From Nitrosopumilus ureiphilus (GTDB taxonomy: Archaea > Thermoproteota > Nitrososphaeria > Nitrososphaerales > Nitrosopumilaceae), in NCBI RefSeq assembly GCF_013407185.1, contig NZ_CP026995.1, forward strand, positions 591,578-623,577: a stretch of 32,000 bases of DNA. The letters are read 5' to 3'. The position numbers were made by a program, and so were the translations under genes. This document shows positions 1 to 32,000 of the stretch, one piece after another. The notes beneath the pieces were generated by a model. That model did not search any database. It saw only the letters and a list, made by a program, of their open reading frames with translations, and had not been told where the DNA came from. Position 1 is the first letter of the stretch, and every line of letters starts with the position of its first letter.

Positions 1-17
1 AACCACATAACATAGAT

Positions 18-203
18 TTGAAATCAGGCATGTCTGTAAAAATAAAATGTGATTTGTGTGAGGGTCAAATTGGAGATAAACCTCATGTTTTAAAATTTGC
101 AACTTTTGAGAGATTTTTTTGTTGTAATACCTGCAAAACACAGTATAAAGAAAAAAACAAAGGGCGAATTCAGTCAATCATAGACAAAGCAGAAGATAAA
201 TGA
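18..203 (+). CDS. small Cys-rich TRASH/zinc-ribbon-like metal-binding protein
   Basis: 61-aa ORF with C-x2-C ... FFCC-x2-C pattern (CDLCEG...ERFFCCNTCKTQY). Similar Cys layout to the N-terminus of the CopA ORF at 9503. True start may be the internal MSVKIK. Confidence 0.5.
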   Translation: MKSGMSVKIKCDLCEGQIGDKPHVLKFATFERFFCCNTCKTQYKEKNKGRIQSIIDKAEDK

Positions 204-204
204 T

Positions 205-218
205 TTTACAAATGTAAA
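205..218. promoter_or_regulatory. palindromic operator-like site TTTACAAATGTAAA (perfect)
   Basis: Perfect inverted half-sites. After a 9-nt gap comes TTATTTAT (228-235). The htrA ATG is 35 nt from the motif edge. Confidence 0.75.
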
Positions 219-252
219 ATACTATTGTTATTTATCTCATAATTTACAATCT

Positions 253-1398
253 ATGTGTATTAGATTGTTTTATTCAAATAGATCAAAGGTTTTGCTTGGA
301 GGAGTAGTTTTTAGTGTTGTTTTGCTATCGTTGGCTTCGCTGGTCATACTGCCCCCTGTATTAGCACAAGACAACTCTTACTCCTCTGAGAATCTACAAA
401 CAAGAAATGACTTTCAATCATCAGAAAAAATTTATTCATTAACTGAACTTTTTGATCGTTCTGAATTTGGAGTAGTAAGTATTACTGTTACAAAAGCATC
501 AGAGATTGGTGATTCTAACAGTGTTGGTTCAGGATTTGTATTTGACAAAAAAGGTCACATAATCACAAATAACCATGTTGTTGAAAACTCAAAGAAAATT
601 TCTGTCACGTTTATAGATGGAACTTCATATCGTGCACAAATTGTTGGCACTGATCCCTATGCGGATATCGCAGTAATCAAATTAGATGTGAGTCCTGAAA
701 AACTTTATCCTTTACCTATAGGAGATTCCTCAAGTCTTAGGGTGGGAGAAAAAATAGCTGCAATTGGAAATCCATTTGGGTTATCAGGTTCTATGACTTC
801 GGGTATTGTGAGTCAACTAGAAAGATTACTTCCAACAGGTGTTGGGTTTTCAATTCCAGATGTAATTCAAACAGACACTGCCATTAATCCTGGAAACTCA
901 GGAGGTCCTCTACTTAACATGAAAGGGGAGGTAGTAGGCATAAACACTGCGATTTATTCTAATGATGGTAGTTTCTCAGGTGTTGGGTTTTCAATTCCGT
1001 CTAACGTTGTTTTAAAAATTGTACCAATACTGATCAAAGAAGGAAGTTATCAACACCCATGGGTTGGAATATCTAGTGTAAATATTACTCCTGATATTGC
1101 AGAATTATTGAAACTTGAAGATGCAAAAGGTGTCTTGATCATGACAGTAGTAAAAGATAGTCCGGCTGACAAGGCAGGACTAGTAGGATCCTCTCAAACA
1201 GCAGTTGCAGATGATATTGAATATACAGTAGGGGGAGACATCATTTTATCAGTCGATGGAAACGAGGTAAGAAAAATTGATGACATTTTAACTCATCTGC
1301 AGCGCAATAAAATTGTGGGAGATGAATTAAATCTGGAAATACTACGTGATGGAAAAATAATTAATATCATTTTGACTCTTGAAGAAAGACCACAATAA
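253..1398 (+). CDS. htrA: HtrA/DegP-family serine protease with C-terminal PDZ domain, secreted
   Basis: N-terminal hydrophobic signal. Catalytic His (TNNHVV), Asp (DIAVIK) and Ser (GNSGGPL) motifs. PDZ-like C-terminal region. Confidence 0.93.
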   Translation: MCIRLFYSNRSKVLLGGVVFSVVLLSLASLVILPPVLAQDNSYSSENLQTRNDFQSSEKIYSLTELFDRSEFGVVSITVTKASEIGDSNSVGSGFVFDKKGHIITNNHVVENSKKISVTFIDGTSYRAQIVGTDPYADIAVIKLDVSPEKLYPLPIGDSSSLRVGEKIAAIGNPFGLSGSMTSGIVSQLERLLPTGVGFSIPDVIQTDTAINPGNSGGPLLNMKGEVVGINTAIYSNDGSFSGVGFSIPSNVVLKIVPILIKEGSYQHPWVGISSVNITPDIAELLKLEDAKGVLIMTVVKDSPADKAGLVGSSQTAVADDIEYTVGGDIILSVDGNEVRKIDDILTHLQRNKIVGDELNLEILRDGKIINIILTLEERPQ

Positions 1399-1402
1399 TA
1401 AA

Positions 1403-1949
1403 ATGACAATATTCAAGTATTCGGTTTTATTTTTTCTTGTTTTTAATTTTAATTTTTAATCCAGCTAGTGCTGAAACTGTCAAAATTCCTGAATGAGTTT
1501 TTACAGTACATGGTTTTTGGACTGATGAGAAAATTCCTGATGAAGAATTGCCACTATGCTAACTTATCTGGAGAAAAATGATGTTGTGGATCTTATTTTG
1601 CATAAAACCTATTGTGTTAAAACAAATTTTTTACTGTCTAACGCAAAATCAAAACACTGAATAATATTCATCTTGTAGTGACGGCTGGTATGTTGCAGGA
1701 TATTTTGTGCCTGTAGAGAAAGATTGTGCCGGGAAATTTATTGGAATCAACATTGATGAAGAACCACGAGAATTTAGACAAGATTTTACCGATGCCATAA
1801 AGATAAAGGACTGGGGCAAAATACTATCTGGCAATTATCTGGGTTGGTATGACTCCATTAAAGGAAAATATATTGATCTATTTGCTGGAGAAGGAAAACT
1901 AGATGAAACATTTTGTGTTACAAGTTATGACAATAAAGTTTGCCAATAG
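1403..1949 (+). pseudogene. decayed secreted-protein gene (signal peptide plus interrupted body)
   Basis: ATG at 1403 encodes a signal-like peptide (MTIFKYSVLFFLVF) that stops at 1457-1459 in a T-run. The next frame continues NPASAETVKIPE, then has TGA (1494-1496) where W would be expected (IPEW), then in-frame stops at 1560 and about 1663. Only the last ~94 codons (to 1949) stay open. Confidence 0.45.
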
Positions 1950-1950
1950 T

Positions 1951-2292
1951 CTATGATAATTTTTCCAATAATTCTTGTTTTTTTGGAATTCCAGTAAATT
2001 CTAATTTATCATCAATAACAACTCCTGGTGCTGTGAAGATGGGATATTTTTCCAAGTATTCTGGTTTTTCTGTGACATCAATTATGTCATAGAGCATGTT
2101 CATCTCATCTAACATTTGTTCTACAACTTTGCAATTTCCACAAGATGGTGTTGTCAAAATTTCAATCTTATGATTCATTTTCAAATTGTCCTGGATTGCT
2201 CTCAAATGCCCATCTGCAACTAGCACAGCAAAAATGGTATTCTTTTCCTTTGTAGGATAATTTTTCTCCCTTGTCACCAACTTCCATTCCAC
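1951..2292 (-). CDS. small thioredoxin/glutaredoxin-fold protein (CGNC active site)
   Basis: MNHKIEILTTPSCGNCKVV... has the typical small thioredoxin-fold layout. Lies 12 nt downstream of ccdA on the same strand. Start may be the internal Met at 2178. Confidence 0.75.
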   Translation of the reverse strand: MEWKLVTREKNYPTKEKNTIFAVLVADGHLRAIQDNLKMNHKIEILTTPSCGNCKVVEQMLDEMNMLYDIIDVTEKPEYLEKYPIFTAPGVVIDDKLEFTGIPKKQELLEKLS

Positions 2293-2304
2293 ATACTGGA
2301 TCTT

Positions 2305-3297
2305 TCATCTATTTGCCTCCCTTAGTCTACGAACCGAAAGTACAAAAATTGGACTTGCTATTAGTATTGCTAACAAAACTGTGAAAAAATTCTTAAAAAT
2401 CTGTACATCATTATGGCCATGTTCGTGCTCATCCATCTCAAATTCCGCTGGAATTGGAGTAATTTCAATCAAAGTATTCCACCCTTGATGGATGAATGTT
2501 TCCTCGTACCATTCATGACCCTCCGGAAGTCCATTAATGATCAAAAATGCACCTATAACTATCAGCATCCAACCAGATGCTCTCTCAATTGATTCTCGTT
2601 TAACTGTAAGACTTTTTGTTGCGTTAATTCCAATCACTGCAAGTACTGACATCAAAATCAATGGAATTGCTCTTCCAACCCCATGAACTACTCCTAATGA
2701 AGCACCTACTTCGATACTACCAGTACCAGCAATGTAAATGAGAAGCCAGTAAAATAAAGGATTAGGACATCCAACTCCTGCATTCCCTAACAGCAAACCC
2801 ATGAAAAATGATTTTGTGTATTCACCTCGCTTTTGTATAAATTTAGGAGTGCCTGAATATGATGGTAGTCTTAGAGATATAATTTTTAATTGTGATAATC
2901 CAAAAATAAAAGCAGCAATTCCTGCAATCAAAAACATGATGGTGGATGCTTGATCTAATGATGCGCTTTGCCCGATAGCTGCTATTGCTATACCATAAGA
3001 CGCAATAGTTATGGTTAATCCCAAACCAAAAAGTAAAGCCATGGACAATCCTTTCTTGTAACCTTTACCCATACTCAATGGAACAATAATGAAAACAAGT
3101 GGTAACGTACATGGTAAAACTATCATGGACAATCCCGCTACATATGCAATTACAATCCACGAAAGATATGTTGTGTGTTCTTTTCCGTCAATTGTAAAAT
3201 TTGTTCCAAACGAAAATACAATTCCAAGAAAAATTAATGAAAATAAAGCAAATGAAATAATCACCATGGATTTTTTTGCTAGTACAATTGTTGACAT
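2305..3297 (-). CDS. ccdA: CcdA/DsbD-family transmembrane thiol-disulfide electron transporter with His-rich tail
   Basis: Multi-TM protein with the two family Cys motifs (LPCTLPLV and GVGCPNPLF). C-terminal EMDEHEHGHND segment followed by one more TM. Confidence 0.85.
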   Translation of the reverse strand: MSTIVLAKKSMVIISFALFSLIFLGIVFSFGTNFTIDGKEHTTYLSWIVIAYVAGLSMIVLPCTLPLVFIIVPLSMGKGYKKGLSMALLFGLGLTITIASYGIAIAAIGQSASLDQASTIMFLIAGIAAFIFGLSQLKIISLRLPSYSGTPKFIQKRGEYTKSFFMGLLLGNAGVGCPNPLFYWLLIYIAGTGSIEVGASLGVVHGVGRAIPLILMSVLAVIGINATKSLTVKRESIERASGWMLIVIGAFLIINGLPEGHEWYEETFIHQGWNTLIEITPIPAEFEMDEHEHGHNDVQIFKNFFTVLLAILIASPIFVLSVRRLREANR

Positions 3298-3334
3298 GTT
3301 ATCATAATCCTATTTCTATACTTAACAAGTAGAC

Positions 3335-3348
3335 TTTACAAATGTAAA
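3335..3348. promoter_or_regulatory. palindromic operator-like site TTTACAAATGTAAA (perfect)
   Basis: Perfect site. On the gene (minus) side there is a 9-nt gap, then TTAAGTAT (3325-3318). The ccdA start codon is 38 nt from the motif edge. Confidence 0.75.
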
Positions 3349-3386
3349 ATAATAGTTTCTGAAATAATAGGCCCACATTAATGTCG

Positions 3387-4052
3387 TCATAGCATGGATT
3401 CAATTATTTTTTCAAATACTGAATATGGCTGTGGTCCAACAACTGTCTCTTGGAAGCCATCTGGACCTACAATGAAAAACGTAGGGGTGCCAGTAACTCC
3501 ATTATTTTGTGCCTCAGATGTGTTAAATTGTACACGTTTTTGGTATTTTGCAGAATCTAGGCAACTCACAAACATATCCATGTTTAATCCTAGATTGTAT
3601 GCATATCCCTTTAGGCTGTCTGAATTTGCCCAACCATTATCAATTGATAACTGATTTGAATACAAGAATCCGTGATAGTCCCAATATTTTCCTTGCTCTT
3701 CTGCGCAATAACTTGCAATTGATGCAGGTATGGAATCTTTTCCTAGGAATGCAATATCTACAAAAATTAGTTTAGCTTTTCCGGTCTCTATGTAATTGGT
3801 TACAATATCAGGTTTTGTATTTAGAAACCATTTTTTACAGTTTGGACATTGATAGTCTCCAAACTCAATTATTGTGATTGGTGCATTTGAAGACCCCCTG
3901 ATTGGAGAACCCAGTGAGGTGTCAATAGTACCGATTTTTCTATTCATATCAAGATTAATGTCTTCAGAATTTGTAGGAATTTGATAAAATAAAACAAGTA
4001 TCACCAATACAAGACCTATGCTAGATGCATAGATGATATGTTTAGGTTTCAA
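3387..4052 (-). CDS. DsbA-like thiol:disulfide oxidoreductase, membrane-anchored or secreted
   Basis: N-terminal TM followed by a thioredoxin-fold CxxC (FGDYQCPNCKKW). TTG start preceded by GGAGAGGG. Confidence 0.87.
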   Translation of the reverse strand: MKPKHIIYASSIGLVLVILVLFYQIPTNSEDINLDMNRKIGTIDTSLGSPIRGSSNAPITIIEFGDYQCPNCKKWFLNTKPDIVTNYIETGKAKLIFVDIAFLGKDSIPASIASYCAEEQGKYWDYHGFLYSNQLSIDNGWANSDSLKGYAYNLGLNMDMFVSCLDSAKYQKRVQFNTSEAQNNGVTGTPTFFIVGPDGFQETVVGPQPYSVFEKIIESML

Positions 4053-4114
4053 TTTATTTTACCCTCTCCAACATTCATAATATTTTAAAAACCAGCTATA
4101 CTTAATCACAGTAC

Positions 4115-4128
4115 TTTACAAATGAAAA
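4115..4128. promoter_or_regulatory. operator-like site TTTACAAATGAAAA (1 mismatch)
   Basis: One half-site mismatch. 9-nt gap, then TTAAGTAT (4105-4098) on the minus side. 63 nt from the DsbA-like start. The flank is about 80% identical to the flank of site 3335. Confidence 0.6.
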
Positions 4129-4134
4129 TGGGAT

Positions 4135-4596
4135 TTAGAATCTACTTAGCTCAACAATGATTTTTCCTTTCATCCATGGGTGAGGTTCACAGTGATAAGG
4201 TACCTCTTGAGGCTCAGTAAACAGAAACTCGTAGGAATCCCCCGGTTTTATGACGCCAATAGAACCAAAATCTCCACTGTAACTATCCGTTGTTCTGTGA
4301 TCAGGAGTTACCGTATGCGCAGCATCATCATTGTTTTGCCAAATTACTTTATTATTAATCCCCAACAGTACATTGGATGTGTTTGGAACATAGTTTTCAT
4401 TTCCTTCAATTACCGCACCGGGAACAATTTCAATTGTAAATTCTTCTTCAGGATTTAAGATATATTCAGCTACAGAGGGTTTTGCTAAAGATTCAGGAAG
4501 ATAAAATGATGTGTAAAAAACTACAGATGCAGACATGCCAATGATTACTGCAATAACTCCTATGCCATATGCATGACTCGATGATGGAGAGCTCAA
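4135..4596 (-). CDS. plastocyanin/cupredoxin-like blue copper protein, N-terminally anchored
   Basis: Type-1 Cu ligand pattern H...C-x2-H-x2-M (AAHTVTPD ... YHCEPHPWMKGKIIV). N-terminal TM. Confidence 0.88.
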   Translation of the reverse strand: MSSPSSSHAYGIGVIAVIIGMSASVVFYTSFYLPESLAKPSVAEYILNPEEEFTIEIVPGAVIEGNENYVPNTSNVLLGINNKVIWQNNDDAAHTVTPDHRTTDSYSGDFGSIGVIKPGDSYEFLFTEPQEVPYHCEPHPWMKGKIIVELSRF

Positions 4597-4635
4597 TTAC
4601 TGAATTTGTTGAAGTTGTGTATTTAATGATGATAC

Positions 4636-4649
4636 TTTACAATTGCAAA
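4636..4649. promoter_or_regulatory. operator-like site TTTACAATTGCAAA (1 mismatch)
   Basis: 9-nt gap, then TTAAATAC (4626-4619) on the minus side. The cupredoxin ATG is 40 nt from the motif edge. Confidence 0.65.
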
Positions 4650-4659
4650 TATTACAAAA

Positions 4660-5337
4660 CTAAGAACGCTTCTTAGTTAGAAACAACACTCCGACTATTA
4701 TTCCAACACCTGCTGCTATGTAAAATGGAAACAGTGCAAACACATTCTTTGCAGGATCGCCTGAAAGAATTTCTATAGTCATGCTCCCAGAGTTAACTGC
4801 CGGAGGATCAGTGGAGCCCTCCATCCCATGTACTGAATACGAATCAATTGCAAACGTGCCAATATCCAAATTGGTAACTACAATTCTTGCCCCATTATTC
4901 ACGGTAAGTCCTGCCCTGTCAGTAAATGATACGATGGACTTGGCTTGCGGATACCAGCCCCTGTCCGGAGCACTGTGAACTACGACGTATCCTTCTTTTG
5001 GAGTTTGGACTGCAACCCAAAACTTGTTGTCAGGCTGAGGTCCCATGCCAACTTCGACAAATTCATCGTGAGTCTCCTCATCATATATTCTGAGAACTGC
5101 GTTTCCGTTTGGATTTGCATATAGCAGATTGTTATCAATTGTCACCTGCCAGCTAACGGCATGAACGTCATCAAGGGATACTATTGGCGCATCTCGCAAG
5201 ACTCTGTTGAACTCATCTGCAGGAATCTCTATTGTATCAATGAGCAGTGACGGGTTTTTTACTTCTTGGGCAAATGCGGGAGTGATGAAAAGTCCTAAAA
5301 ACAATACTGCAAACAGATACTTCACAAGCAGAAACAA
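4660..5337 (-). CDS. secreted protein with C-terminal TM anchor, function unknown
   Basis: Signal peptide ending PAFAQ. C-terminal hydrophobic helix plus KKRS tail. Visibly higher GC than the neighbouring genes. Confidence 0.6.
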   Translation of the reverse strand: MFLLVKYLFAVLFLGLFITPAFAQEVKNPSLLIDTIEIPADEFNRVLRDAPIVSLDDVHAVSWQVTIDNNLLYANPNGNAVLRIYDEETHDEFVEVGMGPQPDNKFWVAVQTPKEGYVVVHSAPDRGWYPQAKSIVSFTDRAGLTVNNGARIVVTNLDIGTFAIDSYSVHGMEGSTDPPAVNSGSMTIEILSGDPAKNVFALFPFYIAAGVGIIVGVLFLTKKRS

Positions 5338-5462
5338 GTTTGATTGAATAAAAATCTAATCAACAAATGATAATGATAATAAAAATTATTTGCACTGTAA
5401 ATTTTTTCTAGTATTTTTTTGTAAAGTAACATTCAATTTTTGATATTTTGTTACTGCTTGAT

Positions 5463-5476
5463 TTTACAACTGTAAA
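5463..5476. promoter_or_regulatory. palindromic operator-like site TTTACAACTGTAAA (perfect half-sites)
   Basis: 9-nt gap, then TTAAGTAT (5486-5493) on the plus side. No tracked ORF follows before the next site at 5727. Confidence 0.6.
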
Positions 5477-5726
5477 CTATATCCATTAAGTATCTTTTAG
5501 ATTCATGTCATACATGCTTAATGACTCTGTTCGTTTCACATGTTATTGAGCAGAAATATTTTATGGGGATTTTTTATGAAATCTTAATCCTAATGGGATT
5601 TCCCCCTTCAAAATTCAGAATTTGATAATTCTTCTAACTATTTTTGAAAAACGATGTGATTAAAAATGAAATATCGTTATTTCTGATTTTATATTATAGT
5701 GTAGATTATGTGTATTAATTTAGAAT

Positions 5727-5740
5727 TTTACATTTGTAAA
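5727..5740. promoter_or_regulatory. palindromic operator-like site TTTACATTTGTAAA (perfect)
   Basis: 9-nt gap, then TTTAATAA (5750-5757). The ATG of the Met-rich protein is 43 nt from the motif edge. Extended symmetry ...TGTAAAGTAC. Confidence 0.75.
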
Positions 5741-5782
5741 GTACTTGTTTTTAATAACTAAAAATAGATAGTAAATATAGAA

Positions 5783-6496
5783 ATGGTGAACCAATCTGCA
5801 TGGATAGGAATTGCTATTGGGGTCTTTTTTGTGGGGCTTGTCATTGGATTTGGGATTTTTACAGGTACCATGAATATTGGAAATATGCCAATCCAAAACC
5901 AACAAGCAATGATGCAAGATCCACAATTTCAACAACAAATGATGAATCAATTACTAAATGATCCTGAAACCAGAAATCAAATGATGGACACTATGACACA
6001 AGATCCATCTGCCATGAGATCATGGATGGAAAATACTCAACATGTAGAGGAAATGGCCACTATAATGAGAGAGAATCATGATTTTGCTATGAGGATGATG
6101 TATACAATGATTGAAGACTCTGCTTTACGATTGCAGATGATAGGTCATATGACAGAAAATCCTGAGGCGATGCAACAAATGATGAATATGATGAATTCAG
6201 GTATGGCAAATCAGAGTATGATGGATTCTGGAATGATGATGGGCAATATGTCAGGAGGAATGATGAATTCAGGTATGATGAATCAAGACATGATGATGCA
6301 AATAATGCAAGATCCTGAAACAAGAGAAAAAATGATTCAGATAATGTCTAAACATGTATCTGAAATGCAAGAATTACTTTCTTCAGAATTACCTGATGGT
6401 GAGTTTAACACACAGATGACAGAATTGATGCAGAATCACATGAAAGAAATGCAAGTTCTAATGCCAAATCAACCAATGCATCAATCCATGAAGTAG
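5783..6496 (+). CDS. membrane-anchored, extremely Met/Gln-rich protein (candidate Cu(I)-binding)
   Basis: N-terminal TM. By hand count about 50 Met in 237 aa, in runs such as MMDSGMMMGNMSGGMMNSGMMNQDMMMQIMQ. Repeated DPETR-x-(Q/K)M motif. The exact 18-nt repeat atgatgaattcaggtatg occurs at 6188 and 6260. Confidence 0.75.
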   Translation: MVNQSAWIGIAIGVFFVGLVIGFGIFTGTMNIGNMPIQNQQAMMQDPQFQQQMMNQLLNDPETRNQMMDTMTQDPSAMRSWMENTQHVEEMATIMRENHDFAMRMMYTMIEDSALRLQMIGHMTENPEAMQQMMNMMNSGMANQSMMDSGMMMGNMSGGMMNSGMMNQDMMMQIMQDPETREKMIQIMSKHVSEMQELLSSELPDGEFNTQMTELMQNHMKEMQVLMPNQPMHQSMK

Positions 6497-6509
6497 AAGA
6501 AAAATTATC

Positions 6510-7193
6510 ATGAAGAATAGTAGAAAAACAATTTTAATTGTAATTCCTATTGGAATCTTGATTGCAATGTTTCTATCCTCATTCTTATTTCAACATTTTA
6601 TTTCAGTTCAATCTGGAAACGAACTTGATAAAGTTTCAACAAACACATCTTTTGATACGTTGTCTTCTTTTAATTCGCCCGTAATTGGTTTCTCTGATGC
6701 ACCTGTAACAATTATCGTTTTTAATGACTATCAATGCTTATCCTGTAAAACATGGTATGAAAATTCCTATGAAGATATTTCAAAAAAATTAATTGAAACG
6801 AAAAAAGCAAAAATAATATTTTTAGATTCAGAACCTGTAGGAAATGATTCTATTTTGATATCACAAGCAACATTTTGTGCGGATGAACAGGGAAAATATT
6901 CAGAATATCAAGAAGTATTGTTTTCCTCACAACAAAAAATTGATGGATGGGCAAAATCGGTTCAATTGAAGAATTTTGCAATGGATTTGAATCTGAATGT
7001 GGCGTCATTTGAGAGATGTTTAGACTCTGGAAAATATGAAAAAGATGTAATAACAAATATAGATTATGCAAAAAGTATCGGAGTAGAAAAAATTCCAATT
7101 TTCAAAATTGTTAATTTTGAAGGAAAAGAACACGTTCTCAAAGGAGGCATTTCAAGTACAGTTTTTGAAAATATTGTGGAACAATTTCAATAA
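6510..7193 (+). CDS. DsbA-like thiol:disulfide oxidoreductase
   Basis: N-terminal TM and CxxC (FNDYQCLSCKTW). Starts 13 nt after the Met-rich ORF, so probably the same operon. Confidence 0.85.
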   Translation: MKNSRKTILIVIPIGILIAMFLSSFLFQHFISVQSGNELDKVSTNTSFDTLSSFNSPVIGFSDAPVTIIVFNDYQCLSCKTWYENSYEDISKKLIETKKAKIIFLDSEPVGNDSILISQATFCADEQGKYSEYQEVLFSSQQKIDGWAKSVQLKNFAMDLNLNVASFERCLDSGKYEKDVITNIDYAKSIGVEKIPIFKIVNFEGKEHVLKGGISSTVFENIVEQFQ

Positions 7194-7213
7194 TTCGTCT
7201 TTAGGCTTTATGT

Positions 7214-7435
7214 CTACTGCCAAACACAGTTTCTTTTTTCATGTATTTCTTTTCTGGCTCTATTACCTCTAGGCGTAATTCGTAATTTTACACTACAGCA
7301 AGGACATCGAATGCCCTGATATGTGAGGAATATCTCGCATACTGGGCACAATTTTTGCCCGTTTTCATACCTGTGTCGTCCTTCATATCCTGTCGCTCTG
7401 TACTTTGTACAGACTCCTTTACATGTAGTTACCAT
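7214..7435 (-). CDS. small CPCC zinc-ribbon protein with basic tail (paralog family, copy 1)
   Basis: CKGVC...C-x2-C...CPCC followed by LRITPRGNRARK. Paralogous to 16617-16775 and 28738-28938. Confidence 0.7.
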   Translation of the reverse strand: MVTTCKGVCTKYRATGYEGRHRYENGQKLCPVCEIFLTYQGIRCPCCSVKLRITPRGNRARKEIHEKRNCVWQ

Positions 7436-7479
7436 CTTGATGTTATTTTACAATTTTTTTAGATATTTAACTAGACTAG

Positions 7480-7493
7480 ATTACATCTGTAAA
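7480..7493. promoter_or_regulatory. operator-like site ATTACATCTGTAAA (1 mismatch), bidirectional
   Basis: TATA-like boxes at a 9-nt gap on both sides (TTAAATAT on minus, 7470-7463; ATTAATAC on plus, 7503-7510). Start codons lie 45 nt (7435, minus) and 40 nt (7533, plus) away. Confidence 0.65.
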
Positions 7494-7532
7494 GTGTATC
7501 AAATTAATACATGATGATTGTAAATCATACAA

Positions 7533-7736
7533 TTGCACTTTAACAAAAAAACAAAAATGATCATTTTACTTTCATTGATTTGGTTTATTATTACACTGCC
7601 ATTGCCTTGGATAATTAACAATCCCCTTGTTTCTGAATCTTCTTTTTATACAATATTGGGAATTATCGGCATCATGTCTATTCCATTTGTTATGTTGGGA
7701 GTGGCATGGAGTCTAAAGCCTGAATTGACTACTTAA
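7533..7736 (+). CDS. small two-TM membrane protein
   Basis: Hydrophobic 67-aa ORF with a TTG start at 7533, or ATG at 7557. Confidence 0.4.
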   Translation: MHFNKKTKMIILLSLIWFIITLPLPWIINNPLVSESSFYTILGIIGIMSIPFVMLGVAWSLKPELTT

Positions 7737-7902
7737 TTAATTGAAATGACATTTGTTTCGAAGATGCATCTTTATTTTTCTCCAATTGAAATATACAAAA
7801 ATCCTTACCATTCTTCTTGATAAGAATTCTTCTCAGAATATTTTTCAATTGATTTTCATGCTTTATGTTGAAAATATTCTTCTCCTGATTCAAATTATTT
7901 TG

Positions 7903-9282
7903 TTATGACCTTTTTGTAATCCATTCGGTAACTCTCGGCCATAATTCTTCATGTGCTTTTTTACTAATGCATAAGCCTACATGTCCTGTTGGATATTCTA
8001 TTAGTTCTTTATCTGTACTAGGAATGTGACACATAACATATTTGCTAGAATCTGATGGGACCAAATCATCATTTTGTCCAACTATGTTTAAAACAGGCAT
8101 AGTTAGTTTGTTAAGATCAACAAATTTTCCACCCACTTTCATCTTGTTATGGATTAGTTGATTTTTTTGGTAGATTTTTTTGATAATCTCTTTGTATACT
8201 TTGCCTGTAATCGGTCTACTATCATACAACCACATTTCAATTGCCATAAACTGTTGAATCTCATCTAAAGAACGTGGTTTTTTGAAATAGTTTGGATATT
8301 TTAGAACTGATTCCAAGGGATTTCTCATTATAAATGCAAAATTCAAAAGTTGTCCTGGAACATTTCCTAATTTTTCTATCATAATATCTAGATTGATTTG
8401 TTTTGTCCATTTTTCAATTACTGTGTCTGGCTTTTCCAAATCAAGCGGTGTTGCATGTAAGACGAGATTTTTTACCGTTTCTGGATGCATTGTAGTATAA
8501 ATAAGTGAAAGAATTCCTCCCCAACAATACCCAAACAACGTTATTTTCTTAAAACCTGTAATTTCTTGAATTTTTTTAACAGAGTTTTCTACATATTCAT
8601 GAATGTATTTTTCAAGAGTCATATCTTTATCAAAAGTAGTGGGTGTTTCCCAATCTGTTGCATATACGTCAAATCCTTTATTGATAAAATGTTGCACAAC
8701 ACTGATTTTAGGTAGCAAATCAAGGATGTAATGCCTGTTTATCAATGAATAAACAATAAGAATTGGGGTCTTGTTTGACTTTTTAGATTTGTAGTGAAGT
8801 AAATGATACTGTCCATTCATCTCTATTGATTCAGAGTCTGTTCTGTTTAGATTGTCCCGTATGGGTTCAAGTATTTTGTTAAGGAGAAAAAATTGTTCAG
8901 TATATTTTTGATACAACTCACCAATTCCAAAAAACTTTGACAATGTAAACCAAGAGTCAATGGTTTTTGAAAAGGAATTCACAAAATCATCTTTTTTTAT
9001 TCCTTTCCGGAACTCTTGATCAAAAGTCTTCCTCATTTTTGATTGTGAATTGTTGGATAAAAAATTACTTAATGTAATGTTATTTTCATACAAAGTTTTT
9101 GAAACTGAATCCGATAAAATGATATTGTATTTAATAAATAATTGGTTTTGATTCAGGACATAATCTATGTATGAAGATGAAAATTCACGTAATGTATCAT
9201 AATTATAATTATTCATTTTATGTTTATTTTTTTGCCATATCCAATGCAATCTTGAACGCATGGTTGGAGTACTTGGAACCAT
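7903..9282 (-). CDS. alpha/beta-hydrolase, class III PHA synthase (PhaC)-like
   Basis: G-x-C-x-G lipase-type box (FGYCWGG) and C-terminal His (PTGHVG). The start is probably an internal Met (MNNYNYD, about 9216). Confidence 0.65.
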   Translation of the reverse strand: MVPSTPTMRSRLHWIWQKNKHKMNNYNYDTLREFSSSYIDYVLNQNQLFIKYNIILSDSVSKTLYENNITLSNFLSNNSQSKMRKTFDQEFRKGIKKDDFVNSFSKTIDSWFTLSKFFGIGELYQKYTEQFFLLNKILEPIRDNLNRTDSESIEMNGQYHLLHYKSKKSNKTPILIVYSLINRHYILDLLPKISVVQHFINKGFDVYATDWETPTTFDKDMTLEKYIHEYVENSVKKIQEITGFKKITLFGYCWGGILSLIYTTMHPETVKNLVLHATPLDLEKPDTVIEKWTKQINLDIMIEKLGNVPGQLLNFAFIMRNPLESVLKYPNYFKKPRSLDEIQQFMAIEMWLYDSRPITGKVYKEIIKKIYQKNQLIHNKMKVGGKFVDLNKLTMPVLNIVGQNDDLVPSDSSKYVMCHIPSTDKELIEYPTGHVGLCISKKAHEELWPRVTEWITKRS

Positions 9283-9377
9283 CCCAAGATACTAAAATAT
9301 TCTGGAATAACATACTAAAATTTCTATCTGAGGTTAATTTAATGATGTCATGATTATCATCTTTGACATTAAATTAA

Positions 9378-9391
9378 TTTACAATTGTAAA
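9378..9391. promoter_or_regulatory. palindromic operator-like site TTTACAATTGTAAA (perfect)
   Basis: Lies in the divergent region between the PhaC-like gene and copA, 112 nt from the copA ATG. Confidence 0.6.
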
Positions 9392-9455
9392 ATACAATAT
9401 TGAAATATGATGAATAGATTTTGTTGAAAAATGAAATCAAGCATGAGAATCATCA

Positions 9456-9472
9456 TTTGTCTTTAAGACAAA
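9456..9472. promoter_or_regulatory. distinct 17-bp palindrome TTTGTCTT-T-AAGACAAA upstream of copA
   Basis: Perfect 8+8 inverted repeat ending 31 nt before the copA ATG. GGAG lies 10-13 nt before the ATG. Confidence 0.55.
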
Positions 9473-9502
9473 TCGTACTCATTAAAATTATCGGAGATTA
9501 GT

Positions 9503-11668
9503 ATGGCAAAAGATCCTGTTTGCGGCATGATTGTAAATGAAAAAACAGGAATATCTTCTGAATTTGGTGGTAGAAAATTCTACTTTTGTAGTCCTGTTTG
9601 CCAGAAAACATTCACAGAACCTGAAAAAGAGCTTTCACGAATGAAGAAGCGAATCTATGTGGCTACTTCAGGAGCTTTGGCCCTTGCAATAATTCGTGGA
9701 GCTCTGTATCTTGGTGTTGCAGCTGGTGCAATCACAGTTACATGGGTTCCTTTTCCAGAAATACCGTTTCTCTCATATGGCTTGCTTCTTTTCATAATTG
9801 TGACTCCAGTACAATTCATTGGAGGGTGGACGTTCTATGTTGGAGGGTACCATGCAATTATTAGAAGAACTGCAAACATGGACTTGCTAATTTCAATTGG
9901 AACACTCACTGCATATATCTACAGTACCATAGTTCTTTTCTTTCCTGATGCAATTCCAGGCGAAGAAAAGTTCGTCTATTTTGAGGTATCTGCTGTAATT
10001 ATTGCCTTTGTTCTTTTGGGAAAATACATGGAAGAGGCAATAAAAAAGAAAAGTTCATCTGCTGTAAGAAAATTACTTGACTTGAGTCCACCAATGGCAT
10101 GTGTGATTCGTGAGGGCTCAGAAATGGAAATTCCTTCTAATCAGATCAAGATGGATGATGTGATGATCGTAAAACCTGGTGAAAAAATTCCAACTGATGG
10201 AATTATCATTACAGGTGAATCCTCTATAGATGAAAAAATGATTACAGGTGAAAGCCTCCCTGTTGGAAAAAAGCCGGGTGATCAAGTTATTGGGGCTACT
10301 GTTAACAAACAAGGATTGCTTCATATCAAAGCAACCAAAATAGGAAAAGATACTGCATTATCTCAAATTGTTCATGTAGTAGAGCAAGCACAGTCTTCTA
10401 CTGCTAAAGTACAAAGGATGGCTGATTCTATTGCTGCGAAATTTGTTCCTTCTGTGGTAGGAGCAGCCGTCATAACATTTCTACTTTGGTATTTTGTTAT
10501 AGGTGATTTTGTTGCAGGCTTGCTTGCATTTGTTGCAGTTATGATTATTGCATGCCCTTGCGCACTTGGGGTAGCTACGCCTGCTGCATTAATGGTTGGA
10601 GTTGGAAAGGGTGCCGAATCAGGAATTCTAATCAGAGGCGCAGAATACTTGGAACGCTCACAAAAAATCAACACAATCGTATTTGACAAAACAGGCACCA
10701 TAACAAAAGGAGAGCCAGAGGTTACAGACATAGTGTCTTTGAATGAACTAAGTGAAAAACAAATTATTGAATATGGTGGAACAGTAGAATCGGGTTCTGA
10801 ACATCCTATCGCTAAAGCTGTTGTGAATAAAATGAAAGAAATGAATATTCCTCTTACTACTCCTGAAGAATTTGAATCATTAAACGGATTGGGGGTGAAA
10901 GCTATGGTTCATGGGAAAAAAATCTATACTGGAAACAGGAAAATGATGAAACAGTTTGGCATTGATGTTCGTCTTGCTGAACAAAACATGGAAAGACTAG
11001 AGTCAGAAGGAAAGACAGCAATAATGGTGATAATTGATGATAAAATAGAGGGCATCATTGCAGTTGCAGATTCATTAAAGGAAACCTCTCAAATGGCAAT
11101 TTTTGCACTTACTGATCTTGGGATAGAGTCAATTATGATTACAGGTGACAATGAAAAAACAGCACAAGCAATAGCAAAAAAAGTTGGTATTGAGAAAATC
11201 ATTGCAAATGTTTTACCCGCAGATAAAGCCAAAGAGATCAAGAAACTACAAGCACAAGGAAAATTTGTTGCAATGGTGGGTGATGGAATTAATGATGCCC
11301 CCGCTTTAGCACAAGCTGATATAGGGATTGCAATTGGTAGTGGTTCTGACATTGCAAAGGAAACAGGAGGAATAATTCTGATCAGAGATGATCTAATGGA
11401 TGTTTCTCGTGCAATTCGATTGAGCAGAGCAACCATGAAGAAAATCAAACAAAATCTTTTCTGGGCATTTGCATACAACTCTGGCGGAATTCCAATTGCA
11501 GCTCTAGGTCTACTTAGTCCAATCTTTGCAGCTGCTGCTATGGCTCTAAGTTCAATTTCAGTCATTGCAAATTCTTCTATGCTTAAGCGATACAATATTA
11601 CAAGTGGAGAAGAAAAATTAATGAAATCTGAGATGTTTCAAAAACAAAAACTTGAGGCTATGAGATAA
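9503..11668 (+). CDS. copA: copper-translocating P1B-type ATPase with N-terminal TRASH/YHS-type domain
   Basis: TGES, CPC (IACPCALG), DKTGT and GDGINDAP motifs. N-terminus DPVCGMIV...[12 protein letters not shown] replaces a GMxCxxC HMA domain. Confidence 0.96.
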
Positions 11669-11672
11669 TCAT

Positions 11673-13214
11673 ATGGATCTTATAATTAAGAATCTAGGTA
11701 TTGAATCTGGTGGAAAACCAATTGTATTTCTTAATGTTTTGGATGCTGATGAACTAGGTGTATCTGCATCGGGAAGGCTGCAGATTAATTCTGGAAGATC
11801 GTTAACAGTGATAGTTAACATTGCGTCAGTTACTGTACAAAAAGGATATTTGGGAATTAGCGAGGAAGTGCAAAAAATTTTAAAGTTAGAACAAGATTCA
11901 GTTGTTGATGTACAAATTTCACCATTTCCAAAATCTTTACAATTCATACGTAACAAACTAAATGGGAAAAAACTCACCGATAAAGAAATTCATGAAATCG
12001 TAAATGGGGTTGTTAATGGGAACCTCAATGAAAATGAAATTGCCGCTTTTGTAACTTCATTACATATTCAAGGATTGAGTCTTGATGAGGCCACTAGTCT
12101 TTCTTCATCAATGGTGATGACTGGAAAGCAACTTGTTCTTAATTCTCCTCAAATTGTAGACAAACATAGTATCGGTGGTGTTCCTGGAGATAAAACGACT
12201 TTGCTTGTAGTTCCCATCATTGCAGCTTCTGGACTGATTATACCAAAAACATCCTCTAGGGCAATCACATCTGCTGCTGGAACAGCTGATAGGGCAGAGA
12301 CATTGATGCCAGTGGATTTAGGAATTGAAGAAATGAAAGAAGTGGTTCATAAAACAAATGGTTGTATTGTGTGGGGTGGCGCTCTAGATTTAGCACCTGC
12401 TGATGATATTTTTGTAAAAACAGAATATTCATTGTGTATTGATCCTTTACTATTACCTTCGATTATGAGTAAAAAGAAAGCAGTTGGCGCAACTCATTTG
12501 GTAGTTGACATTCCAACAGGGCGAGGCGCCAAAGTAAAAACAATTGGAGAGGCAGATCTACTTGCAAAAGACATTATTGAGTTAGGAAAACGACTTGGAA
12601 TATACTGTCATTGCGTATTGACTTATGGGGAGCAACCAATTGGAAATACCATAGGTCCATCTCTTGAAGCACGAGAAGCACTTGAGGTATTGATGAAGAC
12701 ATCTCAAGTTCCGGATTTGTTTGACAAAGCATGTCATGTTGCAGGTTCAATTTTTGAAATAACTGGAAAAAAGAATGGATTTGAATTAGCAAGAGATATT
12801 CTTCTTTCAGGAAAAGCAGAAAAAAAACTCAGAGAAATAATATCTCAACAAGGGGGTCAATCAGAAATTAAACCATTTGATTTTGTTATCGGTACTAATA
12901 CATTTGAATACCGTTCTGTCAATGAAGGACAAGTTTTATGGATGGATAACAACATTATGGTCGAAATAGCAAGAGCTGCAGGTGCTCCAAAAAACAAAGG
13001 CTCTGGAATTATATTTAATAAGAAAAATGGAGACAAAGTTTCCAAAAATGATGTTCTTTTTACTGTTTACGCTGAAAAATCCCCGAAACTCTCAAGAGCA
13101 GAACAAATTCTTGATGAAAAAATGCCTATGGGAATAGGGGACAAAATGGAAATGTTGATCCATAGAGTAAAAGAATCCCCAGTTGTAAGAAGATCTTTTA
13201 TTTTGGATAGATAA
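11673..13214 (+). CDS. AMP phosphorylase / thymidine phosphorylase family protein
   Basis: 513 aa with an N-terminal extra domain and the DKHSIGGVPGDKTT signature of the pyrimidine-nucleoside phosphorylase family. Confidence 0.82.
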   Translation: MDLIIKNLGIESGGKPIVFLNVLDADELGVSASGRLQINSGRSLTVIVNIASVTVQKGYLGISEEVQKILKLEQDSVVDVQISPFPKSLQFIRNKLNGKKLTDKEIHEIVNGVVNGNLNENEIAAFVTSLHIQGLSLDEATSLSSSMVMTGKQLVLNSPQIVDKHSIGGVPGDKTTLLVVPIIAASGLIIPKTSSRAITSAAGTADRAETLMPVDLGIEEMKEVVHKTNGCIVWGGALDLAPADDIFVKTEYSLCIDPLLLPSIMSKKKAVGATHLVVDIPTGRGAKVKTIGEADLLAKDIIELGKRLGIYCHCVLTYGEQPIGNTIGPSLEAREALEVLMKTSQVPDLFDKACHVAGSIFEITGKKNGFELARDILLSGKAEKKLREIISQQGGQSEIKPFDFVIGTNTFEYRSVNEGQVLWMDNNIMVEIARAAGAPKNKGSGIIFNKKNGDKVSKNDVLFTVYAEKSPKLSRAEQILDEKMPMGIGDKMEMLIHRVKESPVVRRSFILDR

Positions 13215-14099
13215 TTACCATTCTTGAATTGCCTTGGAAATAATACCTGACAAATCAACAAGTGAATGTTTTCCAGAAATAGCATTCGTACTGACAATTT
13301 TGTATACCCCTGCATTTCTTAGATTTTTTTCAGCATTACCTGCCAACACTGCATGAGTGCATGCAACATAAATTCTTCCAATGTTTTTCTTTTTAAAAAA
13401 TTTTATTGCCTTTACAATGCTGTCTCCCGTGCTTACCATGTCATCTAACAAAACCACGTCTTGAAAATCCACATTAATCAATTTAGATGATTTAATGACT
13501 AATTCTCCTGTCTTTCTATTCCTTTGTTTGTTTAATGCAATTGAGTTGCAATTCAGAATTTTTGCAAACTCCTTTGCTTTGTTTTCCCAAAAAAGATCAG
13601 GAGATACAACTAGTGGATGATGAAGGTTTATCTTTTTAAAATAATTTGCAAGTAATGGTACTGCAGACAGATTTTTTGATTGAATTTTGAAAAAATTCAG
13701 CTCTTCACCACTATGAATATCCACTACAATTAGTTTAGTTGCCCCTGCAGCCTTGAACAGTTTTGCAATGACAGATATTGTGATGATTTCTCCTTTCAAA
13801 AATTCCTTGTCTTGCTTTGCATATCCAACATATGGAATTACTGCATATACCACTGTTGACATTTTTCTTGCCTGATAGATTAATGAAAAGGCATGTACAA
13901 GATTCGTATCTACAGGAATGTGTGTTGATTGAACTACTATAATTTTTTGAGCTTTTATCATTCCTTTTACTGTGATTTTACTTTCACCATCAGGAAATTT
14001 CTTTAATTCCGTCTTCAAGAATTTTGAATTCAGTTTCCTTGAAATTTTTTGAGCTAAACCTTCTGATGATGGTCCTCCAATAACAAGATATTTTTCCAA
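13215..14099 (-). CDS. prs: ribose-phosphate pyrophosphokinase (PRPP synthetase)
   Basis: PRPP-binding loop VLLDDMVSTGDS and overall Prs-like layout. Confidence 0.88.
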   Translation of the reverse strand: MEKYLVIGGPSSEGLAQKISRKLNSKFLKTELKKFPDGESKITVKGMIKAQKIIVVQSTHIPVDTNLVHAFSLIYQARKMSTVVYAVIPYVGYAKQDKEFLKGEIITISVIAKLFKAAGATKLIVVDIHSGEELNFFKIQSKNLSAVPLLANYFKKINLHHPLVVSPDLFWENKAKEFAKILNCNSIALNKQRNRKTGELVIKSSKLINVDFQDVVLLDDMVSTGDSIVKAIKFFKKKNIGRIYVACTHAVLAGNAEKNLRNAGVYKIVSTNAISGKHSLVDLSGIISKAIQEW

Positions 14100-14169
14100 T
14101 ACATGTAATGCCTAATCATATGTCTTAAATTTAATGAAATAAAATGAACTGGGATCATTGAAATTCTTC

Positions 14170-14183
14170 TTTACAATTGTAAA
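14170..14183. promoter_or_regulatory. palindromic operator-like site TTTACAATTGTAAA (perfect)
   Basis: Perfect site 71 nt from the prs start. No clear TATA-like box at the 9-nt gap on the prs side. Confidence 0.5.
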
Positions 14184-14287
14184 ATAGTGTAATTATCTAC
14201 AATAAAATCTGTCAGTAAATCAAATTGAAGATAAAATCTAACACAAAAATTTCTTTGCTGATAATTTTTGGTACAATAATTACATAC

Positions 14288-14301
14288 TTTATAATTGTAA
14301 A
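14288..14301. promoter_or_regulatory. TTTATAATTGTAAA (1 mismatch): operator-like site or simply the TATA box
   Basis: Only 29 nt from the ATG at 14330. The TTTATAAT part is itself a good TATA box at a suitable distance for a leaderless mRNA. Confidence 0.4.
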
Positions 14302-14329
14302 TACGATGTCATAATGAATAACATCTGAT

Positions 14330-15067
14330 ATGATTGAAGAAACTCTTGAACACATTGGAATTCTTTCACCTTTATTGATAATGGGGTTGGGACTTGCAGT
14401 TGGAATACAACATGCATTTGAGCCAGATCATGTTACAGCGGTAAGTACTCAGATCTTAAAATCAAAATTTATGGCAAAATCTACAAAACAACTAATCAGA
14501 GAATCCATAACAAAATCATCAATTTTAGGTGTACTTTGGGGATCTGGGCATACTACAACCCTTGTTTTAATTGGATTTTTGGTATATGCATTTGCATTAA
14601 CAATACAGGACAAAATCTTTTCAGGATTTGAATTCATAGTTGGGATAATGCTTGTATTTTTAGGGGTAACAACAATTCTTAATAAAAAAATCCAATTAAA
14701 ACACAAACATCCACATCAGCATAAAGATGGAACCATTCATCTTGAAAAACATACTCATGATGACTCTGAACATAGACACACTCACAAATCATATCTAATT
14801 GGTCTGATACATGGATTGGCGGGAAGTGGAAGTTTGGTAGTTTTGACTGCTTTTTCCATGAATGATATTGGTATGATTTTGGGATTTATTGCAGTCTTTG
14901 GGGTTGGCTCTATGGCTGGAATGGTATTTGTAGGAAGCTTGATTGGCATTCCATTTGCATTTGGAACTAGATTTACATCAATCCAAAAAATATTTCGTTA
15001 TGTGACAGGAACACTAAGTCTTATTATTGGATTTAACATAATGTATCAAATTGGGTGGTTATTTTAA
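14330..15067 (+). CDS. NicO/RcnA-like metal (Ni/Co-type) transporter with His-rich loop
   Basis: H-x4-DH signature (HAFEPDH), multi-TM, and central loop HKHPHQHKDGTIHLEKHTHDDSEHRHTH. Confidence 0.7.
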   Translation: MIEETLEHIGILSPLLIMGLGLAVGIQHAFEPDHVTAVSTQILKSKFMAKSTKQLIRESITKSSILGVLWGSGHTTTLVLIGFLVYAFALTIQDKIFSGFEFIVGIMLVFLGVTTILNKKIQLKHKHPHQHKDGTIHLEKHTHDDSEHRHTHKSYLIGLIHGLAGSGSLVVLTAFSMNDIGMILGFIAVFGVGSMAGMVFVGSLIGIPFAFGTRFTSIQKIFRYVTGTLSLIIGFNIMYQIGWLF

Positions 15068-15300
15068 ATTTCTTTACAGAAAAAGTCCAAAAATATCATG
15101 CAAAAAAACTAAATGAGGCATTACAAAAACTAAAGTTTCATCAAGAGCTAAAGAAACGTCTAGAAAATGAGATAAAAATAATTGGTGATGAATCAAAAAT
15201 AAATTTGGAAAAAGAAATAGGTAAACAAAATGAGATAATTGCCATTTGGAAAAAAAATATTGAAAAAATAAATGAACAACTAGCTAAATTAAAAAAATAA
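15055..15300 (+). CDS. small Lys/Glu-rich coiled-coil protein
   Basis: 81-aa ORF overlapping the preceding gene by 13 nt. Low-complexity sequence, so coding status is uncertain. Confidence 0.3.
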   Translation: MVILNFFTEKVQKYHAKKLNEALQKLKFHQELKKRLENEIKIIGDESKINLEKEIGKQNEIIAIWKKNIEKINEQLAKLKK

Positions 15301-15440
15301 AAAAACTTGGAGAGGGAAACGACTATTCTATTTCATTATCGCCTCCTTGCAAAGACTGTTGAATTTTTTGCACGTAGTTATACAGATTAGATTTTTCCGC
15401 ATTATTTGATTTAGGAGTAATACATACTTAGATTGAGAAC

Positions 15441-15454
15441 TTTACATTTGTTAA
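15441..15454. promoter_or_regulatory. operator-like site TTTACATTTGTTAA (1 mismatch)
   Basis: In tandem with the site at 15484; starts are 43 bp apart. Confidence 0.55.
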
Positions 15455-15483
15455 AATTGGTTTATGATAATTAAATCATCGAC

Positions 15484-15497
15484 TTTACATTTGTAAA
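15484..15497. promoter_or_regulatory. palindromic operator-like site TTTACATTTGTAAA (perfect)
   Basis: 9-nt gap, then TTATTTAT (15507-15514). The cupredoxin ATG is 42 nt from the motif edge. Confidence 0.75.
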
Positions 15498-15538
15498 ATT
15501 CTATAATTATTTATCGCGGCACAGAGTAGTTAATTTCT

Positions 15539-16573
15539 ATGCTTGCAACAAAGTTTAGAAAATTTTCAATGTATTTTGTATTTTCTAGTTATATCGTTAT
15601 CTTATTTGCTATAGGTAACGTACTGGATGCTGATGCTGAAGAATTTACTATTGGCATTCCCTTTGGTGCTTTTAATCCCGAATTAAACACTCCTGCAGTG
15701 GTTTGGTATAATCCACCAATACTATCAATTCAGACCGGGGATACCGTAACTTGGATTAATGATGATCGAGAGGGACATACTGTAACTAGTGGTGAGGGTT
15801 CAGGAAGATTTGAATGGATGGATGCCAAAGATCTTGGTAAGCCTGATGGATTATTTGATAGTGAAAGATTCATGCCAAATGAGTCTTGGTCATATACTTT
15901 TGAAAAAGAAGGTATCTTCAATTATTTTTGTGTAATTCACCCATGGATGAGCGGAACTGTAATTGTAAAACAAATAATACCTGATTTTCCTCATGATGCG
16001 GCAGGAAATAAAATAGAAACATTTCCAATAATACAATATACTCCTGATAAATTAATAGAGTTTGATATTACATGGGAGCCAAATGTTATCAAAACATTTG
16101 AAAAAACTAAATTCATTTATCAGACATATGATGCCATGACAAACTCAAATCTAGACAAGATGCAATATGACCTAATCATAACTCAAAATGGAAAAAAAGT
16201 ATTCCAAGATTCTGGGGTAACCCAAGTTGGTGGGGATTATAGAAATGTCATCTTTGAGACATCAGGTCCGATAGAAATCATGTTTCAAAATATCGTGAGC
16301 AGTGGCTCTTCTGGCATATCTAGTGCTGCAAGGGCACCTGTTGATCAACCAATATTTCGTACAGTTGTATTTACCACAATAGTATATGACAATTCAGAAA
16401 AAACTACTTCGTCTGAAACTGTTGTGCAGCCTGCACAGAGACTAGATATCTATTACGAACTTTTAGTTGCCATAATACTAGTTCCTGCATTAATGCTGCT
16501 TGGAATAGTTTTATACATGAAATTTAAAAAACATGAAATTTCTTCACAGGAAACACATTCAACACCAATCTGA
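15539..16573 (+). CDS. cupredoxin-domain protein with extra C-terminal domain and TM anchor
   Basis: EGHTVTSG ... YFCVIHPWMSGTVIV (H, C, H, M ligands). Signal or TM at the N-terminus and a C-terminal TM. Confidence 0.85.
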   Translation: MLATKFRKFSMYFVFSSYIVILFAIGNVLDADAEEFTIGIPFGAFNPELNTPAVVWYNPPILSIQTGDTVTWINDDREGHTVTSGEGSGRFEWMDAKDLGKPDGLFDSERFMPNESWSYTFEKEGIFNYFCVIHPWMSGTVIVKQIIPDFPHDAAGNKIETFPIIQYTPDKLIEFDITWEPNVIKTFEKTKFIYQTYDAMTNSNLDKMQYDLIITQNGKKVFQDSGVTQVGGDYRNVIFETSGPIEIMFQNIVSSGSSGISSAARAPVDQPIFRTVVFTTIVYDNSEKTTSSETVVQPAQRLDIYYELLVAIILVPALMLLGIVLYMKFKKHEISSQETHSTPI

Positions 16574-16616
16574 GAATTCTGAACTAAAACATCAAATTTT
16601 TTCAAAGATCAATCAA

Positions 16617-16775
16617 TCATTTACTTTTTCTCTTTCCACGAAGATGTGTTCTGCAACATGGGCATTGTATTCCATCATACTCTAAATATGCATCACATGA
16701 AATACATCTTTTTACTCCCTGACCATATCTTTTATTTTCTGACCTATATCGTTCACAAATTCCCCCGCAAGCCAA
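16617..16775 (-). CDS. small CPCC zinc-ribbon protein (paralog family, copy 2; not in ORF track)
   Basis: Hand translation from TTG at 16775: (M)ACGGICERYRSENKRYGQGVKRCISCDAYLEYDGIQCPCCRTHLRGKRKSK, stop at 16617. Same Cys spacing and basic tail as 7214-7435 and 28738-28938. Confidence 0.6.
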   Translation of the reverse strand: MACGGICERYRSENKRYGQGVKRCISCDAYLEYDGIQCPCCRTHLRGKRKSK

Positions 16776-16892
16776 TTCTCATGGAACCAAGAGTCCTTTG
16801 CATTTAGGACGCAATTTTTTGATTTTGTTAGTGGGTATATCGTATAAACACCTGCGCACACAAAACACATATTTTTGGAGATGCTTGCTTGG

Positions 16893-17234
16893 TCATTTTT
16901 TTGTAATCTTGTTTTTGGAAAATGAAATTGAGGGCTCAAATTTTGTAATGCTGATTTTGGCATCTTTGATTAAACTCTGATAAAATGTTGCAATATGTCC
17001 TGATTCTGTAAAATCTGTTTTTTCTGTAATTAAGGAGCATTCTTTGAGACTTTGGATTTGTTTGTATACTGAGCTGAGTGGAATTTTCAATTCTTTAGAA
17101 ATATCTAGAACTGTTTTTGGTTCTTTAATTATTGAAAATAAAATGTATCTTGATTCTAAATGTATAAGTTCATTGAACATTTTATGAGAAATATCGTATT
17201 TTTCTACTAGTGATGGTTTGAGTTTTGCTGCCAA
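16893..17234 (-). CDS. ArsR-like winged-helix transcription regulator
   Basis: ILFSIIKEPKTVLDISKELKIPLSSVYKQIQSLKE is a typical wHTH. The start is uncertain: TTG at 17234, or the internal MFNEL. Confidence 0.6.
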   Translation of the reverse strand: MAAKLKPSLVEKYDISHKMFNELIHLESRYILFSIIKEPKTVLDISKELKIPLSSVYKQIQSLKECSLITEKTDFTESGHIATFYQSLIKDAKISITKFEPSISFSKNKITKK

Positions 17235-17664
17235 GTGAAAATTGTAGAGTTATCTGTAATTTAAGAAATCTAGTGATTTTAAAAGCCTGGAATATGAATC
17301 TAAAACAATTTTTGGTGTACAGCAATCGTAGGTATTTTTTCTTTAGATAGAATACATTGGAAAAATTGGTTGTTGAACCAATAGTGCCAATAGAAATACT
17401 TCCTGGTAGGTCAGGATGAATAACTATAATGTACCCATTTTTCAATGATTCTTGATCTTGTAATGCCATGTAAAGGAATGATAGACCAAACATTCAAGAC
17501 CAATATGATTTATCATTGCCGAATTATTATAGATGCCTAGTATTTTACAATAGTATTCTAAAAACATAAACCATATTGTGATTGTTGGATTTTCATTTTA
17601 TATCGTTGTTATAGAATAAGAAATTCATCATTATGTTTAAAATAAAATTTCTATCAGATTAGTT

Positions 17665-17967
17665 ATGAGTCAAGAAGAAACAAAACCTTGGGTACTAGTA
17701 AGTAATGTCAAAAAAGATACGACTTCTCTAGACTTGCAAATGATTGCACCACAAATTACAGCACTTGTGGATGAATGGCAATCAAAGGGAAGAATCATGT
17801 GGTCTGGTGCATTTGATAATGAACAATCATCAATGGCAGTATTTGAGGCAACAGAAAATGAAGCAAAAGAATTTTTCAAAAAATATGAGAATATCTGTTC
17901 TGATATTTTGAATTATTACCTGCACCAATGGGATGCAATGCCAATTTTGTCCGTATTGTCTCGTTGA
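17665..17967 (+). CDS. hypothetical cytoplasmic protein
   Basis: 100-aa ORF with non-repetitive composition. No motif recognised. Confidence 0.5.
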   Translation: MSQEETKPWVLVSNVKKDTTSLDLQMIAPQITALVDEWQSKGRIMWSGAFDNEQSSMAVFEATENEAKEFFKKYENICSDILNYYLHQWDAMPILSVLSR

Positions 17968-17977
17968 TCCAACCATT

Positions 17978-18020
17978 TTTTTATTTTCATGCCTATCTAT
18001 ATCCAATTTGAACCCCAATT
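17978..18020 (+). repeat. short dispersed repeat, copy 1 (tRNA-Glu trailer/T-arm-like)
   Basis: First 22 nt are identical to 21518-21539. Also contains tctatatcc and atttgaaccc, which are exact matches to 30256-30264 and 30290-30299 at the tRNA-Glu locus. Confidence 0.6.
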
Positions 18021-18064
18021 AGGTAGGTGAATCTTCGTGGAGTTGAACTTTTCTAGAGATAGTT

Positions 18065-18119
18065 TACCCTAGACATTAAAATCTAAAACAAAATGTTTTG
18101 AATCTTAATGTGTAGGGTA
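18065..18119. repeat. nested inverted repeat / hairpin
   Basis: taccctagacattaa pairs with ttaatgtgtagggta at 14 of 15 positions. It encloses an inner aaaaca/tgtttt stem. Confidence 0.6.
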
Positions 18120-18153
18120 TTTTTAAAATAATATTTTTTCAGAAAAATTAAAT

Positions 18154-18264
18154 TTATGGAAACGGAGTCTTGATAATTCTATTTGCTACTAACATCATCC
18201 GTGTTACGGGTATTCCATCTCCTACTAAAATTCCAGATAAAACTAAACTATTTCGTTTATCCCT
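18154..18264 (-). pseudogene. degenerate paralog of the small membrane protein at 26780-26890
   Basis: Same 111-nt length and roughly 70% nucleotide similarity by eye. The position of the ATG is AGG here, and a TGA lies just upstream in frame. Confidence 0.4.
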
Positions 18265-18365
18265 ATATCAAACTATTAACTCCATGTTGCAATAGAATTT
18301 AATTGTTATATTTGAAATGAAATTCATTCATTGTTGTTAAAATCATCGTTGAATATATTTTTTCA

Positions 18366-18379
18366 TGTACAATTGTAAA
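18366..18379. promoter_or_regulatory. operator-like site TGTACAATTGTAAA (1 mismatch)
   Basis: Intergenic. An extra TGTAAA half-site lies 10 nt downstream. Confidence 0.45.
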
Positions 18380-18502
18380 ATCAAATTGTAAAGTGAAAAT
18401 CACAATCATACACATATAAAATAAAATACACAGTAAACTCTTTCTTAGATTAATATCTTTTTTTGTATAATTTTAAAATTCATAGTTTTTTTAAATAGTA
18501 AT

Positions 18503-18516
18503 TTTTCATTTGTAAA
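18503..18516. promoter_or_regulatory. operator-like site TTTTCATTTGTAAA (1 mismatch)
   Basis: 9-nt gap, then TTTAATAT (18526-18533). The next tracked ORF starts 134 nt away, at 18650. Confidence 0.5.
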
Positions 18517-18649
18517 GTACTAATGTTTAATATTTATTTTTTTTACAAATTTTGTGGGAAAACAGGTAAAACAAAAAGAATTCAAGATAGAAAAGATTGA
18601 TAATACAAATTTTAAAAAGTAATGATAATTTATTGATTTTACCATTACT

Positions 18650-20329
18650 ATGAACTTAAAACAGCTAAATATCTTTCATGGGAAGTTTTTCCATCTTTGT
18701 TTGTTGGCATTTGGTTCTGGTGCTATAGTTATGTCCATGGAATTAATTATCAGTCGTGTTCTTACGCCTGTTTTTGGTAGTTCTACTTACACGTGGGGTA
18801 GTTTGATAGGTCTGATTTTGACAGGCTTGAGTCTGGGATATTTTCTTGGTGGTAAGATTTCCGACAGAGATCCTACATTTAGAAAAATTTGCTCTGTTGT
18901 ATTTACTGCAGGACTGTACATTGTATTTGTGCCATTTATTGCACCTGCGATATTGGGATTCACATTAAATGACTTGCCTCAAAATCAATTTTCTTCTTTA
19001 TTTGCAACTTTTGCTTTAGTTTTCTTTCCTACAACTTTATTGGGATTTGTTTCTCCTTATGTGATCAAACTTGGTACTGTAACACTTCGTCAAGTTGGAA
19101 ATGTTTCAGGAACTTTGTATTCTATATCTACTGTAGGTAGTATCTTTGGAACCTTTTTGACCATTTTTGTTTTGATTCCAACCCTCGAAGTAAGAATTGT
19201 TCTTTTTGGATTGGGAATTACATTGATGATTGTCTCTTTGTTAGGATTAAAGAATTTGCCTAAAATATTAACAATTGCTGTAATCTTAATTTTGTTTACT
19301 CCTTCATCTTCCATAGTTACAGGTTTGATGCCTCATACTGGAACTGTGATTGTTGAAACAGAAACTGAGTATAGTCATCTTGATGTTGTAGATTCTGATA
19401 ACAAACGAACTCTATATCTTAATGGAATGCGACATAGTCAAATGGACAAAGACAATCCGAATGACCTAACTTTAACGTATACCAAGTATTTTCATTTGGG
19501 GCAATTGTTTAATTCCTCACTCGAAAAAATCTTGTTTGTAGGGGGTGGTGGTTTTTCAGGCCCAAAAAACTTCTTAGACACTTATCCCAATTCCTTTATT
19601 GATGTTGTTGAAATTGATTCTCAAGTTATAGATGTGGCAAAAACCTATTTTTCATTAAAAGATAATTCTAGGTTACAAATTTTCAATGAAGATGCAAGAA
19701 CATTTTTGATGAATTCTGATGATAAATATGATTTAATAATTTTAGATGCTTTTGCTACTGACTATGTTCCATTTCACTTGCTAACACAAGAGTATTTTCA
19801 AATATTACAAGATCATCTTCAACCTGACGGCGTAGTTGTTTCAAACATGATAGGCTCACTTGAAGGAGATACCTCTAATCTGCCTAGTTCCGTATACAAA
19901 ACAATGACTAGTTTATTTCCAACTGTCTATGTTTTTACTACTGCCGAGAACAATCTAAATATTGTACAAAATCTAATTTTTGTAGCTATTAATAATAATG
20001 AACAATTGACTAGAGTTGAACTTGAAAATTTGTCTATACAAAACAATGCTAATAACTTGTTAGCAGATACAAAATATTTGGAAAATTACCATATGTCTGG
20101 AATGAGAACTGATTCTATTCCAATTCTTACTGATAATTTTTCTCCAGTAGAAATTATGATAAATCCTGTTACTAGCCAACCTTTTTTCGATGAAGATTCT
20201 ATATTTTCACAAGACGAATCAAGAATTTGGTTTAGTGAAAGTACTTCAGTAAAAATTGGACTTTTGATTGCAGTCGTATTTACATGGTTAGTATTTTTCA
20301 AAAGTACGTGGAAAAATACTTTGAATTAA
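18650..20329 (+). CDS. membrane-fused spermidine synthase-like (class I SAM-dependent) protein
   Basis: N-terminal multi-TM region, then ILFVGGGGF, VEID, NEDARTF and DLIILDAF motifs of aminopropyl/methyltransferases. C-terminal TM. Confidence 0.78.
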   Translation: MNLKQLNIFHGKFFHLCLLAFGSGAIVMSMELIISRVLTPVFGSSTYTWGSLIGLILTGLSLGYFLGGKISDRDPTFRKICSVVFTAGLYIVFVPFIAPAILGFTLNDLPQNQFSSLFATFALVFFPTTLLGFVSPYVIKLGTVTLRQVGNVSGTLYSISTVGSIFGTFLTIFVLIPTLEVRIVLFGLGITLMIVSLLGLKNLPKILTIAVILILFTPSSSIVTGLMPHTGTVIVETETEYSHLDVVDSDNKRTLYLNGMRHSQMDKDNPNDLTLTYTKYFHLGQLFNSSLEKILFVGGGGFSGPKNFLDTYPNSFIDVVEIDSQVIDVAKTYFSLKDNSRLQIFNEDARTFLMNSDDKYDLIILDAFATDYVPFHLLTQEYFQILQDHLQPDGVVVSNMIGSLEGDTSNLPSSVYKTMTSLFPTVYVFTTAENNLNIVQNLIFVAINNNEQLTRVELENLSIQNNANNLLADTKYLENYHMSGMRTDSIPILTDNFSPVEIMINPVTSQPFFDEDSIFSQDESRIWFSESTSVKIGLLIAVVFTWLVFFKSTWKNTLN

Positions 20330-20357
20330 TGTTTTTCTAAATCAAAAACATAAACGA

Positions 20358-21056
20358 TTATTTTTGTTTAATATGGTTATTCTTTGATTTTACAATTTTT
20401 ACATATGATACAATTTGTAAAACTATGACTATGATACTCATTACAATAAATGGAATTGTGAATGTGCTTTGTGGAGGGACCGATTTGTGAAATGATTCTG
20501 TATAATGCATAAAAAGAAAGTATGCTGTATGGATTGCAACAAGATAAAACACAATGTTTGAACCTGTATGTAGCCACTTCCAAGATGATGCTCCTAACCA
20601 TTTCATGGCCTTGTCTGATGAGGTTAATGCAAGAATTGCAATCCACAAGATTGCTACAAAACCTATCACGTTTGCCAATCCGAACCCTGGCTCCATTCTA
20701 GCAATTCTATCTAATTGTGGAACAAACTCATAACCCAAGAACTTGAGAACATCCCAATTTGCCCATCCATTCACAATTAAGATTCCATGAATTGATGCCA
20801 TAATTGCAAACCATATGCCCGTTTCTCTTCTCCATGAAAGCAAAGAATTCAAACGTGGCCACAATTTACTTAATGGTCCAATTATTAATACCACAAAAAG
20901 TAATGAATAGCCAACATCACCAAATGCACGCCATAATCGCATTTCATCATCCCATTCATAATGTGAAACCCAAAAAATAAACATTAGAAAAATAGCAATA
21001 ATTCCAACCAGTATATGTCGCCTAACAAAATTATTTTTTATTTTAATTTTGTTCAT
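20358..21056 (-). CDS. ferric-reductase-like / MsrQ(YedZ)-like haem-binding membrane protein
   Basis: Six-TM-type profile with conserved-looking His residues in the TMs (MASIHGILIV, VAIHTAYFLFMH). Confidence 0.5.
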   Translation of the reverse strand: MNKIKIKNNFVRRHILVGIIAIFLMFIFWVSHYEWDDEMRLWRAFGDVGYSLLFVVLIIGPLSKLWPRLNSLLSWRRETGIWFAIMASIHGILIVNGWANWDVLKFLGYEFVPQLDRIARMEPGFGLANVIGFVAILWIAILALTSSDKAMKWLGASSWKWLHTGSNIVFYLVAIHTAYFLFMHYTESFHKSVPPQSTFTIPFIVMSIIVIVLQIVSYVKIVKSKNNHIKQK

Positions 21057-21159
21057 TTTTTATTAAAATTTTCATCATGATAAATGACATTCCAGTTGAT
21101 GTTTAGAACCTACATTATTCACAATCACTTTATTTTTTTCTAATACTTAATTTATGTAC

Positions 21160-21173
21160 ATTACAATTGTAAA
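21160..21173. promoter_or_regulatory. operator-like site ATTACAATTGTAAA (1 mismatch)
   Basis: 9-nt gap, then TTAAGTAT (21150-21143) on the minus side. 104 nt from the start codon at 21056. Confidence 0.55.
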
Positions 21174-21201
21174 ATTATAATTTGTTTATCATCATTTATT
21201 T

Positions 21202-21215
21202 TTTTCAAATGTAAA
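21202..21215. promoter_or_regulatory. operator-like site TTTTCAAATGTAAA (1 mismatch)
   Basis: In tandem with the site at 21160; starts are 42 bp apart. Confidence 0.45.
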
Positions 21216-21226
21216 GAATTATTAAT

Positions 21227-21475
21227 TTAATCTTTGTCTTGATGCTCATCATCAAACCAACTTTGTTTTTCTTCTGTACTACCATGTTGATTATAAGCAT
21301 CATCCAAACAACTTTCTAAATCACGACCAGTTGTTTCCATATTGTCAATCTCCTTAGTACATGCATCAATTGCATTTTGTAATCCTTCTGAATCTGAAAA
21401 CTCTTGACCAAAAACTGCCCATAACACAACAACTGAAACAATAATTGTTATTACGATAATAATTATTGGTTTCAT
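21227..21475 (-). CDS. small N-terminally anchored acidic protein
   Basis: N-terminal TM (IIIIVITIIVSVVVLWAV), then an acidic domain with 2 Cys. Confidence 0.5.
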   Translation of the reverse strand: MKPIIIIVITIIVSVVVLWAVFGQEFSDSEGLQNAIDACTKEIDNMETTGRDLESCLDDAYNQHGSTEEKQSWFDDEHQDKD

Positions 21476-21517
21476 GGTTTCACACTTTATTTGAATTTAA
21501 TAAAATGATTACTGTAA

Positions 21518-21560
21518 TTTTTATTTTCATGCCTATCTACATCCATTTTCATCACCAAAT
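21518..21560 (+). repeat. short dispersed repeat, copy 2
   Basis: ttttattttcatgcctatcta is shared exactly with copy 1. atccattttcatc is shared exactly with copy 3. Confidence 0.6.
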
Positions 21561-21891
21561 GCATGCATATTCTCCCTAAAGAGGATCTAAAATGAATAAT
21601 TCTAATTTCTGATAAAGTCACTCATTAAAAGAAACAGTCAATATTTTCTATGTTAAATTATCGTTCAAATTCAAAACTCTGAAATAGGAATTGTTTTTTG
21701 TATAGGGTTCGTCACAATTACAAGCTAATTTTTGTGTTTAAATCATTTTCTTTTTAAAATACATTCATACCACATAATAGAAAATTAACAGCTTTCTGAG
21801 AAGAGGGAGGATCAATAAATAGAAATGATTGGTGTAGGATGAACTACTCTCTTAATTTTTCATACATTTTACTGGATAATTTGTGACATTT

Positions 21892-21943
21892 CTTTTGGTC
21901 TGTCTATATTCCCAAAAGTGTAATAATGCTCCTATCGGATTTT
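21892..21943 (+). repeat. degenerate direct copy of the tRNA-Glu 3' end plus trailer hairpin (att-like remnant)
   Basis: 34 identical positions in about 41 aligned columns against 30254-30294. The hairpin is kept with a different stem: CTTTTGG/CCAAAAG here, GGGGG/CCCCC at the tRNA. Confidence 0.6.
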
Positions 21944-22032
21944 GTCAGATCAGTTAAACACTTCTCACTTTTGTTTATAAAGAAAACTTCATCTTTCCTA
22001 AACCTCTCATTGGTATTTTTACTACGCTAATT

Positions 22033-22473
22033 TTAGAAATATTCTTTTTTAGGACGTTTCTTTTTTTGTTTAGTTAAGAAAAATCCCACACTAATTACTG
22101 GAACCGATAGGACCATAAACAAAATCGGTACATACATGACTACATCTGTAAGATAATTTTCATTAATTTTATCTAACATGGAGTAAGAAACATACATTCC
22201 GATAAACATCATCACACCACCAATCATGATCATACTACCAATTGATTTAGAACCATATTGTTTTGACATGATATATGATACTGCTGCTAAAATCCCAGCT
22301 GGTGCAACTCCAATAGAAATGAATTGAAATATTTTGGGATCTGGTTCAAATACCTGTATAAATTCAATATTTTCAGGTACATAAATCATAAAATTATATA
22401 CAGAAATTATTTCTCCTGCAAACATTACAAATAACCCCATACTGGTTATCGCAAGCCATTTCTCAATTGCCAT
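22033..22473 (-). CDS. four-TM membrane protein, function unknown
   Basis: Hydrophobic 146-aa ORF with a basic C-terminal tail. Confidence 0.6.
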   Translation of the reverse strand: MAIEKWLAITSMGLFVMFAGEIISVYNFMIYVPENIEFIQVFEPDPKIFQFISIGVAPAGILAAVSYIMSKQYGSKSIGSMIMIGGVMMFIGMYVSYSMLDKINENYLTDVVMYVPILFMVLSVPVISVGFFLTKQKKKRPKKEYF

Positions 22474-22544
22474 ATTGCTCGTAGAATTTTATTGACACAT
22501 TAACTCTTTAGAAATAAAACCACTCAAGTATTAATTGATATTAC

Positions 22545-22558
22545 TTTACAATTGTAAA
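22545..22558. promoter_or_regulatory. palindromic operator-like site TTTACAATTGTAAA (perfect)
   Basis: Lies in a divergent region. 9-nt gap, then ATTAATAC (22535-22528) on the minus side. 72 nt from start 22473 and 63 nt from start 22621. Confidence 0.65.
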
Positions 22559-22620
22559 AAATATGATGTTTTTAGAGCAACAATAAATAAAAAACTATTA
22601 CAACGTGAAACTATACATAT

Positions 22621-23157
22621 ATGCAGAAAGATGGATGGCTTCTTACAATCATTATTGCAGTTCTTGTTTTAGGATCTTTACAAATTGGAATTATGTATGA
22701 CTGTTCATTACAAGGAAAAAATTTTAGCTTTTTTGATTGTATTGAAATTATTGAAGAGCCATCATATGTTCAGGATATTGCAACATTATCAATACAATCA
22801 GATAACTCTGTAATTTTAATAAATGTGGAAATTGCAGATGAACTTCAAAAACAAATCAATGGGTTGATGTTTAGACAAAATCTGGATTGGGATTCAGGTA
22901 TGTTGTTCGTGTATGATAGTGAAAAGAAACGATCATTTTGGATGAAGAATACATTGATTTCCTTAGATATGTTGTTTATAGATGAAGACTTTAGAATAAT
23001 CGACATAAAAGAAAATGTACCTCCATGTATAATTGAATCATGTCCAAATTATACTTCTAACATGCCTGCAAAATACGTCTTAGAAGTCAATGGTGGATTT
23101 ACCATGACAAATAATATTGAAATTGGAGATTTGGTAACATGGCATTCTAAAATATAA
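22621..23157 (+). CDS. DUF192 (COG1430)-family protein, exported
   Basis: N-terminal TM. GLMFR...GMLFV...FWMKNTLISLDMLFID pattern typical of DUF192. Confidence 0.8.
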   Translation: MQKDGWLLTIIIAVLVLGSLQIGIMYDCSLQGKNFSFFDCIEIIEEPSYVQDIATLSIQSDNSVILINVEIADELQKQINGLMFRQNLDWDSGMLFVYDSEKKRSFWMKNTLISLDMLFIDEDFRIIDIKENVPPCIIESCPNYTSNMPAKYVLEVNGGFTMTNNIEIGDLVTWHSKI

Positions 23158-23174
23158 AAAAATATACAAGCAAT

Positions 23175-24020
23175 TTATTTTTCCACAGGATTTCCTATCA
23201 TGTTACCCCATTCAGTCCAAGAACCATCATAGTTTCGAACCTGGGGATATCCAAGTAGATATTTTAGGACAAACCAACTGTGAGAAGATCTTTCTCCAAT
23301 TCGGCAATAACAGATTACATCTTTGTCTGGAGTTACACCTTTTGGCTCATAGTTTTGTCGTAGTTCTTCAACTGCTTTGAAGGTTCCATCAGCGTCATTG
23401 ACTGCAGTTGCCCATGGAATATTATTTGCGCCCGGAATATGCCCGCCTCTTTGTGCATGCTCCATCGGATATTCTGGCGGAGCAGTGATTTGACCAGTAA
23501 ACTCTGCAGGCGATCTAACATCAACCATTACAGTGTCTTCTTTGTCTAATGCTCTGCTTACATCAAACAAGTATGCACGTAATCCCTCATCTGGAGGTTG
23601 TGCAACATATGTTGTTGATGGTAATTGTGGTTCATCAGTAGTGTAATCTCTACTTTCTAATTCCCATTTCTTTCGTCCACCATTCATTATTTTGAGATTC
23701 TCATGACCATAGATTTTGAAAACCCAGAAAACAAATGCTGCAAACCAGTTGTTAAAGTCACCATAAAGAATCACTTCAGTGTCAGCAGTAATTCCGTTTT
23801 TAGCCATTAAAGCCTCAAATTGTTTTTTGCTAATGATGTCTCTTGTAACTGGATCATTAATGTCACGTTTCCACCAAATCAGAGTTGCGTCATTAATGTG
23901 ACCTTTTTGATATCCATTAACTGGATCATAATCAACTTCAACTATTTTTCTATGTTCATTTGGGGGATTTTGTGATACCCATTCAGTATCAACTAAAACT
24001 TCAGGATGTGCGTAACTCAT
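23175..24020 (-). CDS. tandem-rhodanese thiosulfate sulfurtransferase
   Basis: Two rhodanese-like halves. Active-site loop CYCRIGERSS in the C-terminal half. Confidence 0.88.
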   Translation of the reverse strand: MSYAHPEVLVDTEWVSQNPPNEHRKIVEVDYDPVNGYQKGHINDATLIWWKRDINDPVTRDIISKKQFEALMAKNGITADTEVILYGDFNNWFAAFVFWVFKIYGHENLKIMNGGRKKWELESRDYTTDEPQLPSTTYVAQPPDEGLRAYLFDVSRALDKEDTVMVDVRSPAEFTGQITAPPEYPMEHAQRGGHIPGANNIPWATAVNDADGTFKAVEELRQNYEPKGVTPDKDVICYCRIGERSSHSWFVLKYLLGYPQVRNYDGSWTEWGNMIGNPVEK

Positions 24021-24057
24021 GATCTAGATAATATTGTGAGATATTTAGTTTATCTAC

Positions 24058-24071
24058 TTTACAATTGAAAA
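24058..24071. promoter_or_regulatory. operator-like site TTTACAATTGAAAA (1 mismatch)
   Basis: 9-nt gap, then CTAAATAT (24048-24041) on the minus side. The rhodanese ATG is 38 nt from the motif edge. The divergent DsbA-like gene starts 94 nt away. Confidence 0.65.
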
Positions 24072-24164
24072 ATTAAAATTCAAAAAGTCTAAGCATTATG
24101 AAATATGTTGTAATGAAATTATTTATTAAAAAAGAAATAATAAGTTCAAAAACTAATTTTTATC

Positions 24165-24809
24165 TTGAAAACATCCATTGTGATAATTTTATTGATAGTT
24201 GCCGGATTTGTAACATATGGTGTTTTTTTCACTCAACCTTATACTTCAGAAATCGTAATTAGTAAAAATTTTGGAACCATCACAACATCATTAGGTTCTC
24301 CATTTTTAGGCTCATCTCAAGCACCTATCACAATAATTGAATTTGGAAATTATCCATGTATTGAGTGTCAAACATGGTTTCAGGAAACTAGGCCTGATAT
24401 AATCAGGGATTATATCAATCAGGGAGAAATCAATATGATCTTTATTGATACACAACTTACAAAAGACATTCCACTTGCATCTTTTGCTTCATACTGTGCT
24501 AATGATCAGAAAAAATACTGGGATTATCATGACGCATTATTTCGTAATGTGCTAGAAAATAAAATAGATGTTAATCACCTAAAACAATATGCTGTGGAAC
24601 TTGGATTGGATATGAAGTTATTTGAAGAATGTCTAGACACTAAAAAATATGAAAAGAAGATAAAATACAGCATATATGAGGCAAAGAAGAATGGGATTAA
24701 TAGACTTCCAACATTCATAATAATGGATTCCAGTGGAAAATATGAAAAAATTTTGGGAGCACAGCCATATTCTATTTTTAAAGAAAAAATAAGATCTATG
24801 CAGGATTAA
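24165..24809 (+). CDS. DsbA-like thiol:disulfide oxidoreductase
   Basis: N-terminal TM and CxxC (FGNYPCIECQTW). TTG start in the track. Clear paralog of 3387-4052. Confidence 0.85.
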   Translation: MKTSIVIILLIVAGFVTYGVFFTQPYTSEIVISKNFGTITTSLGSPFLGSSQAPITIIEFGNYPCIECQTWFQETRPDIIRDYINQGEINMIFIDTQLTKDIPLASFASYCANDQKKYWDYHDALFRNVLENKIDVNHLKQYAVELGLDMKLFEECLDTKKYEKKIKYSIYEAKKNGINRLPTFIIMDSSGKYEKILGAQPYSIFKEKIRSMQD

Positions 24810-24957
24810 TTATAGTCACAATAAACGGATTTACAAAATATGCAATTCATGCATATAAAATTGCTTTGGATATTGTAAAAAATATAATTCAATTTTATAA
24901 TATTTTGTAACTAAGATTAGAACACTTTATGAGTTCCTAGTTCAGGTTTAAACAAGT

Positions 24958-25623
24958 ATGGTTTTACAAAAAATTAATGTGATTTCTTTGTTTACACTTT
25001 TGTTGACGTTGATATTTAGTAGTGATATACTTGCTGAAGAAGAAAAATTTAGAACTCAATCAGTAGACGTGTTTAGTGTTGTTGACAGCTCTATTGGGAT
25101 TATCAAAGATCCCAATACAAAATTAACAATAGTAGATTTAGGATCATTTTATGGAATAGGAGGAAATGGAACAATTCCTGATAAAATAAAATTTTTTAGA
25201 GATAATCATCTTTGGACAACAATAAATAAAGAAACGAGAATTTCACCATCAACATCTCATAGTGAATGGCAAATACCACAAACGTTTTTTTTCAATGAAC
25301 TTCCAGGAACATACAAGCTTATTCTAATAACAAACAACACAGAAACGTTAACCTTTGAATTCATGGTAAAACAAATTACAGAAGAATCTAAAGAAAATTA
25401 TTTAATCAATAATATGAATAATAATTCTATAGAAGAAAATGATGAAAGGCGTTTCCATTCTAAAATGCCTCCTCTAAAACAAATTGCAAATGGAATATCT
25501 TCGATAGATGTAATATGTAAAGAAGACTTGCAACTAGTATTCAAAAATATGGATGATAATCCTGCTTGTGTGAAAACAACAACTGTAGATAAATTAATTG
25601 AACGAGGTTGGGCTAAACTTTAG
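24958..25623 (+). CDS. secreted protein, function unknown
   Basis: Signal peptide. C-terminal two-Cys segment (VICKEDLQLVFK...PACVKTTTVDKLIERGW). Confidence 0.55.
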   Translation: MVLQKINVISLFTLLLTLIFSSDILAEEEKFRTQSVDVFSVVDSSIGIIKDPNTKLTIVDLGSFYGIGGNGTIPDKIKFFRDNHLWTTINKETRISPSTSHSEWQIPQTFFFNELPGTYKLILITNNTETLTFEFMVKQITEESKENYLINNMNNNSIEENDERRFHSKMPPLKQIANGISSIDVICKEDLQLVFKNMDDNPACVKTTTVDKLIERGWAKL

Positions 25624-25862
25624 ACTTGTTTCAAATCGAACTTTTTCTTATTAATGCAGCCTTAAGATAAAAATTTAGGATTTGAACTTCTATGCGTCTT
25701 GAGATTAATCCTCATCTAAGATCATCAATCTTATATTTAATGGGACTTTGTATGTTGTAGACTTGGCCCAAAGCTGATGTCTTCATTGATTGTAATGGGG
25801 TTAATCCTCTATTCCAATTTCTTATTTTATAATATCAACATCCTTTTATTTACCATGTATAG

Positions 25863-26726
25863 ATGATGTGTGTGAGGACATTAGCTTCAATCTTATTGCT
25901 TTTTACAATAATTTCTGTTATCAGTATTTTTCCATCTGCTTTTGCACAAGTCAGCATTACAACAGGGCCTGGTAATTTGAGTACTCCTGGATGTGAGGAA
26001 ACAAATGAATGCTACACTCCAAGTGAACTAATAGTACCTGTTGGTGAAAAAATAATAATGACCAACATTGACACTACAGGAATACACACATTTACTTCTG
26101 GAACCGTAGATGGTTTTTCTCCTAGCTCTGATGGAAAGTTTGATTCTGGAATATTAAACGCAGATCAATCCTTTGAATTTTCTGCAGATGCTGCAGGTGA
26201 ATATCCATACTACTGTATGTTACATACTTGGATGCAAGGTACAATTACAGTACAAGAAGCTATGGCTGAACCTGTACTTCAAATGGCAACTATAGTACAA
26301 CCTGATGAAATGATGGCAGAAATTATTGCTAGTGATGGAGTTGCAAATGAGGCGATGACAATTGATCTTATTATTACCGATCTTGAAGGTAATGGCGTAG
26401 AACACATTACATACAATATCCAGGCAACTCAAGGTTCTGAAATTTTACTAAATGAAGAGGGTCATATGCACAAGGGCACGATTACTAATAATCATGTGAC
26501 TTCTACTTTACCTGTAGATGCGTCAGATGACATGCCTGTTGTAATTAGCGTTGAATCTGTAGGATTTGGACACGATGAACAATATGTGGATTTTTCAAGT
26601 GAGATAACCACAAAACAAGTAGTTCCAGAATTTGGTACCATAGTAATGATGATTCTCGTAGTTGCAATAGTTAGTATGGTTGCAGTAACTACAAAGTCTA
26701 AACTCAGCATCATGCCAAGAATTTAG
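25863..26726 (+). CDS. cupredoxin-domain protein with PEFG-CTERM sorting signal
   Basis: GIHTFTSG ... YYCMLHTWMQGTITV (H, C, H, M ligands). C-terminal VPEFG followed by a hydrophobic helix and a basic tail. Confidence 0.88.
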   Translation: MMCVRTLASILLLFTIISVISIFPSAFAQVSITTGPGNLSTPGCEETNECYTPSELIVPVGEKIIMTNIDTTGIHTFTSGTVDGFSPSSDGKFDSGILNADQSFEFSADAAGEYPYYCMLHTWMQGTITVQEAMAEPVLQMATIVQPDEMMAEIIASDGVANEAMTIDLIITDLEGNGVEHITYNIQATQGSEILLNEEGHMHKGTITNNHVTSTLPVDASDDMPVVISVESVGFGHDEQYVDFSSEITTKQVVPEFGTIVMMILVVAIVSMVAVTTKSKLSIMPRI

Positions 26727-26779
26727 ATAACTTCTGTTACTTTTCTAAAAATATGTTGCATCATAAACAAAAGTCTAAT

Positions 26780-26890
26780 CTATGAAAATGGAGTTTTGAT
26801 TATTCCATTTGCCACTAGAAACATCAATGCTACTGGAACGCCAGTTCCTATTAAAATTCCAACTAAAACCAAACCATCTTTTTTATCCAT
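26780..26890 (-). CDS. 36-aa single-TM membrane peptide (not in ORF track)
   Basis: Hand translation: MDKKDGLVLVGILIGTGVPVALMFLVANGIIKTPFS. A perfect operator site lies 46 nt upstream. A degenerate paralog is at 18154-18264. Confidence 0.5.
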   Translation of the reverse strand: MDKKDGLVLVGILIGTGVPVALMFLVANGIIKTPFS

Positions 26891-26935
26891 TATCCATCAA
26901 AAATACGTTCTCTATTCTTTGTTTAATACTTTCGA

Positions 26936-26949
26936 TTTACATTTGTAAA
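26936..26949. promoter_or_regulatory. palindromic operator-like site TTTACATTTGTAAA (perfect)
   Basis: 9-nt gap, then TTAAACAA (26926-26919) on the minus side. 46 nt from the small-ORF ATG at 26890. Confidence 0.65.
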
Positions 26950-27015
26950 TCTAAAAAAAATTATTCCTGAAAATTATTCAAATCCATGGGAGTTGAATCT
27001 TAGAAAAATTATTTT

Positions 27016-27029
27016 TTTACATTTGTAAA
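27016..27029. promoter_or_regulatory. palindromic operator-like site TTTACATTTGTAAA (perfect)
   Basis: 9-nt gap, then TTAAGTAT (27039-27046) on the plus side. Its flank resembles that of site 5463. The next tracked ORF is 156 nt away. Confidence 0.6.
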
Positions 27030-27184
27030 CTATGATTATTAAGTATATGTCTACATATTTTTCTAATGTGATATTTTCTAACAATATTAAATTAAAAGAA
27101 TACAATACATTGTTAAGCAAATTTTATTAATTTGAAGTAAATTATGAAAATGAACAAGGGAAATGGGCCAAAATTAAGGGCAGT

Positions 27185-27898
27185 ATGGTAAATGGAACAT
27201 TAACTGAACTACAAAAGCAAACTCAAGAAGAGAGGGATAGTTTATTATCAAAACTTAGAGAAGATTCTACCTTTCAAGAATGTGAAAAACAACTAGCCAC
27301 AGAAAGATTTGCAGAACAAAATTTGGAATTTACTTTCGATAAAAATATGACATCTATTTTATTAGAATATCAAAATGAAGAATTTCAAACTGCAACCATA
27401 AATGCTGAATTTGATGTAGATGAATTAACCAAAATTAATCTTGAAAAACCTGAAAGTGATTATTCATACTTACTACCTCTTTTAGGTATATTGCCAATAG
27501 TTGTTACAGTGTACTTTTTGTACAAAAAACTGAAAATAAAAAAGAAAATGCCAGTAAAACCTGTGATTTCAAAGAGTTTATCAAAAAAATTTGATTACAT
27601 CTTAGCATCAAATAATTTTATCCTACAAGCAAAAGAGAATTTTGAAGAAAAGCAATACAAAGAAACATATGGAAAAGTCAATCAAGCTATTCAACTTTTC
27701 TTGAGTTATGAATTAAAGTTGAATAAAGAAATCGCCAATGAGGATATTTTATTAGATCTTACCAATACCAAGTATCCTGTGGCTGACATTGCAAATTGTT
27801 TCAGACTATCAAGTTTAGTTGAATTTGTCAAGTATGTTCCAAATGAAGATGAATTTTACAAAATGATTACTTTGACTGAAGATCTTTTTCATGCCTAA
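27185..27898 (+). CDS. single-pass membrane protein, function unknown
   Basis: Acidic N-terminal part, central TM (LLPLLGILPIVVTVYFLY) and a helical C-terminal domain. Confidence 0.55.
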   Translation: MVNGTLTELQKQTQEERDSLLSKLREDSTFQECEKQLATERFAEQNLEFTFDKNMTSILLEYQNEEFQTATINAEFDVDELTKINLEKPESDYSYLLPLLGILPIVVTVYFLYKKLKIKKKMPVKPVISKSLSKKFDYILASNNFILQAKENFEEKQYKETYGKVNQAIQLFLSYELKLNKEIANEDILLDLTNTKYPVADIANCFRLSSLVEFVKYVPNEDEFYKMITLTEDLFHA

Positions 27899-27925
27899 TC
27901 GCATCCATTTTCATCCACAAAAATG
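27886..27925 (+). repeat. short dispersed repeat, copy 3
   Basis: ttttcatgccta and atccattttcatc are shared exactly with copy 2. Overlaps the stop codon of the ORF at 27185-27898. Confidence 0.5.
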
Positions 27926-27975
27926 ATTCATCCCCTTAAGTAATTACTTCATTCTCTGAAGTATGAATAAGCAAA

Positions 27976-28419
27976 TTATTCATCATTAGATTCATCTTCA
28001 AATTTTTTGTCAATCTCTTCTTGTTTTTCTTTGAATTGTTGGTATTTTTTATCCCATTTAGATAAAACTATCCATTGTCTAATTCCCACCCCTAACCACA
28101 CTAAGGAAATTACAAAAATAATTAGTTGTGGGGGACGAAAAAAGTGGTTAGATCTTTTTTCTCCAAATTTATGTTTCATATCCTGATATTCTTCTTCAGT
28201 TATATCTCCACTTGCTAATCTTTCTTGAAGACGTTCTTCAAATTGTTCATGGAAGGGAGATTCCAAAGTAGATGTCATAACAAGTAAAGCAATAGGAGGA
28301 ATAATCAAAACGGTTAGAATCATCACCATGAACATCTTTTTTGTTCTGCTTAATTGGAACATCATCCCATCTAGTATCTCAAAGATGCTTTCATGGTTGT
28401 TGTCTTTGGGTTTACTCAT
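27976..28419 (-). CDS. membrane protein with SHOCT-like motif
   Basis: Two TMs flanking RLASGDITEEEYQDMKHKF. Overlaps the upstream wHTH gene by 8 nt, which suggests translational coupling. Confidence 0.6.
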   Translation of the reverse strand: MSKPKDNNHESIFEILDGMMFQLSRTKKMFMVMILTVLIIPPIALLVMTSTLESPFHEQFEERLQERLASGDITEEEYQDMKHKFGEKRSNHFFRPPQLIIFVISLVWLGVGIRQWIVLSKWDKKYQQFKEKQEEIDKKFEDESNDE

Positions 28420-28705
28420 TTTTATTTCCTCTTGGAAATAGTTCTTCGTATGGTTCTAAAACCTGTTTGAAAATTTCTTTACCTTTATCAGATATCTTGT
28501 ATTTGATTATGGATTTGTTTCCCCAAGGTTCAATATTTCTTTCTATCATCTCTTTTTTTACCATATCATCTAAAATTCCCTTGTGTTTTACATTGTTTAA
28601 TCCACAAATACTCATCAATCTACTTTGATTCATCTCGCCAAATTCAAAAAGTTTCAACAATACATCCTTCCTAATGTAGATTCTATCACGATATTCACGA
28701 CCCAA
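28412..28705 (-). CDS. small winged-helix DNA-binding protein
   Basis: 97 aa. MNQSRLMSICGLNNVKHKGILDDMVKKEMIE is followed by a beta-wing-like KYKISDKG. Confidence 0.65.
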   Translation of the reverse strand: MGREYRDRIYIRKDVLLKLFEFGEMNQSRLMSICGLNNVKHKGILDDMVKKEMIERNIEPWGNKSIIKYKISDKGKEIFKQVLEPYEELFPRGNKNE

Positions 28706-28737
28706 TATGATTCACCACTAATCTTTGCCATGTTTTA

Positions 28738-28938
28738 TCACAACTGATTCCATACTTTTTTGCTCCGAGGTTTAGATCTAAGTCTAGTTTTACAACATGG
28801 ACAAAATGCTCCTTCATATTCAAGAAAGCAGTTGTACAGTCCACATCTTTTCTGTCCTGATTTATAACGTAAATTGTTTGGCATAGAATTTGGTTTTAAT
28901 CTCTCACAAATTCCCTTACATATTTGTCCCATAGGCAC
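28738..28938 (-). CDS. small CPCC zinc-ribbon protein (paralog family, copy 3)
   Basis: ICKGICERL...RCGLYNC...FCPCCKTRLRSKPRSKK. Ends 32 nt upstream of the wHTH gene on the same strand. Confidence 0.7.
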   Translation of the reverse strand: MPMGQICKGICERLKPNSMPNNLRYKSGQKRCGLYNCFLEYEGAFCPCCKTRLRSKPRSKKVWNQL

Positions 28939-28987
28939 AAAATTGACTTTTGAAACTTAAGGATGAAGGAACATTGTTACGTATCAT

Positions 28988-29752
28988 TTGATAACAAGGC
29001 CTTTTATTCAAAATACAATGAAACTAGCAATGAACGGAAAAACAAAGTACATGATTCCAGCATTTGCAGCAGTTTTTGCTTTGATGTTTGCCTTTACGCC
29101 ATTTGTTATGGCAGAAGAAGACGGGGAATATACAAATGAAAAACATGCAAAATGGGGTGGTGAAAAACACTTCAAAAAAGGAAATCATGGAAAAAAGGCA
29201 ATCCTAGTTGAAGGATTTACTGGTTCAATCCAGGTTCCTGAAGAGATGACCAGAGAAACACATAGTGAATTAAAAGACCAAGTTACAGTTTCTCTAAGTC
29301 AAGCTGTTTCTGTTGCTGAGGATAACGGTGTTACTGATGCAATGAAAGCAAGTATTGGAATTGTAAAAGATGCTGAAGGCAACAAGTATGTTGTATGGAC
29401 CATTACCAGCATAGACAAGGATACAGAATCTGAAACAATAACTAAGAATATCTTTGTTGTAGATGCAGGTGATGCTGTAAACTTTACTACGATTACCAAA
29501 TCATTTGATCATTCAGAAATGAAAGAGAGAATGCATGGTGATAAAACTGCAAAGTTTGAAAAATTCCAACAAAAATTCTCTGAACCAACTGGTGATGCAG
29601 AAGTTGATGCTGCAAGGGCTCAATTTCTAGACTTGATGCAACAATTAAGAGATGCATACGAGAATGGAGATACTGAAACTGCACAATCAATCAAAGACCA
29701 ACTACATGAACTCAAATCATCATTTCTCAATATGAGAAATCCTCACTTCTAA
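28988..29752 (+). CDS. secreted protein with PepSY-like segment
   Basis: Signal peptide (AFAAVFALMFAFTPFVMA). The SLSQAVSVAEDNGV...KYVVWTITS segment resembles PepSY. Confidence 0.55.
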   Translation: MITRPFIQNTMKLAMNGKTKYMIPAFAAVFALMFAFTPFVMAEEDGEYTNEKHAKWGGEKHFKKGNHGKKAILVEGFTGSIQVPEEMTRETHSELKDQVTVSLSQAVSVAEDNGVTDAMKASIGIVKDAEGNKYVVWTITSIDKDTESETITKNIFVVDAGDAVNFTTITKSFDHSEMKERMHGDKTAKFEKFQQKFSEPTGDAEVDAARAQFLDLMQQLRDAYENGDTETAQSIKDQLHELKSSFLNMRNPHF

Positions 29753-29972
29753 TCACTTCTTTTTTCTTATTTTTACTCTTGAGAGATAAAATGAAACTAC
29801 ATAAGTATCCACAGATAGCAACATTTCTTTCAGATATCATACAATCATGATATTTAGGCAAAGTTTTTTGTCCACATTTCAAACAAATTTCAATATATGA
29901 AATTCTACATTCAGAACATTTTGAAAAATCATATAATTTATTCCCATATTTTCTACATGATTCATCAGGCAA
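29727..29972 (-). CDS. Cys-rich zinc-ribbon-like small protein
   Basis: C-x2-C pairs (CSEC, CLKC) plus additional Cys. The 3' end overlaps the convergent gene by 26 nt, so the C-terminus is uncertain. Confidence 0.35.
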   Translation of the reverse strand: MPDESCRKYGNKLYDFSKCSECRISYIEICLKCGQKTLPKYHDCMISERNVAICGYLCSFILSLKSKNKKKEVIRSEDFSY

Positions 29973-30276
29973 TCAGTAAACTCCCAAGATCTGTATTTTC
30001 TTCCCATCATTGCTTGAGTGCACAGATATAGTTTGATGAACAAAATATCTTAAGATACGAATGGGCTTATTCTGATTCTGAAAGTGTTTAAGGCTCAAGG
30101 AAGATTCTGACATCATTAATTCCAATATCACAAAGTTAAACAAAAGACTAGTCGATATAGAAACTGAAAACTCTTTGATTATCAGTCTATGGAGCATAAT
30201 TTGATCAATTTTTTTTATCTATAGTTTTCCTTAATGGTTAAATGAGAGGGGGTTGTCTATATCCCCCGATGTGTAA

Positions 30277-30351
30277 TGCTCCCATCGGGATTTGAACCCG
30301 AGTCTTTGGCTTGAGAAGCCAAAATGCTTAACCGGACTACACTATAGGAGC
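30277..30351 (-). tRNA. tRNA-Glu: tRNA-Glu (anticodon CUC)
   Basis: Hand-folded cloverleaf. Acceptor stem GCUCCUA/UGGGAGC. Anticodon stem UUGGC/GCCAA with loop UUCUCAA. T arm UCGGG-UUCAAAU-CCCGA. Discriminator A. No encoded CCA. Confidence 0.9.
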
Positions 30352-30462
30352 TTGATAAAAAACAAATCAAATCTCAATTTAAAGGAAATGTTTTGACTTT
30401 GCATGAATTTGTAAAACTTTGTGAGTTAGTTCCTTTATAGAAAAAAGCAAAGGTACCAATTT

Positions 30463-31335
30463 ATGGATATTCAAAAATTCATTGTAGAACATGAATTAAC
30501 TAGATTTCCAGTTGGTTTGGGCGGTTGTAGAATATCTGAGATAACTGATAATTCATGTGGCTATGATGTTTTCGTTTTTGATGATAAATCAGGGCAAGAA
30601 ATTCTAAAGTTTGAAAATGGGATTGTTATGATTCATCATGCATCCTTATCTGAAACCCAATCCAAACAGCTACTGCAATATGATAAACTGCAAATTATTC
30701 AAGATGAGTCTTGGGAACTTAGAATGTTTCTATCAAAGATCAATGAAAAACGTACATTACTTTATTCTGATTTTGCCAAAAACTCTCTGATTGAATCACT
30801 ATTTTGTTGTCAAAAAACTAAAGAATCAATTAAATTCTCTGATGTATTTGGTCCTTGTTGGCAAAAATGTGCTGCGTTTTATTTGGCAGACGCTATCTCT
30901 TCTCTAAACTATCAGCGAATCAGTCCTTCTCACATGCTTGATCTTCTACGAAAGTTAGAAAAAAATCAAATCAATGAGCATATTTCTACTGTTACTCAAA
31001 CTGTGGGAATTGAGAGAGCTACTCCTCCATTACTTGAAAGGATGCTAAAATCTACGATTGGTTTTTCTGATTTGGTTGAAAAAAACAACCACTCTCAAAT
31101 AATTCAGCAAAAATACGATTTCTTTGTAAACAACTCGATGCTCTCTGACTGTTATTTTTACTTGGGTTGGACAAACAAAGAAAATTTCATAAAAATTAAG
31201 AATAATCTGAATAGGGAACAGGATCTTATTCATATTCTAAAGGTGGCCTTTGATGTTGAGGCTGACATGAATTTAGTTGAACAACAAGCAAATACTGTAG
31301 AAAAGTCATGCAATTCCATACTTGGCATTCTTTGA
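30463..31335 (+). CDS. hypothetical protein
   Basis: 290-aa ORF with ordinary composition. The N-terminal GLGGCRISE...YDVFVFDD is faintly nucleotidyltransferase-like but not convincing. Confidence 0.55.
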   Translation: MDIQKFIVEHELTRFPVGLGGCRISEITDNSCGYDVFVFDDKSGQEILKFENGIVMIHHASLSETQSKQLLQYDKLQIIQDESWELRMFLSKINEKRTLLYSDFAKNSLIESLFCCQKTKESIKFSDVFGPCWQKCAAFYLADAISSLNYQRISPSHMLDLLRKLEKNQINEHISTVTQTVGIERATPPLLERMLKSTIGFSDLVEKNNHSQIIQQKYDFFVNNSMLSDCYFYLGWTNKENFIKIKNNLNREQDLIHILKVAFDVEADMNLVEQQANTVEKSCNSILGIL

Positions 31336-31398
31336 AGGATGAGTAATTTCTCATCTCTTGTACTAACCTTTTAAAACAAGTAAGATTACTCAATATTC

Positions 31399-31542
31399 AT
31401 GGTAGATCAAGCATGCGGATGCGAAGCTGATAGCGGCGATCCTGAATACTCATGCGATTGTGCTATGCAAGGTCATTGTATATGCAGCGCAGATTGCAAA
31501 TGTTCAACTGACGTTTGTAAAGAAGCTGTCGGAAATATGTAG
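31399..31542 (+). CDS. 47-aa metallothionein-like Cys-rich peptide (not in ORF track)
   Basis: Hand translation: MVDQACGCEADSGDPEYSCDCAMQGHCICSADCKCSTDVCKEAVGNM. It has 9 Cys including four CxC pairs. TTTTAAAA box about 25 nt upstream of the ATG. Locally GC-richer. Confidence 0.6.
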   Translation: MVDQACGCEADSGDPEYSCDCAMQGHCICSADCKCSTDVCKEAVGNM

Positions 31543-31580
31543 TTCGATAGTTTATTACAATCTTATTTTTATTTTTTTAA

Positions 31581-31748
31581 TTAATCTTCATCTTCCTCAA
31601 AGCCCCAAGATTTTACTAATTCTTTTTGGAACTTGTCTGCTTGTTTCTCATCTAATCCAAATCCGCAGTTCTTGTGTGTTGGAACAACTGTCATACCATC
31701 TAGTTTGAACTCTACTTCAAACAAGTGTACTTTGGAGCATTCACACAT
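31581..31748 (-). CDS. small acidic-tailed protein
   Basis: Hand translation from ATG at 31748: MCECSKVHLFEVEFKLDGMTVVPTHKNCGFGLDEKQADKFQKELVKSWGFEEDED. The frame stays open a further 17 codons upstream without a canonical start. Confidence 0.35.
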   Translation of the reverse strand: MCECSKVHLFEVEFKLDGMTVVPTHKNCGFGLDEKQADKFQKELVKSWGFEEDED

Positions 31749-31830
31749 TTCTGGAATTCCTGTACATTTTCCTCTATATTTGCTTATTTGAATAACCTTT
31801 AACTATCCGTTTTGCCAATTTTTTTCAGAT

Positions 31831-32000
31831 TTGAAAGGATCATTACTAATAATTCCACTATTTGCTGCTTTACTGTTAGGTTCATTATCACTTCCATCTG
31901 CATTTGCGCAATTCCAATCAGGTGGTGTAGATAAAGAAGGATCATGGTATGCAGGTGAAGGTCTCAAAAAAGGAGATTTCTTTTCTTATTCAATGTGTCA
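31831..32000 (+). CDS. secreted protein, 5' fragment (runs off the window)
   Basis: TTG start, then a signal peptide KGSLLIIPLFAALLLGSLSLPSAFAQ with the same AFAQ cleavage-type motif as 4660-5337 and 25863-26726. Confidence 0.45.
   Translation, partial: MKGSLLIIPLFAALLLGSLSLPSAFAQFQSGGVDKEGSWYAGEGLKKGDFFSYSMC

Follow-up and report, generated by a model that had tools for sequence, protein, structure and literature searches.

Why should about 15 genes or operons in 27 kb of DNA from a marine ammonia-oxidising archaeon, encoding exported thiol-redox, copper-binding and protein-quality-control proteins, share one palindrome in their promoters? The stretch that contains them (the window, 32,000 nt) had been read in a preliminary description as an Scs-like copper/thiol-redox set, and profile searches (Pfam) bore out nearly every family named there. 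An exported HtrA/DegP-type serine protease with a PDZ domain (253..1398, +; Trypsin_2 4.6e-37, PDZ_2 2.4e-11) has a hydrophobic N-terminal segment evident in its sequence. The three DsbA-like proteins are paralogues (42-48% identity in the alignment), each with a CxxC, a cis-Pro and a second Cys pair: the membrane-anchored DsbA1 (CPNC; 3387..4052, -; Thioredoxin_4 3.5e-27, DSBA 3.1e-14), DsbA2 (CLSC; 6510..7193, +; Thioredoxin_4 4.4e-19), lying 13 nt past the Met-rich gene, and DsbA3 (CIEC; 24165..24809, +; Thioredoxin_4 7.5e-23). The full H...C-x2-H-x2-M ligand set is present in all three type-1 cupredoxins, namely Cup1 with an amicyanin-like CEPHPWM loop (4135..4596, -; Copper-bind 1.4e-7), Cup2 with CVIHPWM, an extra domain and a C-terminal anchor (15539..16573, +; Copper-bind 2.6e-7) and Cup3 with CMLHTWM (25863..26726, +; Cupredoxin_1 1.6e-6). 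DsbA-like and cupredoxin genes were said to adjoin twice; strict adjacency occurs once (3387/4135), whereas a WING-49 gene separates DsbA-like 3 from cupredoxin 3 at 24-26 kb.

The window also encodes a P1B-type ATPase, CopA, with an N-terminal YHS/TRASH domain (9503..11668, +; E1-E2_ATPase 1.1e-57, YHS 3.5e-10), a DUF192 protein (22621-23157, +; DUF192 9.3e-33) and a two-domain rhodanese (23175..24020, -; Rhodanese 1.2e-31), which has no signal peptide and is cytoplasmic. A membrane-anchored protein recognised by its composition (5783..6496, +; 21% Met) is a candidate Cu(I) binder; its sole Pfam match, GerD, lies at the gathering score and is based on a 34-residue stretch. The supposed NicO/RcnA-like transporter (14330..15067, +) is a polytopic membrane protein rich in His, with an H-rich loop and the motif HAFEPDH, and has a 100% identical counterpart in Nitrosopumilus ureiphilus. 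Pfam and NCBIfam searches gave it no match, though some of its homologues carry PF03824 (NicO) or PF13386; the family assignment is weak.

The operon ccdA-yhs-trx had been overlooked and is conserved. Its CcdA-type thiol-disulfide transporter (2305..3297, -; Pfam DsbD_TM 3.8e-10, 39.9 bits, cutoff 27.1) contains the motifs LPCTLP and GCPNP, an additional TM helix at each terminus and a His-rich loop, GH..WYE..H..WN..PEF..HxH, which is conserved over 80 related loci and predicted to face outward. Between ccdA and trx lies the genuine free YHS/TRASH protein of the window, missing from the earlier list, a 46-aa mini-protein (2168..2308, -; Pfam YHS 6.5e-17) also present as a 46-aa PF04945 gene in an independent gene call. 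Its ATG overlaps the ccdA stop (ATGA) and its 3' end the trx ATG; it follows ccdA immediately in 72 of the 80 loci. The thioredoxin (1951..2178, -; CGNC, MJ0307 type; Pfam Thioredoxin_3 9.6e-14, NCBIfam redox_disulf_1) is 75 aa long in the independent gene call as well; because it is this short and has no signal peptide it is cytoplasmic, although it had been listed in an extracytoplasmic set, and its predicted role is that of cytoplasmic electron donor for CcdA.

The palindrome itself is a two-fold symmetric 14 bp element. The 32,000-nt window holds 20 copies of TTTACAnnTGTAAA at one mismatch or fewer, against 0.46 expected, and none of 100 shuffles reached 20; permitting two mismatches added just 2 sites, below chance. 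The distribution is sharp, a near-perfect copy or none. All 20 copies are intergenic, while intergenic DNA makes up 23% of the window. The TATA box of these promoters is TTAAGTAT, with the palindrome usually 9 nt upstream (exactly 9 nt in 55 of 63 sites with a TATA-like element), a spacing that places the palindrome just upstream of BRE. Some sites form pairs 42-44 bp apart.

Most of the genes described above can be assigned their own operator. The copy TTTACAAATGTAAA at 205..218 is followed by the 9-nt gap, TATA TTATTTATC and htrA, and 7 loci keep it ahead of their HtrA orthologues; that at 3335..3348, with the same gap and TATA TTAAGTATA, precedes ccdA-yhs-trx. Copies with one mismatch serve DsbA1 (4115..4128, TATA TTAAGTATA), Cup1 (4636..4649, TATA TTAAATACA), the rhodanese (24058..24071, TATA CTAAATATC) and a 73-aa Cys-rich, zinc-ribbon-like protein with a basic tail (operator 7480..7493, TATA TTAAATATC; gene 7214..7435, -), a core regulon member whose family was not found in Pfam or PDB. 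The operator at 5727..5740 leads to the Met-rich/DsbA2 operon, and that at 5463..5476, with TATA TTAAGTATC on the + strand, leads to a 34-codon ORF (5521-5625) or an untranslated transcript. Two operators (14170-14183 and 14288-14301) lie before the His-rich membrane protein gene, the proximal one 28 nt ahead of it. Tandem operators precede Cup2 (15441..15497, 43 bp apart, the proximal with TATA TTATTTATC) and a gene for an MsrQ/YedZ-like haem-b membrane reductase (21160..21215, 42 bp apart, TATA TTAAGTATT; gene 20358..21056, -; Ferric_reduct 2.5e-8, weak NCBIfam MsrQ match).

The claim that nearly all members carry the palindrome has exceptions. In the window scan no operator was found for Cup3, which leaves its place in the regulon unsupported, and the sites at CopA, DsbA3 and DUF192 have non-canonical geometry. 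The perfect operator at 9378..9391, between a PhaC-like gene and copA, stands 95 nt from one start codon and 111 nt from the other and lacks a TATA box at the usual 9-nt spacing, and a different palindrome sits beside the copA TATA. Another perfect copy (22545..22558) lies between the divergent genes for TM146 (22033-22473, -) and DUF192, and the DsbA3 start is 93 nt from the 24058..24071 operator, on the side opposite the rhodanese. The palindrome also stands before genes that had been left out, among them the MsrQ-like gene, TM146, the 73-aa gene and small ORFs. For three others, the PhaC-like hydrolase, the PRPP synthase side and an MFS/spermidine-synthase fusion (18650-20329; NCBIfam MFS_SpdSyn 4.8e-74), a copper link is not obvious; the fusion gene follows two operators (18366..18516, starts 18366 and 18503), of which the second, with TATA TTTAATATT, is 133 nt upstream. 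Two perfect operators fall in 26936..27029: the 26936 site on the - strand precedes a 36-aa membrane ORF (26780-26890), and the 27016 site, on the + strand with TATA TTAAGTATA, is followed by 155 ORF-free nt.

In the comparison set of 80 related Nitrosopumilaceae loci (995 kb), site density was 0.13 per kb against 0.63 per kb in the window, and many 21-kb loci had none. Across these loci the site lay upstream of ccdA in 45 cases, the regulator described below in 32, Met-rich genes in 12, DsbA-like genes in 11, the 73-aa gene in 9, HtrA in 7, cupredoxins in 6 and MsrQ-like genes in 4. About 45 of 71 ccdA promoters have the site at one fixed position while the flanks diverge; it is also found before fusion-gene orthologues (L006, L007, L009) and the 73-aa gene of L202-L207. 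Loci picked by the regulator protein alone contained exactly three sites per ~14 kb, at the regulator itself, ccdA-yhs-trx and the 73-aa gene, and in these loci ATP synthase, pyrBI, nikR, znuABC and copCD were siteless. The copper-uptake gene copCD adjoins the regulon core. The palindrome is an operator with rigid geometry, conservation and gene specificity; what had been called one promoter type is really a transcription-factor operator, absent at housekeeping promoters even in regulator-bearing genomes.

Gene order is kept far less than the operator. The suggested neighbourhood comparison recovered only ccdA-(yhs)-trx across the 80 loci, often with the regulator; the wider set is not syntenic, and HtrA, DsbA1 and Cup1 are neighbours only in the closest relatives. 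The likeness to Scs is a fair functional analogy, reductant export with DsbA-like partners tied to copper, but these are not Scs homologues and form no conserved syntenic unit: CcdA lacks the periplasmic domain of ScsB, the thioredoxin is cytoplasmic and MJ0307-type, not ScsD/TlpA-like, ScsA is absent, and the genes are not a single operon.

A small copper-sensing regulator most likely docks at the palindrome. The window edge truncates the gene of an HTH-TRASH regulator (3..203, +), and the 66 codons and stop that remain of its 3' end are what had been taken for a free TRASH-like protein (18-200). Their translation matches the C-terminus of full-length orthologues; the gene ends directly upstream of htrA, and its N-terminal HTH half and own promoter fall left of the edge. 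Complete orthologues are ~145 aa and combine an Lrp/AsnC-HTH with a TRASH domain (HTH_AsnC-type 5.5e-13, Arc_trans_TRASH 4.6e-8). In an AF2 model a disordered linker joins the HTH module to the TRASH module, and the Foldseek matches of the model are Lrp/AsnC HTHs. The TRASH domain has five cysteines. The sequence fits the TRASH spacing pattern of the literature, C-x2-C-x20-C-x3-C (Ettema et al. 2003). Where flanking sequence sufficed, regulator and site occurred together in 14 loci, the regulator only in 2, the site only in 1 and neither in 17, counts that are confounded by phylogeny and gene adjacency. In soil lineages of 36% and 51% GC, copA and the regulator gene diverge from an intergenic region that holds the palindrome, and copA has a canonical-geometry site in L118, L130 and L174. 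In its half-sites and its place upstream of BRE the palindrome matches the operator that experiments mapped for Pyrococcus furiosus CopR. That HTH and TRASH protein binds TTNNCAWWWTGNNAA immediately ahead of BRE and acts as an activator when copper is present; the 14 genes induced most strongly lie within 28 kb (PMC7830388). The thaumarchaeal regulator differs in that domain searches and the AF2 model revealed no RAM (Lrp oligomerisation) domain, so that the octamer-wrapping mechanism of P. furiosus CopR is not simply transferable. Judged from sequence, the HTH-TRASH regulator probably binds TTTACAATTGTAAA-containing promoter DNA; by analogy, copper would be its effector and copper excess would activate the regulon. 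CopR homologues differ in sign, repressing in T. onnurineus and activating in S. solfataricus (PMC7830388).

We therefore favour, at a probability of roughly two in three, a thaumarchaeal CopR-type copper regulon, here expanded into a dense island. That the genes form one regulatory unit, as had been proposed, is supported by an operator common to them and conserved in orthologous promoters; the proposed tie to copper is likewise sustained by the TRASH domain of the regulator, the operator at copA in other Thaumarchaeota and the YHS protein in the ccdA operon. The members have a copper-excess flavour: besides the canonical copA sites elsewhere and the siteless copCD, the regulon of relatives takes in multicopper oxidases, a DUF326 protein resembling Csp and a SurA-like chaperone. 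Against this reading count the non-canonical operator and the different palindrome at copA in the window, the members of no obvious copper link, the confounded co-occurrence counts, the mixed sign of CopR homologues, the absent RAM domain and the induction of N. viennensis dsbD by copper limitation, which goes through a different motif (PMC7785015).

The same regulon could instead, as the preliminary description mainly had it, be a dedicated route by which ammonia oxidisers mature their many exported cupredoxins, folding, metallating and quality-controlling them. It would be switched on at copper scarcity or high cuproprotein demand and not by copper excess, with the YHS protein and CcdA, the latter bearing the outer His-rich loop, handling or reducing copper for insertion. 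This is unlikely, although cupredoxin and DsbA-like genes share the operator, the outward-predicted loop is conserved, YHS is co-translated with CcdA, and ammonia-oxidising archaea depend heavily on copper proteins (PMC7785015, PMC7554672). In its favour, too, dsbD and multicopper oxidases of N. viennensis are up when copper is limiting, and a copper-binding role like that of ScsB was suggested for the DsbD (PMC7785015). Against it, the DsbD-family genes of N. maritimus are reported to be unresponsive to copper limitation, the copper-uptake gene beside the regulon core lacks the operator, the canonical target in other lineages is an efflux pump gene, HtrA, SurA-like, Met-rich and DUF326 members are stress-like, and characterised TRASH regulators answer to copper excess (PMC7830388).

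It is decidedly improbable that another transcription factor owns the palindrome, the HTH-TRASH gene being one of its targets. The candidates would be an ArsR/TrmB-like HTH (16893-17234), a wHTH (28412-28705), the 73-aa protein or a CopY/BlaI-type repressor encoded elsewhere; the palindrome is identical to operators of Lactococcus CopR, a CopY-family protein (PMC7253601), the 73-aa gene is a core member whose product has a basic tail, and an ArsR-like HTH gene adjoins copA and the regulator in L178. Yet Pfam searches of the window found no Penicillinase_R/CopY-type protein, HTH113 and wHTH97 neither bear the site nor co-occur with it across loci, and the HTH-TRASH gene, the only one that tracks the site, is divergently paired with it at copA in distant lineages; the match in half-sites and position, moreover, is to the operator of an HTH-TRASH regulator (PMC7830388).

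A general envelope redox-stress regulon, in which the TRASH cysteines would sense thiol/disulfide, oxidative or nitrosative stress, is very doubtful. Membership is rich in thiol-redox proteins (CcdA, Trx, three DsbA-like, rhodanese, MsrQ-like), the TRASH domain offers its five cysteines, and adaptation to oxidative/nitrosative stress has been discussed for the Trx/Dsb families of ammonia-oxidising archaea (PMC7554672); TRASH is nevertheless treated as a metal-sensing module in the regulators discussed (PMC7830388). Against it, too, several lineages pair the site directly with copA, and the YHS, CopA-TRASH, Met-rich, multicopper oxidase, cupredoxin and DUF326 members indicate copper. The constant distance to TATA and the many TFB paralogues of Thaumarchaeota might suggest a generic promoter element, or a class read by one TFB paralogue, so that sharing would say nothing of function, but this is scarcely credible for a two-fold symmetric 14-mer that suits a dimeric HTH, not BRE, leaves space for BRE in its 9-nt gap, is missing from housekeeping promoters and whole 21-kb loci, and follows one regulator gene.

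Under the CopR-type copper regulon, a regulator dimer would sit on each palindrome, by analogy with P. furiosus CopR, with cooperative binding at site pairs 42-44 bp apart, and Cu(I) in the TRASH cysteines would switch it to aiding TBP/TFB loading, inducing the genes. Their products may fall into three groups. The first would handle cytoplasmic copper, with the YHS mini-protein as chaperone, CopA for efflux and the rhodanese for sulfur and Fe-S repair. The second would repair envelope thiols, electrons probably passing from the cytoplasmic thioredoxin through CcdA to the membrane-anchored DsbA-like proteins, which would undo wrong disulfides made by copper catalysis. The third, the Met-rich protein, cupredoxins and HtrA, joined in relatives by multicopper oxidases, the SurA-like chaperone and the Csp-like protein, would provide envelope copper buffering and proteostasis.

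The 14-bp palindrome TTTACAnnTGTAAA is common to the upstream regions of the window genes. With at most one mismatch allowed, it occurs at 20 sites in this AT-rich window (~32% GC) versus 0.46 expected; allowing two mismatches adds just two further sites, a gain below chance, so the sites are either near-perfect or absent. All 20 are intergenic, intergenic sequence making up 23% of the window. Across the window and the related loci, the in silico gap between the palindrome and TTAAGTAT is exactly 9 nt in 55 of the 63 sites with a TATA-like element, and the start codon follows some 20–25 nt past the TATA box in the palindrome promoters. Several promoters carry a second site 42–44 bp upstream, equal to four helical turns, a spacing that hints at cooperative binding along a single face of the helix. 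Such tandem operators were located at 15441/15484 and 21160/21202 in the window, and at 3686/3730 (L058) and 2996/3040 (L060) in two related loci. The distal site (15441–15454) at Cup2, the cupredoxin gene at 15539, is flanked on the opposite side by a TATA-like box that points antisense to the ORF at 15055–15300. Orphan canonical promoters were also found, one (5463–5625) leading to a 34-codon ORF on the plus strand (5521–5625), one (26780–26949) leading to a 36-aa membrane ORF on the minus strand (26780–26890), and one at 27016 on the plus strand (27016–27185) with no ORF for 155 nt. The window copA, 9 kb from the regulator gene, has its operator 111 nt upstream in a non-canonical geometry. 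Another perfect palindrome, TTTGTCTTTAAGACAAA (9456–9472), lies 9 nt upstream of the copA TATA box TTAAAATTA; it shares the geometry of the main operator but differs in sequence, and its single copy in the window is not above chance.

The preliminary description had placed the gene set under one promoter type. Comparison with 995 kb of sequence surrounding ccdA homologues, drawn from 80 Nitrosopumilaceae loci, indicates that the palindrome reads as an operator instead, its density being 0.13 per kb in these loci versus 0.63 per kb in the window; many 21-kb loci have no site at all. Within the 80 loci, it stands upstream of ccdA (45), the ~145-aa regulator gene (32), and genes for Met-rich (12), DsbA-like (11), 73-aa Cys-rich (9), HtrA (7), cupredoxin (6) and MsrQ-like (4) proteins, and other genes behind it in relatives encode multicopper oxidases, Kelch and YncE-type beta-propellers, a SurA-like chaperone, a BNR/sortilin-like protein and a DUF326 (Csp-like) protein. 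About 45 of 71 ccdA promoters keep the palindrome and the TATA box at a constant position while their flanks diverge. A second locus set, chosen by the regulator protein only and coming from an abundant marine lineage, had exactly three sites per ~14 kb, at the regulator promoter, ccdA and the 73-aa gene, and no palindrome at the ATP synthase, pyrBI, Lon-like, nikR, znuABC or copCD genes. In L203 (7415–13092) and L205 (6378–12055), NikR, ZnuABC and a 928-aa CopC/CopD fusion are encoded immediately next to the regulon core, and none of these genes carries the operator. In a metagenome scan for TTTACAWWTGTAAAGT, most hits came from unrelated organisms, and only some 15 of 120 loci were thaumarchaeal or copA-linked. 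In the palindrome-free lineages represented by L022, L024, L070 and L021, ccdA lies directly after an apparent tRNA 3′ end, as read from the upstream sequence, and retains the TATA box ATTAAATAT only; this position points to a separate, probably unregulated promoter history.

The candidate regulator is a ~145-aa protein whose C-terminal 66 residues are encoded by window ORF 3–203. Its full-length orthologues match HTH_AsnC-type (5.5e-13), HTH_24 (1.8e-12) and Arc_trans_TRASH (4.6e-8); the HTH has Lrp/AsnC matches in the PDB over residues 4–59 and Foldseek matches including LrpC and PH0140. The window TRASH sequence CDLCEGQIGDKPHVLKFATFERFFCCNTC reads C-x2-C-x20-C-x3-C, and the TRASH cysteine pattern is reportedly C-x2-C-x19-22-C-x3-C. 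Structure prediction gives two folded modules and a disordered linker (residues 54–92), and the alignment to Lrp/AsnC structures is limited to the HTH. No RAM/oligomerisation domain was found, there being neither an AsnC_trans_reg match nor a beta-alpha-beta-beta-alpha-beta domain in the model. Public data contain over 1,800 clusters of this family, named only 'AsnC family regulator' or 'LysM', and a search of the available literature found no paper tying Nitrosopumilus to a TRASH regulator. Among the ccdA loci with enough flank, regulator and palindrome occurred together in 14, the regulator alone in two, the palindrome alone in one and neither in 17. In L118 (36% GC) and L178 (51% GC), copA and the HTH-TRASH gene diverge from a shared intergenic region that contains the palindrome, as in the classical cop layout of archaea, and in L130, L174 and L180 it lies upstream of copA (L130 and L174 being grouped with the 36% GC lineages). 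At window 27976–28705, a gene for a 97-aa winged-HTH protein shares 8 nt with that of a SHOCT-domain membrane protein; the pair recurs in L156 (247–972), where it adjoins the HTH-TRASH regulator.

Taken together, the set appears better described as a thaumarchaeal CopR-type regulon, strongly expanded in this genome, than as an Scs-like system; it would be a known kind of system in a new, thaumarchaeal form. Pyrococcus furiosus CopR (PF0739, whose HTH is Lrp-type) and the related Saccharolobus solfataricus CopR and Thermococcus onnurineus TON_0836 all combine HTH and TRASH, as does the thaumarchaeal protein. P. furiosus CopR recognises the semi-palindrome TTNNCAWWWTGNNAA, which immediately precedes the BRE, is DNA-bound with or without copper and activates upon copper, and its 14 most induced genes fall within 28 kb (PMC7830388); CopR homologues are also reported to differ in the sign of regulation. 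The TT..CA/TG..AA half-sites upstream of BRE/TATA are the same in both, those of the window palindrome matching TTNNCAWWWTGNNAA; the divergent pairing of a CopR-type regulator with copA is matched in L118 and L178, the clustering of CopR targets in roughly 28 kb recalls the island-like clustering in the window, and arCOG group O targets (posttranslational modification, protein turnover, chaperones) are shared by the two regulons. However, the window palindrome has a central spacer of 2 nt (3 nt in P. furiosus) and is perfect and much sharper than the P. furiosus semi-palindrome. Unlike P. furiosus CopR, the thaumarchaeal regulator, at ~145 aa with its disordered linker, has no RAM/oligomerisation domain or His tail, and its regulon, as known here from sequence, would consist mainly of exported thiol-redox and cupredoxin proteins. 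The ccdA-yhs-trx operon belongs to the thaumarchaeal side and is not known from the P. furiosus CopR regulon. For copper-limited N. viennensis, a different motif has been described (PMC7785015).

In this operon, a 46-aa gene absent from the preliminary gene list lies between ccdA and trx (2168–2308, minus strand), its ATG overlapping the ccdA stop (ATGA) and its 3′ end overlapping the trx ATG. It encodes a YHS/TRASH domain (6.5e-17), directly follows ccdA in 72 of the 80 loci and has been independently called as a gene elsewhere. Because of its position the thioredoxin is 75 aa long; being MJ0307-type and having neither TM helix nor signal peptide, it is predicted to be the cytoplasmic donor for CcdA rather than an exported partner. 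CcdA (2305–3297) matches Pfam DsbD_TM at 39.9 bits (cutoff 27.1), with DsbD_TM/DsbD_2 covering residues 48–250, and its translated sequence has two Cys-Pro motifs in TM helices (LPCTLP and GCPNP) and one extra helix at each of the N- and C-terminal ends. The loop between TM6 and the last helix carries the invariant GH..WYE..H..WN..PEF..HxH and, by the positive-inside rule, probably faces outward. CcdA/ResA and DsbD/DsbC pathways share with the window the DsbD_TM core, the two Cys-Pro motifs and an adjacent thioredoxin gene, whereas the translationally coupled YHS gene, the extra TM helices and the conserved extracytoplasmic His-rich loop set the window apart, and its ccdA has no cytochrome c maturation context. 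The conserved operon and the outer His-rich loop suggest that reductant export is tied directly and mechanistically to copper, a connection that to our knowledge is undescribed for the DsbD/CcdA family.

Profile searches of the window ORFs confirmed almost all the families previously named, including HtrA (253–1398), CcdA, the thioredoxin with a CGNC active site, the rhodanese, the DUF192 protein, CopA with an N-terminal YHS/TRASH domain and three DsbA-like Thioredoxin_4 proteins (3387, 6510 and 24165). The DsbA-like trio are paralogues with 42–48% identity, each with a CxxC, a cis-Pro and a second Cys pair. Cupredoxins at 4135, 15539 and 25863 scored above cutoff for Pfam Copper-bind or Cupredoxin_1 and have complete type-1 ligand sets (His...Cys-x2-His-x2-Met), with HTVT/HTFT plus CEPHPWM, CVIHPWM and CMLHTWM. 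For the Met-rich protein (21% Met), a GerD identity was set aside because the Pfam score of 29.6 bits only reaches the gathering score (29.5) and covers a 34-residue stretch of a low-complexity protein. The window's 245-aa His-rich membrane protein is 100% identical to one from Nitrosopumilus ureiphilus, so that the window matches this marine ammonia oxidiser. The NicO/RcnA-like label given to it found no support in the protein itself: no Pfam, NCBIfam or PDB-sequence family was recovered, even at E≤10 for PF03824, and PF03824 or PF13386 is precomputed on a minority of its 60–80% identical homologues; the protein does have an HAFEPDH motif. The 73-aa Cys-rich protein with a basic tail (window 7214–7435; L202 12557–12778; also L015) is a member of the conserved core regulon, matched no family in Pfam or NCBIfam or among PDB sequences, and has several paralogues in one Nitrosarchaeum chromosome. 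Between the third DsbA-like and the third cupredoxin genes, the gene at 24958–25623 codes for a protein with a WING-49 domain (NCBIfam, 1.8e-23); the operator is present at its orthologues in L007 and L009 but not at the window copy. The island also holds nucleotide-salvage genes: an AMP-phosphorylase-like gene begins 4 nt past the copA stop (11668–11673) and is therefore probably co-transcribed with copA, and a convergent PRPP synthase gene abuts it at 13214–13215. A PhaC-like alpha/beta hydrolase gene (7903–9282) adjoins copA, and a soil-type lineage of 51% GC has a 49%-identical homologue (L178 6639–7958) close to its own copA and regulator genes. The sole Rfam or ARAGORN match in the window is tRNA-Glu(CTC) (30277–30351, minus strand).

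The preliminary description had proposed that these genes form an Scs-like copper/thiol-redox set, and as a functional analogy this is supported in part. ScsABCD of Salmonella and others likewise combines a DsbD-family reductant conduit with exported DsbA/Trx-fold CxxC proteins and is linked to copper stress, and the ScsB analogy has already been raised for the DsbD of ammonia-oxidising archaea (PMC7785015). On the other hand, family membership does not follow. No candidate for ScsA, a small membrane protein, was found in the window; its CcdA, a minimal TM core with the His-rich loop, is missing the N-terminal periplasmic (alpha) domain of ScsB; and where ScsD is a membrane-anchored TlpA-like acceptor, the window thioredoxin is the predicted cytoplasmic donor. 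ScsC, an exported DsbA/DsbG-like CxxC protein, is paralleled by the three membrane-anchored Thioredoxin_4/DSBA proteins in fold-family membership only, their best NCBIfam matches (the Rcas_1661 family and DsbG) all being below cutoff. Moreover, ScsABCD is bacterial and forms one operon, whereas the window genes stand under at least 15 promoters and apparently under an archaeal TRASH regulator. Nor did the wider gene set prove to be a conserved syntenic unit in the gene-neighbourhood comparison, family-wide conservation being confined to the ccdA-yhs-trx core, often with the regulator, Met-rich and 73-aa genes. HtrA, DsbA1 (3387) and Cup1 (4135) are neighbours only in the closest relatives (L002, L006, L007 and L133), which makes the large island a feature of this lineage; what unites it is common regulation rather than a conserved order of genes.

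A further resemblance is with the Firmicutes CopY/CopR cop box TACAnnTGTA, whose L. lactis form GTTTACAnnTGTAAAC is identical to the window operator over 14 bp (PMC7253601). The cop box is tied to copper-transport genes by experiment and the window operator by inference, and the binders also differ, a BlaI/MecI-family winged-helix repressor in Firmicutes and an Lrp/AsnC-HTH-TRASH candidate here, where the operator lies upstream of an archaeal TATA box. Since profile searches of the window ORFs found no CopY/BlaI (Penicillinase_R-type) repressor, the likeness is most likely convergent. A generic promoter element was rejected as an explanation of the palindrome, whole 21-kb loci being empty and no site occurring at housekeeping genes that adjoin the regulon core.

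Building on the observed operator, with its geometry, specificity and conservation, and on the observed regulator domains and operon structure, we propose that an HTH-TRASH dimer of the CopR type binds the palindrome and that Cu(I) at the TRASH cysteines would make it assist in recruiting TBP/TFB. The genes so induced would export copper through the YHS chaperone and CopA, and would send reducing power outward from Trx through CcdA to the DsbA-like proteins, undoing copper-catalysed mis-oxidation of exported cysteines. The Met-rich protein, cupredoxins and HtrA would buffer copper and remove damaged proteins, a set to which relatives would add multicopper oxidase, SurA-like and Csp-like proteins. 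Induction by copper excess is the favoured direction, because copA is a canonical target in other lineages, copCD has no palindrome site, and DsbD-family genes of N. maritimus are reportedly unresponsive to copper limitation. Some operator-bearing genes have no evident copper link.

Ammonia-oxidising archaea drive marine nitrification and depend strongly on copper for the proteins that oxidise ammonia and transport electrons. The regulation of their cop genes has been described as an open question (PMC7785015), which becomes readily testable with an exactly defined operator and a candidate regulator identified, and the operator-bearing genes provide a ready list of candidate copper-responsive markers for metatranscriptomes. 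In the fullest reading, to which we give roughly one chance in five, a minimal HTH-TRASH copper sensor would have grown in marine ammonia-oxidising archaea from a simple copA switch into the master regulator of an island of at least 27 kb for extracytoplasmic copper and thiol proteostasis. At its core, the CcdA with its His-rich loop as an outward metal site, the co-translated 46-aa YHS protein and the thioredoxin would form a new machine linking the reducing power of the cytoplasm with copper chemistry on the outside of the cell; it might reduce Cu(II), pass copper on to cupredoxins and protect exported thiols. If this is true, copper handling in these archaea would be built around thiol export, not around classical periplasmic chaperones.

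Follow-up and report, generated by a model that had tools for sequence, protein, structure and literature searches.

The window analysed here, a 32,000-nt stretch of DNA from a marine ammonia-oxidizing archaeon of the family Nitrosopumilaceae, contains 20 copies of the palindrome TTTACA-N2-TGTAAA, which, judging from sequence comparisons, is probably the operator of a copper-sensing, autoregulated and probably activating CopR-like factor.

Distribution and promoter context of the palindrome

The ten perfect and ten one-mismatch sites listed in the first-pass annotation were all recovered, and their number is far above chance, as had been estimated. An exact search gave 10 perfect matches where 100 dinucleotide shuffles predict 0.03, and 20 matches with at most one mismatch against 0.46 expected over the whole window (largest shuffle, three). 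All 20 sites are intergenic on a gene map that is 79% coding, hence P ~2e-14, and the only two 2-mismatch matches in the window (4427 and 29129) both fall in coding sequence. At least one site is present in 14 of the 21 intergenic regions before 27.2 kb and in none of the six after it; as previously noted, no site lies inside a long ORF or, within the window, past 27.1 kb. The variant of the palindrome with a 3-bp spacer does not occur. The sites (candidate operators) and associated genes are, from left to right:

3-203, + strand: 3' end of the candidate regulator gene (66 codons, TRASH domain), an open frame from base 3; the gene runs off the left edge
205-218, rightward: perfect site, htrA promoter; TATA-like TTATTTAT at 228-235, 34 nt to ATG
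253-1398, + strand: htrA, trypsin-like protease with PDZ domain and N-terminal TM/signal segment (Pfam)
1951-3297, - strand: operon of a ccdA/dsbD-like membrane thiol reductase (2305-3297) and a thioredoxin (1951-2292) (Pfam)
3335-3348, leftward: perfect site, ccdA-trx promoter; TATA TTAAGTAT, 37 nt to ATG
3387-4052, - strand: DsbA-like thiol:disulfide oxidoreductase 1, exported, TM-like N-terminus (Pfam)
4115-4128, leftward: one-mismatch site, DsbA-like 1 promoter; TATA TTAAGTAT, 62 nt to start
4135-4596, - strand: cupredoxin 1, plastocyanin/azurin family, membrane-anchored (Pfam)
4636-4649, leftward: one-mismatch site, cupredoxin 1 promoter; TATA TTAAATAC, 39 nt to start
5463-5476, rightward: perfect site; TATA TTAAGTAT, then only a 34-aa ORF (5521-5625) or an untranslated RNA
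5727-5740, rightward: perfect site, promoter of the Met-rich and DsbA-like 2 operon; TATA TTTAATAA, 42 nt to ATG
5783-6496, + strand: Met-rich (21% Met) membrane-anchored protein, in an operon with DsbA-like 2 (5783-7193)
6510-7193, + strand: DsbA-like 2 (Pfam)
7214-7435, - strand: 73-aa, 8-Cys Zn-ribbon-like protein matching no Pfam family; putative conserved regulon member, recurrent target across loci
7480-7493, bidirectional: one-mismatch site; left arm, Zn-ribbon gene, TATA TTAAATAT, 44 nt; right arm, 67-aa two-TM ORF (7533-7736), TATA ATTAATAC, 39 nt
9378-9391: perfect site 111 nt ahead of the copA ATG; TATA-like TGAAATAT
9503-11668, + strand: copA, copper-translocating P1B-ATPase with N-terminal YHS/TRASH (Pfam; NCBIfam TIGR01511, 575 bits, cut-off 397)
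14170-14183: perfect site, 118 bp upstream of 14288; rightward TATA-like TTATCTAC
14288-14301: one-mismatch site, 28 nt before the ATG of 14330-15067, atypically close
14330-15067: 245-aa, 5-TM, 15-His protein with a HAFEPDH motif
15441-15454: one-mismatch site, 43 bp upstream of 15484
15484-15497, rightward: perfect site, cupredoxin 2 promoter; TATA TTATTTAT, 41 nt to ATG
15539-16573: cupredoxin 2 (Pfam)
18366-18379: one-mismatch site without a TATA-like octamer after a 9-nt gap in either direction; 18503 follows 137 bp downstream
18503-18516: one-mismatch site; rightward TATA TTTAATAT, 133 nt to the spermidine-synthase-like gene
18650-20329: spermidine-synthase-like 7-TM protein
20358-21056: ferric-reductase/MsrQ-like TM protein; start 103 nt from site 21160
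21160-21173: one-mismatch site; leftward TATA TTAAGTAT
21202-21215: one-mismatch site, 42 bp from 21160, without its own TATA
22545-22558: perfect site; left, 4-TM 146-aa gene, TATA ATTAATAC, 71 nt; right, DUF192 gene, 62 nt
23175-24020: rhodanese, left of site 24058
24058-24071, leftward: one-mismatch site, rhodanese promoter; TATA CTAAATAT, 37 nt to ATG; DsbA-like 3 on the right, 93 nt away
26780-26890: 36-aa single-TM ORF
26936-26949: perfect site; leftward TATA TTAAACAA, 45 nt to the ATG of the 36-aa ORF
27016-27029: perfect site, last in the window; rightward TATA TTAAGTAT (27039-27046), next long gene 155 nt off

Most of the window targets carry N-terminal TM or signal segments. Every A/T-rich octamer proposed earlier was reproduced: a TATA-like octamer follows a 9-nt gap on 15 promoter sides of 14 sites (7480 being bidirectional), and the consensus of 176 oriented promoters from many loci is AcTTTACAATTGTAAAGT-N7-TTAAaTAT. 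The extension of the half-sites to ACTTTACA..TGTAAAGT is real and is seen in this consensus; the extended site ends 7 nt before the TATA-like box and thus abuts the BRE position. For all nine genes reported to start near the motif edge (htrA, ccdA, both cupredoxins, and the Met-rich, Zn-ribbon, 67-aa membrane, rhodanese and 36-aa ORFs), the gap is 34-45 nt, the range of most site-to-start gaps in the window, and among 227 unique sites this distance peaks at 37-46 nt. Start codons 34-45 nt past the core site imply short or absent leaders, so that transcripts may be leaderless.

Several sites depart from this layout: 18366 and 21202 lack a TATA at the fixed gap, 14288 is only 28 nt from an ATG, and the copA, MsrQ-like and spermidine-synthase-like genes start 103-133 nt from their sites, the 111 nt before copA implying a long leader. 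Tandem sites spaced by 42-44 bp recur. The copies are alike only in the motif and TATA (up to ~40 nt), and thus do not represent a mobile element.

The candidate regulator and comparative evidence

The open frame at 3-203 matches the Pfam family Arc_trans_TRASH (E=1.8e-8), and its product can be aligned over its whole length with the C-terminal part of Nitrosopumilus proteins of 143-183 aa. The full-length homolog in the syntenic locus L001 has the architecture of CopR/CopT, HTH_AsnC with Arc_trans_TRASH, but no Lrp RAM domain. A total of 679 homologs of this factor came to light, and identity ranges from 78 to 90% in the 120 listed. Pyrococcus Lrp-like proteins are the best matches in the PDB (E ~3e-8), and the AlphaFold model is confident for the HTH only. 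Long-form relatives containing HTH, RAM and TRASH domains match the short factor at both ends, one of them being located in a copA / YHS-chaperone cluster of the classical divergent type.

Among 65 distinct public loci that encode the factor, at identities of 53-90%, 58 have a site with at most one mismatch ending 30-38 nt before the factor start, and versions with 2-3 mismatches occupy the same position in three more loci. The HTH region hardly varies across these homologs, which matches the invariant operator. We consider it highly probable that the palindrome is the operator of the AsnC-HTH/TRASH factor whose gene ends at base 203, a likelier regulator than the local wHTH or Zn-ribbon protein suggested in the first-pass annotation. 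It is very unlikely that another local protein binds the palindrome, with the TRASH factor merely one of its targets. Candidates for such a role are the Zn-ribbon protein (7214-7435), the gene of which is itself motif-linked in 18 loci, and two proteins that carry HTH domains, an ArsR/TrmB-like protein (16893-17234) and a small wHTH protein (28412-28705). However, only the TRASH factor gene combines the fixed-position site with an invariant HTH; neither the ArsR-like nor the wHTH gene is preceded by a site, the latter falls within the stretch of the window that is free of the motif and its product resembles an Sso10a-type chromatin protein, and the half-sites match the box known for an HTH-TRASH protein.

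Recurrent direct targets are the factor itself (55 loci), ccdA (42, the second most frequent), the Zn-ribbon class (19 members in 18 loci), and genes for Met-rich (15), DsbA-like (11), HtrA (10), CopA/YHS (6 other loci) and DUF192 (4 other loci) proteins; because loci L085-L164 were chosen via the factor gene, this list is biased to factor neighbours. Site 205 is conserved in L001 and L081, and L081 also has a site with the same AC spacer at the place equivalent to 5463. At site 3335, the proximal half-site, gap and TATA are kept in four genomes, and in L001 a site at 9849 precedes the listed TTG start of the spermidine-synthase-like ortholog by 116 nt and another lies 96 nt upstream of the MsrQ-like ortholog. 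By contrast, 47 Nitrosopumilales htrA loci (734 kb) contain no factor homolog, and the same DNA has no perfect site and 8 with one mismatch, as expected by chance; perfect sites are confined to factor-linked loci, bar one isolated match in L165. The fixed site in 58 of 65 loci and the chance level without the factor bear out the earlier reading of the palindrome as one regulator's operator, upstream of TATA, on a copper/redox and mostly exported gene set.

That the palindrome is a promoter element in general use in this lineage, or else a dispersed repeat (a MITE or a duplicated promoter cassette, for instance), is a practically negligible possibility. A TATA-like box is always alongside the motif, which is present in two-thirds of intergenic regions within the first 27 kb, but the motif is missing from six of six intergenic regions after 27.2 kb and falls to chance level in the 734 kb of related, factor-less DNA. 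Moreover, likeness between copies ends at ~40 nt, and in orthologous promoters the flanks diverge, whereas the motif and TATA stay fixed.

Relation to known regulators

The first-pass annotation did not recognise the palindrome as a named operator; its half-sites and pre-BRE position in fact match the Pyrococcus furiosus CopR box, and only the spacer, one base shorter, sets it apart. P. furiosus CopR (PF0739) binds TTNNCAWWWTGNNAA directly upstream of the BRE at copper-induced promoters, and the 14 genes most strongly induced in its regulon span no more than 28 kb (PMC7830388). The two systems share, by description, an N-terminal Lrp/AsnC-type HTH and a C-terminal TRASH domain, as well as TTNNCA / TGNNAA half-sites with an A/T centre (TTNNCA-W3-TGNNAA in P. 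furiosus), a site immediately upstream of the BRE at induced promoters, a clustered regulon with copA and redox proteins (20 sites in 27 kb here), and control of the regulator's own gene. They differ in the spacer, 3 bp there and 2 bp here, so that the centre of symmetry here falls between bases. The present factor is also short, ~143 aa (homologs up to 183 aa), without RAM and, in the window copy, without the C-terminal His stretch, which makes an Lrp-like octamer doubtful. The own promoter of P. furiosus CopR has an overlapping, repressing site, whereas that of the present factor has an activator-type layout, and in place of iron/Fe-S genes the targets here are for the most part genes for extracytoplasmic thiol-redox proteins, cupredoxins and HtrA.

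CopR/CopT of Saccharolobus solfataricus (SSO2652) and CopR of Thermococcus onnurineus (TON_0836), likewise described as copper-responsive HTH-TRASH regulators, control the archaeal cop cluster of copA and a TRASH/YHS chaperone. That cluster is a compact one of two or three genes; here, in contrast, copA is not a direct neighbour of the factor gene, and ccdA-trx forms the conserved core of the target set. Boxes of the Lrp/AsnC (FFRP) family, for example those of Ss-LrpB and FL11, are 13-15-bp palindromes with an A/T centre. The present system shares with this family the HTH type, a short A/T-centred palindrome, frequent autoregulation and multiple phased sites, but lacks RAM, has an even-length centre and would respond to a TRASH-bound metal rather than an amino acid. 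In bacteria, CueR/CusR regulate copA, and scsABCD and degP are under CpxR. These copper/envelope regulons likewise include a Cu exporter, DsbD/CcdA-like and thioredoxin-like periplasmic proteins and a DegP/HtrA protease; their MerR-family and two-component regulators and promoter logic are unrelated, so the analogy is of function only.

Thaumarchaeal CopT homologs are reported to be 38% identical to SSO2652, and regulation of cop genes in ammonia-oxidizing archaea is considered an open question (PMC7785015). The one motif that we found reported for promoters of copper-responsive genes in these archaea is TTCSGSMTTTGWACYANT of Nitrososphaera viennensis, located 35-70 nt before start codons of genes induced under copper limitation, including a dsbD-containing operon (PMC7785015). 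Unlike the present palindrome, with which it shares no sequence relationship, it belongs to another lineage (soil group I.1b) and has no regulator assigned; we found no published description of an operator like the one analysed here in ammonia oxidizers.

Sign, signal and the proposed regulon

CopR is reported to be an activator in Pyrococcus and Saccharolobus and a repressor in Thermococcus, and because these signs differ, the sign cannot be transferred to the window factor. Promoter layout somewhat favours activation. Less plausibly, the same factor would act through the same operator as a repressor or in a dual mode, the apo-factor at or over the BRE blocking TFB, with derepression by copper and negative autoregulation. 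T. onnurineus CopR is reported to repress copA and itself, P. furiosus CopR represses its own promoter, and copper freed CopR from DNA in gel shifts; in addition, site 14288, 28 nt from its ATG, would overlap the TATA or TSS, and the recurring tandem sites 42-44 bp apart could permit cooperative occlusion. However, on ~15 window sides and in 176 promoters, the site ends 9 nt (7 nt in the extended form) before the TATA, not over the TATA or TSS; the CopR site that activates P. furiosus copA has the same position, and the factor's own promoter is laid out like the target promoters.

Copper is the likely signal. That the TRASH domain and linker CxC cysteines instead sense thiol/oxidative stress or another thiophilic metal (Zn, Ag, Cd or Hg), in a regulon for envelope disulfide stress, seems rather unlikely, although the most conserved targets are thiol-redox genes (ccdA-trx in 42 loci, DsbA-like in 11), along with HtrA, MsrQ-like and rhodanese genes, and TRASH is a general metal-binding module (PMC7830388). 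Against this stand direct targets that include a copper-type P1B-ATPase, YHS/TRASH chaperone genes, cupredoxins and the 21%-Met protein, and the response of characterised HTH-TRASH regulators to copper. The copper and thiol-stress readings overlap because copper itself damages thiols.

For the copper-responsive activator, we propose that a ~143-aa (up to 183 aa in homologs) AsnC-type winged-HTH and TRASH factor recognises ACTTTACA-WW-TGTAAAGT, probably as a dimer reading both half-sites, and that its cysteine-rich TRASH domain would sense cytoplasmic Cu(I). Positioned upstream of the BRE, the metal-loaded factor would most likely aid TFB/TBP recruitment, switching on copA, the Met-rich envelope protein, the cupredoxins and the CcdA-thioredoxin-DsbA thiol-redox chain, as well as HtrA, the MsrQ-like protein, the rhodanese and, through positive autoregulation, its own gene. 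The target genes would then most likely constitute a clustered, 27-kb regulon for copper homeostasis and envelope protein repair.

Palindromic sites and their promoter geometry in the window

Searches of the window with the palindrome TTTACANNTGTAAA (TTTACA-N2-TGTAAA), exact or with at most one mismatch, recovered all 10 perfect and 10 one-mismatch sites of the first-pass annotation at the same positions and bore out the claim that they far exceed chance: 10 exact matches compare with 0.03 expected from dinucleotide-preserving shuffles, and 20 matches with one mismatch or less compare with 0.46 expected (shuffle maximum, 3). There are just two matches with two mismatches in the window, both within coding sequence. 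On the gene map, compiled from ORFs, Pfam and NCBIfam, 79% of the window is coding and all 20 sites are intergenic (P ~2e-14), in agreement with the earlier statement that no full site falls within a long ORF. As far as 27.2 kb, 14 of the 21 intergenic regions contain sites, compared with none of the 6 beyond, which upholds the reported lack of sites after 27.1 kb; given this motif-free right end, the regulon cluster ends sharply on its right side near 27.1 kb. The motif-free segment (27100-32000) codes for a protein with a SHOCT domain, a small Sso10a-like wHTH protein, tRNA-Glu(CTC) and several unassigned ORFs.

The promoter arrangement described in the first-pass annotation was reproduced as well. 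An A/T-rich octamer lies exactly 9 nt past the site at about 15 promoter sides, the repeated octamers being TTAAGTAT (five times), TTATTTAT and ATTAATAC (twice each), and those found once TTAAATAT, TTAAATAC, TTTAATAA, TTTAATAT, CTAAATAT and TTAAACAA. The near-constant distance to the start codon noted for nine genes amounts to 34-45 nt, and the consensus derived from 176 oriented promoters shows the same 9-nt gap to a TATA-like octamer. As far as positions can be read from sequence, the site thus lies upstream of the TATA box at a fixed distance and overlaps neither TATA nor the TSS, a layout of the activator type. Sites 18366 and 21202 depart from it, having no TATA-like box at the 9-nt gap, and the sites of copA, the MsrQ-like gene and a spermidine-synthase-like gene are 103-133 nt from the respective gene. 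A dispersed repeat or mobile element was rejected as the source of the sites because similarity between the copies is confined to the motif and the TATA-like box, up to ~40 nt.

The relatives of its HtrA assign the window to Nitrosopumilaceae, marine archaea that oxidize ammonia. It has a G+C content of ~32%, and most of the proteins encoded in its motif-bearing part contain an N-terminal transmembrane (TM) or signal segment.

Products encoded in the motif-bearing 27 kb of the window (Pfam/NCBIfam gene map)
HtrA
Thioredoxin and CcdA/DsbD-like protein
Three DsbA-like proteins
Three cupredoxins
Membrane-anchored protein with 21% Met
7214-7435, Zn-ribbon protein, 73 aa, 8 Cys
Copper-type P1B-ATPase with N-terminal YHS domain (TIGR01511, 575 bits; cut-off, 397)
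MsrQ/ferric-reductase-like membrane protein
DUF192 protein
Rhodanese
14330-15067, His-rich 5-TM protein, 245 aa

For the 14330-15067 product, five TM segments are predicted; it contains 15 histidines and the motif HAFEPDH, has no Pfam match and looks like a metal transporter. Site 14288 is merely 28 nt before its ATG, a placement that is commoner for repression.

Two further elements were noticed in the window. A near-perfect hairpin or palindrome, ATTTGTCT-TTA-AGACAAAT (9455-9473), lies in the 111 nt between the copA site and the copA start codon; it was found in no other locus and folds no better than shuffled sequences (z = -0.97), and may act as an additional operator or as a structure within the leader. 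A family of 41-nt direct repeats, TTTTTATTTTCATGCCTATCTATATCCA..., unrelated to the palindrome, is present at 17978-18018, 21518-21558 and 27880-27920, two of the copies being 88% and 66% identical to the reference; read on the minus strand, the repeats contain only ORFs of 16-25 codons, which are not conserved. Rfam and tRNA scans of the window gave tRNA-Glu (30277-30351) as the sole match.

The HTH-TRASH factor and its link to the palindrome

An open frame crossing the left edge of the window (3-203) encodes a TRASH domain (Arc_trans_TRASH, E=1.8e-8). Only the C-terminal 66 codons of this factor lie in the window; over its full length the encoded fragment aligns with the C-terminal end of Nitrosopumilus homologs of 143-183 aa, and the HTH was read from full-length homologs. 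In P0013, the full-length homolog from the closest syntenic locus, L001 (HtrA 78% identical; 12 sites in 14 kb), the HTH matches HTH_AsnC-type (E=5.9e-14) and HTH_24 (E=2.4e-12), and the complete gene encodes the AsnC-type HTH followed by TRASH. L001 (JAJDED010000042.1) is filed as a Planctomycetota MAG contig; this label is probably a binning error, given that the gene content and the 34% G+C are plainly those of Nitrosopumilaceae. A gene for a ZIP-family transporter is located just upstream of its factor gene.

The PDB matches of the factor are Lrp-like proteins. We detected 679 homologs, the best 120 of which are 78-90% identical to it. The TRASH pattern C-x2-C-x20-CC-x2-C is invariant among 26 aligned sequences, and the HTH segment is almost invariant across homologs, in keeping with the invariance of the operator; the linker is divergent. 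The Lrp oligomerisation and effector domain RAM (AsnC_trans_reg) is absent from the L001 homolog and from the short Nitrosopumilales proteins P0121, P0122, P0124 and P0127, so that the factor falls outside the Lrp/AsnC (FFRP) family as strictly defined by a C-terminal RAM domain. In ~200-aa relatives from Nitrososphaerota and Bathyarchaeota, RAM lies between HTH and TRASH, and the short factor matches these proteins at both ends. An AlphaFold model built from a shallow alignment (pLDDT 58) is confident for the HTH alone and, at low confidence, contains no folded domain between HTH and TRASH. Factors of the Nitrosopumilus clade (L081, L085 and others) carry an extra C-(D/E)-C pair at linker residues ~73-75, which is missing in the clade with 53-63% identity (L137-L163), and some 183-aa copies end in a hydrophobic, His-containing tail.

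Comparison loci were fetched through the factor from Nitrosopumilus sp. b3, other assemblies and 80 metagenome loci (factor identity, 53-85%). In 58 of 65 distinct regions upstream of the factor gene, a site with at most one mismatch ends 30-38 nt ahead of the start codon; three more of the 65 have versions with 2-3 mismatches at the same position, and another has a perfect site farther upstream. The control consisted of 734 kb from 47 Nitrosopumilales loci that had been retrieved by their HtrA; it contained no factor homolog and no perfect site, and its 8 one-mismatch sites correspond to the chance rate. Across 168 loci, perfect sites are restricted to factor-linked loci, plus one in L165. 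This distribution excludes a generic promoter element, an explanation already raised in the first-pass annotation: in related loci without the factor the motif occurs at the chance rate. That another protein binds the palindrome is one of the main rival explanations; in view of the sites ahead of the factor's own gene and of the motif-poor control, the HTH-TRASH factor is clearly the strongest candidate for this role.

Pairs of sites whose starts are 42-44 bp from each other, or roughly four turns of the helix, occur in 14 distinct contexts, for example, at 15441/15484 and 21160/21202 of the window, at 8793/8836 of L082, and in L137, L141, L145 and others; in one clade, two sites precede the factor gene. 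This recurrent spacing suggests that two factor dimers bind cooperatively, despite the absence of RAM.

Conserved targets and comparison with CopR

For the window and the factor-linked loci, we oriented 227 unique sites by the TATA-like box and recorded the first downstream gene. The consensus is AcTTTACAATTGTAAAGT-N7-TTAAaTAT, and distances to the start codon peak at 37-46 nt.

First gene downstream of the oriented sites (number of loci, chosen through the factor gene)
Factor itself, 55
ccdA/dsbD, 42
Zn-ribbon protein, 18
Met-rich protein, 15
DsbA-like, 11
HtrA, 10
CopA/YHS, 6
BNR protein, 6
DUF192, 4
Kelch protein, 4

In orthologous ccdA and htrA promoters, the motif, the gap and TATA are retained and the flanks have diverged. 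In many lineages the local sites number just two or three, and an expanded, clustered version is seen in the window, L001 and L081. The classical cop cluster has copR and copA as divergent neighbours, an arrangement not present here: in the window, copA, which has an operator site, is 9.3 kb from the factor gene, and in L081 and L083 a 46-aa YHS gene lies inside the ccdA-trx cluster. The Zn-ribbon-like protein (68-73 aa, four Cys pairs; 7214-7435 in the window and 18 other loci) is among the most conserved regulon members; it has no family assignment and might buffer or chaperone metal in the cytoplasm or act as a co-regulator. Copper is the probable signal; in another of the main rival explanations, the signal is thiol stress or a different metal.

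Evidence bearing on a possible homology of the factor to the characterised PF0739, SSO2652 and TON_0836 is indirect: it matches the RAM-containing relatives at both ends, one of these belongs to a classical copA/YHS cluster, and a thaumarchaeal CopT is reported to be 38% identical to SSO2652 (PMC7785015). A look-up for a characterised CopR among remote representatives returned only Bathyarchaeota and Nitrososphaerota MAG proteins. CopR of P. furiosus combines an Lrp/AsnC-type HTH with TRASH and binds the semi-palindrome TTNNCAWWWTGNNAA directly upstream of the BRE of copper-induced promoters; the 14 genes with the strongest induction are contained in 28 kb (PMC7830388). The factor likewise has an N-terminal Lrp/AsnC-type winged HTH and a C-terminal TRASH domain, and its predicted operator shares with the P. 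furiosus box the half-site pattern (here TT-TA-CA-WW-TG-TA-AA) and the position relative to the core promoter. However, the factor, unlike CopR, lacks RAM, and the spacer is 2 bp rather than the 3 bp of TTNNCA-W3-TGNNAA, a 3-bp variant being absent from the four factor-linked loci checked.

The sign of regulation is best considered in the light of the same comparison. P. furiosus CopR activates copA and represses its own gene (PMC7830388), and the third main rival explanation is that the present factor is a repressor or dual-mode regulator, as in Thermococcus. Unlike that of P. furiosus CopR, the factor's own promoter has the upstream-of-TATA layout of the targets; should the factor be an activator, its autoregulation is therefore predicted to be positive, not negative.

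Ahead of the long-form copR genes of L165 and L167, no convincing palindrome was found. In L167 (Nitrososphaerota MAG JACPCU010000007.1; 2894-3000), where the long-form gene belongs to a classical divergent copA/YHS-chaperone cluster, there is a lone ACTTTACA half-site 11 nt ahead of the ATG, and in L165 (2940-2975) two TTACAA direct repeats precede the gene; judging from these elements, the operator of the long form may differ. The published copper-limitation promoter motif of Nitrososphaera viennensis (PMC7785015) was rejected as the same element because its sequence is unrelated.

A proposed model of copper regulation in Nitrosopumilales

Building on the sites, geometry, conservation and target set shown above, we propose a model for binding, signal and sign of regulation. 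An HTH-TRASH dimer would occupy the palindrome next to the BRE and sense Cu(I) through its TRASH cysteines, and the metal-loaded factor would promote recruitment of TFB/TBP. The predicted output comprises copper export via CopA; envelope copper binding by the Met-rich protein and cupredoxins; a reductive thiol pathway (CcdA, thioredoxin, DsbA-like) that would undo disulfide damage catalysed by copper or maintain copper ligands in the reduced state; HtrA proteolysis of damaged proteins; and synthesis of the factor itself.

A more far-reaching version, which we consider rather unlikely to hold in all its parts jointly, makes this minimal, RAM-less factor the master switch of copper economy in Nitrosopumilales. 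Metal binding by TRASH (and by the linker CxC in the Nitrosopumilus clade) would itself drive dimerisation on the 14-bp, even-spaced palindrome; the factor would activate its own gene in a positive loop; and the conserved core output would be the extracytoplasmic module of thiol-redox and protein quality control (CcdA-Trx-DsbA-HtrA), not copper export, and would have been extended in particular lineages to cupredoxins, CopA and Met-rich proteins. If true, archaeal copper sensing would have here a branch with a distinct mechanism.

Ammonia-oxidizing archaea run their energy metabolism on copper enzymes, copper availability can limit nitrification, and Nitrosopumilales rank with the most numerous and most copper-dependent microbes of the ocean. 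In a 2020 transcriptome study of one ammonia-oxidizing archaeon, the regulation of cop genes "remains an open question" (PMC7785015), and our literature searches found no description of such an operator or regulon in Nitrosopumilus. The regulator family and its logic are already known; what is new is how the protein is built, how the operator is spaced, how the autoregulatory promoter is laid out and which genes are targeted. With a cis-element that is specific and conserved, a named candidate for its regulator and a cross-genome target list, the question of cop regulation in ammonia oxidizers becomes directly testable, and the motif could serve as a marker of copper-stress genes in metagenomes. 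The findings extend the CopR paradigm to a shorter protein devoid of the Lrp oligomerisation domain and to a differently spaced operator, and so bear on how archaeal HTH-TRASH sensors work in an ecologically important group of organisms.

Follow-up and report, generated by a model that had tools for sequence, protein, structure and literature searches.

The 32,000-nt stretch of the Nitrosopumilus ureiphilus genome analysed here (contig NZ_CP026995.1, positions 591,578 to 623,577; hereafter the window) encodes an exceptionally methionine-rich protein. The gene, the parts of its product and the features around it are as follows (window coordinates).

3–203, + strand: 3′ end (66 aa) of a CopR-type regulator gene (AsnC/Lrp HTH plus TRASH), cut by the window edge
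1951–2292, − strand: thioredoxin (Trx)-like gene (PF13192)
2305–3297, − strand: DsbD/CcdA-like membrane protein gene (PF02683), divergent neighbour
4135–4596, − strand: gene for a membrane-anchored plastocyanin-like cupredoxin (PF00127, E = 1.4e-7)
5727–5740, no strand assigned: perfect 6+2+6 palindrome TTTACAttTGTAAA, candidate CopR-type box, centred 50 nt before the ATG
5748–5757, + strand: TATA-like box TTTTTAATAA predicted from the sequence, 8 nt past the palindrome, with the ATG about 26 nt further on
5783–6496, + strand: Met-rich protein gene (237 aa, 50 Met, 0 Cys; from ORF and composition)
5792–5860, + strand: N-terminal transmembrane (TM) signal-anchor helix, aa 4–26 (AlphaFold2 helix)
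5888–6001, + strand: variable DP/NP-capped Met/Gln helical repeats, aa 36–73, source of a borderline GerD Pfam match
6002–6202, + strand: conserved His/Met core of about 65 aa, aa 74–140 (column conservation)
6188–6205, + strand: 18-nt in-frame repeat, copy 1 (MMNSGM), exact identity confirmed
6203–6283, + strand: disordered Met/Gly/Ser/Asn linker, aa 141–167, indel-variable
6260–6277, + strand: 18-nt in-frame repeat, copy 2, identical to copy 1
6284–6493, + strand: C-terminal helical hairpin module, aa 168–237 (H191-x3-M195, H219-x3-M223)
6510–7193, + strand: DsbA-like thioredoxin-fold gene (PF13462, Thioredoxin_4, E = 4e-19; CLSC motif)
9503–11668, + strand: P1B-1 copper(I)-exporting ATPase gene copA, with N-terminal YHS domain (TIGR01511)

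The sequence-only reading of this locus had put the methionine content of the 5783–6496 ORF at about 50 of 237 residues, and a count gave exactly 50 (21.1%). The mean for the window is 3.7% (29 ORFs of 100 aa or more that begin with ATG); the second-highest value, 8.9%, belongs to an ORF lying antisense inside copA, and the highest in any other plausible gene of the window is 5.6%. Sequence comparison shows that the ORF is a real coding gene, because it has amino-acid-level homologues at 40–76% identity. No paralogue was found inside the window by tblastn. In the ectodomain, i.e. the soluble part of the protein, methionine supplies 49 of the 74 hydrophobic residues, that is two thirds, so that many of the methionines may be structural.

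The Met-rich runs described previously (MMDSGMMMGNMSGGMMNSGMMNQDMMMQIM) were located at aa 146–175, and the DPETR motif does recur, as DPETRNQM at aa 60 and DPETREKM at aa 177. The 18-nt repeat, which had been taken to indicate a recent internal duplication, is likewise exact, both copies reading ATGATGAATTCAGGTATG and encoding MMNSGM, but its significance is marginal: an exact repeat of at least 18 nt arises in 0.7% of whole-ORF codon shuffles (P = 0.007) and in 5.5% of shuffles limited to the Met-rich linker (P = 0.055). The repeat thus hints at duplication or slippage, and exceeds the composition-driven expectation only marginally.

Conservation and modular architecture of the family

A word-indexed search returned 137 homologues, and 161 representatives were retrieved among 1.84 billion clusters. 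Nearly all named relatives belong to the Nitrosopumilaceae, and the gene is conserved in ammonia-oxidizing archaea (AOA) of both marine and freshwater habitats. A profile search with the trimmed core added only more short unannotated fragments and no annotated or clearly non-archaeal relatives; its few named matches are called 'hypothetical protein', one of them coming from a Thermoproteota metagenome-assembled genome (MAG). A literature search for Met-rich proteins in Nitrosopumilus or AOA, and for a palindrome or motif in Nitrosopumilus, retrieved no description of either the family or the box. The family and its fold have no significant match among known ones, and the family appears undescribed in the searched literature.

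The single N-terminal TM helix proposed from the sequence was reproduced by AlphaFold2 as a helix at aa 4–26, in which F15 and G18 are conserved in at least 90% of the sequences. Across 109 homologues the charge flanking this helix is net positive on the N side and net negative on the C side, a bias that weakly suggests an N-in/C-out topology. The DP/NP-capped repeat region measures 7 to 55 aa among orthologues, whole repeat units having been gained or lost in the alignment, and the AlphaFold2 model places the caps at helix starts.

The core is the most informative part of the alignment with respect to individual residues: M78, W81, M82, H87, M91, M95, H99, F101, M103, D112-P113, R116-L117-Q118, G121-H122-M123-T124-E125, M130 and M136. 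H87 and H99 are each found in 116 of 116 sequences and H122 in 118 of 120, while M95 is conserved at 100% and both M78 and M91 at 98%. Homologues thus do share Met positions, eight core methionines (M78, M82, M91, M95, M103, M123, M130 and M136) being conserved at 90–100% (about 116–121 sequences, 36–76% overall identity), mostly at i,i+4 spacing. Met columns 43, 68, 71, 105, 109 and 119 exchange freely with I/L/V/F. Four H-x3-M pairs have their ligands on one helical face (H87-M91, H99-M103, H191-M195 and H219-M223), and H233-x2-M236 forms an additional His/Met pair. The AlphaFold2 model of aa 36–140 (pLDDT 83, pTM 0.53) consists of eight short helices.

Downstream of the core, AlphaFold2 gives pLDDT values below 50 at aa 144–165 within the linker. 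The length of this Met tract varies from 14 to 46 aa across 32 orthologues, via insertions and deletions. The two helices of the C-terminal hairpin (aa 178–200 and 205–226) are modelled with pLDDT of about 80, and H191, M195 and H219 are conserved at 90% or more in full-length orthologues. In paralogues the hairpin is swapped for other domains, as seen from module shuffling in proteins P0097 and P0013 and in fusion proteins. The module is found both on its own and in fusions with cupredoxin, DUF7482, SnoaL, 3D or FN3 domains. Among the 120 relatives listed, 11 are cupredoxin fusions with Cys/His/Met type-1 ligands, and the other fusions with the N-terminal module, again among relatives listed, involve DUF7482 (13), SnoaL-like (7), 3D (4) and FN3 (1) domains. 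One paralogue (locus L026) carries MDHGSMSM twice in its linker. Met/Gln repeats lacking the His core were found in 78 of 257 related proteins, fragments included.

Gene neighbourhood and the upstream palindrome

Fifty related loci were compared; because gene order within a single archaeal family is inherited to some extent, they do not count as independent observations. Among the neighbours of the family, the divergent DsbD/Trx pair is the best conserved: DsbD lies directly upstream and divergent in about 13 of these loci, and no more than three genes away in about 17. As had been noted, a co-oriented DsbA-like gene follows the Met-rich gene, starting at 6510, 13 nt past the stop codon, and the two genes are probably co-transcribed. 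The partnership with DsbA holds here, but a DsbA-like homologue is found downstream in only two of the 50 loci (L002 and L005), and the conserved partners are instead the DsbD/Trx pair and CopA. Along with the DsbA-like and DsbD genes, an HtrA gene is also a neighbour of the Met-rich gene.

The CopA assignment is well above threshold (TIGR01511, 575 bits versus a cutoff of 397; YHS, E = 3.5e-10), and the signatures CPC351, YN658 and MALSS680 (MxxSS) are present. CopA is adjacent to the family gene or one to two genes off in loci L012, L032, L037, L046 and L050, and lies within 10 kb in L026, L038 and L043; L026 and L032 are two paralogues of one MAG, each near a CopA. The regulator fragment at 3–203 matches PF08394 (Arc_trans_TRASH, E = 2e-8) and is 86% identical to full-length orthologues of 144–145 aa containing HTH_AsnC (E = 1e-13) and TRASH, and a CopR-type HTH+TRASH gene occurs within a few kb of the family gene in nine loci. 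A small ORF ahead of the gene in Nitrosotenuis-type loci was considered as a further TRASH protein and rejected, its only match being a weak one to DUF2116 (treble clef). In about half of the 50 loci, mostly those of short paralogues, neither a recognisable copper neighbour nor the box is present. The box is also missing from the family copy of Nitrosarchaeum sp. LAS73 (locus L014), a cultured relative.

The sequence-only reading had placed the gene behind a perfect operator site. The palindrome is indeed perfect, but it is not specific to this gene: the TTTACAnnTGTAAA box is present in 20 copies in the window, where 0.46 would be expected, and these are spread over about 17 promoters, with copies for copA (9378) and dsbD (3335) among them. 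Most of the other window promoters that were looked at likewise have it 8–10 nt upstream of a TATA-like box. It is conserved 40–50 nt before the ATG in 11 orthologous loci; it precedes the Met-rich gene directly in 12 loci, and the small upstream ORF in six more. The box precedes the CopR-type gene in seven of nine loci, DsbD in 13 of 15 and CopA in at least five of eight; some genes without an evident link to copper have it upstream as well (PRPP synthase, PhaC and a spermidine-synthase-like gene). Its density is 0.4–0.8 per kb in loci syntenic with the window, compared with 0–0.07 per kb in the majority of the other, GC-matched Nitrosopumilaceae loci, a distribution that argues against a general promoter element.

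The half-sites and the position of the box match the CopR motif of Pyrococcus furiosus (TTNNCAWWWTGNNAA), which is semi-palindromic (TTnnCA...TGnnAA) and located directly upstream of BRE/TATA, the spacer being 2 nt here versus 3 nt in Pyrococcus (PMC7830388). The palindrome also contains TACAnnTGTA, the pattern given for the bacterial CopY 'cop box' (PMC7253601). No BlaI/CopY-type regulator was present among the window ORFs scanned, and the CopR-type Lrp/TRASH regulator is the simpler candidate for the predicted box binder, because its own gene carries the box. This TRASH-domain regulator would bind the TTTACAnnTGTAAA box just ahead of the TATA box and would jointly control the Met-rich gene, copA, dsbD, cupredoxins and its own gene. 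The motifs associated with copper limitation in Nitrososphaera viennensis differ in sequence from the box (PMC7785015).

The arrangement resembles the cop cluster of Pyrococcus and Sulfolobus in regulator architecture (N-terminal Lrp/AsnC HTH and C-terminal TRASH), in the P1B-1 ATPase, and in having a semi-palindromic box, here a candidate one, directly upstream of the promoter core that serves divergent genes (PMC7830388). Unlike the described cop clusters, the putative regulon here is far larger and comprises mostly outward-facing redox and copper proteins, and the Met-rich protein has no counterpart among their components (CopR, CopA and a TRASH chaperone).

Copper(I) binding and alternative roles

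The best reading of these data is that the protein is a membrane-tethered extracytoplasmic Cu(I) binder or relay, a reading that we consider about evenly balanced between right and wrong, and which is indirectly supported by the His/Met ladder, the cupredoxin fusions, the copper neighbours and the CopR-like box. That is, it would be a type-II membrane protein (N-in/C-out) facing the space under the S-layer, with an all-helical ectodomain module built largely from methionine and ordered as variable DP-capped repeats, the core of about 65 aa, a floppy Met/Gly/Ser linker and the C-terminal hairpin. The short helices of the core would present i,i+4 His/Met stripes (M78/M82, H87/M91/M95, H99/M103, H122/M123 and M130/M136), in which His-imidazole and Met-thioether groups may provide several binding sites for Cu(I) or Ag(I). 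Methionine would suit an oxidizing compartment because, unlike cysteine, it makes no disulfides. The tethered protein could pick up Cu(I) extruded by CopA at the membrane surface, and the captured copper would then be buffered, or handed to outward-facing cupredoxins and other copper enzymes. The sequence-only reading had proposed a Cu(I) sponge or chaperone; the copper context is in favour of this idea, whereas a mere Met sponge does not account for a modular protein with a strictly conserved His/Met core. Against copper, the invariant methionines could be core-packing residues, methionine being the main hydrophobic residue, and the DUF7482, SnoaL-like, 3D and FN3 fusion partners have no known copper link. 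The loci lacking both copper neighbours and the box, the relatives lacking the His core and the boxes ahead of genes unrelated to copper also count against it.

Met-rich Cu(I) regions are found in the CueO insert, in the MDHSxMxGM repeats of CopA/PcoA/CopB, in the His/Met region of CopI and in the Mets motifs of Ctr1. As generally described, such regions are like the fusion paralogues in having a flexible Met/Gly/Ser/Asp-rich tract beside a cupredoxin domain. They differ in that the tract of the present family belongs to a separate tethered protein having its own conserved helical core, and the window protein has no multicopper oxidase or transporter domain. The window protein has no Pfam match at E ≤ 10 to CopM (DUF305), CusF or CopC, and no homology to SilE/PcoE was seen among Pfam (E ≤ 10) or NCBIfam (E ≤ 0.01) matches. 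SilE and PcoE are nevertheless alike in being extracytoplasmic, Cys-free and partly disordered, with His/Met at i,i+3/i+4 on helices, and in being encoded beside a P-type ATPase under a metal-responsive regulator, the regulator being putative here (PMC5008109). In their HxxM/MxxH motifs the i to i+3/i+4 spacing matters for Ag(I)/Cu(I) binding (PMC5008109). By contrast, they are soluble, periplasmic 'molecular sponges' of the enterobacterial sil and pco systems that take up several Ag(I)/Cu(I) ions, whereas the Met-rich protein is membrane-anchored and archaeal, has far more Met and fewer His (6 versus 10 in SilE), and is modular and often fused to other domains. SilE/PcoE proteins are disordered without metal, while the Met-rich protein is predicted by AlphaFold2 to be helical without it.

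Another explanation, which seems unlikely but is the most substantial of the competing ones, is that this helical, Met-rich protein acts as a scaffold, stalk or client binder for which copper is not a ligand, either as an STI1/DP-like helical hand or as a GerD-like rope-like oligomer. Its task would be to bind hydrophobic stretches in membrane or secreted proteins, or to space and organise C-terminal domains above the membrane, and it would work in envelope protein folding together with DsbA, DsbD and HtrA, all three of which are encoded nearby. The dominance of methionine among the hydrophobic residues, the fusion of the module to many unrelated domains and the many relatives lacking the His core are consistent with such a role. 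GerD is also membrane-tethered, outward-facing and all-helical with DP-capped repeats; with E up to 10, hits to the Pfam GerD core were obtained for 29 of 32 orthologues (best E = 1e-8), and the family profile matches the GerD structure 4o8w with E = 0.006 over 113 residues. However, GerD is a spore-germination lipoprotein, whereas the present protein is archaeal and from organisms without spores, and the match spans the variable repeats only, leaving the His/Met core outside: in the window protein, PF17898 aligns with aa 40–73 at 29.6 bits (gathering threshold 29.5), covering only 33 of 114 model positions, and the NCBIfam equivalog NF040801 scores 29.8 against a cut-off of 100. Structure 4o8w was absent from both Foldseek match lists, and a monomer model may miss a trimeric rope.

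As to the STI1 variant, STI1 domains form Met-rich helical hands for hydrophobic helices, in which helix-breaking prolines are conserved (PMC8010706), and Met-rich amphipathic helices with helix-breaking prolines (the DP/NP caps) are present here as well. Flexible, DP/NP-capped helices of this kind are shared with Sti1/Hop DP1-DP2, the Sgt2/SGTA C-domain and ubiquilins, with weak profile matches to Sti1 DP1 (2llv, E = 0.05) and the Sgt2 C-domain (9llv, E = 0.11), and Sti1 DP2 was the top Foldseek match in both searches. Every STI1 match is below significance, though: PF17830 (STI1-HOP_DP) was matched by 10 of 32 members with a best E of 0.0073, and the five-helix helical-hand fold (2llw) was retrieved by Foldseek with E = 2.5 and 7.8 and TM scores of 0.13–0.35. 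More generally, Foldseek against the PDB gave nothing at E ≤ 0.001 with either the full or the core model, and PDB-sequence profile searches gave sub-threshold matches only (GerD, Sti1, Sgt2 and a designed bundle). Known STI1 domains are modules of cytosolic eukaryotic co-chaperones (PMC8010706), whereas the present family is archaeal, is predicted to face outward and has invariant His. Importantly, three invariant histidines and Met columns that refuse Leu/Ile would be unexpected for a purely hydrophobic groove, and the repeated adjacency to CopA and the TRASH regulator, as well as the cupredoxin fusions, would be left unexplained.

The suggestion that the protein is a sacrificial Met antioxidant has gained nothing and is now very improbable. 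Its surface methionines would scavenge H2O2 or reactive nitrogen species from ammonia oxidation, and an extracytoplasmic methionine sulfoxide reductase supplied by DsbD/Trx would then reduce them again, a scheme that would fit the extreme Met content, the outward-facing location, the DsbD/Trx pair as most conserved neighbour, and a Ferric_reduct (MsrQ-type fold) membrane protein gene at 20358–21056. However, the window ORFs of 100 aa or more contain no MsrA, MsrB or MsrP domain, a bulk scavenger needs no positional conservation of particular methionines and three histidines, and the CopA, CopR-type and cupredoxin links would have no explanation. We give hardly any credence to another metallo- or cofactor protein, i.e. 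an outward-facing electron carrier with b-type haem (cytochrome b562-like His/Met) or a buffer of Cu(II), Zn or Ni, since the helical domain with invariant His and Met, the conserved N98, D112, E125 and E128 that could serve harder metals, and a weak profile match of the C-terminal hairpin to the designed di-haem bundle 9i38 (E = 0.0013) are set against a match that reflects generic helix-loop composition (two aligned stretches, E of 2 and 12), a core of eight short helices rather than a four-helix bundle, and a neighbourhood that, via the P1B-1 ATPase, indicates Cu(I).

Implications for ammonia-oxidizing archaea

Ammonia-oxidizing archaea drive much of global nitrification, and are generally held to carry out ammonia oxidation and electron transfer with copper proteins instead of c-type cytochromes. 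How copper is acquired, buffered and inserted outside their cytoplasmic membrane is poorly understood. A transcriptome study of N. viennensis implicated CopC/D, DsbD and multicopper oxidases, and left regulation open (PMC7785015).

In its most far-reaching form, which we put forward as a doubtful yet conceivable proposal, the Cu(I)-binder reading would make this family the missing outward-facing copper chaperone system of AOA. It would take Cu(I) from CopA at the membrane and load it into cupredoxins and other copper enzymes, in cis where fused to them and in trans where free, as part of a large TTTACAnnTGTAAA-marked CopR-type regulon coordinating copper export, thiol redox and cuproprotein assembly, and it would represent both a new fold and a new Met-built Cu(I) store or relay. 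If the protein were instead an STI1/GerD-like outward-facing client binder, it would be a new kind of archaeal envelope chaperone.

The core of about 65 aa is a small domain that can be directly expressed and tested, and the box offers a defined cis-element for mapping the copper regulon. Tied by context to CopA, DsbD, cupredoxins and a TRASH regulator, this lineage-specific and abundant-looking family of tethered His/Met proteins is a candidate for an extracytoplasmic copper-handling step in AOA.

Composition and modular architecture of the Met-rich protein

The ORF at 5783-6496 (+) encodes 237 aa, including 50 Met (21.1%, against the approximately 50 of the sequence-only reading), 27 Gln, 19 Asn, 6 His and no Cys. 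The mean Met content in the window (GC 32.6%) is 3.7% over 29 ATG-initiated ORFs of at least 100 aa, and the second-ranking plausible gene has 5.6%. Also recovered were the quoted Met run, the DPETR-x-(Q/K)-M motif in two copies and an 18-nt repeat without mismatch (6188-6205 = 6260-6277, encoding MMNSGM), and the Met-rich observation as a whole is confirmed. The internal duplication read from that repeat fared less well, since exact repeats of at least 18 nt arose in 0.7% of whole-ORF codon shuffles and in 5.5% of shuffles restricted to the linker, so that the repeat is only moderately in excess of composition. It lies within the segment that is most indel-variable among homologues, the linker (14-46 aa long). 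Alignments of 32 full-length orthologues and, more widely, of 121 relatives show that the protein is modular.

Segments of the Met-rich protein
aa 4-26: signal anchor, a hydrophobic N-terminus, helical in the AlphaFold2 model
aa 36-73: DP/NP-capped Met/Gln helical repeats, variable in copy number (region 7-55 aa long)
aa 74-140: conserved core with His/Met columns
between core and C-terminal hairpin: Met/Gly/Ser/Asn linker, disordered (AlphaFold2 pLDDT <50)
aa 168-237: C-terminal hairpin, with H191-x3-M195 and H219-x3-M223 conserved among orthologues

The flanks of the anchor in 109 homologues show a weak charge bias, with positive charge favoured before it and negative charge after it, which fits a predicted N-in/C-out topology. 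In the core, H87 and H99 are each conserved in 116 of 116 sequences and H122 in 118 of 120, and eight Met positions are kept at 90-100% (M95 100%, M78 and M91 98%, M82 97%, M136 96%, M123 94%, M130 93% and M103 90%), together with W81, N98, F101, D112-P113, R116-L117-Q118, G121, T124-E125 and E128. Conserved residues form i,i+4 ladders (78/82; 87/91/95/99/103), and the window protein has four H-x3-M pairs in all. The other Met columns swap freely with I, L, V or F. Of the 74 hydrophobic residues in the ectodomain 49 are Met, and the Met fraction of orthologues ranges from 10 to 22% (median 19%). The AlphaFold2 model is all-helical, with a pLDDT of 67 at full length; aa 36-140 modelled alone gave eight short helices (pLDDT 83, pTM 0.53).

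Extent of the family and resemblance to known domains

A word-indexed search returned 137 relatives, an exhaustive one across 1.84 billion cluster representatives only 161, and a scan of 185,579 species genomes 50 loci. These lie on Nitrosopumilaceae-type contigs (Nitrosopumilus, Nitrosarchaeum, Nitrosotenuis), save three bins labelled Planctomycetota (L005), Saprospiraceae (L013) and Nanoarchaeia (L041), whose neighbouring genes are 73-90% identical to those of the window (75-88% for HtrA, Trx, DsbD and the cupredoxin); these contigs are probably mis-binned Nitrosopumilaceae. The family is modular and restricted to Nitrosopumilaceae. The closest relatives share 64-76% identity with the window protein, and the window's own species is therefore absent from the collections searched. 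Few relatives carry a source name. Most of these names are 'hypothetical protein', and the rest are a few labels that are generic or were clearly assigned automatically; a literature search found no description of the family.

The TM-repeat-core module occurs alone in proteins of about 140 aa, with the C-terminal hairpin as in the window gene, or N-terminal to other domains (among 120 listed relatives, 11 cupredoxin, 13 DUF7482, 7 SnoaL-like, 4 3D and 1 FN3). The fused cupredoxins have Cys/His/Met type-1 ligands, as the sequences of P0040 and P0013 show. Some relatives carry the Met/Gln repeats without the His core.

The main rival to a copper function is a Met-rich module, STI1/GerD-like, that would serve the envelope folding machinery as a scaffold or client binder; we regard this as possible but unlikely. 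GerD and STI1 domains have in common with this family a DP-capped, Met-rich helical-repeat style (for STI1, PMC8010706). The sole curated match is to the GerD core (PF17898, 29.6 bits against a gathering score of 29.5) and spans aa 40-73, in the region of variable repeats; for the NCBIfam GerD equivalog the score is 29.8, short of the cutoff of 100. GerD was touched by 29 of the 32 orthologues at E-values up to 10, STI1-HOP_DP by 10 of the 32 (best E=0.007), and a profile search of PDB sequences gave GerD 4o8w (E=0.006), Sti1 DP1 (0.05) and the Sgt2 C-domain (0.11). Foldseek found no significant match for either model, the top hit being Sti1 DP2 each time (E=2.5 and 7.8). Pfam and NCBIfam searches of the window protein gave no SilE/PcoE, DUF305 (CopM), CusF or CopC match. 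The His/Met i,i+3/4 logic of SilE/PcoE (PMC5008109) is common to this family. Given these weak or absent family and fold matches, the protein cannot be shown to belong to any family described so far.

Genomic context and the palindromic box

Taken together, the genes of the window look like an island of outward-facing copper and thiol-redox functions.

Genes of the window
3-203 (+): AsnC/Lrp-HTH plus TRASH regulator, CopR-type, 3' end (last 66 aa; PF08394, E=2e-8)
from 253 (+): HtrA
1951-2292 (-): Trx-like
2305-3297 (-): DsbD/CcdA-like
3387-4052 (-): DsbA-like
4135-4596 (-): cupredoxin
4660-5337 (-): secreted protein, function unassigned, 225 aa
5783-6496 (+): Met-rich gene
6510-7193 (+): DsbA-like
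7214-7435 (-): Cys-rich protein, 73 aa (CPVC...CPCC)
7903-9282 (-): PhaC, class-III-like PHA synthase (TIGR01836, 330 bits, under the 365 cut-off)
9503-11668 (+): CopA (N-terminal YHS plus CPC, YN, MALSS)
16893-17234 (-): ArsR/TrmB-type winged-helix protein, 113 aa

The window begins inside the TRASH regulator gene; full-length orthologues of the regulator (144-145 aa) lie near the Met-rich neighbourhood in nine related loci. The secreted protein at 4660-5337, with no Pfam or NCBIfam match, carries a signal-like segment at its N-terminus and, at its C-terminus, a hydrophobic anchor that ends in KKRS; its gene is divergent from the Met-rich gene, with a palindrome 132 nt upstream. The Cys-rich gene, whose product has no family match, is convergent with the Met-rich/DsbA pair, has its own palindrome, and adjoins the Met-rich gene in about 8 loci (67-75% identity). 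PhaC stands between copA and the Met-rich gene. The intergenic region that it has in common with copA contains a palindrome, and PhaC is again near CopA in two related loci (L026, L043). Farther along are two more cupredoxins (15539-16573, 25863-26726), a third DsbA-like protein (24165-24809), a double-rhodanese (23175-24020), a DUF192 protein (22621-23157) and a ferric-reductase-type membrane protein (20358-21056), most of them preceded by the same palindrome. The winged-helix gene has no palindrome upstream in the window; in L009 a homologue of it immediately follows the Met-rich gene.

About 13 of the 50 related loci have DsbD, accompanied by Trx, divergently oriented immediately beside the homologue. 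In five (L012, L032, L037, L046, L050) CopA either adjoins the homologue or is one or two genes removed, and in three further ones it is within 10 kb; one Nitrosotenuis MAG has two paralogues, each beside a CopA (L026, L032). Cupredoxins adjoin the homologue in six loci. About half of the loci, mostly with short paralogues, have no recognisable copper neighbour. The DsbA-like (CLSC) gene does begin 13 nt past the Met-rich stop codon, as had been claimed, but is kept downstream only in L002 and L005; the conserved partners are DsbD and CopA, not DsbA.

Seven loci of the Nitrosotenuis type carry, about 6 nt before the Met-rich homologue, a Cys/His ORF of 61-77 aa (CLICG...FCSDDH) that has only a weak DUF2116 treble-clef match in Pfam and no counterpart in the window.

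Small Cys/His ORFs
L026: 9817-9981
L032: 3206-3397
L037: 6044-6274
L038: 9764-9994
L039: 234-416
L041: 2081-2311
L050: 9764-9994

Other Met-rich membrane proteins also adjoin the family in loci of this type (L026 10494-10973, L050 10489-10953, L039 911-1369; L032 4805-5470), one DUF7144-like (154-159 aa) and immediately downstream of the family gene, another DUF6789-like (221 aa) with a Met/Asp/Glu-rich loop.

The perfect operator noted ahead of the Met-rich gene is indeed a perfect palindrome, TTTACAttTGTAAA, at 5727-5740, but it is not private to that gene: the window has 20 copies of TTTACAnnTGTAAA (at most one mismatch), where shuffles predict 0.46.

Sites of the 14-nt box in the window
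205, 3335, 4115, 4636, 5463, 5727, 7480, 9378, 14170, 14288
15441, 15484, 18366, 18503, 21160, 21202, 22545, 24058, 26936, 27016

The box centre is 36-52 nt ahead of the start codon at eight genes, and a TATA-like box follows 8-10 nt after the palindrome at about 17 promoters. Boxes lie upstream of HtrA, DsbD, DsbA1, the cupredoxin at 4135, the Met-rich gene, the Cys-rich gene, the PhaC/CopA divergent pair, the cupredoxin at 15539 and the rhodanese/DsbA3 pair, among others, which suggests a large putative regulon island; PRPP synthase, PhaC and a spermidine-synthase-like gene are box-preceded genes with no obvious copper role. In related loci the box precedes the TRASH regulator's own gene (7 of 9), DsbD (13 of 15) and CopA (at least 5 of 8), stands directly ahead of the Met-rich gene in 12, and ahead of the small-ORF/Met-rich pair in six more; in L004 and L006 a single box separates the divergent DsbD and Met-rich genes, 44 and 48 nt from their start codons. 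A general promoter element was rejected, because loci syntenic with the window region have 0.4-0.8 boxes per kb and most other Nitrosopumilaceae loci with the same GC content have 0-0.07 per kb. In half-sites and position the box matches the P. furiosus CopR motif (PMC7830388), with a spacer that is shorter by one base; the TRASH regulator is a candidate binder of the box.

Possible function in copper handling

The Met-rich protein stands an even chance of being a membrane-tethered, outward-facing Cu(I)-binding protein of a putative CopR-type regulon, where it might buffer copper, relay it, or do both between CopA and extracytoplasmic copper proteins. We favour Cu(I) binding because of the chemistry-specific His/Met conservation, the H-x3-M geometry, the flexible tract rich in Met (with MDHGSMSM repeats in one paralogue), the cupredoxin fusions and the context of CopA, CopR-type regulator, DsbD and cupredoxins. 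Against it, the protein lacks homology with known copper binders, fusions of the module to non-copper domains also occur, the His core is absent from some paralogues, Met also serves as a structural hydrophobic residue, and synteny inside one family is not independent evidence. A sacrificial Met antioxidant is improbable, as no Msr partner was found in the window and the invariant His would be left unexplained; a haem or other-metal protein is improbable too. Of the proposed Cu(I) sponge or chaperone, the copper link is thus partly supported, and is sharpened to a His/Met core domain, DsbD/CopA partners, a regulon-wide CopR-like box and a modular Nitrosopumilaceae family, whereas the simple sponge gives way to that conserved core domain. 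If the protein is a Cys-free His/Met copper binder, it would represent a new archaeal family, tethered, modular and without a matching fold, and the 65-aa domain and the 14-bp box make the copper reading directly testable.

Follow-up and report, generated by a model that had tools for sequence, protein, structure and literature searches.

The three small cysteine-rich genes found in the stretch of Nitrosopumilus ureiphilus DNA that was analysed (32,000 nucleotides, hereafter the window) are members of a hitherto unnamed family of small (50–75 aa), strongly basic zinc-ribbon proteins, which is specific to the archaeal class Nitrososphaeria. We infer that these proteins bind metal and nucleic acid, the ribbon and a basic arm acting together on the nucleic acid, with a core member serving as an architectural or general factor and its paralogs as accessory regulators. 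We assign this reading a probability of about 50%.

The preliminary description had recognized three homologous small Cys-rich ORFs. All three are present at the positions given, on the minus strand, and both an alignment and a family HMM confirm the homology. Copy 1 (7214..7435, minus strand) encodes a 73-aa CPCC zinc-ribbon protein with a net charge of +10; it contains eight Cys, not the seven ascribed to every copy. Copy 2 (16617..16775, minus strand) encodes a 52-aa protein with seven Cys and has a TTG start. Copy 3 (28738..28932, minus strand) encodes a 64-aa protein with seven Cys, has a probable ATG start and heads a three-gene operon. The copies match the family HMM with E-values of 4e-27, 6e-20 and 3e-27, respectively, and their similarity is therefore far beyond chance. 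The alignment of the three copies contains 17 invariant positions, including C5, C9, C30, C44, P45, C46, C47, R22, Y23, G26, L51 and R52. For copy 3, the ATG at 28932 (MGQICKG...) is more likely to be the start than the GTG at 28938, because the database copy and the orthologs begin there. This copy reads CGLYNC where its close orthologs read CGLCDC or CGVCDC.

Copy 2 is unannotated, and its proposal as a real gene is borne out by start-codon homology and by the comparison with its twin. A stop codon stands two codons upstream of the TTG. The orthologs in other genera open with MTCRGICERY, and the same codon is ATG in seven loci and TTG in five. The twin of copy 2 in the same genome, at position 1586793, encodes an 80% identical protein (dN 0.125, dS 1.38, dN/dS ~0.09), and the flanks of the two genes have decayed to ~50% identity. 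The copy 1 orthologs in other Nitrosopumilus share 70–83% identity with it, and the comparison with the ortholog in L027 gives a dN/dS of ~0.07. These dN/dS values of 0.07–0.09 indicate purifying selection.

The family, described at first as local and with three members, is class-wide and reaches 34 copies in a single genome. The genome of N. ureiphilus itself contains 22–23 matches, about 19 of them intact and 3–4 fragmentary. All 44 sampled Nitrosopumilaceae genomes carry the family, in 1–34 copies each. A form with only four Cys is present as a single copy in three other Nitrososphaeria families (12/12, 18/18 and 12/12 genomes), whereas no member turned up in about 46 further families of the phylum. 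A protein-cluster search returned 2,613 matching clusters at E<=1e-3. Named matches come from Nitrosopumilus, Nitrosotalea, Aigarchaeota/Caldarchaeales and Wolframiiraptor. No matching family was found in Pfam, NCBIfam or PDB. The net charge ranges from +7 to +20 and the pI from 9.0 to 10.0 in 17 of the 19 paralogs; the remaining two, 491256 (pI 6.0) and 1740811 (with an acidic helical tail), lack the basic tail. The zinc-ribbon family with a basic tail, as first described, is genuine. It is also encoded in six genomes of Nitrosopumilaceae spindle-shaped viruses; the paper on these viruses names a zinc-binding-domain protein among their core genes (PMC10866085). The best BFVD match is a protein of an uncultured marine virus (E 6e-5, TM 0.73).

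The seven-Cys and four-Cys forms are related in a profile-profile comparison with a probability of 97.7% (E 1.5e-12). The actual ribbon is CxxC…CPxC, as is evident from the four-Cys relatives, and these four Cys represent the ancestral structural ribbon. The N-terminal C-x3-C and the middle Cys of CPCC form an add-on whose parts occur together: both are present in about 297 homologues and both absent from about 84, the middle Cys stands alone in about 5, and the N-terminal pair alone in practically none (~0). The AF2 model of the four-Cys form reaches a pLDDT of 93–95 across two beta-hairpin knuckles; the model of the seven-Cys copy 1 has a pLDDT of 74. No significant structural match was obtained for the family (best Foldseek E 0.13), and the nearest solved structures, all non-significant, are zinc ribbons, namely Nop10, eL40, aIF2-gamma, Spt4 and RanBP2 fingers.

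The top structural neighbours thus fall, at a non-significant level, in the zinc-ribbon fold group of Nop10, eL40, RpoP/RPB12, Spt4 and aIF2-gamma. The family shares with this group the C-x2-C ... C-P-x-C-G motif and two beta-hairpins, which are predicted with high confidence, and, like eL40 (LRLKKK) and RpoP, it has a basic segment after the second knuckle. It differs from the group in having no Pfam, NCBIfam or PDB sequence match and in its own conserved lead-in R-Y-x-x-G-Q-K-R; its Nitrosopumilaceae members are also multi-copy and carry three extra Cys. The RanBP2/NZF fingers of Nup153 and RYBP/YAF2 have the identical spacing C-x2-C-x10-C-x2-C and are likewise small domains of two hairpins with a basic stretch behind them. 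YAF2 gives a weak profile match to the family (E 0.03), and RanBP2 fingers recur among the non-significant Foldseek matches with a TM of 0.5–0.7 on target length. However, neither the signature Trp in front of the first Cys nor the loop Asn is conserved in the family, and RanBP2 fingers are essentially eukaryotic. The best PDB profile matches are GATA fingers (GATA-1, E 0.004; AreA, E 0.0095), which align over C...RY..G..C..C..FL...G followed by a basic tail. The ancestral four-Cys homologues lack the first pair, C-x3-C, which excludes a zinc site of the GATA kind. The segment behind the second pair has no predicted helix, and there is no Pfam GATA match. The proteins also resemble archaeal zinc-finger micro-proteins (haloarchaeal CPxCG proteins, Brz) and the small zinc-binding proteins of archaeal viruses, which likewise have 50–75 aa and one zinc-binding domain, are multi-copy, often unannotated and shared with viruses, and are thought to be regulatory. 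The family is distinguished from them by its sequence and Cys pattern, its confinement to Nitrososphaeria, its universally conserved core member and its conserved basic arm.

The abundance of Cys, 7–10 per protein in 52–73 aa, would fit a role in metal handling instead of nucleic-acid binding. The proteins would then be zinc or copper buffers, chaperones, sensors or thiol-redox switches, and targets of the adjoining metalloregulators (Fur, ArsR), in analogy to the zinc-ribbon ribosomal-protein paralogs of bacteria that are controlled by Zur. The extra three-Cys site is specific to a lineage of copper-dependent ammonia oxidisers. Furthermore, the window is rich in copper and thiol-redox genes, which encode a Cu P-type ATPase with a YHS domain, plastocyanins, three DsbA-like proteins, DsbD and a rhodanese, and three of the 19 copies lie among them within 32 kb (chance P 0.003). 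A Fur gene in divergent orientation is kept as a neighbour in more than one genus, and ArsR-type neighbours occur as well. Nevertheless, we consider this explanation improbable. The four-Cys form is universal in thermophilic relatives that do not oxidise ammonia, and its motif is that of a classical structural ribbon. In metal buffering, neither the strongly conserved basic arm nor the H1-like tail has a function; most copies do not adjoin metal-related genes, and the gene is kept by viruses. Metal sensing through seven Cys, as first suggested, is likewise not supported; four of these Cys make up the ancestral structural ribbon.

The neighbours in the window agree with the first description. 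Copy 2 is preceded, at a distance of 117 nt and in the same orientation, by a 113-aa TrmB/ArsR-like wHTH gene (16893..17234, minus strand) that scores just under the Pfam cut-offs. In the copy 3 operon, the Zn-ribbon gene is followed after a 32-nt gap by a gene for a 97-aa wHTH protein of the HTH_45/Sso10a-like type (28412..28705, minus strand; Pfam HTH_45 E 3e-5, NCBIfam Sso10a family E 1.6e-5). This is overlapped by 8 nt by the gene of a 147-aa membrane protein with a SHOCT motif (27976..28419, minus strand; Pfam SHOCT E 4e-7). The whole operon is kept in genome G194 of another genus, where the HTH_45 ortholog (E 1e-36) directly follows the Zn-ribbon gene and a homologous membrane protein occupies the matching position.

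The recurrent pairing with wHTH genes that had been proposed holds in part: wHTH neighbours are enriched about 4-fold in two genomes, but most copies have none and the partner families differ. In N. ureiphilus, a wHTH gene lies within 1 kb of 4 of 18 loci (1.0 expected, P ~0.016). In G194, 13 of 25 independent loci have a wHTH gene, compared with 5 of 39 control windows, which were not matched for gene size (Fisher P 0.0013). This enrichment could reflect a tendency of small regulatory genes to lie together in flexible regions instead of a functional link. It would also be expected if each Zn-ribbon protein were an obligate subunit of the adjoining wHTH protein, the pair reading an operator such as the local palindrome. 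A wHTH and a zinc ribbon are combined in TFE-alpha, and a zinc ribbon and an HTH in archaeal MBF1. The tight spacing, including a 0-nt gap in the pair 525513/525714, and three arrangements kept across genera (the Zn, HTH_45 and membrane protein operon, the Fur-divergent pair, and TrmB-YjgF-Zn) speak for such a regulator. It is nonetheless unlikely. About two thirds of the copies here and half of those in G194 have no wHTH gene within 1.5 kb, and neither has the universal core copy a wHTH neighbour. The partners span at least five wHTH families (HTH_45, ArsR-like, TrmB, Fur and AsnC) in differing orientations, the 525513-type pair being co-directional here and convergent in G194, which speaks against a single fixed module of two components. 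Of 13 loci orthologous to that of copy 2, only one has the ArsR-like partner: in a single other genus, a homologue with 44% identity stands ~1 kb upstream of the ortholog. No wHTH fusion was found among the 10 long family members scanned. A one-mismatch copy of the palindrome TTTACA-N2-TGTAAA (7480..7493) is located 45 nt upstream of copy 1. Copy 1 is the only one of the 19 family genes with the palindrome within 200 nt upstream, and the family proteins, suggested earlier as its readers, are not singled out. The palindrome marks a regional regulon, with 33 of its 70 sites falling at 550–750 kb. The upstream regions of the family genes showed no shared motif.

The core copy is almost invariant over its first 68 aa across 8 genera and about 70% identical across families that differ in GC content; its K/A/T-rich tail varies in length. 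The gene order around it is conserved, and the gene stands in a housekeeping row adjoining NAC and a proteasome-chaperone-like gene. Such near-invariance would suit a chromatin protein no better than it would a subunit of a conserved machine. The core could be a lineage-specific subunit or assembly factor of the ribosome, RNA polymerase or an H/ACA-like RNP, binding RNA or protein, and the paralogs variant or regulatory versions, some of them used by viruses to redirect the machine. The C-terminal peptide IAIKA is conserved and may be a docking motif, and RPB12-like ribbons and Spt4 are among the nearest structural neighbours. It also counts against the favoured reading that zinc ribbons elsewhere bind RNA or mediate protein–protein contacts, and that the nearest matches Nop10, eL40 and aIF2-gamma are RNP components. 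We regard this explanation as doubtful. The genome has separate genes for canonical L40e and Nop10 and for an RpoP candidate, and the core protein therefore replaces none of them. In addition, 20–34 fast-diverging paralogs would be unusual for such subunits, and every structural match is non-significant.

We therefore favour small nucleic-acid-binding ribbon proteins and propose the following course for the family. The ancestor would have been a single-copy four-Cys ribbon, R-x-Y-x-x-G-x-K-x-C-x2-C-x10-C-P-x-C-G-x-x-L-R-x-x-P-R-K-K-K. In the Nitrosopumilaceae, this ribbon may have acquired an N-terminal C-x3-C and, within its second knuckle, a further Cys (CPCC); the three extra Cys together probably form a second site for metal or redox chemistry. 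One nearly invariant housekeeping copy with a histone-H1-like Lys/Ala-rich tail was presumably retained, while the family expanded into 2–34 diverging paralogs per genome, some of which may have been acquired by viruses. Through the ribbon, the conserved basic arm (L-R-x-K/T-P-R-x-K-K, which resembles SPKK/AT-hook motifs) would be placed on nucleic acid, AT-rich DNA being the most probable target. The core copy would act as an architectural or general factor and the paralogs as locus-specific accessory regulators, a subset of which may be co-expressed with, or controlled by, the adjoining wHTH regulator.

The three minus-strand reading frames with a shared CPCC layout that had been proposed for the window are present as claimed: 7214-7435 (copy 1, 73 aa, ATG start), 16617-16775 (copy 2, 52 aa, TTG start) and 28738-28938 (copy 3). 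The start of copy 3 is probably the ATG two codons downstream, as in the database copy and the orthologs, which reduces the gene to 28738-28932 and its product to 64 aa. The alignment of the three proteins contains 17 invariant columns, including C-x3-C, R-Y-x-x-G-x-K, CPCC and L-R. Comparison with a family HMM iterated on the genome gave E-values of 4e-27, 6e-20 and 3e-27. The seven cysteines ascribed to every copy need a correction in copy 1, which has eight. None of the three copies matches Pfam or NCBIfam. Copy 3 reads C-G-L-Y-N-C where its close orthologs read C-G-L-C-D-C, and this looks like a ligand swap inside a C-x2-C-x-C subfamily.

The unannotated copy 2 had been regarded as a gene, and both the conservation of its start codon and the purifying dN/dS pattern of a twin show that it is a real one. 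An in-frame stop lies two codons ahead of the TTG. The orthologs at 13 loci of other genera start with M-T-C-R-G-I-C-E-R-Y, and the codon at the exact position of the TTG is ATG in seven loci and TTG in five. The twin is located in the same genome at 1586793-1586951 and shares 80% protein identity with copy 2 (dN 0.125, dS 1.38); the 150 nt on each side of the two genes are only about 50% identical. The dN/dS ratio of copy 1 and one of its orthologs is about 0.07.

The host genome is complete (2.17 Mb, 33% GC), and all its protein matches are to Nitrosopumilus or Nitrosopumilaceae. The survey of this genome for further copies, which the preliminary description had called for, found about 19 intact family genes and 3-4 fragments. 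Three of these within the 32 kb of the window already amount to a cluster (binomial P 0.003). Among 301 sampled genomes of the phylum, all 44 that belong to the taxonomic family of the host carry members, as do 12/12, 18/18 and 12/12 genomes from three other families; essentially no matches turned up in the remainder of the sample. The number of copies per genome ranges from 1 to 20 or more, and the 2.16-Mb genome of another genus contains 34 matches. An exhaustive profile search returned 2,613 clusters at E<=1e-3. All named matches are either hypothetical proteins or carry automatic names taken from other zinc ribbons, and gene callers overlook the shortest members. The literature searched contained no account of the family. 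Its fold class is ordinary, but the family itself is not: it is unnamed and combines a seven-cysteine form, a core copy that does not vary, large expansions, copies in viruses and an enrichment near regulators.

Outside the Nitrosopumilaceae the gene is usually single-copy and encodes a protein of about 68 aa with four cysteines only, of the form RRSYANGYKYCSRCRVYHLTDxVRCPYCGxLLRNSPRKKK. This protein is about 70% identical among the three families, which differ in GC content, and its named members come from Aigarchaeota/Caldarchaeales, Wolframiiraptor and unclassified Nitrososphaerota. Profile-profile comparison connects the seven-cysteine and the four-cysteine forms with 97.7% probability (E 1.5e-12). 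The cysteines C30-x2-C33 and C44-P-x-C47 (copy 1 numbering) are conserved at 90% or more. Since the four-cysteine relatives have only these residues and match the seven-cysteine profile, the zinc ribbon is assigned to C30-x2-C33 and C44-P-x-C47. The N-terminal C-x3-C and the middle cysteine of CPCC occur together in about 297 of the retrieved homologues and are both missing from about 84; the middle cysteine alone is seen in about five, and the N-terminal pair alone in practically none. Judged by this distribution, the pair and the middle cysteine are additions that travel together. They would form a putative second, three-cysteine site for metal or redox in the seven-cysteine form, although a fourth conserved ligand for it is not apparent. 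Copper and thiol-redox genes abound in the window, which encodes HtrA, DsbD, three DsbA-like proteins, a YHS-domain P-type ATPase, plastocyanins and rhodanese. Metal or redox handling as the function of the family is considered quite unlikely.

The AlphaFold2 models contain two beta-hairpin knuckles with strand pairs around both, at a pLDDT of 93-95 for the four-cysteine protein and a mean of 74 for copy 1. Two CxxC/CPxC knuckles at the tips of beta-hairpins, together providing four ligands, define a zinc ribbon, and these are seen in the family in the sequence and in the predicted structure. The best Foldseek matches in the PDB are all zinc ribbons, among them Nop10, eL40, aIF2-gamma, Spt4, RanBP2 fingers and the LetA ribbon; none of them is significant (E 0.13-1, TM 0.35-0.69), the domain being too small to reach significance. 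In a sequence-profile search of the PDB, GATA fingers came out on top (E 0.004). A GATA-type finger (PF00320; C-x2-C-x17-18-C-x2-C) has one site and a helix at the second cysteine pair. Its first pair is C-x2-C, whereas the family has a C-x3-C that is absent from the four-cysteine homologues, and these rely on the later CPxC. The copy 1 model has no predicted helix at residues 33-40 or after the second cysteine pair, and the Pfam GATA model gave no match. The GATA reading was therefore rejected because the four-cysteine homologues lack the first pair and no helix is predicted. RanBP2/NZF fingers (W-x-C-x2-C-x3-N-x6-C-x2-C) have the same cysteine spacing and yielded a weak YAF2 match (E 0.03), but their Trp and Asn are not conserved in the family, and this assignment was also rejected.

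Identity with three further zinc proteins of conserved machines was ruled out. A canonical 55-aa L40e (PF01020; MPITDPEKKRIAQQARLVMRICFKCGCRN...) is encoded at 1526737-1526904 of the host genome, and a canonical Nop10 (PF04135; 87 bits) at 63166-63312. Nop10 differs from the family by its C-terminal P-x-R-F-S-P-x-D segment, the family having no PxRFSP. A separate RpoP/RPB12-like gene (PF03604; …YSCLRCG…IKCICGFRVFTKVRPPVVKTVKAI) is found at 1363385-1363486; with 21 bits it lies slightly below the cut-off and is regarded as a candidate. The JGI label RpoP on some family members is an automatic name. As the genome has its own canonical L40e and Nop10 and a candidate RpoP, the family replaces none of the three.

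The best match in each Nitrosopumilaceae genome is the ortholog of one host gene, 2003039-2003509, referred to here as the core copy. Across eight genera its residues 1-68 hardly vary; beyond them come a low-complexity tail rich in Lys, Ala and Thr, whose length differs greatly, and a conserved C-terminal (E/S)IAIKA. The gene stands in a conserved row consisting of a PUA-like gene, NAC, two small genes, the zinc-ribbon gene, a proteasome-chaperone-4-like gene and UbiD. An AbrB/PhoU-type regulator gene is located close to the four-cysteine genes and to several core copies, which supports their orthology. The (E/S)IAIKA end was observed in the orthologs at loci L052-L059, and the RpoP candidate of the host genome ends in VKTVKAI; the former could serve in docking, or be coincidental. 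In the host genome a 349-aa transposase-like gene (2003842-2004891) lies directly upstream of the core gene, and it is absent from this position in eight relatives. The near-invariance of residues 1-68 and the conserved gene row could also suit a protein that serves a conserved machine as subunit or assembly factor. Given the separate L40e, Nop10 and candidate RpoP genes and the many paralogs, this explanation is unlikely.

The best-supported reading is that of a family of small basic zinc-ribbon proteins, specific to the lineage, that would bind nucleic acid, with a housekeeping core member and fast-diversifying paralogs, some of which are linked to winged-helix (wHTH) regulators. Seventeen of 19 paralogs are strongly basic, with a net charge of +7 to +20. 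The conserved arm after the ribbon (LRxKPRxKK, in the ancestor NSPRKKK) resembles DNA-binding turns of the SPKK/AT-hook type. Nucleic-acid binding is assigned a probability of about one half as the mode of action.

The proposed association with wHTH genes was assessed with 64 host loci detected by six Pfam models. Of 18 independent family loci, four have a wHTH gene within 1 kb, where 1.03 would be expected (P 0.016), and six have one within 2 kb, where the expectation is 2.0 (P 0.01), so that adjacency exceeds chance genome-wide. In a genome of another genus (G194), homologues of the host wHTH set occur within 1.5 kb on either side of 13 of 25 independent family loci versus 5 of 39 evenly spaced control windows, which were not matched for small-gene density (Fisher P 0.0013). 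Several arrangements are kept across genera. The copy 3 operon, with a zinc-ribbon, an HTH_45 and a membrane protein gene, is complete in another genus (L095), and a Fur gene divergent from a family gene (L088) and a TrmB-YjgF-zinc-ribbon arrangement (L076, L026) are likewise retained. Two further neighbours recur across genera in a different layout: the long ArsR-like gene of the 525513 type is co-directional in the host and convergent in another genus, and an AsnC-type gene is 7 kb from copy 1 in the host and divergent from a copy 1 ortholog in G194. The tandem family genes at 491074-491492 of the host genome are divergent from a Fur-family regulator gene, which is not part of the 64 loci, and this arrangement is kept in another genus. 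The upstream gene of the tandem encodes a protein of 56 aa with a pI of 6.0 that has lost the basic tail. The idea that copy 1 is inverted with respect to its flanks elsewhere, in another genome, was rejected, the flanks not being homologous.

The stronger proposal of a general two-component module with a single partner type in a fixed arrangement does not hold, as the partners include HTH_45, ArsR-like, TrmB, Fur and AsnC proteins and their orientation varies. A wHTH neighbour is lacking from the majority of copies, among them the universal core copy, and the ArsR-like neighbour of copy 2 was found in only one of 13 orthologous loci. No Rosetta-stone fusion to a wHTH was seen in ten long members, whose extra length consists of nothing but tandem CPCC domains or low-complexity tails. 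Pairing is thus a real tendency of a subset and not a definition of the family. That the proteins are obligate partners of wHTH regulators is improbable for the family as a whole and less so for copy 3. No shared motif was seen by eye upstream of the 19 family genes.

The CPCC proteins had also been suggested to read the palindrome TTTACA-N2-TGTAAA. With one mismatch allowed, this sequence occurs at 70 genome sites, 20 of them in the window (205-27016); 33 of the 70 fall into three 50-kb bins of the 550-750 kb region. Copy 1 is the only family gene with a site within 200 nt upstream. This regional concentration, with a site ahead of copy 1 only, speaks against the family as reader. The sites seem to make up a regional regulon of copper and thiol-redox genes; a conventional candidate reader of such a sequence is a dimeric HTH regulator.

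Two further gene types adjoin family members elsewhere in the genome. An unannotated conserved reading frame of about 41-51 aa with 10 cysteines overlaps the 3′ end of two CPCC paralogs. It is located on the plus strand at 1422732-1422887, outside the window, and directly after 1834380-1834571; a further copy is found at 4179-4331 of locus L024. The product (MKCQECNHEKGKCQCLCCCSISQIGCVYCILPVLGYRQIKK..., called on another Nitrosopumilus contig as MKCKECNHEKGKCECLCCCSISQIGCIYCILPVFGY...) has a cysteine-rich head, a hydrophobic stretch and a basic tail. Three large secreted paralogous proteins with thrombospondin-type-3-like Asp-rich repeats (918922-920490, 928452-929930 and 1548789-1550258) are each encoded next to a CPCC paralog, which suggests cassette-wise duplication.

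Seven-cysteine members are also encoded in six published genomes of Nitrosopumilaceae spindle-shaped viruses, one of which has two. The virus paper names a zinc-binding-domain protein among the core genes (PMC10866085), which may be a member of the family. The best match in a viral structure library is a protein of an uncultured marine virus (E 6e-5, TM 0.73), and PHROGs returned matches at chance level only. Five IMG/VR contigs contain core-like copies. Since the host gene order around the core gene is absent from them, these contigs may be mobile elements.

Few microbes on Earth are as abundant as the ammonia-oxidising archaea, and to our knowledge almost nothing is known of their gene regulation or DNA organisation. 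In Nitrosopumilus maritimus the chromatin proteins known so far are described as very scarce (PMC7613761). A speculative and, in its entirety, very unlikely scheme would make the family a gene-control layer specific to the Nitrososphaeria. In it the core copy, which has an H1-like tail, would serve as a general cofactor of chromatin or transcription, and the 2-34 paralogs would join different wHTH regulators as interchangeable subunits with a specificity or accessory role. The extra three-cysteine site would make DNA binding in Nitrosopumilaceae responsive to Cu(I) or thiol redox, and spindle-shaped viruses would carry copies to hijack the system. The importance of the family is marked by the nearly letter-for-letter conservation of the core copy across genera, the dozens of copies in some genomes, the retention in viruses and the clustering with regulators. 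A profile model for the family would allow its members to be annotated, and its binding target, once known, would give fresh access to the regulation, the metal biology and the virus-host conflict of these archaea.
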